A stretch of DNA of 42,980 bases from Candidatus Micrarchaeota archaeon (GCA_038046805.1 JBBSVO010000006.1:1-42980); one strand, 5' to 3'. Counted from the first letter of the stretch, positions 1-42,980 are shown. A program made the numbers and translations. Notes: generated by a model from the sequence alone, not told the origin.

Positions 1-84
1 GTCTAGTGTCCAGCGTCTTGAATTCCGCGTTTTCAGTTCTGGGTTTTGCGTTTAGGGTTTGGGTTTTCAGTTTCCATGTCTTAA
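1..84. repeat. Degenerate heptamer tandem array (mostly GT-initiated 7-mers), probably truncated by the window edge
   Basis: GTCTAGT GTCCAGC GTCTTGA ATTCCGC GTTTTCA GTTCTGG GTTTTGC GTTTAGG GTTTGG GTTTTCA GTTTCCAT GTCTTAA; the same units recur near and inside the tRNA genes. Confidence 0.75.
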
Positions 85-223
85 TTTTTTTGTGCCTAGT
101 ATCCAACATCCTGTTTTCTTATTGAATTTTTTTAATTTTTCCGCATTATACGCACCTTTTTATACCTTATTTTCCCCTTCTATTCGGGAGGATGTAGTTT
201 TAGAATAGTCGGGAGGTCGTATC

Positions 224-1231
224 TTGGAACTCATAGGAATGCAAGTAGCTGTCATTATTGTAACCATTTCAATTATCATCGCAGGCATAGCTCTTGGCAT
301 GGGCAGGGCACTTGGCTACAGGCGCATTGAGCAGTTCGGAATAGATGAATTGTTTCAGTCAGTTCTCAACGCCGCAATTGTCGGTTCAGCCGTGGTTGTC
401 GTTGAGGGTATCAAGGCAACAACCTCTTCTTTGCTTGCGGTAACCTGCCAGGAAGGCGCAGATGCATTGGGAGAACTTTCCTGTATTTTCGGAAAAACCG
501 CGGATTCTTCATTTCTTTTATTCCAGGAAATGCTCAAAATGTCAAACATTCTTGGTTATTACCAGAATCTTGTGCTTGATTTTGGTTCTTTCTCGATTCA
601 ACCACTTGCAAATCTGGGTGGCCCGCTTGCGATCCTCTCATCCCAGTTGCTCACGCTTCAATTCGTTCTCATCCTTCTCAATCTTAACATCCAGCTTCTT
701 TCATTCTTCTCGCAGAACGGGCTCGCGATGTTCTTCCCGATTGGCCTGATACTGCGTTCTTTCTTTGCCACAAGGCGCATTGGAGGCTTCCTTATCGCAT
801 TTGCAATAGGTTTCTATGCTTTCTATCCATTATTCATCCTTGCATTCCCCAATCCAGATGCAGAAGTGGCCTCGTCCGTTTCTTCGTTTGCCTCATTCAA
901 TAATAATTCCGCTTATGCAGTTGTTCCGCTTTTGGATTTGAACAATAATTTCGCAATCGCATCAAAGATAGATAATATGAGTTTTGGTTTGGCAGGTAAT
1001 TCGAACGAGTCAGGCGGAAATACCTCATCAAATAATACAAGCGCTGGCATTGGCATCGATTTGACCGGAGATATTTCGTTTTCCCTTCAAAAGAGCGCGA
1101 ATGCAGTATCCAAGTTGTTATTTTATTCCGTAATCGCACCGTTGATTTCCCTTTTGATCACAATTGTTTTCATAAAAGAGCTGGCATCTGTTCTTGGCTC
1201 GGAATTTAGCCTTCCATCAAAGTTAATTTAG
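224..1231 (+). CDS. Multi-pass membrane protein, VirB6/TrbL/CedA-like candidate
   Basis: 335 aa with several hydrophobic segments (e.g. FFPIGLILRSFFATRRIGGFLIAFAIGFYAFYP); GGGAGGT RBS before a TTG start; first gene of the operon containing the VirB4-like ATPase. Confidence 0.6.
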   Translation: MELIGMQVAVIIVTISIIIAGIALGMGRALGYRRIEQFGIDELFQSVLNAAIVGSAVVVVEGIKATTSSLLAVTCQEGADALGELSCIFGKTADSSFLLFQEMLKMSNILGYYQNLVLDFGSFSIQPLANLGGPLAILSSQLLTLQFVLILLNLNIQLLSFFSQNGLAMFFPIGLILRSFFATRRIGGFLIAFAIGFYAFYPLFILAFPNPDAEVASSVSSFASFNNNSAYAVVPLLDLNNNFAIASKIDNMSFGLAGNSNESGGNTSSNNTSAGIGIDLTGDISFSLQKSANAVSKLLFYSVIAPLISLLITIVFIKELASVLGSEFSLPSKLI

Positions 1232-1266
1232 TATCTATGTTGCTTAATCTTGTGTGAGGTGAAAAA

Positions 1267-2049
1267 ATGTTGATGAATCGTGGAATCGTAATCTCATCCC
1301 TTGTTGGCGGTGCAATAGCAGTATTGATTTCGTTTATTTTCGGAGGCGCCTTTTTTTCCGTAATCGCTGCGTTATTGTTTTTCCTAAGCATTGTCATGTG
1401 GAAATACGGTTACATATTATTTCCAATGTTCTCCAAGGCCACTAATCTGGTAGAAGTCCGGGATGGCTATGAAGTTCCTCCAACGCGCGATTTTATCATG
1501 AAAAAAGCCGAGAATGGATATTATGCAACAAAATTCCTGGAAATCCGCTTCTATGAAAGCAGTCTGGACAAGTCCAAGGAGGAAAAGCATTCAATGTTTG
1601 AATCCTTTGAAAAGGCAATCTCTTCACTCAAATATGTGGTTAAAATTTCTCTTCTTGTTTCAGCAGTTGATTTAGGCAAGCACATAGATGAAATAAAGAC
1701 CAAACGTAGTTCCGCAGAGGCAAAGAAATCAAAGCTTAGCGGAGGAAAAGGAGACGAATCTGTGCGTCTTGACCGTGAAATCGCGATGTGGAACCGTTTG
1801 CTGGAGCGCATCACTCATGGAGAACGACCGGTTGAAGTTATTGCATTTGCATCAACAACATCATTTGGCCTTACTAAGGAAGAAGCCATCTCCAGAATAA
1901 GACGGCAGGCAAAGGAAGTTTCCACAATTCTTTCAAGTTCAATGGGAACTGATATTGCTGAACTTTCTGATACAGAAATGCTCAAATGCTTTGAATGGGA
2001 CCGATTCTTCCCAACAACGCAGGAAGAGCTCAGGGACGAAACATTCTAG
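1267..2049 (+). CDS. Membrane-anchored protein (2 N-terminal TM helices plus soluble domain), resembling a VirB3/PrgI or VirB4-N-terminal partner
   Basis: 260 aa; GAGGTG RBS; N-terminal hydrophobic hairpin; lies directly upstream of the ATPase. Confidence 0.6.
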   Translation: MLMNRGIVISSLVGGAIAVLISFIFGGAFFSVIAALLFFLSIVMWKYGYILFPMFSKATNLVEVRDGYEVPPTRDFIMKKAENGYYATKFLEIRFYESSLDKSKEEKHSMFESFEKAISSLKYVVKISLLVSAVDLGKHIDEIKTKRSSAEAKKSKLSGGKGDESVRLDREIAMWNRLLERITHGERPVEVIAFASTTSFGLTKEEAISRIRRQAKEVSTILSSSMGTDIAELSDTEMLKCFEWDRFFPTTQEELRDETF

Positions 2050-2090
2050 GTGAATTCGGATTGATTATTGATGTTTGAGGTGCGTTTGAA

Positions 2091-3533
2091 GTGCAATTAA
2101 ACTATATACTTTCAAAAGAACTTGCCGGCAAGATGATTCTGGTCCATCCCCCAGAGCCACGCAAGGAACTGCTTCTTTCGCCTCCAGGTGATGGAATTTA
2201 TCTCGGTAAAACCCGCTTTCTCGGAACCCCCGTATTTTGGGATTTCAGGAAACTCATTAATCCGCACATTTCAATTGTTGGGATTACCGGTTCGGGAAAG
2301 TCATATTTGGTCAAGTCATTCCTAACCCGCGCCTCTCTCTTGTGGGATTCCAATGCAATTATTCTTGACTGGGTTGGCGAATACGTCAAATGGGTAAAAC
2401 AGGCCGGCGGCACTGTAATAAATCTCGGAATGGAAAAATTGAATCTTCTTGACCTTGCCGGATTAACGAAAAGCGAGCGCATAAAGCAAATCGTTTCCGC
2501 ACTGGATGTTCTTCTTGACCTTAAGAGTTATCCGCACGAGCGGGATGATATAGAAGAAGCTCTCGAGGAGGTTTATGATTCCGCGAGGAAGGGCTCAAGT
2601 CCTACTCTTGCCGATGTTGCAGAACGGCTTTTGAAGACAAAAAAGAAAAGCGCTGCCCGTTTGGTTAAGCGCTTCACTGTGGAAGGAAGCGACTTTTTCT
2701 CTGGAAAAAGCAGCATTGATTTAAAGAAGATAACCCATTCTGGCCTTGTTTGCATCGACCTTCACAGCCTTCCAACAGAAGAAATCCGCAGTCTTGCCGG
2801 GCTTACTATCCTTCAATATATCAAGGAGATCATGCGCAGGGAAGGCATACGGGAAGAAAAAGGAGTAAAACTCTTTGTAGTTCTTGACGAAGCATGGAAA
2901 ATCGCAAATGATGAACGCAGCGATGTCATAACAATCGTTCGTGAAGGTCGTAAGTATAATTTCGCCCTTATAGTTGCCAGCCAAAATCCGACTGATCTTC
3001 ACAAGACAATTTTCAGCAACGTTGGTACAATGTTTGTCATGCGCCTTGTATTAAAGGAATTCCGGGACTACGTGCGGCAATCTGTCGGGTACTCCGACTT
3101 CATTGATAACGAAATTTCAAGGTTTGGTGTAGGAGACGCTGCCCTCAATATGATATTTGCCCAGAGGCAGGGGAAAAGTTCTACCTTCCTGCTTAATAAG
3201 ATTGATGGAGAAGAACCATTGTTCTTACTGAAGATAAAAGGTGGTGAGATGGAAGTTGAAGTTGAACGCGAGCAGCTAATGAAAATGTTCTACGAGCTTG
3301 GTCTTACCGAACAGCAGATGGGTATCGTAAAAATGGAATTTGAAAAAGGGGACGGCCTTCTTGATGCAGAGAAAATTGTTGCCTTGCTAGAAAAATTCGG
3401 TTATTCCAAATCATCCATAATTGCATTCCTCAGGCAGCTCGGGATAGATGAAAAGAACATAATTCAGATATTTTCCCTTGTGAAGATGAGAACAGCTGGA
3501 AAAGGCGTAGTCAATATAACAATGGATGATTAA
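2091..3533 (+). CDS. VirB4/HerA-like (DUF87-type) P-loop ATPase
   Basis: NPHISIVGITGSGKS Walker A, IILD..GEY, VVLDEAW Walker B, REGRKY, ASQNPTD; GAGGTG RBS before GTG. Confidence 0.85.
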   Translation: MQLNYILSKELAGKMILVHPPEPRKELLLSPPGDGIYLGKTRFLGTPVFWDFRKLINPHISIVGITGSGKSYLVKSFLTRASLLWDSNAIILDWVGEYVKWVKQAGGTVINLGMEKLNLLDLAGLTKSERIKQIVSALDVLLDLKSYPHERDDIEEALEEVYDSARKGSSPTLADVAERLLKTKKKSAARLVKRFTVEGSDFFSGKSSIDLKKITHSGLVCIDLHSLPTEEIRSLAGLTILQYIKEIMRREGIREEKGVKLFVVLDEAWKIANDERSDVITIVREGRKYNFALIVASQNPTDLHKTIFSNVGTMFVMRLVLKEFRDYVRQSVGYSDFIDNEISRFGVGDAALNMIFAQRQGKSSTFLLNKIDGEEPLFLLKIKGGEMEVEVEREQLMKMFYELGLTEQQMGIVKMEFEKGDGLLDAEKIVALLEKFGYSKSSIIAFLRQLGIDEKNIIQIFSLVKMRTAGKGVVNITMDD

Positions 3534-4263
3534 CCCATTGTCGGGGAGATCTCTTATGGAAAATGAAAAAATATCCGTAACTGCGCGAAGGAAAAAGGCA
3601 GTTTCCAAGCTTATTCCTGTTTTGGGAGAACTTGGCTTCAACAAGGTTTCCTATGTTAAAGACAAACTTGTTGTTGAGAAAACCCAGGGGGAAGACCTGC
3701 GCGGGGAAAAGTTCCTTCATTACCGGATTATCTTCAGCGATAAATCCATTGACCTAGCATATTCGGTTCCTCCGCACCTTAGCAAGCGCAGGCGGCTGAT
3801 TGAAGTCTTTTCTGTTCTTATCAACGTCCTCAGGCTTGCAGAAGGATATTATGATATAAGTGCGGCATCTCTTTATTCTCCAGTAGGGGGTTTGCTCGGA
3901 GAGCTGGATAGGTTTGTTGAAAAGGATATGGTTGATCTTTCTGCTGAGCTTGATGAGCTTAAAGGAAAATATGAAAGTCTTACTAAAAGATACACGGATC
4001 TTGTGCGTTCAAGCGAGGAAAATGCCCGCATTTTGATAGAATGTGAACGTGAAAAGGATGATCTTTTCAAAAAACTCAACGAAGCCTCTGGAATGAGCGA
4101 CGATTCCCTGAAAGAATTGCTTTTCAACTGGGTTCGCGTGCATGGCGGCTCAATAGATATTTCCGAATTCTGCAAGGCTCATGGAGTAACTGCAAAGCGT
4201 GCCGAGGAGGGCCTTAATGTGCTTATACAAGAGGGTTACCTGAAGAAGAAGGGTGCGGTGTAA
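3526..4263 (+). CDS. Hypothetical protein with coiled coil and C-terminal winged-helix-like domain
   Basis: 245 aa, overlaps the ATPase stop; heptad region LSAELDELKGKYESL; C-terminus GGSIDISEFCKAHGVTAKRAEEGLNVLIQEGYL resembles a wHTH. Confidence 0.7.
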   Translation: MINPLSGRSLMENEKISVTARRKKAVSKLIPVLGELGFNKVSYVKDKLVVEKTQGEDLRGEKFLHYRIIFSDKSIDLAYSVPPHLSKRRRLIEVFSVLINVLRLAEGYYDISAASLYSPVGGLLGELDRFVEKDMVDLSAELDELKGKYESLTKRYTDLVRSSEENARILIECEREKDDLFKKLNEASGMSDDSLKELLFNWVRVHGGSIDISEFCKAHGVTAKRAEEGLNVLIQEGYLKKKGAV

Positions 4264-4270
4264 TTATGAT

Positions 4271-4386
4271 TATAGCAAACCACGAAAGTAATGTAAGTTC
4301 TTTAGGCCACTATGCCTTACAAAATCGTCGTGGTTTGCTATGTAGTGAGACGAGAAAGTTTCGCAAAACTTTCGTGGATCGCTATA
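4271..4386. mobile_element. MITE-like element with TATAGC terminal inverted repeats
   Basis: Left TATAGCAAACCACGAAAGT (4271-4289) vs right ACTTTCGTGGATCGCTATA (4368-4386), 17/19 complementary; extra internal right arm TCGTGGTTTGCTAT (4328-4341); related element at 23689. Confidence 0.65.
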
Positions 4387-4408
4387 ATTTGTTTGGGAGT
4401 GCGGTCTG

Positions 4409-4534
4409 ATGGCACGGGAATACGAATTCTTTGTCCTGAAACAATATCCCAAAGAGCGCCAGTTCGTTATTTTAAAGGAGATGGAAAAGGGGTTCTTCGG
4501 CACAATCGGGAAGATGCTTGGCAGAAGGGTGTAG
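4409..4534 (+). CDS. Small 41-aa protein with amphipathic C-terminal helix (not in ORF track)
   Basis: GGGAGTG RBS, then MAREYEFFVLKQYPKERQFVILKEMEKGFFGTIGKMLGRRV*. Confidence 0.5.
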   Translation: MAREYEFFVLKQYPKERQFVILKEMEKGFFGTIGKMLGRRV

Positions 4535-4562
4535 CGCGAAACGATCCAATGATAATCAAGAC

Positions 4563-5666
4563 TCAATATTCAGGTTCCCCGCTAATCAAGTAATCCACTC
4601 CAACTTTTTCCATCATCATATTCTTCAGCAGTATTGCCTCATTCATTAGTTTGACTCCAATCCCCCCAATCGGGGGCTTTGCATCCTTCCCGCCTATTAT
4701 TTTCGGTGCAATAAAAAAACAAAACCTGTCAACAAGTTTCGCATCAACCATCGCGCCATCTATAATGCTCCCACCTTCAAGCAAAAGCGAGTTTATTCCG
4801 CGTGCAGCAATAAAATTCATGAATTTTTTAAGATCAACTTCCCCATCCTTTTGCGGGCATGGAAACACAATTGCACCGATTCGTTCAAGTTCTTTTTTCT
4901 TTTTCTTATTGAAGTTCCGCCCGCATCCGATTACAACCATTTCCTTTGCCTTTTTCAGAACATTCGCGGAAAGCTGAATTCTTAATTTCGAATCAACAAT
5001 AATCCGTATTGGATCGCGGCCCTGTTTTATCCTACACGTAAGTTTTGGATTATCCTTTAACACGGTTCCAATTCCAACCATCACTGCATCGTTCTCTGAA
5101 CGCATCTCCTGAGTTTTTCTTCGTGAAGCCTCTCCGGAAATCCATTTTGAATCTCCAACACGTGTGGCGATTTTCCCGTCAAGGCTCATGGCAATTTTCA
5201 TTGTTACAAACGGCAGTCCCATCGTCACTCGCTTCGAATATGCTTCATTTAGAGTCGCGGCCTCTTTTTCACATATTCCTACTACCACGTCAATGCCAGC
5301 TTTTCGCAATGCCGCGATCCCCTTTCCAGAAACAAGGAGATTTGGATCAATCATCGCACAGATAACGCGTTTGATCCCAGTTTGTATTATTGCCGGAACG
5401 CACGGAGGGGTTTTTTTCTCATTTCCTGAATGGACGCACGGTTCAAGAGTTACATATAATTCCGCACCACTAAGCTGGTTTGGCTTCAATCCGTGTATTG
5501 CCTCAATCTCGGCATGGGGCAATCCTGCCTTTTGATGATATCCTGTTCCAATAACTCGGCCATCATTGACAATTACTGCACCAACTTTGGGATTAGGTGA
5601 AGTTCTTCCCTTTGCTGCAAGTGAAATTGCAAGTTTCATGAATCGTTCGTTATCTGTTGCACTCAT
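4563..5666 (-). CDS. ribD: Bifunctional diaminohydroxyphosphoribosylaminopyrimidine deaminase / reductase
   Basis: TSPNPKVG, HAE, TLEPC...PPC Zn motif, SLDGKIA, DNPKLTCR, LLEGG. Confidence 0.95.
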   Translation of the reverse strand: MSATDNERFMKLAISLAAKGRTSPNPKVGAVIVNDGRVIGTGYHQKAGLPHAEIEAIHGLKPNQLSGAELYVTLEPCVHSGNEKKTPPCVPAIIQTGIKRVICAMIDPNLLVSGKGIAALRKAGIDVVVGICEKEAATLNEAYSKRVTMGLPFVTMKIAMSLDGKIATRVGDSKWISGEASRRKTQEMRSENDAVMVGIGTVLKDNPKLTCRIKQGRDPIRIIVDSKLRIQLSANVLKKAKEMVVIGCGRNFNKKKKKELERIGAIVFPCPQKDGEVDLKKFMNFIAARGINSLLLEGGSIIDGAMVDAKLVDRFCFFIAPKIIGGKDAKPPIGGIGVKLMNEAILLKNMMMEKVGVDYLISGEPEY

Positions 5667-5717
5667 ACTAACAAATAGAAAATCAAGGGTTTTAAATCAC
5701 TCCATTGAAATCAATCC

Positions 5718-7013
5718 ATGGCTTCTGAAACGGCTGATATAGAACTTCATTGTCTTGGCGCCTCCCGTGAAGTCGGAAGAAGCGCGTTCCTCCTCAAAAC
5801 CGACAAAAATCTTCTTCTTGATTATGGGCTTAAGATTTTTGACAAGAGCGGGCAGCCTCAGTTTCCAGAGCCTTTCAGTGAGAAAATCGACGCTATGATT
5901 TTGAGCCATGCTCATCTTGACCACAGCGGTTTTGTTCCGAATCTCTATTCAGGTTCCGGCGGTGTGAATAATCCGATTAATCCAAATCCTGGCCTGAAAT
6001 GGTTTTCCACTCCGCCAACACGCGACCTTTGTGAGATTCTATGGCCAGATTCAATGAAAATCATGGGCGATACGCTTCCTTACAAAATCCGCGAGTATCA
6101 TCTTGCGCTAAAGCACTGGGTACCTGTTGCTTATGAAAGGCGCATCAGTTTCGGAGAGACGCAAATTACGTTGAGTGATGCAGGACATATTGCAGGAGCT
6201 GCAATGGTCGAACTGGAATATCGCGACAAAGTGGTTCTTTACACAGGTGATTTCAAAAACAGTCCTACTCGTTTGCATAACGGCGTAGCATATGATTACG
6301 ACGTAAATACACTGATAATTGACAGCACCTACGCAAAGCGCGAGCATCCGGATAGAAAGAAGTTAGAGCAAAAGCTCATGGACGAAATCTCTGAAACCAT
6401 TGACAATGGTGGCACTGCGCTTTTGCCAGCATTTTCGCTTGGAAGAAGCCAGGAACTCATCAGCATAATTCGTGCGCATGACAGACATGTTCCGATCTAT
6501 CTTGATGGGATGGGAAAGGACATCTCCCTAATCTATGCAAAGTATCCGGGTTATATCAGCGATGTAAAAAAATTCAGGAAAGATCTTTCCACAGTGGTAA
6601 GTATAAGGAAAAATCATCAAAGGATGGAAGCAACCCGCGAGCCTGCAGTGATAGTTTCCTCGGCTGGTATGATGGAAGGGGGGCCAGTTCTGGGGTATGT
6701 CGTGCGGCTCAATCCAAATTCGAAAATAATTTTGACCGGATATAGTGTGGAAGGCTCGAATGCCTGGCGTCTTCTTAATGAAAATGCGCTGATCATAAAT
6801 GGAAATCGTCTTGAAGCGGAGTTTCCGGTGGAATATCTGGACTTCTCCGCACATGCCGGACGGAGCGATCTCCTGAACATGATAAAATCCACAAATCCTG
6901 AAAAAATAATTCTTGTTCATGGGGATTCCACAGAGGAATTTGAGCGCGAACTTAGGGAAGATTTCGGTCTTGATGCAATTGCACCTAAGATTGGAGATAG
7001 AATCAAGCTGTAA
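5718..7013 (+). CDS. Metallo-beta-lactamase beta-CASP ribonuclease (aCPSF2-like)
   Basis: GASREVGRS, SHAHLDHSG, AGHIAG, YTGD, FSLGRSQE, SAHAG, LVHGD. Confidence 0.9.
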   Translation: MASETADIELHCLGASREVGRSAFLLKTDKNLLLDYGLKIFDKSGQPQFPEPFSEKIDAMILSHAHLDHSGFVPNLYSGSGGVNNPINPNPGLKWFSTPPTRDLCEILWPDSMKIMGDTLPYKIREYHLALKHWVPVAYERRISFGETQITLSDAGHIAGAAMVELEYRDKVVLYTGDFKNSPTRLHNGVAYDYDVNTLIIDSTYAKREHPDRKKLEQKLMDEISETIDNGGTALLPAFSLGRSQELISIIRAHDRHVPIYLDGMGKDISLIYAKYPGYISDVKKFRKDLSTVVSIRKNHQRMEATREPAVIVSSAGMMEGGPVLGYVVRLNPNSKIILTGYSVEGSNAWRLLNENALIINGNRLEAEFPVEYLDFSAHAGRSDLLNMIKSTNPEKIILVHGDSTEEFERELREDFGLDAIAPKIGDRIKL

Positions 7014-7117
7014 TACTCATTTTCCTACTCATCCCATCTTTTTTAAACCTTATACCTCAAATACTTCCTTTACCAGTGATCGTTTCTAATCTATTAACAC
7101 TTTAATTTTGTGATCTG

Positions 7118-7642
7118 ATGATGGACGAAGCAGAACTTGGTGCAAAAATCACCGAGCTTGAAGTAAAGAAAACCGACCTTATCAACAGAATAAAAAAGGT
7201 CAATGCACGAAAGCGCTACAAGCAGTATGAAGAAAAGGCGCTTGAACCATTTTTAGAGAAAACAAGAGACGTTGATGTTGGCCCATTGAGAAGGCAGAGA
7301 AGGGCAATCGAATTCAGAATCGCCACACAGGCGTATACCCCAAAAATGGAAAAAGAGCTTCTCAAAGCAGCGAAAAAACTTGATGACCAGCTCGCCCAAT
7401 TCCAGGAAGTTGAGCGGGCAAGACGAAAAAAAAGATATGTTATAGGAGACCTTGCTGAATGCGAAAAAGAGATCACAGAAATAGAAACTCAGCTTCATGT
7501 TATTCGTGATGAATTGAAAAAGCTCTACGATGAGGCCCGCACATATAAATCAGCAAGCAAGAAAGGAATAAAATTCGGCCCGGCTCCAGATGACGGTCTT
7601 GTAACTCTGGAAGAAATGGGCGTTATTATAGAGCAGGGCTGA
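7118..7642 (+). CDS. Archaeal coiled-coil protein (COG1340-like)
   Basis: 174 aa charged heptad protein; IEFRIATQAYTPKMEKEL resembles the conserved core of that family. Confidence 0.65.
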   Translation: MMDEAELGAKITELEVKKTDLINRIKKVNARKRYKQYEEKALEPFLEKTRDVDVGPLRRQRRAIEFRIATQAYTPKMEKELLKAAKKLDDQLAQFQEVERARRKKRYVIGDLAECEKEITEIETQLHVIRDELKKLYDEARTYKSASKKGIKFGPAPDDGLVTLEEMGVIIEQG

Positions 7643-7684
7643 GAAAAAGAATCAGATTTTTTTTATTTTATTTCTATTTAGGAT

Positions 7685-8380
7685 CTATAGGACCCATTCC
7701 TGTCCTTGAACTGTCTGTACTGCTGGTTTTACAATGCTCATTGCTATCCCCAATTCCACCATCTTTCTTTCTGCAGCTTCACGGATTTCTTGATGTCTAG
7801 AGTTTCTCATACCGCATAAATCTGAGGGGGCAGTATCTGCATAAAATCGCATACTTTCAAAGGCTGCCAAAGCAGTTGATATATGTGGGACTAAGCTTGC
7901 TATTGCTGCCAGTACACGTTCCGCGTTATCTAGTGGTTCACCCGTAGGTCTAGGATGTACACAATACATTCTGCGTTCAACAATTCCATCTACTGCGAAT
8001 CTGGCAACAACATCACTTTTAGCATAAAACGCAGCGCGTTGGGCTTCTATCAATGGCCAATCGTCAAGCGTATGGTAAGGTTCAAATTTACCTCTCCCAT
8101 CACAAATTTTACGTAAAACGATTAATGCAGCTATTCCAAGTTCAGGTTGTTCTTCAACTAAATATACTATCTCTCTAATTTCGTTTAATCCCCTTTCTCC
8201 TCTTTTGGTAACAGACCCTATGAGTTCCATTGCTGTATTTCTATTGGCTGCACGTGGGTCTGTGGATAATTCAACAATTGCACATACCTTATCTTGAGGC
8301 ACTTTACTCTTAAGTTGCATAGCAATTCGTGTGAGATCTAGTTTTACTGTTTGCACGGGTATAGAATTTGTAACTACCAT
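7685..8380 (-). CDS. Hypothetical protein (orphan, helical)
   Basis: 231 aa ORF with AGGTGA RBS and upstream TATA-like sequence; no motif recognised. Confidence 0.65.
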   Translation of the reverse strand: MVVTNSIPVQTVKLDLTRIAMQLKSKVPQDKVCAIVELSTDPRAANRNTAMELIGSVTKRGERGLNEIREIVYLVEEQPELGIAALIVLRKICDGRGKFEPYHTLDDWPLIEAQRAAFYAKSDVVARFAVDGIVERRMYCVHPRPTGEPLDNAERVLAAIASLVPHISTALAAFESMRFYADTAPSDLCGMRNSRHQEIREAAERKMVELGIAMSIVKPAVQTVQGQEWVL

Positions 8381-8456
8381 AATTTCACCTTACTTGTAGT
8401 TTTTATAAAATCTGATTACACCAGCTTAAAAACCAACCACTTAGCACATAAATTGC

Positions 8457-8918
8457 CTACAAATCCCTTCCTCTCCACCCTCTAATCCTATTTTGTATTG
8501 TCCTGCCTCTTCGATCTTGGGAAAATGGGCTTTTTATCTCTCCATTCCCGAAATGCCCGACACCAAGGATGTGCCCGCCATGAGCAACGATTGCCGGTCC
8601 CTGTCCCCCGAGTATTTTTAATTTTTTCCGTACGTTTTGCCCGGAAATAAACAGTTTCGCATCCGCGTCGTTAAGCGCGATCACATTCCTTTTCGCGTGC
8701 ATACCAACCAGCTGCATAAAATACGGATTTATTCCGCTTTTTCCTGAATATGCCTGAAATCCTTTCAAGCCGTAAACATTATCCATTAATCCTCTCACAT
8801 GAACTCGTATTCCGTGCCCCTTTGTATCTGAAAGTAAAATCTCGTGCGGAAAAACAACTCCAAACCGTTCGGAAAGGAATTTTTTGAAAGTTTCCGCGTT
8901 TTCTATTTTCATCTCCAT
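8457..8918 (-). CDS. PUA-like / RsmF C-terminal-like RNA-binding protein
   Basis: RNVIALNDADAKLFISGQNV...AIVAHGGHILGVG pattern; immediately downstream of the m5C methyltransferase. Confidence 0.6.
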   Translation of the reverse strand: MEMKIENAETFKKFLSERFGVVFPHEILLSDTKGHGIRVHVRGLMDNVYGLKGFQAYSGKSGINPYFMQLVGMHAKRNVIALNDADAKLFISGQNVRKKLKILGGQGPAIVAHGGHILGVGHFGNGEIKSPFSQDRRGRTIQNRIRGWRGRDL

Positions 8919-8973
8919 TCAAATCAACCTCAATTATATTTGTCGAGCACACATCATTCTTTCCTCATCGTTC

Positions 8974-9831
8974 TTACTCAGTTTTTGTTATCTTTGCAAT
9001 GAAAAAACCTTCACTGTTCAAATGCCTTGGATAAATTCTCCAACATTTCTTGCATTCTGCAGTCAGTCCGTAATCATGTGGAACATCTTTCAAATCAATT
9101 TTCTCAATCTTTGCCTCTTCTCGCACAGAAAGCAAATACTCTATTACATTTTCGTTTTCTTCAATAGAGTATGTGCATGTTGAGTAAACAAGCGTTCCGC
9201 CGTCTTTCAGCGCATCAAACCCCTTCATAATAAGCCTTTTCTGGACTAATGCCAGAGATTCTGCGTAAGCAACCGAGAATCTTTTTATTGCATTCGGATT
9301 TGATCCAAGTGCGCTGCATGGCGCATCAAGAAGAACTCTGTCAAATTCATCCTTAAGAGGCCAATCACGTGCATCCCGATTGGTTATTATCACATTAAGG
9401 GCCCCGAGTCGAGCAACGTTGGCAACAAGCGAAGTTTCCTTTTCCGGCAAGTCATTCGCAACCAGTGTTCCGGAATTCTCCATGATTGCTGAAATCTGGG
9501 TTGTCTTTGATCCTGGTGCAGCAGTCAAATCCAGTATGTGTTCGCCTTTCTTTGGCCCAAGAACAAGTGGCGGAATCATGGAAGAAAGACTTTGTGGGTG
9601 CAGATATCCCAAAAAATACTCAAATGTATTTCCTATCTCAAATCTATCAGTGTACGCCCGCCCGCTTTCATCCCATTTTATTTTTTTGTTTTTTAGTTCA
9701 GAAACCTCGTCAAAAGTCCCTATAGGAATCTTTAGGGTGTTTATCCTAAATGATTGTTGCGGAGCGGTTCCAATAGCCTCTTTATCCTCGGTTATCGTCC
9801 TAATCCACTCCTCAAACTCTCGCGGTTCCAT
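8974..9831 (-). CDS. RsmB/NOP2/Sun family RNA m5C methyltransferase
   Basis: SFRINTLK, QSLSSM, DLTAAPGSKT, LLDAPCS, LVYSTCT, EENE, EGFFIA. Confidence 0.93.
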   Translation of the reverse strand: MEPREFEEWIRTITEDKEAIGTAPQQSFRINTLKIPIGTFDEVSELKNKKIKWDESGRAYTDRFEIGNTFEYFLGYLHPQSLSSMIPPLVLGPKKGEHILDLTAAPGSKTTQISAIMENSGTLVANDLPEKETSLVANVARLGALNVIITNRDARDWPLKDEFDRVLLDAPCSALGSNPNAIKRFSVAYAESLALVQKRLIMKGFDALKDGGTLVYSTCTYSIEENENVIEYLLSVREEAKIEKIDLKDVPHDYGLTAECKKCWRIYPRHLNSEGFFIAKITKTE

Positions 9832-9979
9832 AACTAAAAGATAAGTATTTAACCTTTTAATTCCGGGGGTTTAAGGGGGACGCGGGAAAACCAGCCCGCT
9901 GATTCCTGAGAGGCATGGCTTCAGCCGTGGGATGGTAGCGACCTCCTTCTGTATTATTCAAATTTCGTTATCTTTTGTG

Positions 9980-10003
9980 GTTTATCGGCCAGTTTATCGG
10001 CCA
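9980..10003. repeat. 12-bp tandem direct repeat inside the IS left region
   Basis: GTTTATCGGCCA x2. Confidence 0.8.
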
Positions 10004-10028
10004 ATTCGCCCCCTCCCCCCTGCTCTGC

Positions 10029-10036
10029 TTTATATA
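10029..10036 (+). promoter_or_regulatory. TATA box for a leaderless tnpB transcript
   Basis: TTTATATA ending 24 nt before ATG 10060. Confidence 0.6.
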
Positions 10037-10059
10037 CCAGAATAAAACCAAGGCAAGCC

Positions 10060-11208
10060 ATGCAACAGCAAATCAGGGCATACAAATTTCGTCTTTATCC
10101 TTCAAAAAAGCAGATTAAGGAGCTGAATCATCACATCTGGATTTCAAAGGAACTCTGGAATACAATGCTTGCAACAGTAAAGGATTCTTATCAGAAAACA
10201 GGGAAATTTCCATCAAAACAAGAGCTTATGGAAATGGTAAAGAACAACTGTCTTTATTCCCAAACAGGCCAGATGGTTGCCCTTCGTCTTCTGGATGCAG
10301 TAAAAAGAAAAATTACAATGAAAAAGAAAGGCATCAATGCAGGTTTTCCAAGATTCAAATCGTTCTATCAAATAAACTCATTGAATTACCCCCAGTTTGG
10401 CTTTTCCCTTAATGATAAAAAGTTGAAGGTCACTCCTTTTGGAGAAATGTCAATAAAACGCCACAGGGAAATAAAAGGAAAGATAAAAACACTCTCACTA
10501 AAGAGAGAGCCGTCTGGCAAATGGTTTGCTATATTCGCAGTGATAGAGCCAGAGCCAAAACCAAAATCAAATGCTGGCCCAGCTATAGGCATTGATTTGG
10601 GCCTGATGAATTTTGCAACTCTTTCTGATGAAACGGTAATAAAAAATCCACATCACTTCAGGAGATTGGAGGACAAACTTGCCTTTCAACAAAGAAATCT
10701 GTCAAGAAAGAAGAAAAGAAGCAAAAACCAAGGAAAGGCAAGGCTGAAGGTTGCAAAAGTCCATGATCAGATAGCAAATGCCAGAAAAGATTATCTTCAT
10801 AAAACCGCGAATTTCATTTTATCAAAGTATTCCCTTGTTGCAATGGAAGAATTGCAACCTCAGAAAATGGCTATGCGAGGTCATGCAAAGGGAATCAATG
10901 ATGCTGCCTGGGGAATGTTTGCAAATATCCTCTCGTACAAGGCTGAAAGTGCTGGTTCAAGAGTGGTATTTGTGAATCCAAGACAGACAAGTTCAATGTG
11001 CAGCAGATGTGGGTCAAATGTGCGCAAGTCGCTTTATGAACGCAGCCATAACTGCAATGTTTGTGGGTTGTTCATAGATAGGGATATAAATGCTGCAATA
11101 AATATACTCAACAGGGCTACCGGCGGGACGCCGGGAAGTAACGCCTGTCAAGATGATGCGATAGTGTCGTCTATGAAACAGGAAGCCTACGCATTTATGC
11201 GTGGGTAG
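10060..11208 (+). CDS. tnpB: TnpB RNA-guided endonuclease
   Basis: RAYKFRLYP N-terminus, GFPRFK, RuvC-I IGIDLG, RuvC-II AMEEL, zinc finger TSSMCSRCG...CNVCG, RuvC-III DRDINAAINI; all catalytic residues present. Confidence 0.95.
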   Translation: MQQQIRAYKFRLYPSKKQIKELNHHIWISKELWNTMLATVKDSYQKTGKFPSKQELMEMVKNNCLYSQTGQMVALRLLDAVKRKITMKKKGINAGFPRFKSFYQINSLNYPQFGFSLNDKKLKVTPFGEMSIKRHREIKGKIKTLSLKREPSGKWFAIFAVIEPEPKPKSNAGPAIGIDLGLMNFATLSDETVIKNPHHFRRLEDKLAFQQRNLSRKKKRSKNQGKARLKVAKVHDQIANARKDYLHKTANFILSKYSLVAMEELQPQKMAMRGHAKGINDAAWGMFANILSYKAESAGSRVVFVNPRQTSSMCSRCGSNVRKSLYERSHNCNVCGLFIDRDINAAINILNRATGGTPGSNACQDDAIVSSMKQEAYAFMRG

Positions 11209-11232
11209 TTCACTGCATGATGAGTTTGGTGT
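11110..11232 (+). ncRNA. Predicted TnpB omega/reRNA (scaffold overlapping the tnpB 3' end, guide from flanking DNA after 11213)
   Basis: Inferred from the established TnpB architecture and the right-end hairpin; 5' boundary approximate. Confidence 0.5.
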
Positions 11233-11236
11233 GGAG

Positions 11237-12454
11237 ATGCAGAGTGCGACCGCTGCTGATATTCAAAAGCTTGTTTCATTAACTTTCGACGAAAGCCCCA
11301 AGGTTAGAAAGGATGCGGCCAAATCCCTTGGTGCAATCGATGATCCGGCCGCAGTTTTTGCACTTATTGAGCTAAGCTATGACAAAGATGCTGGGGTAAA
11401 ACACGCCGCACAGGATATTCTCCAAAAAATGAAATCAACAGAAGCAGAGACTATGTCATTTGCAGAGCTGTTCTCATCCCGTTCAAAAGATCAAAACACA
11501 GAAACCCAGATTGTAGATGAGGAGAAGAAGCGCAGAATTCTCTCCCCAATAGAGCAACTTTTCGAGAAAAAGCTTGGAAAGGAAAAGGCAGATGTCGTAA
11601 AAAAGAGAATGATGCCAACAATAGAAAAAGTCTATTTCAAAAGTTTAGGGAAGCAGCCTATGACCAAGGAAAACCATGACGACATAAACAGGCAGGCAAT
11701 GCAGGAATTTCTCACTAGTTATCTGGAAGCCATCGCTGGTATTGATGCTATCTCAGGAGTGCAAGTTCATCCAGCAGAGCCAACCCCGGTATCGTCTGCT
11801 GTTTCTCAAAAAACCCCGGTGCAGGAAACCCTTGTTGTTTCCGAGTCGGTTAATGTACTGGATGATGAAGTCGTGGAATCAGAACTGGATTCTGTCGGAA
11901 CACAGGAGCAGGAAATAGATAAAATAACCTCAGAAGTAAAGAAGATAGAAACCGAGGAAGTGGAAGAGCAAAAAGAGGAAATCGCAGTGGAAGGTCTTCC
12001 CCAGACTTTCTTCAAAAAAGCATATGAAACAATGATGCTTTCAGAAGGAGACGATGGAATAATGAAAAAAGAGCTAAAACGCATGCTCCGCGAGACCGAA
12101 CATGATGCGAAAATGGCGTTCACTCTGGCAAAGAGAAAATTCAAGGAATTGAAGCTTACAAATATCACAAAAATCAAGGATGGAATGCGCAATGTCAATA
12201 CTGATATTCTGGATGTAAAAACTGTTGATCACAAACAATATCCAAAAGGAAGGTCAAATGAAACATTTACCCGTGTGGTTGTTGGCGACGACGATGACGG
12301 CGAAGCAGTTGTTTATCTGTTCGATGGCCGTGGCAGCTGGCTTGTTCGCGGAATGAAAATAAAAGTCCTGAAGGGAAACGTCAAATCCTTTGGGTTTTCG
12401 GGAGAGACCGCGCTCACGATCGGGAAGAAGGGGAATGTTTATATTGTCTTGTGA
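11237..12454 (+). CDS. HEAT-repeat plus acidic linker plus C-terminal OB-fold (SSB/RPA-like) protein
   Basis: DESPKVRKDAAKSLG and DKDAGVKHAAQDIL HEAT motifs; C-terminal ITKIKDGMRNVN...VVGDDDDGEAVVYLFD...GMKIKVLKGNV...LTIGKKG resembles crenarchaeal SSB; start moved to ATG 11237 because GTG 11201 lies inside the IS end. Confidence 0.75.
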   Translation: MQSATAADIQKLVSLTFDESPKVRKDAAKSLGAIDDPAAVFALIELSYDKDAGVKHAAQDILQKMKSTEAETMSFAELFSSRSKDQNTETQIVDEEKKRRILSPIEQLFEKKLGKEKADVVKKRMMPTIEKVYFKSLGKQPMTKENHDDINRQAMQEFLTSYLEAIAGIDAISGVQVHPAEPTPVSSAVSQKTPVQETLVVSESVNVLDDEVVESELDSVGTQEQEIDKITSEVKKIETEEVEEQKEEIAVEGLPQTFFKKAYETMMLSEGDDGIMKKELKRMLRETEHDAKMAFTLAKRKFKELKLTNITKIKDGMRNVNTDILDVKTVDHKQYPKGRSNETFTRVVVGDDDDGEAVVYLFDGRGSWLVRGMKIKVLKGNVKSFGFSGETALTIGKKGNVYIVL

Positions 12455-12529
12455 GTGCTCGAATTCGTATTCGACCCAAACCTATTTTAACCCCATTTGT
12501 TATGTTCAATCACGGCAGCAGTGATTATT

Positions 12530-13213
12530 ATGTTGGCGAGACAAGAAACCGGAGCAAGGCATCTTGATCCAAAGATTCGGATAATTTGGACCATGGGTGC
12601 TGTTATCGCCTTGTTCATAATCTGGGTCATCGCTTCATTCGCTTCTTATATATTTCTTCAGGATTTATTTGGAATAAAAGAAAAGGGGTTCTATCCATTC
12701 GTACTTCTTGTTATTCTCCTTGCGGTCTTTCTACCCTATTTCATCTGGACAGATATGGAATACCGTCATTTTACGTTTTATTTAGGTGAAAAAGACATCA
12801 TAATCAAACGAGGCGTCATCTCTTCACACAGGGATGTCATTCCATATGAGAAAATCCAGAACATTAGCATTTCCCGGAGCATTTTAGAGCGGTTTTTAAA
12901 CCTAGCCACACTACATATAGAAACAGCAGCCCATAATCCAAAAGAGGGCGAGGGGATTATACCTGCAATTTCGGGCTATAAGCTGCTTGTGGATGACATT
13001 CTTGAGAAGTTAGAGTCTGCCAATCACACGGCTTATGTAGCTGATAATTCCAGATACTCACGAGATACTCCCCAAGACTCTGTCTCGGCTGATTTCGGGA
13101 AGAGCACAGAGCTTCTGGCAAGTCACATGCAGAATCTCGTAAAGGAAATGAAGGAATTGCGTGAGGAACTTGCCTCTGAAAAAGCCAATAGACGTGAAAG
13201 AAAAAGCCAATAA
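12530..13213 (+). CDS. Membrane protein with bacterial PH (bPH_2, YdbS-like) domain and C-terminal coiled coil
   Basis: 2 TM helices, then IIIKRGVIS...IPYEKIQNISISRSILERFLNLATLHIETA. Confidence 0.85.
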   Translation: MLARQETGARHLDPKIRIIWTMGAVIALFIIWVIASFASYIFLQDLFGIKEKGFYPFVLLVILLAVFLPYFIWTDMEYRHFTFYLGEKDIIIKRGVISSHRDVIPYEKIQNISISRSILERFLNLATLHIETAAHNPKEGEGIIPAISGYKLLVDDILEKLESANHTAYVADNSRYSRDTPQDSVSADFGKSTELLASHMQNLVKEMKELREELASEKANRRERKSQ

Positions 13214-13256
13214 AATCCAATTATTTGTCTTCGTTATAACTATTTGAGGTGAAATC

Positions 13257-13433
13257 ATGGAACTGACAAAATACGAACTCGCACGCATCATCGGTGCAAG
13301 AGCATTCCAACTTGCAGCCGGAGCACCGCCAATGGTCGGCGTGGGCGAAAATCCAACATTTATCTCAATAGCTGAATTGGAATTTGCAAAGTCCGTTATT
13401 CCGCTTGAGGTTCTGAGGAAGCCGCTTTCCTAA
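13257..13433 (+). CDS. rpoK: DNA-directed RNA polymerase subunit K (Rpo6), 58 aa, absent from ORF track
   Basis: GAGGTGA RBS; MELTKYELARIIGARAFQLAAGAPPMV...IAELEFAKSVIPLEVLR. Confidence 0.95.
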   Translation: MELTKYELARIIGARAFQLAAGAPPMVGVGENPTFISIAELEFAKSVIPLEVLRKPLS

Positions 13434-13436
13434 TTT

Positions 13437-13554
13437 GAGTCTGTTGCGAATCACTGGTTCTGTGCTTCCCGTAATGATTTGCGCGAGCGTAAGCGATGCG
13501 CTTTGCCGTGCCGAACCGCAATGTTATCGTGATCTGCGCGAGCGCACCAGACCC
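13437..13554 (-). other. Structured GC-rich intergenic element (candidate ncRNA or repeat)
   Basis: Nested stems on the minus strand GGGTCTG/CAGACTC, GATCAC/GTGATT, GGTTC/GAACC; internal repeat TGATYTGCGCGAGCG x2. Confidence 0.4.
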
Positions 13555-14232
13555 TTACCCATAATCCAAAAATGGGGCTTCCTTTATTTCTATAGTATAT
13601 GCCATTCCGTTTTCTTTAAGCAGCACTCTTTTTTCTTTATCTATCCATGAAGTTATCTTATCCTCTGTGTTTCCATTCTTGGTTATTTCAACAATATACG
13701 CTGTTCTGTTAAGGTATGTTTCCGTTCCAGTATATCTCATTTCTATTCGTTCTATGGTGGTATTCACGGGTCCATAATTCGAACGAAGCTCAACTTTCCA
13801 TATCCACCCTTCCTTTACTGCGAGCATCCATGGCTTAAACATCAGGATAAATGGGTTTGATAGCGTTATGTTTGAGTTGTTCTGATCAGTGCCATCCTGT
13901 TTTAGGCATGGTTGTTTAGTGCTTTCATTAAGTTTTATTTCCTTGAGCGCAATTGTTTTGCATGTTCCATATTGTCTTACTTCATACGTCAAAGAGGTTG
14001 TTTTTGCAGCATCTCCAAGTCCTTCCACTACATATGTGTAAGAGTATTTATCCCCATTTTTCAGCTGGAGCACAGAGTTTTTTTCTATTGGCTGTTCTGT
14101 GTATTGAAATGTCATTTCTTTTTCCAGTTGCGGGATGTAGAAAGACGGGGCGATCACAAACAGGGCGAGCAATACAGCTATAGACAACAGCGCGATTTTG
14201 GCATTATCGCTAAGCATTGTTGTTTTTTTCAT
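13555..14232 (-). CDS. Membrane-anchored or secreted hypothetical protein
   Basis: N-terminal hydrophobic helix; beta-rich body ending WIDKEKRVLLKE. Confidence 0.75.
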   Translation of the reverse strand: MKKTTMLSDNAKIALLSIAVLLALFVIAPSFYIPQLEKEMTFQYTEQPIEKNSVLQLKNGDKYSYTYVVEGLGDAAKTTSLTYEVRQYGTCKTIALKEIKLNESTKQPCLKQDGTDQNNSNITLSNPFILMFKPWMLAVKEGWIWKVELRSNYGPVNTTIERIEMRYTGTETYLNRTAYIVEITKNGNTEDKITSWIDKEKRVLLKENGMAYTIEIKEAPFLDYG

Positions 14233-14262
14233 TTTTCCGCCCGTTTTCGTGATCTGACCATA

Positions 14263-14790
14263 TTACTGTTTTCGTGCAATCTTCCCGAATTTTGCGTATG
14301 GCTTGCTGCTTTCGCTTTCCATTCTGTGGAAAATAACCTGGGAGATTCTCATTCCCTTATGCAGCACTATTGAGAACGGTGCAAAATTCACGATTTCCAG
14401 GACCTGGTGGTTGTCGCTTCCGGGCTGGACCACTGCCGAGGTTATGTGAACAGATAATCCCATTCTTGCGTATCGCGAGCGGCCTTCCAATTTTCCAATA
14501 ATGTTCGCCGGAAGCGTGATTTTTTCAATTGTTTTGCCGAGGCACATCCCTCCGGGCGGCAATACTACACTCTGCGCAACCGTCCGTTCCATCGCCTTTT
14601 CAAATCCGACCTTGGATAAGTCTACCTGCTTTCCTAAATATTCCCTTTTGAAAAACCACCATTCGTTTGAGAGCGTTAAATCAACCGAAGCAGAGCCGAT
14701 CTGGCTGTCTTCGCCCGCAGTAACGAGCGGTTCTATCCTCATTATCCCCCTTCTCAATGCGTTTTTTATGTCCCTGTCGGAAAATGCCAT
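14263..14790 (-). CDS. dcd: dCTP deaminase
   Basis: SDRDI, QIGSASVDLTL, EGRSRYARMG, QVLEI, GMRISQVIF. Confidence 0.93.
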   Translation of the reverse strand: MAFSDRDIKNALRRGIMRIEPLVTAGEDSQIGSASVDLTLSNEWWFFKREYLGKQVDLSKVGFEKAMERTVAQSVVLPPGGMCLGKTIEKITLPANIIGKLEGRSRYARMGLSVHITSAVVQPGSDNHQVLEIVNFAPFSIVLHKGMRISQVIFHRMESESSKPYAKFGKIARKQ

Positions 14791-14843
14791 ATTTCTACTA
14801 TCTCTCCAATGAATTTAAACCTTAGCAACCACATTTCACTAAC

Positions 14844-16622
14844 ATGGGCGTGCTTAGGCAAGATGGATTGACTTCTTCCGATTCTGCACCATCTACAAGG
14901 AACGTTCAGCGAATTCCACTCGCCGAACCCGTTAATTTAGATATTTCATATAAGAAACTTAGTATTCGGTTACTTTCGCTTTATCTGCTTGCCGTAATTC
15001 GTGATCCTGATTCAGAAAGAACCTGTCAGCTTGCGGCTTTATTCAAGGAAAAGTATATCGAAGGTATTTCAGTAGGCCGGCATTCACTAAAACCTTTCGA
15101 AGACCTTGATTCAGAACAAGCACATTTTGTTGGAGAAATCGTTTCGGATTCTATACGTGAATTCCCCGGCTTTTTGGGCAAAGATGGGGATCAAGAAGTA
15201 GTGCAGGCTGCATTAGAGTCAATGGTTTCTGTTGCAAGATTTACCTCCAATGCAAAAAAAGAATCCACTGCCCTGCTGCATAGGCTTGAACATCTATCTA
15301 CCTCTAGATTTCCAGAAAGAACACCGTCAGCAGATGCAAGTGATACCTCCTTGTTAAAGTCCGACCTTACAAACGCTTTAACTAAAATCACTGGTCTTGA
15401 AACCGAATTACGGAGGGTATCGGCCGCAGTAGCACAAAGACCGTCTTCTCAGGCAGTTCCTGCTTCAGTTGATACTACTCAGCTTGAACGAAGGTTCCAT
15501 AGCCTTGGATTCAGGATTAATGAACTTCACCAATTGGTTGCTGGTTTTAATACACGAGTAGAACGTCTGGAATTGGCAGCCAGAAAAGCAGTAAGTTTAC
15601 CTGCCGTTGTTCTACAAGATTCTGAGGTTGATAGTCCAATGGCAATTGCCCGAGTAGGTCAGTCAAAAGAATCTGATAAAACCATTCGTGAATTGAGAGA
15701 ACGAATCGCACAGACTGAAGCAGCTATTCGCGAGGTTCGAAGAGATTTTGTTGAAGATTCGAAAGGTCGCGCCGGTGCAAAGCCGCAGGTTTCTGCCCCT
15801 GCAACCGCTTCTCCGGTCGCAGAAGGTATAGGTGCAAAACAAATTCTTCCGATACCCGAAGCGCTTGCACGTTTTGGGGAAAGTGTAATAGCTGCAGGGG
15901 GTTCAATGCCATTGGATGTTGGAATCGCAATTGCGGATGAACTTCGGAGGTTATCGATGCGTATTCGCCTGGCTCTGGGTGCGGGTACTGCAGGGACCGT
16001 CATTCCTTCCACTCCTCCTGTGCAGGATGGTGTACTGCATGGAATTAAATTGAATCCACCTGTGCAAGATGTCGTTTCCATGGCAGAACTTTCAAAGCGA
16101 CTGATTGAGCTGAAAACCCTTAATCCAAAAATGAAAATGGAGGAGATGGCGGAAATCCTGACAGTGGAATTCCCGCATAATTCAATGGGAAGAATCAATG
16201 CGCGCTACGTTGAAACCCTATTCACTGCAATTTACAGGGACCATCCGGAGCTGAAGTCAAGGTCACGCTCAAAAGAAGCAGTTTCAAAAAGGACCGGAAT
16301 CTCGGCCCTGGTTCAAAGAATTGCCGGATTAATGTCCGAAAGGAACCTGTCGCTTCAGCAAATGCTGGATGAGCTTAAAACAGGTTCTCCTTCAAGGGAT
16401 TTCCAGACACGCCAGAAGCTTGGTGCATTCCTCAGCAAACACATTTATCCCGAACATCCGGAATTGCGAAAGTACGCTCATTCCGAAAAGCCCGCTGGTT
16501 CGAAAGCATCTGGTGTCCCATCAGCACAACCGCCCGCTTCCCAACCAGATCATCGGCCAATAATCGAGGTTTACTTTGAAAATGGAAAAGAAGTAGTGAT
16601 TAGAGAGGGAGACGTGGCTTAA
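14844..16622 (+). CDS. Hypothetical coiled-coil protein with two C-terminal helical repeats
   Basis: 592 aa; several heptad segments; repeats ending IYRDHPELK and IYPEHPELR; TTTAAA box about 25 nt upstream. Confidence 0.7.
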   Translation: MGVLRQDGLTSSDSAPSTRNVQRIPLAEPVNLDISYKKLSIRLLSLYLLAVIRDPDSERTCQLAALFKEKYIEGISVGRHSLKPFEDLDSEQAHFVGEIVSDSIREFPGFLGKDGDQEVVQAALESMVSVARFTSNAKKESTALLHRLEHLSTSRFPERTPSADASDTSLLKSDLTNALTKITGLETELRRVSAAVAQRPSSQAVPASVDTTQLERRFHSLGFRINELHQLVAGFNTRVERLELAARKAVSLPAVVLQDSEVDSPMAIARVGQSKESDKTIRELRERIAQTEAAIREVRRDFVEDSKGRAGAKPQVSAPATASPVAEGIGAKQILPIPEALARFGESVIAAGGSMPLDVGIAIADELRRLSMRIRLALGAGTAGTVIPSTPPVQDGVLHGIKLNPPVQDVVSMAELSKRLIELKTLNPKMKMEEMAEILTVEFPHNSMGRINARYVETLFTAIYRDHPELKSRSRSKEAVSKRTGISALVQRIAGLMSERNLSLQQMLDELKTGSPSRDFQTRQKLGAFLSKHIYPEHPELRKYAHSEKPAGSKASGVPSAQPPASQPDHRPIIEVYFENGKEVVIREGDVA

Positions 16623-16659
16623 GCCCATCATTTAAACCCTATTCCCCAAATTTTCAGTC

Positions 16660-17382
16660 ATGAAGATCAAAATCCTTTTCAATACGCGCAAGGAATGGGC
16701 GAAAAAACTAGTTCCTCAGGTCGCGGGATTCCTCAAGTCCGCAGGATTCGAAGTAGTGAAAAAAGGAGCCGATACTACTATTTGCATAGGCGGAGACGGA
16801 ACAATCCTTTACTATAACAATATTGGAAAAACTGAAGGAGCAGTTCTCGGAATCGGAAGCTCATCAAGCCATATCTGCATTCTCAGAAATGATAACTGGA
16901 GATACCAGCTCATTGATTCTCTAAAAAACAATAAATCCGAATCCCGTTTATGCATATCTGCGTCAGTAAGCGGAAAAAATAAAAAAATAAAAAAGAATTC
17001 CGCTACTATCTCCGCGATAAATGACATTGTTGTTCATACAATCGATTACCGCGTAATCACCATCCGCGCAATTGTCAATGGAGTTCCGCACGAGTTTTCA
17101 GGAGACGGAATCATTGTTTCCACACCAACCGGCTCAAGTGCGTACGCGTATTCCGCGGGCGGGGATATTTTAAAGCCGCAATCCTGCTTAATAGAATTAG
17201 TCCCAATATGTCCCTACAAGCGCACAATCTCGCATGTTGTCCTTGATGAAAATGCAGAAATAGAAATTTCCTCAAACCGCGATGCGGATTTAATCATTGA
17301 TGGAATCCACATAAAGCGGCTCAAAGACAAAGAAGCAGTAAAGGTAAAAAAGGGAAAAGACGTAAGGTTTTTGGTGTTGTAA
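16660..17382 (+). CDS. nadK: NAD kinase
   Basis: GGDGT, AIND, GDGIIVSTPTGSSAYAYSAGG, VPICP, IDG. Confidence 0.92.
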   Translation: MKIKILFNTRKEWAKKLVPQVAGFLKSAGFEVVKKGADTTICIGGDGTILYYNNIGKTEGAVLGIGSSSSHICILRNDNWRYQLIDSLKNNKSESRLCISASVSGKNKKIKKNSATISAINDIVVHTIDYRVITIRAIVNGVPHEFSGDGIIVSTPTGSSAYAYSAGGDILKPQSCLIELVPICPYKRTISHVVLDENAEIEISSNRDADLIIDGIHIKRLKDKEAVKVKKGKDVRFLVL

Positions 17383-17651
17383 TGCAATCCCCATCCCGCG
17401 AAGAAATCTTAAAACAAGGATTTGTAGAAGTTCGCGTTAACATAAATGGATTTCTCCAGCGCCATAAACTGATTGTTGAAAAACAGCAGACTCCTAATGG
17501 CGCGGTTCCATACCTTACCCTTGAAAGTAGGTATTATGCACCTTCAACCGAGCTTCTTCGTATAGCTAATGAGTTCCAGCTTCCGGTAAGGTCAAAAGAC
17601 GGCGTTTTCTTCCCAAAAGGAAAAATGAGCAAGGATTTTATTGGGTTATAA
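17382..17651 (+). CDS. Hypothetical protein, 89 aa
   Basis: TAATG translational coupling to nadK. Confidence 0.7.
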   Translation: MQSPSREEILKQGFVEVRVNINGFLQRHKLIVEKQQTPNGAVPYLTLESRYYAPSTELLRIANEFQLPVRSKDGVFFPKGKMSKDFIGL

Positions 17652-18596
17652 GATAGTCGCTTGTTCCCATAATTGCCTGAGGTCATCTCTCATCGCAAGA
17701 ACCTGTATTGCCTCAGAAGTTTCAAGAGTTCTCCCTGCCTCAAAGATTCGCAAGAGTTCATCTGTTGGTTTTCCTTCCATGTACTGTTTTGCAAGAGTAT
17801 AACCAAGACCACTAGAAAGTTCTCTTCTCGTTTTTTGGAGTTTTTTCACCAAAGCTGCTTCGATTGCATTCTCTATGGTCATTCTTAAAATAAACTCGTC
17901 TGGCACAGCTACGTTTGGATTTAAATTTAACATTCTTAAAATCAAAAACCCCGTTGGTTCCTCCATTGGATCGTACCAACAGGTCGCCTCCATCCCTGCT
18001 TCGCATGCCTTGTCGTAAATGGTGCGATGCGCCAGGCCATACCGTACAAACACCTTTATTTCTTTCATATCCCTGAATCGCGGGTACAGCCTTGCTAAAT
18101 CTGATTCAAGAGTTCCCAGGTTTTCCAGGATATTTGGTTCTCTTATGCTGCACATTTCCATGCATGCATCCAGCAATTGTCTTAAGACCGATATGGACTC
18201 TTCAGACAGCATCCCTAAAATCTTCTTAATTCCTATGCTTTCCAGCCGGATTATTCTTTTTTCCAAATCATCTACTTCCCGTTCTTTTCCATGATCCTCA
18301 AGAAAAAACAATATCGCCCTGTTTCGAAGTAGTAGTTCATTTGTATACTGTTGAAATCCCCCTGAACCAGAGTATACCTCTTCAATAAGTGCTCGTTCTC
18401 CGGGCTTTCCTTTTCTAGCTGCATCTATGCACAGGTTTGTTCCAAGAATTTGTGCCAGTCTTTTTTCCCTGCTTAAAGTCGTGTCTTCAGATACAAGCAC
18501 AAATGGCCTAAACGTGCGTAGCCTACCATCAAGTCCTGCGGCATCAGATCGAGTGCTATGCCATCCGAAATCAAAATGAAGCTTTAGTCTTGACAT
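17646..18596 (-). CDS. Hypothetical protein
   Basis: 316 aa ORF, GAGGGA RBS; no confident family. Confidence 0.65.
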   Translation of the reverse strand: MSRLKLHFDFGWHSTRSDAAGLDGRLRTFRPFVLVSEDTTLSREKRLAQILGTNLCIDAARKGKPGERALIEEVYSGSGGFQQYTNELLLRNRAILFFLEDHGKEREVDDLEKRIIRLESIGIKKILGMLSEESISVLRQLLDACMEMCSIREPNILENLGTLESDLARLYPRFRDMKEIKVFVRYGLAHRTIYDKACEAGMEATCWYDPMEEPTGFLILRMLNLNPNVAVPDEFILRMTIENAIEAALVKKLQKTRRELSSGLGYTLAKQYMEGKPTDELLRIFEAGRTLETSEAIQVLAMRDDLRQLWEQATIL

Positions 18597-18686
18597 GAAT
18601 TAAATCCCTCGTTAATCCTATAAGTAGTTATAATATGTGGGAGGAGATATTTATAAATCCGGCTTTATCGCACTAGGTTATTTGGT

Positions 18687-19187
18687 TTACTTCACTTCCT
18701 CGCAACAAGGTATCGTTTCACCAACTAGCGCTTCAGCAGAGGACATAATTTGTTCATTTCCCGTTTTTTCTGCGAATTCCAATGCCTTTTCCTGCTCCCC
18801 GCAATTAGCATATGCCACTGCAATGCTGGAGTATTCCACAGCTTCAATCCCAGATATTGTTAGCTCCGGGTCATGCTCTGCCTGCTCGCGCCATGCTGCC
18901 AATAATCCGAGTTTAGCATCTATGTCTCTTTTGTTTGCAACGCATTCGCTTTCCTGGTTTATCTCGGGATTTGTGCGTTGTGGTGTTGGCAGGCATAATA
19001 ATTCTATCTGTTGGTCTGTTTTTCCTTCACAATGATCAGATACTCGACCATCCTCGCTTCCACATTTGATTATTGAGGATACAAATAGCAAGCCTGCTGC
19101 TGCAACAGATACGAGTCTTTGGCTTCGCAAGCCCGTTCGGTTGTTTTGATAAGTTAAGCCGAGCTTATTTTTGAAAAACACGGACAT
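18687..19187 (-). CDS. Hypothetical exported or lipoprotein-like protein
   Basis: Basic N-terminus, hydrophobic stretch, then IIKCG; Cys-containing; TGATG overlap with the serA stop. Confidence 0.6.
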   Translation of the reverse strand: MSVFFKNKLGLTYQNNRTGLRSQRLVSVAAAGLLFVSSIIKCGSEDGRVSDHCEGKTDQQIELLCLPTPQRTNPEINQESECVANKRDIDAKLGLLAAWREQAEHDPELTISGIEAVEYSSIAVAYANCGEQEKALEFAEKTGNEQIMSSAEALVGETIPCCEEVK

Positions 19188-20125
19188 CACTCCAATTCTT
19201 TCTTCAATCTTTCCACCAGCTCCTTCCCAATCCTTTCCTGGGCTTCCTTTGTGCTTGCGCCAATGTGCGGGGTAAATAAGACGTTGTCCAGTTCAAGAAG
19301 TTTTCCAGTGTACGGTTCGCTCGCATAAACATCCAGTGCCGCACCCGTAAGTTTTCCGCTTTTGCACGCATCATAGAGCGCATTCTCATCAACAATCCCG
19401 CCACGTGCGGCATTGATTAAATACGCCCCGTTTTTCATCTTCGCGAGTGCTTCCGCGTCAATCATGTTTTTTGTTTCCGCATTAAGGGCGACGTGAATCG
19501 TTACAATGTCCGAACTTCCCAGCAACTCTCCGAGCGGAACAAATTCCACATTTTTCGTTCTCGTATCTTTAGTTTTTGAGTTTCCGTCCGCCTGCGTCAT
19601 TTCCTTTGCTTTCGGGTCATATGCAACAATGTTCATTCCGAGTCCGCCCGCCTTTTCTGCAACAAGGGAGCCAATCCTCCCAAATCCGATTACTCCGAGC
19701 GTCTTGCCAGAGATTTCACTGCCAGTAAGCCCTTTCTTTCCCCATACACTGGTTTTCATCTGCAAATGCGCCTTTTGCACATTCCTGAGAAGGCAAATCA
19801 TTGTCCCAATTACCAGCTCGGCAACCGCATTGCTGCTTGCTGCGGGCGTATTAATTACGGTTATTCCACGTTCCTCGCATGCCCGGACATCAACATTGTC
19901 AAGACCAACACCGGCACGGGCGACAACTTTTAATTTTAGTTTTTTTGTTCCGCTCGCACTTTCCAGTAGTTCCTTGGTTACTTTGGTAGCGCTTCTAACA
20001 ATAAGAGCATCTGCATCCTTCAATGCATCTGAAAGATTCGCAGGCTTGTAAATAACTTTCCCAATCTGCCCGATCGCGTCAATTGTTTCCTTTTCCATGT
20101 CATCGGAGATAACCAGAACTACCAT
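19187..20125 (-). CDS. serA: D-3-phosphoglycerate dehydrogenase-like D-2-hydroxyacid dehydrogenase (no ACT domain)
   Basis: VRSATKVT, RAGVGLDNVD, GFGRIG, INAARGG, AALDVY, TPHIGAST. Confidence 0.85.
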   Translation of the reverse strand: MVVLVISDDMEKETIDAIGQIGKVIYKPANLSDALKDADALIVRSATKVTKELLESASGTKKLKLKVVARAGVGLDNVDVRACEERGITVINTPAASSNAVAELVIGTMICLLRNVQKAHLQMKTSVWGKKGLTGSEISGKTLGVIGFGRIGSLVAEKAGGLGMNIVAYDPKAKEMTQADGNSKTKDTRTKNVEFVPLGELLGSSDIVTIHVALNAETKNMIDAEALAKMKNGAYLINAARGGIVDENALYDACKSGKLTGAALDVYASEPYTGKLLELDNVLFTPHIGASTKEAQERIGKELVERLKKELE

Positions 20126-20155
20126 ATGCTCACCTTAATTTTTCAAATATAATTT

Positions 20156-20339
20156 CGGGCCCGATGAGATTTGAACTCACGACCTTCACCTATGTCCATT
20201 ATACCCCTCCGACTTATGCTTCTCCAAGGTTTTGGGGGTGAAGCACTTTTGCCCCTGGGCTTCTGCAGTCAAAAGGGTTCTAGGACGGTGCCGCTCTTTT
20301 TGGTTTCTTTTTGAAATATCCAAGCTGAGCTACGGGCCC
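20156..20339 (-). tRNA. tRNA-Arg(CCT) with two introns: D-loop 20298-20317 (20 nt) and 37/38 20192-20280 (89 nt)
   Basis: GGGCCCG/CGGGCCC acceptor, G73, T-arm GTGAG-TTCAAAT-CTCAT; BHB TTGG/CCAA with ATA and AAA bulges; BHB GTCC/GGAC at the anticodon; TATA box 32 nt upstream. Confidence 0.85.
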
Positions 20340-20381
20340 AACAACTAGAAAATAAATATGGCAGAGGAGATATAAAAGTTG

Positions 20382-20409
20382 GTTTTCAGTTCTCCGTTTC
20401 CTGTTTTTC
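20382..20409. repeat. Heptamer array overlapping the glmU-like 3' end, next to the tRNA-Arg TATA box
   Basis: GTTTTCA GTTCTCC GTTTCCT GTTTTTC. Confidence 0.6.
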
Positions 20410-21684
20410 ATCCCCTTTCATCAAGTGCAATTCCTGCTTCACAAACACCTTTGTATTTGGAGGAATATTTTTGTTCACAACCACGTTTGAGCTTATCCAG
20501 CAATTCTCCCCGATTAATTTTCCGGGCATTGTGCAGGCAAGAACCCCGAACTTTGTATTATCTCCTACCACTGTACCGAACTTCTTTCTTCCGGTGTTCA
20601 CCCAGCCGCGTTCAGTGAGCACGTTTACGTTATCTGAATCAAACCTGAAATTTGCAATCTGGGTTCCAGAACCGAAATTCACGTCGCTTCCAATTATGCT
20701 GTCTCCGATATAAGAAAGGTGCTTCGCCTTAACATTATCAAACAGGATTGAGTTCTTTATTGTTGTTGCCCCGCCTATTTCGCAGTTCGCGCCTATCGAG
20801 TTGTTCCCCTTTAATATCGCGCCAGGACCAATTTTGCTTCCTGCACCGATATAGCTTGTTCCTTCAATATAGCTGTCAAACACCTCCGCGCCTTGTTCAA
20901 GGATTACTTTTCCGCGTATGGTTGAATTTTCAATTTTTCCGAGTGAAGTGTCTCCGTCATTGCGTGATAACAAATAATCATTTGCCTCAAAAAGATGCCA
21001 GGGATATCCAACGTCCATCCAGAATCCATCCACGGTAACTGCCTGTGCACCTATGAAAATATTCACTATTTCATATTCCCCGCGCTCTGATTTTGGAATC
21101 GTGCGGATTTCACTAAAAACAGTTTCGTCCATGCAATAAACAGAAAGATTTGCAAGATCGCTTTTCGGGTGTTGGGTTTTCTCTTCAAATAGTCTCACTG
21201 TTCCATTTTGATTAAGCTCAACAACTCCGTAAAGATGGGGATTTTTTACTTTTTTTACTGCGAGCGTTATTTTGTTTTTTGTTTTGCTGCTTTCGTTTTT
21301 ATGTGCATCAATTACTGCCTTAATTACGCTTGCCTCGGTTACAATATCTCCGGCAAGTGCAACAAAACAACCGCCGCTCTTTCCAACGATTTCCTTTTCC
21401 GCTGTAAGTATCGCCTCGCCGGTTCCGTTCTTTTCTGATTGCTCAACAAATTCGATTTTCATTCCGAGTTCCTTTTGGATTTCCGGTTTTCCGAAATATT
21501 CGATTATTTTCTCCTTTAGATATCGGACAACAATCACAACCTCGGTTATTCCTGCTTTCTTAACCTCGTGAAGAAGATGCCAGAGGATTGGTTTTCCCGC
21601 GACTTGCAGCATAACCTTTGGCCGTGTGTTCGTAAGCGGTTTGAGCCGCACGCCTTCCCCTGCTGCAAGAATGATTGCTTTCAT
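20386..21684 (-). CDS. glmU: Bifunctional sugar-1-phosphate nucleotidyltransferase / acetyltransferase (archaeal GlmU-like)
   Basis: ILAAGEGVRLKPLT..RPK, SERGEYEI, WMDVGYPW, hexapeptide beta-helix, HLSYIGDS, TGRKKFG. Confidence 0.88.
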   Translation of the reverse strand: MKAIILAAGEGVRLKPLTNTRPKVMLQVAGKPILWHLLHEVKKAGITEVVIVVRYLKEKIIEYFGKPEIQKELGMKIEFVEQSEKNGTGEAILTAEKEIVGKSGGCFVALAGDIVTEASVIKAVIDAHKNESSKTKNKITLAVKKVKNPHLYGVVELNQNGTVRLFEEKTQHPKSDLANLSVYCMDETVFSEIRTIPKSERGEYEIVNIFIGAQAVTVDGFWMDVGYPWHLFEANDYLLSRNDGDTSLGKIENSTIRGKVILEQGAEVFDSYIEGTSYIGAGSKIGPGAILKGNNSIGANCEIGGATTIKNSILFDNVKAKHLSYIGDSIIGSDVNFGSGTQIANFRFDSDNVNVLTERGWVNTGRKKFGTVVGDNTKFGVLACTMPGKLIGENCWISSNVVVNKNIPPNTKVFVKQELHLMKGDEKQETEN

Positions 21685-22244
21685 TGGTCTTCACCAGTGC
21701 TTTTTGTAGCATTACCATTATCTCCTGAAGGTTTTATGAAGTTTTTGACTCTTTCAACTATTCCATTGCTTGGGGACATCATATGAAGCGCCATTGTTAC
21801 GTGGCTCCCAAAGATTGTATTTGCAAGATACTTTACATCTAATAAAAATGCCTGTAGAACACCGAAAATCGTTAAAACTGTTGCGCCGCCCCTTACCATC
21901 ATCATCATTTTCGCACCAAGGTCAGATAAATCTGATTTATAAGTTTTAGACAGGCCCCACATGGCTAATCCTGCCAGAGCAAACGCACCAAGCTGACGCG
22001 GATTGATTGCAGAACCTGCAAGTACTCCAAAAATTATGCACCCCGTTGCTGCCTTTTCCCTTTTCCAACCATCTGTTTCCATGGTTTTAGCTAATCGTTC
22101 TGTACCTGCATGAATGAGATCATCTGTAAGAACCGCAATATTCAGGAATACCCCACGCGAAACCAATTCTTTTGCCAGGGTTGTTTTCTTGCCAGGGTCT
22201 GCAAAAATCGTTCTGAATGTAGCAACCTTTTCCCTAAACGTCAT
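21681..22244 (-). CDS. Hypothetical membrane protein
   Basis: 187 aa with 3-4 hydrophobic segments; ATGA overlap with glmU. Confidence 0.65.
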   Translation of the reverse strand: MTFREKVATFRTIFADPGKKTTLAKELVSRGVFLNIAVLTDDLIHAGTERLAKTMETDGWKREKAATGCIIFGVLAGSAINPRQLGAFALAGLAMWGLSKTYKSDLSDLGAKMMMMVRGGATVLTIFGVLQAFLLDVKYLANTIFGSHVTMALHMMSPSNGIVERVKNFIKPSGDNGNATKSTGEDQ

Positions 22245-22296
22245 AATCTGTATTTGTGTTAGATCTATTTAAAAAATGATTTAAACCAACTAATAG

Positions 22297-23658
22297 CTAA
22301 GCTCCCGATTCCTTCTCAATAACCTCAATCAATTCCCCTGCCTTTTTTTCTTGTTTCTCTTTTGTTCTATATTCCATCGTTAATCTCACATATGGTTCTG
22401 TCCCGCTCGCGCGGATAAGGAACCAGCCGTCCGGTTCATCAACGCGTATTCCGTCGTCAGTTCGGATTTTGCAGTTCGCTTTCGTACGGTTTTCTTTTTC
22501 TATCTTGTCCCGCACGCGATCCACGATTTTATATTTCTCCGAATTCGCGCATTCGAACTTCCCCCTGAGCATAAAATATGTCTTGTACTTATTCCGCAAT
22601 GCGCTCAGTTTTCCCTTTTCGCAGAAGATTTCAACGAATTTAGCTGCGGCAAGAATCCCGTCCGGTGCGTGGATTCCATTCGAGAATACGTATTCTCCAC
22701 ATGGTTCTCCTCCAAAAACAGCTTCGGTTCGTTCGAGTTCTTCCGAGACGTAAAGGCTTCCGACAGGGGTAACTAGCAACTCAGCACCTGCATTCTCGAC
22801 CGCTTCCCTGACACATAAGGATGCCTCAACAGTGGAAATGATTTTTTTCTTTCCTTTCACAGTCGTGCGGCTCAACTCATTTTCAATCATTATCGCAAGC
22901 TGCACATCCAATGGTAAGACTGTTCCTGTTTCATCAACAACAACTGTTCTGTCAGCATCTCCGTCATGTCCAATACCTAAATCAGCCTTGAGTTCCAGAA
23001 CCTTTGCCGCAAGTCCCTTTAGATTTTCCGCGTTAGGTTCGGATGGCCTGTCAAATCCGCGTAATCCGGAATTAATCGAAATAATCTCACATCCCATATC
23101 GCGCAGGAGGTCGGTGGTTATCACCGTACCCGCGCCGTTCGGATCTACAATTACTTTTGGTTTGCGTTTTCGTATTTTTTCCATATTTACGAGTTTGGTT
23201 ATCATCTTCTTATGTTCAGAAACAGCATTATCATATATTTCAAGTTTTCCAAGATTGTTCCATCTGGCAAGCAAAAGCGATTCCGTTCTATTATACATAG
23301 CTTCAACTTCTTTCTCTATTTTGCGGCTTATCTCAACTCCATTTGCAAATAGTTTCAGACCATTATACTCTGGCGGATTGTGAGATGCAGTAATCATTAT
23401 TCCATTGCATCTATTGTTCAGTGTAGCAAGCGCAAGTGTCGGAGTCGGAACAATTCCGCAATCTATTGCATTTCTTCCGGAAGAAAGTACTCCAGAAATA
23501 ACCGAGTTCGCAAGCGATTCACCGGTTGTTCTGGTATCCCTCCCGATAATGACGTCCTTTCCATATCCTGCGGCAAAGATATTCCCTATTCTCAGTGCAA
23601 GCTCTTCCGTAACAAAGCTTCCGTAAAGCCCGCGTATTCCGGATGTTCCAAAAAGCAT
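22297..23658 (-). CDS. glmM: Phosphoglucosamine mutase / phosphohexomutase
   Basis: LFGTSGIRG, ITASHNP, HDGDADR, GGE, RASGTEP. Confidence 0.9.
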   Translation of the reverse strand: MLFGTSGIRGLYGSFVTEELALRIGNIFAAGYGKDVIIGRDTRTTGESLANSVISGVLSSGRNAIDCGIVPTPTLALATLNNRCNGIMITASHNPPEYNGLKLFANGVEISRKIEKEVEAMYNRTESLLLARWNNLGKLEIYDNAVSEHKKMITKLVNMEKIRKRKPKVIVDPNGAGTVITTDLLRDMGCEIISINSGLRGFDRPSEPNAENLKGLAAKVLELKADLGIGHDGDADRTVVVDETGTVLPLDVQLAIMIENELSRTTVKGKKKIISTVEASLCVREAVENAGAELLVTPVGSLYVSEELERTEAVFGGEPCGEYVFSNGIHAPDGILAAAKFVEIFCEKGKLSALRNKYKTYFMLRGKFECANSEKYKIVDRVRDKIEKENRTKANCKIRTDDGIRVDEPDGWFLIRASGTEPYVRLTMEYRTKEKQEKKAGELIEVIEKESGA

Positions 23659-23688
23659 GTGATTATTTGTTCAGCAATATTTATTAGC

Positions 23689-23879
23689 TATAGCAAACCC
23701 GAAAAGTAATGTGTCAAGTAATTCGGGTTTGCTAGATATCATGAACGACAATTCGTTCATGAATATGCTCGTGACCGATGCGTCGGTCGCGACACTGCAA
23801 AACGCAAGATTTTTGTTGCAATACATTTGCGTTTTGCTGTATATCCGAATTCAGAAACCGTGCTAAGTTCGGGGTTGCT
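23689..23879. mobile_element. MITE-like cassette of stacked palindromes
   Basis: TAGCAAACCCGAA/TTCGGGTTTGCTA (23691-23734), CATGAACGA/TCGTTCATG, TCGTGACCGA/TCGGTCGCGA, GCAAAACGCAA/TTGCGTTTTGC, outer arm TTCGGGGTTGCT (23868-23879); left end resembles the 4271 element. Confidence 0.65.
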
Positions 23880-23974
23880 CTTAAGTTTTTGTGGTACATC
23901 ATCCTTATAAATATATTCTAACACAAATTAAAACATCATCAATCTGTTCGCAAAATTTAATGTTAGTGATATTC

Positions 23975-25603
23975 ATGCAAAAATTCTTTGATCAGGCAAA
24001 AGGGTGCGAAGTCCAGATGCCAAAATGGGTGGTTGCCGCAAGACAAGGGCTGGACAAGATGAACCGGCTTGCCTCAGCGCTACCTTTGGTCGAGGCGCTT
24101 CGCAGATCTTGCAGTATCTTTAATGGCTGTAAACTAAACGCCAACGTTATTCTGGATCCAGGAAAATCCAAGGAACGATTTTTTATAAATGGCCGAACCG
24201 AAAAGGAATGCTCATTTCTTGATTTTTTATTTATATTGGGCGTGCTGAGCAAGGGGGCGCCAATTGACGCAGTATACAATAAAAACACCAGTGACCTTGT
24301 CATGCTTGCCAACGAGAGAATCCCTGTCGTCATAAAAGAGCCAAAGAATGATTCACCGGCTGCATTTATCCGTTCATTAAATGATGCAATAATAGGTTAT
24401 CGAAAAACTTTACTTGAGATCAATTCCAGAACCTTTGCCACGACCGATGCAGGTTTTCCTGAAGTTGCTGATAGAAACGGACGCGCTGCTATTGTCAGTG
24501 CGCGCAGAGAAATGGAAGACGATGTTTCCTACGGGGCGGATATCTGCGTTGCGTTGGCGCTTCTCAGATCTGTCGCCTCCCGTCTTTCTCCGGAGGTTAG
24601 CCGTCTCCTTGCGGATTTTCTTGAGTATCCAAATACGCACATAGTGCAGGAATATGTATCCTTGTTGTCAGAAATCTCCCGCACAAGGGCAAAGGGTCGA
24701 GATTATATTCTTTCAGCGCTAAAATCCAAATTCGAAATCGCATGTCCGGATGCAGTTGAAATGCTTAAGTCACAATCAGCGGTGCCACCAAAAATCCACT
24801 CGGTAGGTTATATAGCCGAATCTGATAACCTGGTTCAACAACCTGTGGCACCAATTGTACGGACTGCCAGAGAGGATGAGGATTACATTAAGGCGAATTT
24901 TCCGCGCTTTTATCGCATGATGACCGGACCAACAGATGAAGAGCGTACACGAAGAGAATTCGGACACAGATTAAAAATGCTTATTCGTCATGGTGTGCCC
25001 TCCGTTTTCATAAAGCAATGCATTTCTGATGGGGTTCACGACATCGGTGCGATCGAGGAACGGTATACTTCCTTCCAATCCAGGGATCAGGACGCTGATA
25101 GCAGGATATTGTCGCCTGCAGAAGTTTTTCATCTTCCAATACCTGCATATACAATTTCTTCTCCCGAACGGGGCACAATCGAAATAATGCCCCGAGTAGT
25201 CTCCTATGATGATTTCCTTTCCGGAATCACATTCAGTGAGACTGTTCAAAAATACATTTCTGGGAATGGAAACGGTTTAACTTCAAAAGGCGTCGTGTTA
25301 TCCATTTGCAAAGGATTTGATTTTGGGAAGAAAAGCGGGGGTGCGGTTGGAGGGGCGCATTTCAGGGGCGCGATAATCAGGAATAACATACGAAGATGCG
25401 GCCTTGAGGCCGACAGGACATTGGCATTTCTTGATTCCCTTGACCTTATAATTCATCATGGCGGAAGCGCAAGAACAAAGGATGACGCAATGTCCATTAA
25501 TATCAATCCTGACAATGAACTTGGTAAAGAGATATTAAGGACAATAATCGATGCCCTTTTGGTGTCAAGATATTCAAAGGTTGGCACAACAAATGGAAAA
25601 TGA
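23975..25603 (+). CDS. Hypothetical protein
   Basis: Long ORF; ATG 23975 after GTGAT and downstream of TTATAAAT is more plausible than GTG 23891. Confidence 0.65.
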   Translation: MQKFFDQAKGCEVQMPKWVVAARQGLDKMNRLASALPLVEALRRSCSIFNGCKLNANVILDPGKSKERFFINGRTEKECSFLDFLFILGVLSKGAPIDAVYNKNTSDLVMLANERIPVVIKEPKNDSPAAFIRSLNDAIIGYRKTLLEINSRTFATTDAGFPEVADRNGRAAIVSARREMEDDVSYGADICVALALLRSVASRLSPEVSRLLADFLEYPNTHIVQEYVSLLSEISRTRAKGRDYILSALKSKFEIACPDAVEMLKSQSAVPPKIHSVGYIAESDNLVQQPVAPIVRTAREDEDYIKANFPRFYRMMTGPTDEERTRREFGHRLKMLIRHGVPSVFIKQCISDGVHDIGAIEERYTSFQSRDQDADSRILSPAEVFHLPIPAYTISSPERGTIEIMPRVVSYDDFLSGITFSETVQKYISGNGNGLTSKGVVLSICKGFDFGKKSGGAVGGAHFRGAIIRNNIRRCGLEADRTLAFLDSLDLIIHHGGSARTKDDAMSININPDNELGKEILRTIIDALLVSRYSKVGTTNGK

Positions 25604-26795
25604 GGGAAAACCAATCGTGAAGTCGGCAAGAGTACCGCCTCTGTTTGACCTTTGGTCAAATCTCTCGAAGTTCTTCGAACTTCTCGATGTTTCGCTGGCG
25701 GGTGAATTGCCGACCGACTTCACGAGTATTTTTCGAATGGGCGGGATACCGCGCCCTTGGGCGCGGTTCCTCTCCAGCAGGAGAGGACGCCCTTCGAAAA
25801 ATCTGATAGTATATTTCCAAATCTGGAGAATTGATCTGATGGTACACGCCAGTAAAGAGATTCCTCAAAAAACTGCAGAAACCAGAGCAAGAGAACCGAG
25901 GCGCACCAGGGTTCAGGCAGCATGGAATAATCCTGGTTTAGTGGACACATCCTCAAAGCAAGGGGCTGTATTAAGGCCAGAAGATGTGCACGCAATCCAA
26001 AAGCTTAGGGAAATCGGCGGGCTTACAATTGCCGTAGCCATGTCGAAAAGTATTGAGGATACGCGGGCTGCATCTTCGGATACAGAAATGGAAGCAGTTG
26101 CTACTGATTTTAGTCTCAAGATCCGCGAGTTGATTGATTATCTGGAGTCAAAACATCCAAACTATGGGCGGGTTTTAATGTGGCGGATGGAAGAATTAGG
26201 TTTGGATGAAATCGGAGAGAAACTTGGCGGTCTTTGCAGGGAACGCATAAGGCAGATCGAGGTAAATGCAAAGAGGTTCCTACGCGAAGACCTGGAATTG
26301 CGCGCGCTTGCAGAAGCTGCTGGAATAGATACAACTGCTTATTATCGCAATGTGGCATTCCTAAAAGAACTCGGTTTCAGTGACGCGTTCATCTCCCGCT
26401 GGGAAAAATATGGGTTTCCTTCTTCCGACCATCTCACGATCGCTGCGGTGTTTATTGCGGAAGCAGCCTATCCACATTGCGTCGCTGTCAACCATCAAGA
26501 CGCCGTAATTGAGCCCGGAAAAGACAGGTTGGATGAAGTTCGTTTTGCGAAGATACTCGCGAAAATAAATACATCTAAAATAGACGATTTATGCGAAGAA
26601 TTTGGAAAGGACATGGGCGAATTGATAGACAGATTGCAGAAATACTTTTCAAAATGCGTTGAAAGGGCGAAAGCCGCGCTAAGCCCCAAATCAATAGCCA
26701 AAGAATCGGAAAATCCCAAGCCAGAAATTCAAGCCGGAGATGGAAAACCACTAAATCCCCCGCAAACCCCAGGCGTTTCCGAGCAGTCTTCCTAA
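25593..26795 (+). CDS. Protein containing a sigma-70 region 4-type HTH
   Basis: RVLMWRMEELGLDEIGEKLGGLCRERIRQIEVNAKRFLR; start 25593 (coupled to upstream gene) or 25839 (GGAG RBS). Confidence 0.7.
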   Translation: MENEGKPIVKSARVPPLFDLWSNLSKFFELLDVSLAGELPTDFTSIFRMGGIPRPWARFLSSRRGRPSKNLIVYFQIWRIDLMVHASKEIPQKTAETRAREPRRTRVQAAWNNPGLVDTSSKQGAVLRPEDVHAIQKLREIGGLTIAVAMSKSIEDTRAASSDTEMEAVATDFSLKIRELIDYLESKHPNYGRVLMWRMEELGLDEIGEKLGGLCRERIRQIEVNAKRFLREDLELRALAEAAGIDTTAYYRNVAFLKELGFSDAFISRWEKYGFPSSDHLTIAAVFIAEAAYPHCVAVNHQDAVIEPGKDRLDEVRFAKILAKINTSKIDDLCEEFGKDMGELIDRLQKYFSKCVERAKAALSPKSIAKESENPKPEIQAGDGKPLNPPQTPGVSEQSS

Positions 26796-27890
26796 CGCGC
26801 CCGGGGTAATCATCCTCGTCGGCCTGTCCATGTGCCCGTGCTTTGATAAGAACCTCTCGAGTCCAGACGTCCTGAGTCTTGCACCCAATTGTTTTAGTTC
26901 TGCATCACTCTTGGCAGAAAGATAACGGTTCACAAACGAATGAATGAATAAATCCGCACCGAATTTTGCCCGCCATTTGATTTCATATCCAAGCGGATTA
27001 TCAAAATTCTCTCCGGCAATGCGTGCGCAATTTCCTCCTATTATTACTCCTCCACCAGTCGTGCTTTTTGTTTGTCCTGCCGCATCCCCAACTAACAAGA
27101 CGTTCTTTCCGTTCCTGCGCATCGCGGTTCTCTTTCTAGTTTCAATCGGAATAATTGCGCATTTAACCGTCGCGTGTCCGCCTTTGTTCCTTTCACCATT
27201 TATGTTTTTGTTCCGCACGATATTTTTCATTTTCAGGAGGAGATCTAGCGCATCCATCACGTTCGTTCCGCGATTTAGAATTTTTATTCCGCATCCGAAT
27301 TCTGCTTTCTCCTCATTGTGGGGAATGACCCAGCCAAAGAATCCGGGAAACATGGAATTCGAAAGAAATACTTCGACCATGTGTGGGTCTTCGGCCGCAT
27401 ATCGCACAGTAGTTTGCGCGGTTGCAACAAATTTTCCTATCTTCGGAAATCCAAAACTTCTCGCAACAAAAGAGTTTGGTCCATCCGCTCCGATAATATT
27501 ATCGGTTTTGAATCTGTCTACAATGCCGGTGCTTATCCGCTCGCCATATCTTATTTCCGCACCTTCCTTTTCTGCATTTTCAGCAATCCTTAAGTCAAGC
27601 AATGCCCGATTGCACACGTGTGCCACGGCATTTTTTCTTTTCACGGTTATTTTTTCACCGCACAAATCGATTACAGCACCACAAATATCATTAATCACAG
27701 TTCCACGATAATCAACATAATCTCGAAGTGTTTCCAATCCGTCAACAGAAAATAATCCAGAGCAATTGGCCGGAACTCCAACGCATTCATGTTCTTCAGA
27801 AATAGTTACCCTCGCGTTGTGCTTTCTTATCGCGCTTAACGCCGCAACACAGCCGGCCGGTCCGGCACCAATCACATGAAGGTCATGCAT
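26751..27890 (-). CDS. Geranylgeranyl reductase family FAD-dependent oxidoreductase
   Basis: VIGAGPAG, CSGL, IIGADG, PGFFGWVIP, LVGDAAGQ..STTGGG. Confidence 0.88.
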   Translation of the reverse strand: MHDLHVIGAGPAGCVAALSAIRKHNARVTISEEHECVGVPANCSGLFSVDGLETLRDYVDYRGTVINDICGAVIDLCGEKITVKRKNAVAHVCNRALLDLRIAENAEKEGAEIRYGERISTGIVDRFKTDNIIGADGPNSFVARSFGFPKIGKFVATAQTTVRYAAEDPHMVEVFLSNSMFPGFFGWVIPHNEEKAEFGCGIKILNRGTNVMDALDLLLKMKNIVRNKNINGERNKGGHATVKCAIIPIETRKRTAMRRNGKNVLLVGDAAGQTKSTTGGGVIIGGNCARIAGENFDNPLGYEIKWRAKFGADLFIHSFVNRYLSAKSDAELKQLGARLRTSGLERFLSKHGHMDRPTRMITPGALGRLLGNAWGLRGI

Positions 27891-29157
27891 TCTTCCTCAC
27901 CATCAAAACAGCAAATAGGGTCGCAAGCATCACAAATACAGTTCCGCAAACCGATGGTATCTCAAATTTTTTCGCATTATCTCCGGGAATATCCTCCTTC
28001 GTATCTTTCCCATCCTTTACTATTACCAAATTGTCCTTTACCACGTAATCGTTCACAGTTACTCTCAAAGGTATGTTATACACAAACCCATCTTTCATTT
28101 TTCCTTTATCTAATATATATCTAAATATCTTTTCTTCATCCGGCTCCAAAAGAAGAAGGCGTTCTTCAACTAAGCCAAATTCCGGTGGAGACGCAACTTC
28201 ATACGTTACAAATACAAATTTGTCTTTTTTGTTATGAAGCGTAACTGTTATCGAATAATCGCTTTCATTGAATGAGTGCTGTAAATCAACGAGTTTTTCA
28301 GGGCTTGCCTCACTTGAGAGAACCTTCAACTCTTCGGTTGAATCAAATTTTATCGTCTTATCCGAGATTATTTTATCCACAACGCCCTCCTGGTCCTCAC
28401 TGTAAAACATCATAACGTGCGAGTTATCCAGTGTCCCCGCTTCATTAAATGTAGCGTCAATCGGAAGCCAGCCATACTTTGGCACAAATACTTCTACCCA
28501 CGAATGCGGCTGCCATTCTTTACTCATTACATAACCCGAAATATATCTAGTTTTTATTCCAAGAGATTTTGCAAATGAAATAAACAGATGTGAATACTCC
28601 ACGCACACTCCGCGTCTATCTCTGAAAACAACCTTCGCCGGAACATTTTTTCCGAAATAACCTATATCATATGTTATGTAATCATGTACCCATTCTGTGA
28701 TATTTCGAACAGTATTCAAGAGCGAACTGCGTTCTGCAAGTGATTCTGCAGTTTCTTTCATTTCTTTAGTGTACGCAGTAAACGTTTGCCCTTCAATCTC
28801 GTTTTCATCTACATTACTATCTGCATCAGGCGGAACCCCGTTTTTGTAAAATACCTCGACAATAGCAGTTGCCTTCAGGATTTTCTTTTTTCCATTAATC
28901 GTTCCATTGTATCTGGCTTTTATTGCACCATCCTTGTCATAAAAAATTTTCATTCCTTCACTTAATTCAATTTCCTTCACAACCTGGTGCGTGCTCCCAT
29001 TTATAATAAAAATTCCGTCAAGTTCGATATGAGTCCCATCATTCTCGGCTTCTATAGTCCATGTCTTTTCCAGAGAAATCACTGATGGTCCATAGAGTGG
29101 AGATGCATTTAGCAAACCTATCATAACAAATGTCAAAACAATCAGAAAAATCTTCAT
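27883..29157 (-). CDS. Surface-anchored transglutaminase-like (Cys-His-Asp) protein
   Basis: Signal peptide MKIFLIV (TAATG coupling to purD), RGVCVEYSHLF, HSWVEVF, WLPIDAT, C-terminal CG + TM + RK. Confidence 0.85.
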   Translation of the reverse strand: MKIFLIVLTFVMIGLLNASPLYGPSVISLEKTWTIEAENDGTHIELDGIFIINGSTHQVVKEIELSEGMKIFYDKDGAIKARYNGTINGKKKILKATAIVEVFYKNGVPPDADSNVDENEIEGQTFTAYTKEMKETAESLAERSSLLNTVRNITEWVHDYITYDIGYFGKNVPAKVVFRDRRGVCVEYSHLFISFAKSLGIKTRYISGYVMSKEWQPHSWVEVFVPKYGWLPIDATFNEAGTLDNSHVMMFYSEDQEGVVDKIISDKTIKFDSTEELKVLSSEASPEKLVDLQHSFNESDYSITVTLHNKKDKFVFVTYEVASPPEFGLVEERLLLLEPDEEKIFRYILDKGKMKDGFVYNIPLRVTVNDYVVKDNLVIVKDGKDTKEDIPGDNAKKFEIPSVCGTVFVMLATLFAVLMVRKNA

Positions 29158-30455
29158 TATTTCCCCCGTATACTTTTCATGTGCTCTATGCGCTTTCTTA
29201 TAAGATCTGCGGTTCCGATATCTTTCCTGTGCCATACTGGCCCAATTATGTGCTTGCATGCGCGTTCTGCTTTTTGCTCTGCGTCTTCTATTCTTTCTGC
29301 AATTGCCATGACCCCGATTGATCTGGATTTCGTCGTGTATATTTCTCCATCATTTTCATATACTGAAGCGTAATATGCCTTTGCTCCTTCTGCAGCTATT
29401 GATGCTTTGTCTATATGTATCACAGAGTCATTGATTGGTTGTTCCGGGTAGCCATCCGGGACCAGGTATTTAACCACTGTGGCAAATTCTGAAAATTTTA
29501 CAGTTCCCAGATTTCCATCAGCTATTGAGAGAAGAACTTCTGATATCTGGCTTTCCATAACACCCAGAACGTTCATTGCTTCCGGGTCTCCAAATCTAGC
29601 ATTAAATTCTATGACCCGTATCCCGTCTTTCACTGCCATGAATTGACCGTACAATATTCCTTTGAATGGATTTCCCTCTTTTTTCAATGCATGGACAACC
29701 TCGCGCATTATTTTTTCTGCGGTTTCAAGATCGCTTTGCTCCATGAATGGAAGAAGTTTGCCTGTTGAATATGCTCCCATACCACCCGTATTTTCTCCAC
29801 GGTCCTGTTCAAATGCTCTCTTGTGGTCCTGCACCGGGGGCATTGTGCTTACGCGAGTTCCATCGCAGAATACCTGAAGGCTGAATTCTTCGCCATCTAG
29901 TTTTTCTTCAATGAGGATATTACCGTCTTTTTTTAGTATATCTGTAACGTACTCTCCTGCTTCTTCAATTGTTGTAAAATGATCCCCACTAATTTTTACA
30001 CCCTTCCCGCCGGTCAAACCAAGAGGCTTTATTGCGACCTCACCATAGTCTCGCATTATTCTTTTTGCATCATCTTCACTACCAACGATTTCAAATTTCG
30101 GCACACCATTTATTTTGTAGTTTCGCATGAGCGTTCGCATATACCCCTTATCCCACTCAATTCGTGCCGCTGCTTTTGTAGGAGATGCCGTAAGTATTCC
30201 AGCATCTGCAAGCGCATCACTCACTCCTGCTGCAAGAACTGCGTCAGGGCTTGCAAATCCAATATCTATTTCTTTTCCTCGTACACATTCTACGATCTTC
30301 TGCGGGTCACAAATATCACAAATCCAGAATTCCTTTGAAAGAGAAGCTATCGCTGGATTTTTTTTAGACATTATTGTGTAGAGTTCTGCTTCTGCGGCTA
30401 TTTTTTCAGCAATGGCATGTTCTCTTGCTCCATTACCAACCAATAAAATTTTCAT
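29157..30455 (-). CDS. purD: Phosphoribosylamine-glycine ligase
   Basis: MKILLVGNGAREHA, GLTGGKGV, EEKLDGEEFS, QDHKR, NTGGMG, EFNARFGDPE. Confidence 0.95.
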   Translation of the reverse strand: MKILLVGNGAREHAIAEKIAAEAELYTIMSKKNPAIASLSKEFWICDICDPQKIVECVRGKEIDIGFASPDAVLAAGVSDALADAGILTASPTKAAARIEWDKGYMRTLMRNYKINGVPKFEIVGSEDDAKRIMRDYGEVAIKPLGLTGGKGVKISGDHFTTIEEAGEYVTDILKKDGNILIEEKLDGEEFSLQVFCDGTRVSTMPPVQDHKRAFEQDRGENTGGMGAYSTGKLLPFMEQSDLETAEKIMREVVHALKKEGNPFKGILYGQFMAVKDGIRVIEFNARFGDPEAMNVLGVMESQISEVLLSIADGNLGTVKFSEFATVVKYLVPDGYPEQPINDSVIHIDKASIAAEGAKAYYASVYENDGEIYTTKSRSIGVMAIAERIEDAEQKAERACKHIIGPVWHRKDIGTADLIRKRIEHMKSIRGK

Positions 30456-30533
30456 AAATGCCACCAAATATAATTCGTTCGTAGTTGAGATTGGTATCGC
30501 ATTCTTTATTAATCTTATTTTCGTTATAGTCGC

Positions 30534-30938
30534 ATGACCCAGTTCAAGCAAAACCTCCTTTATGCCGTATCATTGATATTATTGTTGTATCTCATTGGCG
30601 CACTAGTCTATCATAATATCGAAGGTTGGTCATTTCTTGATGCAATATATTTTCTTACAGTTACATTTGCAACTGTTGGTTATGGCGATATAACCCCAAA
30701 GACAGATATAGGTAAAATGTTCACAATTGTTATCGCATGGGTAGGTATTTCCACTGGTCTTTACCTTCTTTATACTATCTCATCTTATCGGGAACATGTA
30801 TTCGATGAACGTTTGAAAAGAATTGGAACCCCTGTTTACAAATCAATAATGCCCAAATTCGGGGAGCCGGTAAGCTCTCTTGGCGGGGTATCCGTGGCCA
30901 GGAACAGGACTGCCTATCCGCAAATGGGTCGGAAATGA
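30534..30938 (+). CDS. Two-TM potassium channel
   Basis: EGWSFLDAIYFLTVTFATVGYGDITP selectivity filter. Confidence 0.92.
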   Translation: MTQFKQNLLYAVSLILLLYLIGALVYHNIEGWSFLDAIYFLTVTFATVGYGDITPKTDIGKMFTIVIAWVGISTGLYLLYTISSYREHVFDERLKRIGTPVYKSIMPKFGEPVSSLGGVSVARNRTAYPQMGRK

Positions 30939-31648
30939 GGACGATGGGTTCGGAATTGGAAAATGAGATTTTTTTCCGCAACCGCGGTACAACCTCTATC
31001 TCAGAGCAGCGTAAGCTGAGTTGCACAGTAATTGGAATTGTTGGTCTTGGTGGCACAGGTGGTTTTGCCCTGGAATCACTTGCCCGTTGCGGTGTCGGTT
31101 CGTTTGTTCTTTTTGATTTTGATAGGATTGAACTTTCAAATTTTAACAGGCAGCTTCTTGCGACCATGTCGTCAGTTGATGAGGAGAAAACTCAAATCGC
31201 GGAGAAACGGATAAAATCCATCAATCCAAACGCGAAGATTATATCATATCCGAAAAAATTCGTTCCTGCGGATTTCAAAAAACTTTTTGGTTGCGATATT
31301 GTGCTTGACTGCTCGGACAATGTTGAAACTCATCTCGCTATCGCAAAAGCGTGTGGAAAACTCAAAATCCCGTTCGTTTTTTGTTCCGCATCAAATGCTT
31401 CCGGGTTGTGTTCAGTGTTCTATCCATCTGTTGATTTCCGCAAGATTATGCAACTTCCAAAAAACAAAACAAGGCTTTCTCAATACAACAAATGCACGAG
31501 TATCATCGCTCCAGCCGTAGCGCTTTCCGGGACTCTTGCAGCATCCCAGTCCATAAATTTTACCATCGGAAAGCCGCACGTTCGCGCACCAGATTTCATT
31601 TTTTTCGATCTGTTCAAAAAGGAGATCCTATGGAAAAAAAGACTGTGA
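30935..31648 (+). CDS. ThiF/MoeB/E1-like adenylyltransferase
   Basis: GLGGTG, DFDRIELSNFNRQ, DCSDN. Confidence 0.88.
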   Translation: MRTMGSELENEIFFRNRGTTSISEQRKLSCTVIGIVGLGGTGGFALESLARCGVGSFVLFDFDRIELSNFNRQLLATMSSVDEEKTQIAEKRIKSINPNAKIISYPKKFVPADFKKLFGCDIVLDCSDNVETHLAIAKACGKLKIPFVFCSASNASGLCSVFYPSVDFRKIMQLPKNKTRLSQYNKCTSIIAPAVALSGTLAASQSINFTIGKPHVRAPDFIFFDLFKKEILWKKRL

Positions 31649-31938
31649 CAGACGAACGCAGAACAGGAGCGAAATTTTACACAGTTGAACCATGTGCCAG
31701 TTCCAATGCCTATGAAATAAAATTGCGGGACAAAAAAATAAATCTCGATCATGTGAATATTGGCGAAACGATTGCCAAAACTCCTGCAGTTCTGGTATCC
31801 AAATTCGAAAACTGTTCGCTAAGCATTTACGCAAGCGGAAGGATAATGATTAAAGGGATTGGCAAAGAGAAGGCTAATGCGGATTCGATTTCCGAAAAAA
31901 TAATTTCAGAATTGGAGTGTTCCGGTGCTTTGATATGA
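31645..31938 (+). CDS. Small protein resembling the TBP-like C-terminal domain of long MoeB/ThiF proteins
   Basis: GTGA overlap with the ThiF stop (alternative ATG 31630); SLSIYASGRIMIKG motif. Confidence 0.6.
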   Translation: MTDERRTGAKFYTVEPCASSNAYEIKLRDKKINLDHVNIGETIAKTPAVLVSKFENCSLSIYASGRIMIKGIGKEKANADSISEKIISELECSGALI

Positions 31939-32636
31939 AAATGGATTTCCACGTGCATACGAAGTATTCCGTAGATTCTTTGAATGAGCCACAGGAAATC
32001 ATGGATACGTGTCGCAAACTCGGTTTAATCCCAGCGATAACTGATCATTCCTCTATTTCTTCGTTTAAGGAGTTTCGCTCGCTTGGATTCAAATTTATTC
32101 AGGGGGAGGAATGCCTTACCGCAGAGCGCTTTGACCTGACCGCGCTTTATGTCACCGAATTCATCAAGCCAAAAATTCCGTTTCTTGAATGCCTTGATAT
32201 AATCAAGTCTCAGGGTGCGCTTAGCTATATCCCGCATATGTGCGATACAACCCGCCATGGAAGCGGTTGCCTCCCAGGTGCTGAAAAAGCAGACATTATC
32301 GAGGTTTTCAATGCAAGGTGCATGACCAGAGGCTTTAACCAGAAGGCGTTTGAGTTCGCGAAAAAGAACAAGAAGCCAATGGGTGCCGGAAGCGATGCGC
32401 ATTTTATTTTTGAAATAGGAAATGCATATGTTGAAATGGAAGATTTTGATATTGATGATCCAAAGGCATTGCTCACTGCATTGAAAAAAGGTAAAATCTC
32501 CGGCAGGTACGCGCCATTATATGTCCGCGGGACAACAAGCCTGATAAAATTTGCAAAGAGGACTTTTGGTTTTGAAAAAGAATTTGTCCTCAGCAAGAAC
32601 CCTGATTCGTTCTTGTCTGGCATTTTATTAAAATAA
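31935..32636 (+). CDS. PHP-family metal-dependent phosphoesterase
   Basis: DFHVHT, AITDH, GEE, PH, EVFN, GSDAH; ATGA overlap with the upstream gene. Confidence 0.9.
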   Translation: MKMDFHVHTKYSVDSLNEPQEIMDTCRKLGLIPAITDHSSISSFKEFRSLGFKFIQGEECLTAERFDLTALYVTEFIKPKIPFLECLDIIKSQGALSYIPHMCDTTRHGSGCLPGAEKADIIEVFNARCMTRGFNQKAFEFAKKNKKPMGAGSDAHFIFEIGNAYVEMEDFDIDDPKALLTALKKGKISGRYAPLYVRGTTSLIKFAKRTFGFEKEFVLSKNPDSFLSGILLK

Positions 32637-32647
32637 ATTGCCATCCG

Positions 32648-32672
32648 AGTGAACTCACTTCATTCGTTCACT
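32648..32672. repeat. Tandem-GA hairpin downstream of tRNA-Met
   Basis: Minus strand AGTGAAC-GA-AT-GAA-GT-GA-GTTCACT. Confidence 0.55.
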
Positions 32673-32695
32673 TCTGTCATTTTTCTGAAGAAAAA

Positions 32696-32910
32696 TGCCA
32701 AGGGAGGGATTCGAACCCTCGGACCTCCAGATTTCTTAGAACGCACTAATTTATCATCGCCTTGCGGCTCATAACTCATATAGCTGTGCTTATGAGTCTG
32801 GCGCTCTACGCATATCAGAGCCTCGTGACTAGTGCTTCTTCAGGGCTTTTCGGTGAAGCGTTTTGCCCTTGGGTTTCAGTAGTCAAAAGGCTCAGCTGAG
32901 CTACCTTGGC
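32696..32910 (-). tRNA. Elongator tRNA-Met(CAT) with two introns: D-loop 32813-32893 (81 nt) and 37/38 32733-32790 (58 nt)
   Basis: GCCAAGG/CCTTGGC acceptor, A73, anticodon stem CCAGA/TCTGG, loop CT-CAT-A, T-arm GAGGG-TTCGAAT-CCCTC; D-loop BHB TCAG/CTGA; relaxed anticodon BHB CTCA/TAAG. Confidence 0.8.
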
Positions 32911-32968
32911 AAACGAGCATGAGCGAGTTTGCTTAGGTTTATTGGCAGCAGCCAATCAAACCTTGGCA
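32903..32968. repeat. 9-bp direct repeat of the tRNA-Met 5' end flanking two hairpins
   Basis: ACCTTGGCA at 32903-32911 and 32960-32968. Confidence 0.65.
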
Positions 32969-33061
32969 GATAACTAAATACTTTTCTGTCCCGTTTCGTT
33001 TTAAACTATTGAGGATTGCATTCCAAAACCTTTATAAACACGCTTTGTTACAATATATAAC

Positions 33062-34174
33062 ATGAGTAACCTTAGATTTAAGACTAAATTTCAAGTTGCA
33101 ATGGTTTGCTCTGCGGCAATGCTTTCATCATTCGTTTTTGTCAAACCTGTTTCCGAAGAACTTAAATCAGGAAATGCAAAGGCCGGACAGTTTTTATCAG
33201 AGCTGAAAACTGATCGCATGAGTGAAAGATATGCTCATGTCGGGCAGGCAGGTGGTCCGGATCATTGGATTGCAAGAAGTAGAGTTGCGAACGGCATGAG
33301 TAGTGCAGACAGGGCCAATTTAGAATATTCTAAGATATGCCCAGTAATACGGTCTGGTGATCTAAGAGCTGATGGCACCAACGTGATGTTTCGTGCAGTT
33401 AACCCAGAGAAGCAGGATAGCCTGGGAAAAGCGACATCCAGAACAGCAAAACTTTGCAGATCGTTGTCTGATTCAGCTTTACAGGATTTAGAAACAAAAT
33501 ATACTCTCTTCCTACAAAGGGTTTCCGAGGAGGAAAATAACATTGCGCAAGCGGAAGTAAATGCCACGGCATCGATTTCTGCTCATGACCAAGAACATTC
33601 GCGTTACACCGGAGAATTGCTTTTGGCCGCGGTTGAAACCTTTTTGGCAGGTGCATTCGCATTTTTCTTTTCAAATCCGCTTTCCCGATTATTCGCAAGG
33701 AGAAGGGAAGATGACGGGAAAAAATCAGGAGGACTGAAAGGTGTTCGTGTTCTGGACCAGTTCGAAGAGGTAGGGATTGTTGTTCCAATAAGAACCGATA
33801 ATGCAAGTGGATTTTGCAATTCAAGCCCTATGGCAGGAATAGTGACGACCGGAAATGCGGCAGTTATTCCGATTTCGTTAACAGTTCGGTCTACCCAACG
33901 TATCAAACGTCCAGAAAAATCACCAGAAGAAAAAGGTAGGGGCGCCATCGCCGCCATTTTCGGGGCAGAACGTGTAGATAAGATGATTGAAATCATAGAA
34001 TTGGTTGAGCCTGGAGCGGAAATAGTCGCGCGTTTGGGTAAAGCTCGCAATCCAGTGAAAACCGCAAAAATCTGGTTTAAGGCCAGCCGAACTGTCAACT
34101 GCTACGGGTCATATGTTGGGAATTGGTATTTTGAAGCTCTTGGGATTAACAGAGAAGAAGGCGCATCAAGATGA
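33062..34174 (+). CDS. Hypothetical membrane protein
   Basis: 370 aa, N-terminal hydrophobic segment and internal TM; TTTATAAA box upstream, likely leaderless. Confidence 0.65.
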   Translation: MSNLRFKTKFQVAMVCSAAMLSSFVFVKPVSEELKSGNAKAGQFLSELKTDRMSERYAHVGQAGGPDHWIARSRVANGMSSADRANLEYSKICPVIRSGDLRADGTNVMFRAVNPEKQDSLGKATSRTAKLCRSLSDSALQDLETKYTLFLQRVSEEENNIAQAEVNATASISAHDQEHSRYTGELLLAAVETFLAGAFAFFFSNPLSRLFARRREDDGKKSGGLKGVRVLDQFEEVGIVVPIRTDNASGFCNSSPMAGIVTTGNAAVIPISLTVRSTQRIKRPEKSPEEKGRGAIAAIFGAERVDKMIEIIELVEPGAEIVARLGKARNPVKTAKIWFKASRTVNCYGSYVGNWYFEALGINREEGASR

Positions 34175-34836
34175 AATTCTGCGAGATCGGAGTTTACCAC
34201 CATGACTGCTGGTTTACGGATGCAATAACCAGATTTCCTGAGATGTCTATAAGGGAAACAAGCTCACGAGTTTGCAATTCTGATTCTGGAATAAAAGTCA
34301 ACAAGGCAAGCTACAGGATATCCTCTCAGGATGAGATGATGTTGCACGATTTTTTGAGCCGCATTTCGCAGGGTGGAAGGATTTTGGAGGCGAAAACCCT
34401 AAGTATTACCGGCAATTCTGCAATTATCGAAGTTTCCTGGAAAGCCGCCCGGACCTCATACGATTCAGTTCTTGGAAGCGGATGTTCTGTTACTTCTTCA
34501 TGCTATGCCAAGGATGGATACGAAACATATTCGATGTTCGCGGAAAAGCCAACGGACATAAAAAAACTTCTTGATGAGCTAGAGCAGATTGGTGAAACAA
34601 AAATATTCTCGATCAAAAACTCGGCAGTTTCAAAACAGAGTTTCGGCCTCACACCAAAGCAAAGGCATGCATTGGTCTCCGCGATTTCAATGGGATATTA
34701 CGAATGGCCAAAGAAAGCTAATCTCGAGGAGCTTGCTGCGAAACTCGGTGTAAAACGCAGGACGTTGCAGGAAAACCTGAGAAAGGCAGAGAGCAAACTT
34801 CTTCCGAAATTGCTGGACGAACTTTCGGCGGATTAG
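34171..34836 (+). CDS. Bat/HTH_10-type archaeal transcriptional regulator
   Basis: N-terminal HHDCW and C-terminal LTPKQRHALVSAISMGYYEWPKKANLEELAAKLGVKRRTLQENLRKAESKL. Confidence 0.88.
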   Translation: MKFCEIGVYHHDCWFTDAITRFPEMSIRETSSRVCNSDSGIKVNKASYRISSQDEMMLHDFLSRISQGGRILEAKTLSITGNSAIIEVSWKAARTSYDSVLGSGCSVTSSCYAKDGYETYSMFAEKPTDIKKLLDELEQIGETKIFSIKNSAVSKQSFGLTPKQRHALVSAISMGYYEWPKKANLEELAAKLGVKRRTLQENLRKAESKLLPKLLDELSAD

Positions 34837-35522
34837 GAATCGGGTTCCCGCATCTTAAGAATTAATTCCAGATGCTTCTGAAAAATTCTGTTGTCAATAC
34901 GCCCATAAACTCCCTGCAAATTGTCCTTGAATTGTTTGTTTGAAACCTTTTCCCATATCTTTTCGTATTGTTTACTAAAGTTGAGCCTTAGCCCAATCTC
35001 GTTTCTTACCCATCCAAAATCCTTTATTGCGGTTGCCATCATAAAGATGTCCCGCATGTCAGTTGTTCTTGCACGTATGAATTTCATGGCAAATAATGCA
35101 TCAGCACCGATTATCCTCGCGCTTATTTTTTCTGACATTGTTTTCCCAATAATGGTTCTTTTTGATGAATTTCCGAATATCCAGTTCGCATCAAACGAGA
35201 CTCCGGTTTGCCTGTCGGTTACCTTATCAATCATTATATCCACGCTCGCGTGGATATTCTCTGCAACTTGTTTCTCAAACCTGGAAAACTCTCCATGGTA
35301 TGGTACTAACGCGTTGCTTTCCACGGCAACGTAGCCTTCATTTTTCAGCACTCTTTCCACATCCGGCACGTCCTTTTTTCTTATGACGATGTCACAATCT
35401 TCTGAAAATCTTGGCAAGGCATAGGAATTGACGGCATATCCTCCTATCAATACGAATTCTATTTCACCGAGCCTTTTGAGAACTCTGAAGATTTCGGTTT
35501 CACGCAGTTGCATTCTGTCCAT
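34833..35522 (-). CDS. Nucleotidyltransferase, AbiEii-like (type IV TA toxin)
   Basis: FVLIGGYAV...RFSEDCDI, VDI, LFAMKF..RTTDMRD. Confidence 0.75.
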   Translation of the reverse strand: MDRMQLRETEIFRVLKRLGEIEFVLIGGYAVNSYALPRFSEDCDIVIRKKDVPDVERVLKNEGYVAVESNALVPYHGEFSRFEKQVAENIHASVDIMIDKVTDRQTGVSFDANWIFGNSSKRTIIGKTMSEKISARIIGADALFAMKFIRARTTDMRDIFMMATAIKDFGWVRNEIGLRLNFSKQYEKIWEKVSNKQFKDNLQGVYGRIDNRIFQKHLELILKMREPDS

Positions 35523-36105
35523 AGTTTTCCCTCATATAATTATAGGCGTATTCGTATAACTCATTTTTCCCGGCATTCTCCATCGTTTCGTTCAATGGCT
35601 CAACCTTCAAATTATCCTTTATCTTCCACGCCACTCTTCGCACAGGGATTAATACCACAAACTCGCCAATTGTCGTGCCTTCTTTTTCATATACCTGTAT
35701 TTCCTGCGCTGCAAAAAATCCTTTCCAGTATCTAATATCCTTTTCCAATACCTTCACAAAATACGGGGAACGCTTTATATCCCGCTGGACATAAGAATAG
35801 TCGCTCCACACTTCTATCGCGGATAAACCAGTAAAACAATAGTCTCTTCCCGCAGTTTTCATTATCTCCGGAACCCTGAAATCCAATAAATGGGAGAATA
35901 TCTCATTTGGCTTGTTGCACACATACGCATTTCGGCTTTTCTTCTTTATCCAGCCAGAACTTAATAATATGGAAAAAATCTTTTTTTTCATTGGTTGGGA
36001 AACTACCCAATCCAATTCTGACTGCTTGAACTGTCTTATAGTGCCGAAGCGGGTGTAGAACAATGCGTATGCCCTTAAACAATATTGTGGTATATCTCTA
36101 TACAT
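35500..36105 (-). CDS. wHTH antitoxin/regulator, AbiEi-like
   Basis: N-terminal wHTH (LLSSGWIKKKSRNAY), YCFTGLSA; overlaps the nucleotidyltransferase start. Confidence 0.65.
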   Translation of the reverse strand: MYRDIPQYCLRAYALFYTRFGTIRQFKQSELDWVVSQPMKKKIFSILLSSGWIKKKSRNAYVCNKPNEIFSHLLDFRVPEIMKTAGRDYCFTGLSAIEVWSDYSYVQRDIKRSPYFVKVLEKDIRYWKGFFAAQEIQVYEKEGTTIGEFVVLIPVRRVAWKIKDNLKVEPLNETMENAGKNELYEYAYNYMRENYGQNATA

Positions 36106-36125
36106 AGTTACCTATTAGGTAACTA
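36105..36125. promoter_or_regulatory. Perfect 21-bp palindromic operator at the antitoxin start
   Basis: TAGTTACCTA-T-TAGGTAACTA, between the ATG (36105) and the TTTTAAAAA box. Confidence 0.75.
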
Positions 36126-36150
36126 ACATTTTAAAAATGTTTGGGAAAGC

Positions 36151-36164
36151 ATGACATTTGTCAT
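36151..36164. promoter_or_regulatory. Palindromic site upstream of the Cys-rich gene
   Basis: ATGACA-TT-TGTCAT just upstream of a TATA-like ATTATATT. Confidence 0.45.
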
Positions 36165-36200
36165 CTAATCATTATATTTGCAAGGTAACGCGTTATTACC

Positions 36201-37820
36201 ATGGAATCCACAGGAACCTATTCCGAACTCAACAACCAATGGAAAAGCACCTGCCGACTTTTGTTAGGCACGGACGTCGGAGAGCTTGCTGACTACAAGG
36301 ATTGGCTGATGGAGCTGAACAACCCGCGTTTCGTGCGGAAATCATCTGTTTCCGAAAATGAAGTCGCATTCGCGAGCAGTGAGTTCTGCGATTCTGCGAA
36401 ATTTATTGGAATGGGCGAGATTGACTTTAATAAAAAATTTGAGACGCTGACCATTAATGAGATAAAAGACATCGACTCTTTGCTTGGGTCGCTAAGTGAG
36501 CGGTTCTCCTACTGCGGAAATATCATTCTTGGAAACTCGAAATTCGTTGAAAAAAGCTCGAATGTCTCGAATAGTTTTTTCGTTTTGGATTCAGTGAAGA
36601 TTGACAGCTGCAAGAACATCGCATATTCTCAGTATCTTCGCCTGTGTGAAAACGTATTCGGAACCAACGAAGGCGGGGAAGGCAGGTTCTGCATTCGATG
36701 CAGTATCCTTTTCAAAAACACCCGTTGCTTTGAGCTGTGGAACAGCCCAGTTTGCTCGGATTCTTATTATTCTTATGGATTGGAAAACTGTCGCGAGGCA
36801 TTCTTTTCATTTAATGCTGTCGGAAAAAGCCACCTAATCGGGAATCTTACGCTTCCAAAGGATAAATATCTTGCAATAAAGCAGAAGTTACTGTTTGAAA
36901 TTTCGGAACGGCTCATTCGTGACAAGAGGCTTCCGTCGCTTATGGGCTTAATCACAGGAGCCGAACCGAATTATAAAGAAGCTACTGCGGCGTTGGGCGG
37001 AACTACAAATACGGAAATTCCGAAGGATAAGAAAATCATCAGCGATTCATTCTCAAAAACATCCGCGCTTATTTTCGGAAAGCCGCTTTCCGGAGATATT
37101 GATGATTACGCAGAATGGCTCAGTGCGCATGTTGTTGTGCCGCATACGATTCCATCTGTCTTAAGCGGCAAGCCGGTTCCAATGTCAAAATGGCCTGGCC
37201 TTTCGCAGATTCCCCCAAATCGTGTTGTCACTTACTCGGAAGCGTTAGAGCTTGCGGAAAAATTACAGATGTCCGAACAGGATGCAGAACAAATTTCACT
37301 CAATTCCGCTCCGCACACGCTCGGAAGAATCGCATACTTCACCCCAGAGCACATGGTCGGTACAAATGATAATCTTATAGAGTGCCAATGGGGCAGTACA
37401 GCTGCAAACTGTTATCGCTCGGTCATCTGCGTTTATAGCAAAAATTGTGCCTATTCTTCATGGCCAAGAAGCTCAGAGTACCTGTTCGGATGCGGAATAG
37501 TTTTTGAATCCGGATTTTCAATGAAATGTTATGATTCGGTCAAACTCACAAGATGTCTTGAGGTTGATGGAGGAAGAGATTGTGCGGATACGTACTTCTC
37601 ACACAACGTCGAAGGTCTGTCTCAGTGCGCATTCTGTTTCAATACAAAAAGCAAGCGTTACGCAGTAGGAAATGCAGAAATCGGGCAGGATAAATTCGCG
37701 GGGTTCAAAAAGATGATTCAGGAATGGGCAATAGACGAACTGGAAAGGAAGAAAAAGGTTGGATTAAGCATATATGATATTGGGTGCATGGTAAACCAAT
37801 TCCAAAACCCAAGACACTAG
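36201..37820 (+). CDS. Cys/Ser-rich repeat (beta-solenoid-like) protein with internal duplication
   Basis: Halves align: STCRLLLGTDVGELADYKDWL vs KTSALIFGKPLSGDIDDYAEWL; FFSFNAVGKSHLIGN vs AFCFNTKSKRYAVGN; periodic Cys. Confidence 0.75.
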   Translation: MESTGTYSELNNQWKSTCRLLLGTDVGELADYKDWLMELNNPRFVRKSSVSENEVAFASSEFCDSAKFIGMGEIDFNKKFETLTINEIKDIDSLLGSLSERFSYCGNIILGNSKFVEKSSNVSNSFFVLDSVKIDSCKNIAYSQYLRLCENVFGTNEGGEGRFCIRCSILFKNTRCFELWNSPVCSDSYYSYGLENCREAFFSFNAVGKSHLIGNLTLPKDKYLAIKQKLLFEISERLIRDKRLPSLMGLITGAEPNYKEATAALGGTTNTEIPKDKKIISDSFSKTSALIFGKPLSGDIDDYAEWLSAHVVVPHTIPSVLSGKPVPMSKWPGLSQIPPNRVVTYSEALELAEKLQMSEQDAEQISLNSAPHTLGRIAYFTPEHMVGTNDNLIECQWGSTAANCYRSVICVYSKNCAYSSWPRSSEYLFGCGIVFESGFSMKCYDSVKLTRCLEVDGGRDCADTYFSHNVEGLSQCAFCFNTKSKRYAVGNAEIGQDKFAGFKKMIQEWAIDELERKKKVGLSIYDIGCMVNQFQNPRH

Positions 37821-37829
37821 ACACAAAAC
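37802..37829 (-). repeat. Heptamer array just 3' of tRNA-Phe
   Basis: Minus strand GTTTTGT GTCTAGT GTCTTGG GTTTTGG. Confidence 0.65.
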
Positions 37830-37835
37830 AATAAT

Positions 37836-38085
37836 TGCCACGTGCCTGATTTGAACAAGCGACCCCACCGTATCAGCGTTTCGAGTTTTCAGTTCCGGGT
37901 CTTGGTGGTTAAAAAACAAGACCAATTGAAATTCGAGTGAATTTCAATGGTCCATTGAACGGTGTAGTTCAATTGGACACTAGACTTATGACTCGATACT
38001 CTTCAGCGGTGTGCTCTCCCAGTTGCTGCGCCATGCGCGGCAAATCATGAACGATTTGTCGTTCATAGCTCTGAGCTAACGTGGC
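37836..38085 (-). tRNA. tRNA-Phe(GAA) with two introns: D-loop about 38023-38070 (48 nt) and 37/38 37872-38000 (129 nt)
   Basis: GCCACGT/ACGTGGC acceptor, A73, CACCG/CGGTG stem, loop CT-GAA-G, T-arm GCTTG-TTCAAAT-CAGGC; both BHB motifs relaxed; TATA box about 30 nt upstream. Confidence 0.82.
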
Positions 38086-38134
38086 TTAGTAAGTTTATTT
38101 CATTGTGGAAAGATTATAAAAACCATTACTCCCC

Positions 38135-39484
38135 TCATTTCGTCAAACCGCCCAGATTCTTTAATCCTTCTATTCCACCGCCCTGCATCATCCTTTCCAT
38201 CTGCTTTCTGAATCCGCGGTTCTTCTTGAACATGTTCATCATTTTGTGCATTTTTTCAAATTGCGACAGGAATTCCCGCACATCCTTAATTTCGCAGCCG
38301 CTCCCGCGAGCTACACGTTCGAGTCGCGTGCGGTTCTTTCTCAACAATCCCGCATCTTTCTTCTCTGCTTTTGTCATTGAATTTATCATTGCCTCGTATT
38401 TCTTTAGTTTCCCCTCGCTTTGCTGGACAATCTCCTTCGGAACATCCGCGGCTCCAAGCATTGAAAATACTCCGGAAAGTGGTCCCAATTTCTTCGCTGC
38501 CTTAAGCTGCTCATAAAATGTTTCAATAGTGAGTTCGTCCATTTCGGTTCCAGTACCGAGCTTCTTCATGTCATGTTCTTCTGAAATTTTCTTTACTTTT
38601 TCCATTAATCCCGCGATATCTGGAACTCCGAGCAGTCTTCCAACGAATTTGTTTGAATCATAAATTTCAAAGTCATCCATCTTTTCTCCTGTTCCGATAA
38701 ATGCAATGTTTGTTCCGCTTGCTGCAACTGCTGAAAGCGCACCACCGCCCTTTCCGCTTCCATCCATTTTAGTTGCAATTACCCCGCTTAATTTCACTGC
38801 ACGATTAAATTCTTCAGCTTGTTTTCCTGCGACCTGGCCAACATCCCCGCTGATAACAAGGTAAGTTTCATCCGGATTTAACGCGTTATTCATTCCCTGC
38901 AATTCCTCTGTCAATTTTTCATCAAACGCGCTTCTTCCGGCAGAATCAACAATCAGGATATCTTCTTTGCTCTTAGTCAGTGCATCCTCAACAATTCTTC
39001 GCGCACTGTGTTCTCCCTCTATAGTATAATATCTGACATTGATCTGCTTTGCAATCTGCTCAAGCTGTTCCTGCGCAGCAGGTCTGTCTACATCTGCTCC
39101 AACAAGCCCGACACTCATCCCACGTGATTTGTAAAAATATGCGATCTTTCCTGCCGATGTCGTTTTTCCGCTTCCAAAAAGTCCGCAAAGAAGAATCTGG
39201 TGTTTGTCCAGTTTTGGAGAATAACTTTTCCCCATCAGCGCAACCAGCTCGTCAAAAACTATCTTCATCACGTGTTCCTTCAGGCTAAGCGCAGAAATTT
39301 TCTCAGTCTTAAGAGTTTTTTCCTCGATCCTTTTTGAAAGTTCGAAAACCAGTTTCACATTAACATCCGAAGAAATCAGAACGCGTTGCAAATCCTTTAT
39401 CATGGCTCGCACTGCATCTTCATCAACATAAGGCCTGTTGGTAAGCTTGGCAAGCGTTTCACGAAGTCCTTTTCCAAGATCCAT
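38135..39484 (-). CDS. ffh: Signal recognition particle protein SRP54
   Basis: SSDVN, GLFGSGKTT, DVDRPAA, DSAGR, TKMDGSGKGG, Met-rich M domain with RVARGSG. Confidence 0.96.
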   Translation of the reverse strand: MDLGKGLRETLAKLTNRPYVDEDAVRAMIKDLQRVLISSDVNVKLVFELSKRIEEKTLKTEKISALSLKEHVMKIVFDELVALMGKSYSPKLDKHQILLCGLFGSGKTTSAGKIAYFYKSRGMSVGLVGADVDRPAAQEQLEQIAKQINVRYYTIEGEHSARRIVEDALTKSKEDILIVDSAGRSAFDEKLTEELQGMNNALNPDETYLVISGDVGQVAGKQAEEFNRAVKLSGVIATKMDGSGKGGGALSAVAASGTNIAFIGTGEKMDDFEIYDSNKFVGRLLGVPDIAGLMEKVKKISEEHDMKKLGTGTEMDELTIETFYEQLKAAKKLGPLSGVFSMLGAADVPKEIVQQSEGKLKKYEAMINSMTKAEKKDAGLLRKNRTRLERVARGSGCEIKDVREFLSQFEKMHKMMNMFKKNRGFRKQMERMMQGGGIEGLKNLGGLTK

Positions 39485-39511
39485 TGATTTCCCATAGTCG
39501 CGTAGTGCGGC

Positions 39512-39539
39512 TCAAAACCAGATACACAAAACGCGGAAC
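39512..39539 (-). repeat. Heptamer array just 3' of tRNA-Arg(TCG)
   Basis: Minus strand GTTCCGC GTTTTGT GTATCTG GTTTTGA. Confidence 0.6.
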
Positions 39540-39552
39540 AATAATAATTAAT

Positions 39553-39650
39553 CGGGCCCGGCAGGATTCGAACCCACAACCGCCTCGTCACTCCTGCAAT
39601 CAGGAGAGTGCATCCGAAGCGAGGCGCGCTATCCGTTGCGCTACGGGCCC
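39553..39650 (-). tRNA. tRNA-Arg(TCG) with a 25-nt canonical intron (39589-39613)
   Basis: GGGCCCG acceptor, G73, CCTCG/CGAGG stem, loop CT-TCG-G; BHB CTTC/GGAG with GGA and TGA bulges; intron stem TGCA/TGCA. Confidence 0.92.
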
Positions 39651-39693
39651 AATAATAAGATAAAATTAGGTTTCTAAGATAATAAAAAGGTTG

Positions 39694-39742
39694 GTTTCGT
39701 GTTTCGGGTTTTCAGTTCTCAGTCTTGCATTTTCAGTTTTTG
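39694..39742. repeat. Heptamer array next to the tRNA-Arg(TCG) TATA box
   Basis: GTTTCGT GTTTCGG GTTTTCA GTTCTCA GTCTTGC ATTTTCA GTTTTTG. Confidence 0.75.
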
Positions 39743-39805
39743 TTTTTTCCGCATTTTCGCAACCGTCATCCATCTTTATATATTTTATCATATTTAATCG
39801 AATGT

Positions 39806-41086
39806 ATGAATATCCGAATCCTGTTTTTTACATCATTAATTCTCACATTGCTGTCTGTTTCATTTGCAGTAGTTGAATGTCCGGTCAGTTTCAATGAAAC
39901 TGAATTCATTCAGGTTCTTGACACAAAAGGAAGAGTAATCGAGGGCGCAGTAGTCCAAATATATTATCAGCGCGATTCCTCATTTAGCTACGGATATGTT
40001 ACAACGCTTCCAAAACTCACAAATTCAAGCGGCATGATAAGAATTCCAATTTCCAATATAGAAACGAACCCTGCAAAACTGGACTGCAAATTCAAGACCA
40101 ATGCCACATACGACGGAAAAACTGTAAAGCGTGAAGACAAGGTTGGTCTTCATCCAAAAATTCTTGACATGGTGCTTAACTTATCCGTTCTCTCGCTAAA
40201 AGTTACAGACCAGGAAGGTCATCCTCTTGATGGAGCCGAATTAATCGTTGATGGAATAGAAAAAACAACAGGGAAAGACGGAAAGACCCAACTCCACATC
40301 GCGCCCGGCCCAGTTTCTGTCTTTGTAAAATACGGGGATGGAAAACTTGAAGAGAACTTTAAAGTAGCTGGTGACACAACAAAAACCATTGCTCTTGATC
40401 TTTATCCGCTTACAATAAATGTCTTTGATGAAAGCGGAAAGCCGCTCGATGCAGAAGTCGTCATCGGTTCAACATCTGTCAAGACAAATTCAAGTGGGGC
40501 CGCGCGGGTTGAAAAACTAGGAACTGCTACTCCCGAAGTAATCGTCAAGTTCAAAAACGTTGAAAAAGAAGTTCTCGTTGATCTTGGTATAAAAACTTTC
40601 TATAATGTTGTTTTTGATACAACTCCTCCAAAAATAAATTCCATCAAACCAATTCAAACAGAGAAGGTTACAAAACTCATCATATCTGCGGAAGATCCAG
40701 GTGATTATCCGAGCGGTATTGATGTTGAAAAAATTTCTGCAAAATACAGCGCAGGAGATGGCGATTGGAAATCAACATCAGTTTATCTAAGCGGAAGTGA
40801 ACAATATGCAACCGAAATTCCAAATCAGCCTTTTAATACAGTTGTGAAATTTTCAATAGAAATCTACGACAAGGATGGGAACTGGGCTTCAAAGGAATAT
40901 CAATTTCTCAGTGCTACAACTCCCGAGATTAATGAAACTATCAACGATTCAACCATGGATTCGCAGCCATCGCCAACACAGTCCAAAAAAGACGAATTTC
41001 CACTCCTCTACGTTGGCGCAGGGCTTTTAATCCTTATGGTTGTTATCTATCTTGTTCGGAGGTTCAAATCAGGTGGTGAGGAATGA
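39806..41086 (+). CDS. Cell-surface protein with repeated beta-sandwich (carboxypeptidase-regulatory/Ig-like) domains and a C-terminal TM anchor
   Basis: Signal peptide MNIRILFF; repeats VLDTKGRVIEGA / VTDQEGHPLDGA / VFDESGKPLDA; DTTPP; EFP + TM + RR. Confidence 0.8.
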   Translation: MNIRILFFTSLILTLLSVSFAVVECPVSFNETEFIQVLDTKGRVIEGAVVQIYYQRDSSFSYGYVTTLPKLTNSSGMIRIPISNIETNPAKLDCKFKTNATYDGKTVKREDKVGLHPKILDMVLNLSVLSLKVTDQEGHPLDGAELIVDGIEKTTGKDGKTQLHIAPGPVSVFVKYGDGKLEENFKVAGDTTKTIALDLYPLTINVFDESGKPLDAEVVIGSTSVKTNSSGAARVEKLGTATPEVIVKFKNVEKEVLVDLGIKTFYNVVFDTTPPKINSIKPIQTEKVTKLIISAEDPGDYPSGIDVEKISAKYSAGDGDWKSTSVYLSGSEQYATEIPNQPFNTVVKFSIEIYDKDGNWASKEYQFLSATTPEINETINDSTMDSQPSPTQSKKDEFPLLYVGAGLLILMVVIYLVRRFKSGGEE

Positions 41087-41174
41087 AGGGGGTTTAAGGT
41101 AGCTTTTTAAAGGTTTTTGATGATAACATATACACACATAAATAATCATAAAATACAAAATTGAAGGTGAAACT

Positions 41175-41906
41175 ATGCCTCGTGGAAAAAGAATTGTGAT
41201 TGAACGGGATTTGAATGATGCGTACATTGAAAAGTACAGGGCCATCGATGTAGATGAGATAAAGAAAGAGCAGACCGCTCATGAGCAGTCTATCTCAAGC
41301 TCTGTTGCGAATGTCTTCAAGGCAGCGCAAGGACTTTACAAGCAGAAAACATCCGAAGATGATCTTGAAAAAAGGGATCTGTTCTCGGTACAGTCTGCAT
41401 ATGAATATCTGAAAGGCAATGGGGTTTACATTTCTTTCCGTGCATTTGGCGGCAGAATCGAACGAGGCACGGTTCCGTTTGTCAAAGTCGGAAGAAAGAG
41501 ATTTATCCCAAAGGCTGTTCTTGATAACGTTGTTGGCATGAAGGAAGACTTTTACTCAGTTCGTGAGGCTTTTAGCGAGTATAAGAAATCCAATCCAGTT
41601 ATCAATTACCGCGCGTTTATCGGAAGGGTTGAAAAAGGTTCGGTTCCTTCTGTGAAACTCGGAACAAAGAGATTGATTCCAAAGGATGCAGTTGAGGCGC
41701 TTACTCACATCAGCGACAATTACTACTCTGTGAGCGAGGCAATCAAGGAGCTCCACAAAAAGGGAATCAAAATCAAGCGAAACGCGTTTGAAAGAAGGCT
41801 TGACAGAGGACGCATTCCGCATGAAAAAGTCGGCGGGAGAAGGTTTATCCCTGACGATGTCCTTGACGAGCTTGTAAGCAAGGAGATTGCTCTGAGAAGC
41901 AAGTAA
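41175..41906 (+). CDS. DNA-binding protein with three tandem excisionase-like (HTH_17) domains
   Basis: Three repeats of S-V..A...R..RG..P..K.G..R.IP; AAGGTGA RBS. Confidence 0.8.
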   Translation: MPRGKRIVIERDLNDAYIEKYRAIDVDEIKKEQTAHEQSISSSVANVFKAAQGLYKQKTSEDDLEKRDLFSVQSAYEYLKGNGVYISFRAFGGRIERGTVPFVKVGRKRFIPKAVLDNVVGMKEDFYSVREAFSEYKKSNPVINYRAFIGRVEKGSVPSVKLGTKRLIPKDAVEALTHISDNYYSVSEAIKELHKKGIKIKRNAFERRLDRGRIPHEKVGGRRFIPDDVLDELVSKEIALRSK

Positions 41907-41960
41907 TCTCTTCTTTTTTCCTTTTATTATTTTTCTTTTTATTTTCCTTTATTCTTCTTT
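41907..41960 (+). terminator. T-rich archaeal terminator tract
   Basis: Long oligo-T/pyrimidine run right after the stop codon. Confidence 0.55.
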
Positions 41961-42226
41961 TCAAGTCATTCAAATGTTTTTTAATTTTTCAGAAAGATGA
42001 TGCGTAAGTAAGTCTGGTAGAAATCCGGATTTTTTGTTTTTTATGTTTTGAGCCGCCCGAAACGCGCGGAACTCCAAATACAATGCTAAACCGGGAACCG
42101 TTAGTTGCCCGTAAATCTGCTCCAGGCTCATTGCTCATTGCCCAAGGCAGTATATCCTTAATTCTCGTCATTGGAAGTTTCATTTCCGCTAGAGTCATTT
42201 ATAAACCTTATTTTCGTATCCTTCTC

Positions 42227-42980
42227 ATGGCATTGCGCCGTTTGTTCATCTTCGTAATCCTAGCTTTGCTTGTTTCTATATCCCATGCCCAGAATGCAGC
42301 TCCGGTTATGTCATCCGCGAATATCTCATCAACACCAGCTGTTGACAACGCCACTGACCAGAATCTCACGATTGCGGTTGCCTCAACAGATGCTGATGGA
42401 GACTCAGTAACATACGCGTATAATTGGTATGTTAACAGAGGCTCAATAAATGTGTTGAACCATCCTTTCATGAATAATTCCTCATCAACCGATGGTCAGA
42501 CAACATATGATATTTCTGGCAATTCCCTGATTGGCCAGCTCGGGAGCTCCACAATCGGTGATAGTGCCGAGCCGACATTTCAGGCAGGCTCAAGCTGTAA
42601 AATAGGTGGATGCTACTTATTCGATGGTTCAAATGATTATATTCAGGTGAATGACAGTTCATTGTTAAATTTCTCTGCAACCCAAAGCTTTGCCGTCTCA
42701 GCCTGGTTCAAGTCAGCCGACGGAGGAAACAATATTCTGTCAAAAGGGTCTGTCAGCTCTTCAAACAAAGGTTACAGAATATTCTTTTCTTCCAATACAC
42801 TCTCATTCGGAACCGATGGCATTAGTGGTATAGGACCTTCCGCCACAATAGCAAACAGTTCATCTGTTCCAATGCTTGACAACAACTGGCATCAGGTAAT
42901 CGGAGTACGGGATGCCACTAGTACAATGATGTTCCTGTATGTTGACGGAGTCTTCAGGGATTCTGTTGCAGATACGGCCA
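42227..42980 (+). CDS. Secreted LamG/concanavalin-like jelly-roll surface protein (partial, runs off the window; not in ORF track)
   Basis: MALRRLFIFVILALLVSISHA signal peptide; TDADGDSVTYAYNW; GGCYLFDGSNDYI, FAVSAWFK, DNNWHQVIGV, LYVDG; TTTATAAA box at 42198. Confidence 0.85.
   Translation, partial: MALRRLFIFVILALLVSISHAQNAAPVMSSANISSTPAVDNATDQNLTIAVASTDADGDSVTYAYNWYVNRGSINVLNHPFMNNSSSTDGQTTYDISGNSLIGQLGSSTIGDSAEPTFQAGSSCKIGGCYLFDGSNDYIQVNDSSLLNFSATQSFAVSAWFKSADGGNNILSKGSVSSSNKGYRIFFSSNTLSFGTDGISGIGPSATIANSSSVPMLDNNWHQVIGVRDATSTMMFLYVDGVFRDSVADTA

Follow-up and report, generated by a model that had tools for sequence, protein, structure and literature searches.

How archaeal tRNA genes gain introns is an open question, and in Thermoproteales transposition has been inferred without a donor element or a mechanism. 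The stretch of DNA analysed here (42,980 nt, hereafter the window), from the genome of a Candidatus Micrarchaeota archaeon, contains four tRNA genes that are all interrupted, which raises the question of what these inserts are and how they arrived. According to the initial annotation, tRNA introns are neutral insertion sites, or sinks, for a set of miniature palindromic elements; our results support this view only in part, and we propose three layers instead. We consider it likely that the seven inserts are archaeal tRNA introns of the BHB type and predicted substrates of an epsilon2 EndA, that most of them come from short non-coding families that turn over between sister species, by gain, loss or replacement, and that likely copy themselves between RNA genes, and that the anticodon intron of Met is conserved and predicted to act as a methylation guide for its own C34.

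All four genes lie on the minus strand, and their intron borders were set by BHB geometry. The tRNA-Arg(CCT) gene (20156..20339; mature tRNA 75 nt) has a 20-nt intron at 20a/21 (20298..20317), with all four pairs of the central helix formed, and an 89-nt intron at 37/38 (20192..20280), which is a copy of the element family E with its core at 20204-20278. The elongator tRNA-Met(CAT) gene (32696..32910; mature tRNA 76 nt; wobble C34 at 32794), whose tRNA has an odd G18-C19, carries an 81-nt intron at 17/17a (32813..32893), another copy of family E (core 32821-32892), and a 58-nt intron at 37/38 (32733..32790), a predicted half box C/D methylation guide. The tRNA-Phe(GAA) gene (37836..38085; mature tRNA 73 nt) is split at 15/16 by 48 nt (38023..38070) and at 37/38 by 129 nt (37872..38000); in the latter, heptamer arms close a long and imperfect hairpin that encloses a double-palindrome unit (37926-37972). 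The tRNA-Arg(TCG) gene (39553..39650; mature tRNA 73 nt) has one intron, at 37/38 (39589..39613; 25 nt), with a strict BHB and no repeat content. The central 4-bp helix of the BHB is complete in four introns, has three of its four pairs in two, and has only two of four in Phe 37/38, the flanking helices of that junction being in register. When the introns were removed in silico, all four products (73-76 nt) were called by ARAGORN as tRNAs with the stated anticodons, so the initial reading of seven introns of 20-129 nt, one in Arg-TCG and a D-loop plus a 37/38 intron in each of the other genes, stands.

Default ARAGORN called none of the four window genes, and at low threshold it returned 735 calls, mostly false. 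Rfam models recovered Arg-TCG as the sole tRNA gene of the window, and only 4 of the 39 tRNA genes of the genome passed the Rfam cut-off; PSSM scans gained little over reference-guided spliced alignment. No group I or group II ribozyme core was matched by Rfam in the window, the inserts being 20-129 nt long. One metatranscriptome (32% of sampled words), from a library that may include DNA, gave contigs over 20 of 30 bins, with a depth that was low and flat; the Met gene was mostly uncovered, and no joint was seen inside any tRNA. That the genes are pseudogenes or assembly artefacts is scarcely credible. G32 and the G27.A43 mismatch in Arg-CCT, G18-C19 in Met and the weak Phe 37/38 helix would fit such a reading, but the odd bases, G32 and G27.A43 among them, are common to the congener, stems show compensatory pair changes, as between this Phe gene and the congener's syntenic Phe, and genome searches found no intact second copies.

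Genome-wide, 38 of the 39 tRNA genes found are interrupted (97% of those found, in a genome that is 86% complete); the part of a 2011 survey available to us gives at most 87%. In this 86% complete genome, genes for tRNA-Asn, His, Glu-CTC and Arg-CCG were not found when searched with their own references, and those for iMet, Ser-GGA and Leu-CAG were not found by general scans. The initial annotation had expected a broad-specificity splicing endonuclease. The genome has a single EndA gene (393 aa), which matches the ARMAN-2 EndA (4FZ2) over its full length (E-value 2e-137) and retains K161, Y236, H251, K282, R275 and W384; typed as epsilon2, it is, as judged by homology, an EndA of broad specificity.

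The 70-nt element shared by Arg-CCT intron 2 and Met intron 1 (79% identity over 66 nt, E-value 2e-7) had been regarded as an intergenic repeat that lands in introns. On the contrary, it is almost confined to introns of RNA genes and always lies in sense orientation. Of its 19 matches in the genome, 16 fall within tRNA introns, without exception in sense orientation, and they occupy D-loop, anticodon and T-arm sites, although the profile, built from 10 intron copies, is biased toward intron copies. Members of the family are interrupted hairpins of ~70 nt in which a T-tract and two A-tracts covary; 90% of the cells in the helices are paired, with 14 double-sided changes, and none of 500 shuffles scored as high. 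The family also occurs in tRNA introns of three other genera. From metagenomes, 80 of 98 loci were returned and, after removal of 4 duplicates, 76 distinct loci were examined: 40 were called inside a sense tRNA and none inside an antisense one, about 12 more were assigned to tRNAs and about 5 to rRNA-like genes by eye, and about 9 represent a variant outside RNA genes. Family E has no relevant match in Rfam and none among the viral contigs searched; its helices cross, a layout that might suggest an HDV-like ribozyme fold. It is an intron family in its own right, not an intergenic repeat, and it most likely moves through RNA, because it is always sense and lies almost only in tRNA or rRNA-like genes. 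No mobilising enzyme emerged: the ends of IS200/605 elements look unlike family E by eye, and the genome's single reverse transcriptase, considered as a mobiliser, spans two reading frames and falls under every NCBIfam cut-off.

In the explanation that we prefer, the first layer would consist of two intron-forming families, E and H, the latter made of paired arms with a 7-nt period, and a new copy of either would be tolerated in a tRNA wherever its ends and the exon fold as a relaxed BHB. An excised E intron may be reverse-spliced by EndA and a ligase into another structured RNA, and DNA copying or gene conversion would complete the move. Outside tRNAs, three E copies have direct duplications of 10-17 nt or more on their flanks; these point toward an insertion at the level of DNA and away from simple reverse splicing. 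More tentatively, and with clearly less than even chances, family E may be a protein-free retro-intron of DPANN archaea that is able to spread by itself: its 70-nt RNA, built on a three-stranded core, would use the epsilon2 EndA and the ligase of the host to reverse-splice into structured RNAs such as tRNA and rRNA, would return to DNA by copying, and would have driven one lineage to near-total saturation of its tRNAs with introns, with a second tier of palindromic passengers. If true, this would offer a direct and tractable model for the origin and movement of archaeal BHB introns.

Gain and loss were followed in one congener, in which 19 of the 39 genes were recovered as orthologues; Arg-TCG was left out because its copy there is unreadable. 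Five of the six comparable window introns are absent or replaced. Arg-CCT has no intron at 20a/21 in the congener, which instead has a 40-nt intron at 17/17a, and holds a different 94-nt sequence at 37/38 (47% identity). At Met 17/17a there is a 78-nt heptamer-arm intron (58% identity, with shuffled pairs reaching up to 62%), the Phe 15/16 intron is missing, and Phe 37/38 holds 14 nt; the Met 37/38 intron is 85% identical. By our own tally over the 19 orthologous genes, 14 of 42 intron sites are occupied in one genome only and 16 of 28 shared sites hold sequences less than 70% identical, while the exons differ at 0-5 positions in 17 aligned genes. Introns thus vary strongly, rather than being invariant, in this one close relative. 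Twelve shared-site introns are nevertheless 74-100% identical between host and congener, against 54% identity at four-fold degenerate sites (465/858), a degree of conservation beyond that expected under free drift.

The same comparison bears on an account that needs no autonomous mobile family, in which tRNA hairpins locally give rise to inserts through replication slippage and template switching, and gene conversion then spreads these among similar tRNA genes. The congener's Met and Arg-CCT anticodon introns, at whose ends the 3' exon is duplicated over 18 nt and 12 nt, respectively, and an inverted copy is added, agree with it, as do the nearly identical anticodon introns of its Thr-CGT and Thr-TGT genes and the resemblance of H arms to slipped 7-nt repeats. 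We nonetheless regard it as improbable, given that E sits at varied positions within tRNAs, is found in isoacceptors that are unrelated, and extends to other genera and to rRNA-like genes, and that its flanks lack homology for conversion.

The second layer of the preferred explanation would be formed by passengers, here called P: palindromes of 20 nt and double palindromes of ~50-60 nt that are common between genes. The palindrome ATGAACGA is present at 38047-38066 in Phe intron 1 and, in the intergenic copy, at 23741-23760, within a cluster of further hairpins (about 23680-23800). Heptamer arms occur in Phe intron 2 and in intergenic runs at 1..63 and 39694..39728, the latter in the leader of tRNA-Arg(TCG), with further runs outside introns at 20382-20409 and 37802-37829. 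Across the genome there are 44 P-type palindromes (1-4 in five Markov shuffles) and 94 heptamer runs of at least 4 units (0-1 in three shuffles). Their density is 1.71 per kb in introns versus 0.21 in intergenic DNA for P and 3.2 versus 0.37 for H, which makes both 8-9 times denser in introns; two repeat families are therefore common to introns and intergenic DNA genome-wide, in agreement with the initial annotation. In a filled/empty pair at Lys-CTT, the same E intron is 83 nt long when empty and 141 nt long when it holds a 58-nt double palindrome, which shows that P units insert into hairpin loops of pre-existing introns, with which they would also be removed. As to P being a MITE, this pair shows no target-site duplication, just a 2-nt ambiguity, and we identified no cognate transposase element. 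P differs by eye from the ends of the genome's own TnpA and TnpB elements, to which the comparison with IS200/605 was confined, and one P unit is located inside the leader of the genome's IS200 TnpA. Duplicated tRNA 3' ends around palindromes are seen in the host genome and in relatives.

The third layer is a resident intron with a putative function, the Met 37/38 intron. Its motif (32752..32780, minus strand) comprises a guide, TATGAGTT (32780-32773), a D' box ATGA (32772-32769), a GC hairpin (32768-32759) and a C' box GATGATA (32758-32752). The guide, only 8 nt long, pairs with tRNA positions 30-37, C34 being the partner of the fifth base 5' of D', and the boxes are of a kind that can fold as a K-turn or K-loop. 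A pattern search for Met across the order gave 48 hits, 12 of which were dropped because no tRNA 3' exon followed; the guide layout is present in 35 of the 36 anticodon introns counted and in 17 of 7200 shuffled introns. The D' box of the guide-bearing introns is ATGA in 22, CTGA in 8 and another sequence in 5. The hairpins between D' and C' vary freely, and the G at D'+5 is kept, this G being part of the search pattern that defines the guide and hence not independent of it. A second antisense stretch (32738..32744, minus strand) is complementary to positions 21-27 of the same tRNA, and pairing with positions 21-28 reaches at least 7 pairs in 19 of the 35 introns; the Met intron has a single clear box pair instead of a terminal C/D pair together with an internal C'/D' pair, and the second antisense has no clear partner C box. 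Fibrillarin and L7Ae-family genes are present in the genome, and L7Ae, Nop5 and fibrillarin may assemble on the intron and 2'-O-methylate C34, as would follow from the D+5 rule. On these sequence features we predict that the Met 37/38 intron is a conserved guide for C34 of its own tRNA; since it is conserved order-wide with the guide layout, it is not neutral.

The tandem-GA hairpin, formerly listed as a recurring mobile part, is this conserved C'/D' motif; a motif scan so strict that it missed the Met copy itself gave two unrelated hits in the genome and none in the window. The description of the larger introns as mosaics of recurring parts accordingly keeps the shared 70-nt element, the palindrome and the heptamer arms, and loses the tandem-GA hairpin.

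In its full form, the neutral model holds that the larger introns are all passive landing sites for miniature palindromic DNA elements that are otherwise intergenic. It gains from P and H, which lie far above shuffles both in introns and between genes and are densest in introns, from the Lys-CTT pair and from the high turnover of sites. However, E is nearly missing from intergenic DNA and takes only the sense orientation in tRNAs, conservation of the Met anticodon intron extends across the order, and twelve shared introns exceed the 54% neutral baseline. E and the Met guide already contradict the model, and we give it little chance as a whole; it fits small palindromes nested in existing introns best, and fails for the 70-nt element, the Met 37/38 intron and the twelve well-kept introns.

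Selection for host defence, by changing introns that break the tRNA attachment sites of integrating viruses and plasmids, is very unlikely. Integration usually uses the 3' half of tRNA genes, and many introns lie in the D-loop, outside that half; a genome of the same family has introns in only 7 of the 35 tRNA genes extracted, and such selection would account for the retention of introns, not their origin. It would be in line with the near-total intron saturation, with the duplicated 3' ends around palindromes in the host and its relatives, and with a proposal published for ARMAN in the part of PMC3488258 available to us.

With a recognisable family that has filled and empty sites in sister species, non-tRNA copies and nested passengers, intron gain becomes testable, and a selected functional intron (the predicted Cm34 guide) can be told apart from a fast-turnover intron within one gene. 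In genomes of this kind almost all tRNAs escape standard tools, so that MAG quality and genetic-code surveys are distorted.

Among known systems, transposed introns of Thermoproteales (Fujishima et al. 2010 and Sugahara et al. 2008, as summarised in the accessible portions of PMC4033280 and PMC3239211) include similar sequences in different tRNAs and positions, multi-intron genes and a broad-specificity EndA. Our genome is alike in having related introns at different positions of different tRNAs (family E, 16 introns) and in having gained or lost introns relative to a close relative (14 of 42 sites filled in a single genome), but it differs in its DPANN host and epsilon2 EndA, in nested mosaic introns of up to 205 nt, the longest here (the review, where available, describes tRNA introns of <100 nt), in copies outside tRNA genes with target duplications, and in the interruption of 38 of 39 genes. 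ARMAN-2 (Ca. Micrarchaeum acidiphilum) shares the phylum, the EndA type with ASL lysine and catalytic triad, and relaxed BHBs at non-canonical sites, whereas 56% of its genes are disrupted, compared with 97% of those found here, and the sections consulted of PMC3239211 and PMC3488258 describe 13-25-nt introns and no repeat families. In the available text of PMC3293823, tRNA-Thr of Caldiarchaeum has likewise gained an intron rapidly, as seen among close relatives, and shows duplicated tRNA fragments, but that gain is linked to an integrating, recombinase-coding element of 1.8 kb, while no coding element is attached here. The P units resemble SMR-A/PATEs of Haloquadratum walsbyi, as far as PMC3119063 was accessible, in being short, transposase-free and palindromic, in nesting inside other elements, in having terminal inverted repeats unrelated to known transposon ends and in lacking target duplication; unlike SMR-A (about 110 bp), they are 20-60 nt long and nested in tRNA introns, the likeness being one of description rather than of compared sequences. 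Our literature search, which covered few subscription journals, turned up no report of tRNA introns derived from repeats in Micrarchaeota, nor of a guide in a Met intron that targets its own tRNA.

For the Met intron, sR-tMet of Haloferax is reportedly a free-standing guide. Known counterparts, in the parts of the sources available, are this sR-tMet (Joardar 2011, as cited in PMC6601510), the tRNA-Trp intron that guides Cm34/Um39 (PMC7994747), and the elongator tRNA-Met of Nanoarchaeum equitans, with a C/D-like sRNA in a 66-nt intron, the target of which is not named there (PMC3491384). As in N. equitans, a box motif and a GC hairpin lie inside the Met anticodon intron, and C34 of elongator tRNA-Met is a known target of box C/D systems. 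Unlike the known guides, so far as these sources describe them, the intron predicted here combines one box pair with a guide to the host tRNA's own C34, a layout kept in 35 of the 36 introns counted across the order.

The four tRNA genes of the window all lie on the minus strand and are all interrupted, with seven introns among them, as the initial annotation had claimed. With default settings ARAGORN called none in the window, while Rfam matched one. Borders were set by bulge-helix-bulge (BHB) geometry, which places introns of 20 nt (20a/21) and 89 nt (37/38) in Arg-CCT, 81 nt (17/17a) and 58 nt (37/38) in Met, 48 nt (15/16) and 129 nt (37/38) in Phe, and 25 nt (37/38) in Arg-TCG. The central helix pairs at 4/4 positions in four introns, 3/4 in two and 2/4 in Phe 37/38, and ARAGORN recognized all four in-silico spliced products as tRNAs. 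The unusual bases G32 and G27.A43 of Arg-CCT and G18-C19 of Met are also present in the congener G001, and are therefore not errors.

The BHB-flanked introns would be spliced out of the pre-tRNAs; the single RNA run examined was uninformative on splicing. The splicing endonuclease (EndA) is encoded by one gene of 393 aa, which matches the ARMAN-2 EndA (4FZ2) over its full length (E 2e-137) and retains K161 as the ASL lysine, Y236/H251/K282 as the triad, and also R275 and W384, all residues taken from PMC3488258. Judged by this match and these residues, it is an epsilon2-type enzyme, a type described in PMC3239211 as demonstrated to cleave relaxed BHB motifs. Nearly all EndA relatives found were Ca. 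Micrarchaeota records.

The window is the beginning of contig C6 of a 1.2 Mb, 86% complete genome. Spliced alignment against the tRNAs of a same-family genome recovered 38 complete tRNA genes, plus Ala-GGC with its 3' end unplaced (contig C4, 76270-75990; two introns, 3' end not contiguous); seven expected genes were not found. Interruption affects 38 of the 39 genes found, Ser-GCT being the sole intronless one, and the introns number about 65 and sum to about 4.7 kb (borders beyond the window are approximate). According to a 2011 survey, 56% of ARMAN-2 tRNA genes are interrupted, and up to 87% elsewhere (PMC3239211). The heavy load is lineage-specific: across 31 genomes, Rfam matches between 2 and 63 tRNAs per genome (a low count may stem in part from tRNAs missing from the assembly), and introns occur in just 7 of 35 tRNA genes extracted from the same-family genome G014.

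Much of this intron sequence belongs to families. The shared element of about 70 nt, E, was profiled from 10 intron copies and has 19 genome matches, 16 of which lie in tRNA introns, all in sense orientation, at D-loop, anticodon and T-arm positions; the other three lie in two clusters flanked by direct duplications, one of them following a T-loop-like GTTCAA. A stricter pattern matches 5 of 31 genomes; in three other genera, the copies that were read sit inside tRNA introns or immediately 3' of a tRNA. In metagenomes, 40 of 76 distinct loci were called within a tRNA in sense orientation and 0 in antisense; judged by eye, the others comprise about 12 more tRNA loci, about five rRNA-like loci and about nine that form a variant lying away from RNA genes, while the remainder resemble chance matches. 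By eye, E occurs in sense inside 16S-rRNA-like sequence in metagenome contigs L238, L268, L298 and L299. Viral contigs gave no match to E.

The fold of E is an interrupted hairpin, and its first A-tract makes a further pairing, with the 5' T-tract; in these helices 90% of cells are paired, with 14 double-sided changes (equalled by 0 of 500 shuffles), figures that relatedness can inflate. The two A-tracts mirror each other, and the base preceding the T-tract covaries with that following the A-tract (T-A 9, C-G 8, C-C 4), which fits a putative three-stranded core. Two more families share this T-tract/A-tract/A-tract plan with longer or different tracts, in the T-loop introns of Asp, Leu-CAA, Tyr and Cys and in Arg-TCT and Ser-CGA (contigs C3, C6, C7 and C9). 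Other introns are formed by H, paired arms of 7-nt period that also occur singly in intergenic DNA; H runs number 15 in introns (3.2 per kb, both arms of one intron counted separately), 45 in intergenic DNA (0.37 per kb) and 34 in ORF-masked DNA, vs 0-1 in shuffles.

The 20-nt palindromes and double palindromes, P, number 44 genome-wide vs 1-4 in shuffles; eight of them lie within introns (1.71 per kb), 25 between genes (0.21 per kb) and 11 in ORF-masked DNA. Insertion is nested: the E intron of Lys-CTT exists in two forms, one filled with a 58-nt double palindrome and one empty, and the Phe 37/38 intron consists of H arms enclosing a double-palindrome unit. P differs by eye from the ends of the host TnpA and TnpB elements and is found inside the TnpA leader; it probably inserts at the DNA level, and recalls the SMR-A repeats of Haloquadratum as described in PMC3119063. 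The initial annotation was right in its observation, and even understated it; its interpretation of tRNA introns as neutral insertion sites for miniature palindromic elements shared with intergenic DNA is right in part, being reasonable for P and failing for the Met 37/38 intron, a predicted guide.

Other features were also noted. An IS200/IS605-type element (window 9860-11215) carries an intact-looking TnpB (10060-11208, NF040570 above cut-off), and its ends resemble those of a stand-alone TnpA element on contig C3. A further hairpin repeat with TAGCAAACC arms lies at 23680-23705, 4272-4341 and elsewhere in the genome. Near-copies, at 82-92% identity, of about 110 nt from the start (25699-25807) of ORF 25551-26795 occur at other places in the genome and in G001. 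Downstream of several tRNAs in the host and relatives, palindromes are surrounded by duplicates of tRNA 3' ends (contig C6 130140-130260; loci L161, L102 and L109), like miniature att-site integrations. A short ORF at 13258-13434, under the 70-aa cut-off, resembles RNA polymerase subunit K/omega by eye.

Comparison with G001 (protein 87% identical; four-fold sites 54%, 465/858 in seven window genes) revealed rapid turnover. The 19 tRNA genes compared as orthologues have 42 intron sites, of which 14 are occupied in one genome only; among the 28 that are shared, identity is 74-100% at 12 and below 70% at 16, vs exon differences of 0-5 positions (17 genes, automatic alignment). G001 has no intron at Arg-CCT 20a/21 or Phe 15/16 and carries other sequences at the 37/38 sites of Arg-CCT and Phe and at Met 17/17a, leaving Met 37/38 (85%) as the only conserved one of the six window introns compared, those of Arg-CCT, Met and Phe. 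The T-loop intron of tRNA-Lys-TTT (contig C9 12453-12250; 130 nt) belongs to no repeat family; at 85% identity in G001 it resembles the Met intron in conservation, and could be another intron RNA with a function. The exons of the window Phe gene (37836-38085) show many compensatory stem changes against the syntenic G001 gene, far beyond other tRNAs, and its T-arm matches that of the host tRNA-Tyr; conversion or replacement is possible.

E probably moves by an RNA-mediated route. However, a route purely through RNA is at odds with the direct duplications beside the non-tRNA copies of E and with the 12-18-nt exon duplications within the Met and Arg-CCT introns of G001. No mobilising enzyme was identified in the host genome, whose sole RT (locus L206 460-1718, contig C11) is split over two overlapping frames, with the break near a G-run and with about 125 nt between its end and the 3' end of tRNA-Gly(CCC). 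Its AAC-rich 5' region may point to a diversity-generating retroelement.

In the Met 37/38 intron, a predicted guide (TATGAGTT) is followed by a D' box, a GC hairpin and a C' box. Its tandem-GA hairpin, previously regarded as a mobile repeat part, is instead the centre of this layout, which is conserved in 35 of 36 Met anticodon introns (the Met genes with such an intron among 48 pattern hits examined) vs 17 of 7200 shuffled introns, while the hairpins vary freely in sequence and length. Positions 30-37 of the intron's own tRNA-Met pair with the guide, so that C34 faces the fifth base 5' of D', and in part of the Met intron set a second stretch is antisense to positions 21-28. Because there is just one clear box pair, the intron is predicted to be a half guide for C34 methylation, and Cm34 would be formed on tRNA-Met; genes for fibrillarin and the L7Ae family were found in the host genome. 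C34 of archaeal elongator tRNA-Met is described as a box C/D target in PMC6601510.

In literature searches, no precedent was found for near-total saturation, long nested introns, a family with copies outside tRNAs, or site-by-site intron replacement between sister species. Transposition of introns is already known, as are multi-intron tRNAs that depend on an epsilon2 enzyme. For the guide, the account in PMC3491384 of a C/D-like RNA in the 66-nt Met intron of N. equitans names no target, and the tRNA-Trp intron is described as a self-guide in PMC7994747.
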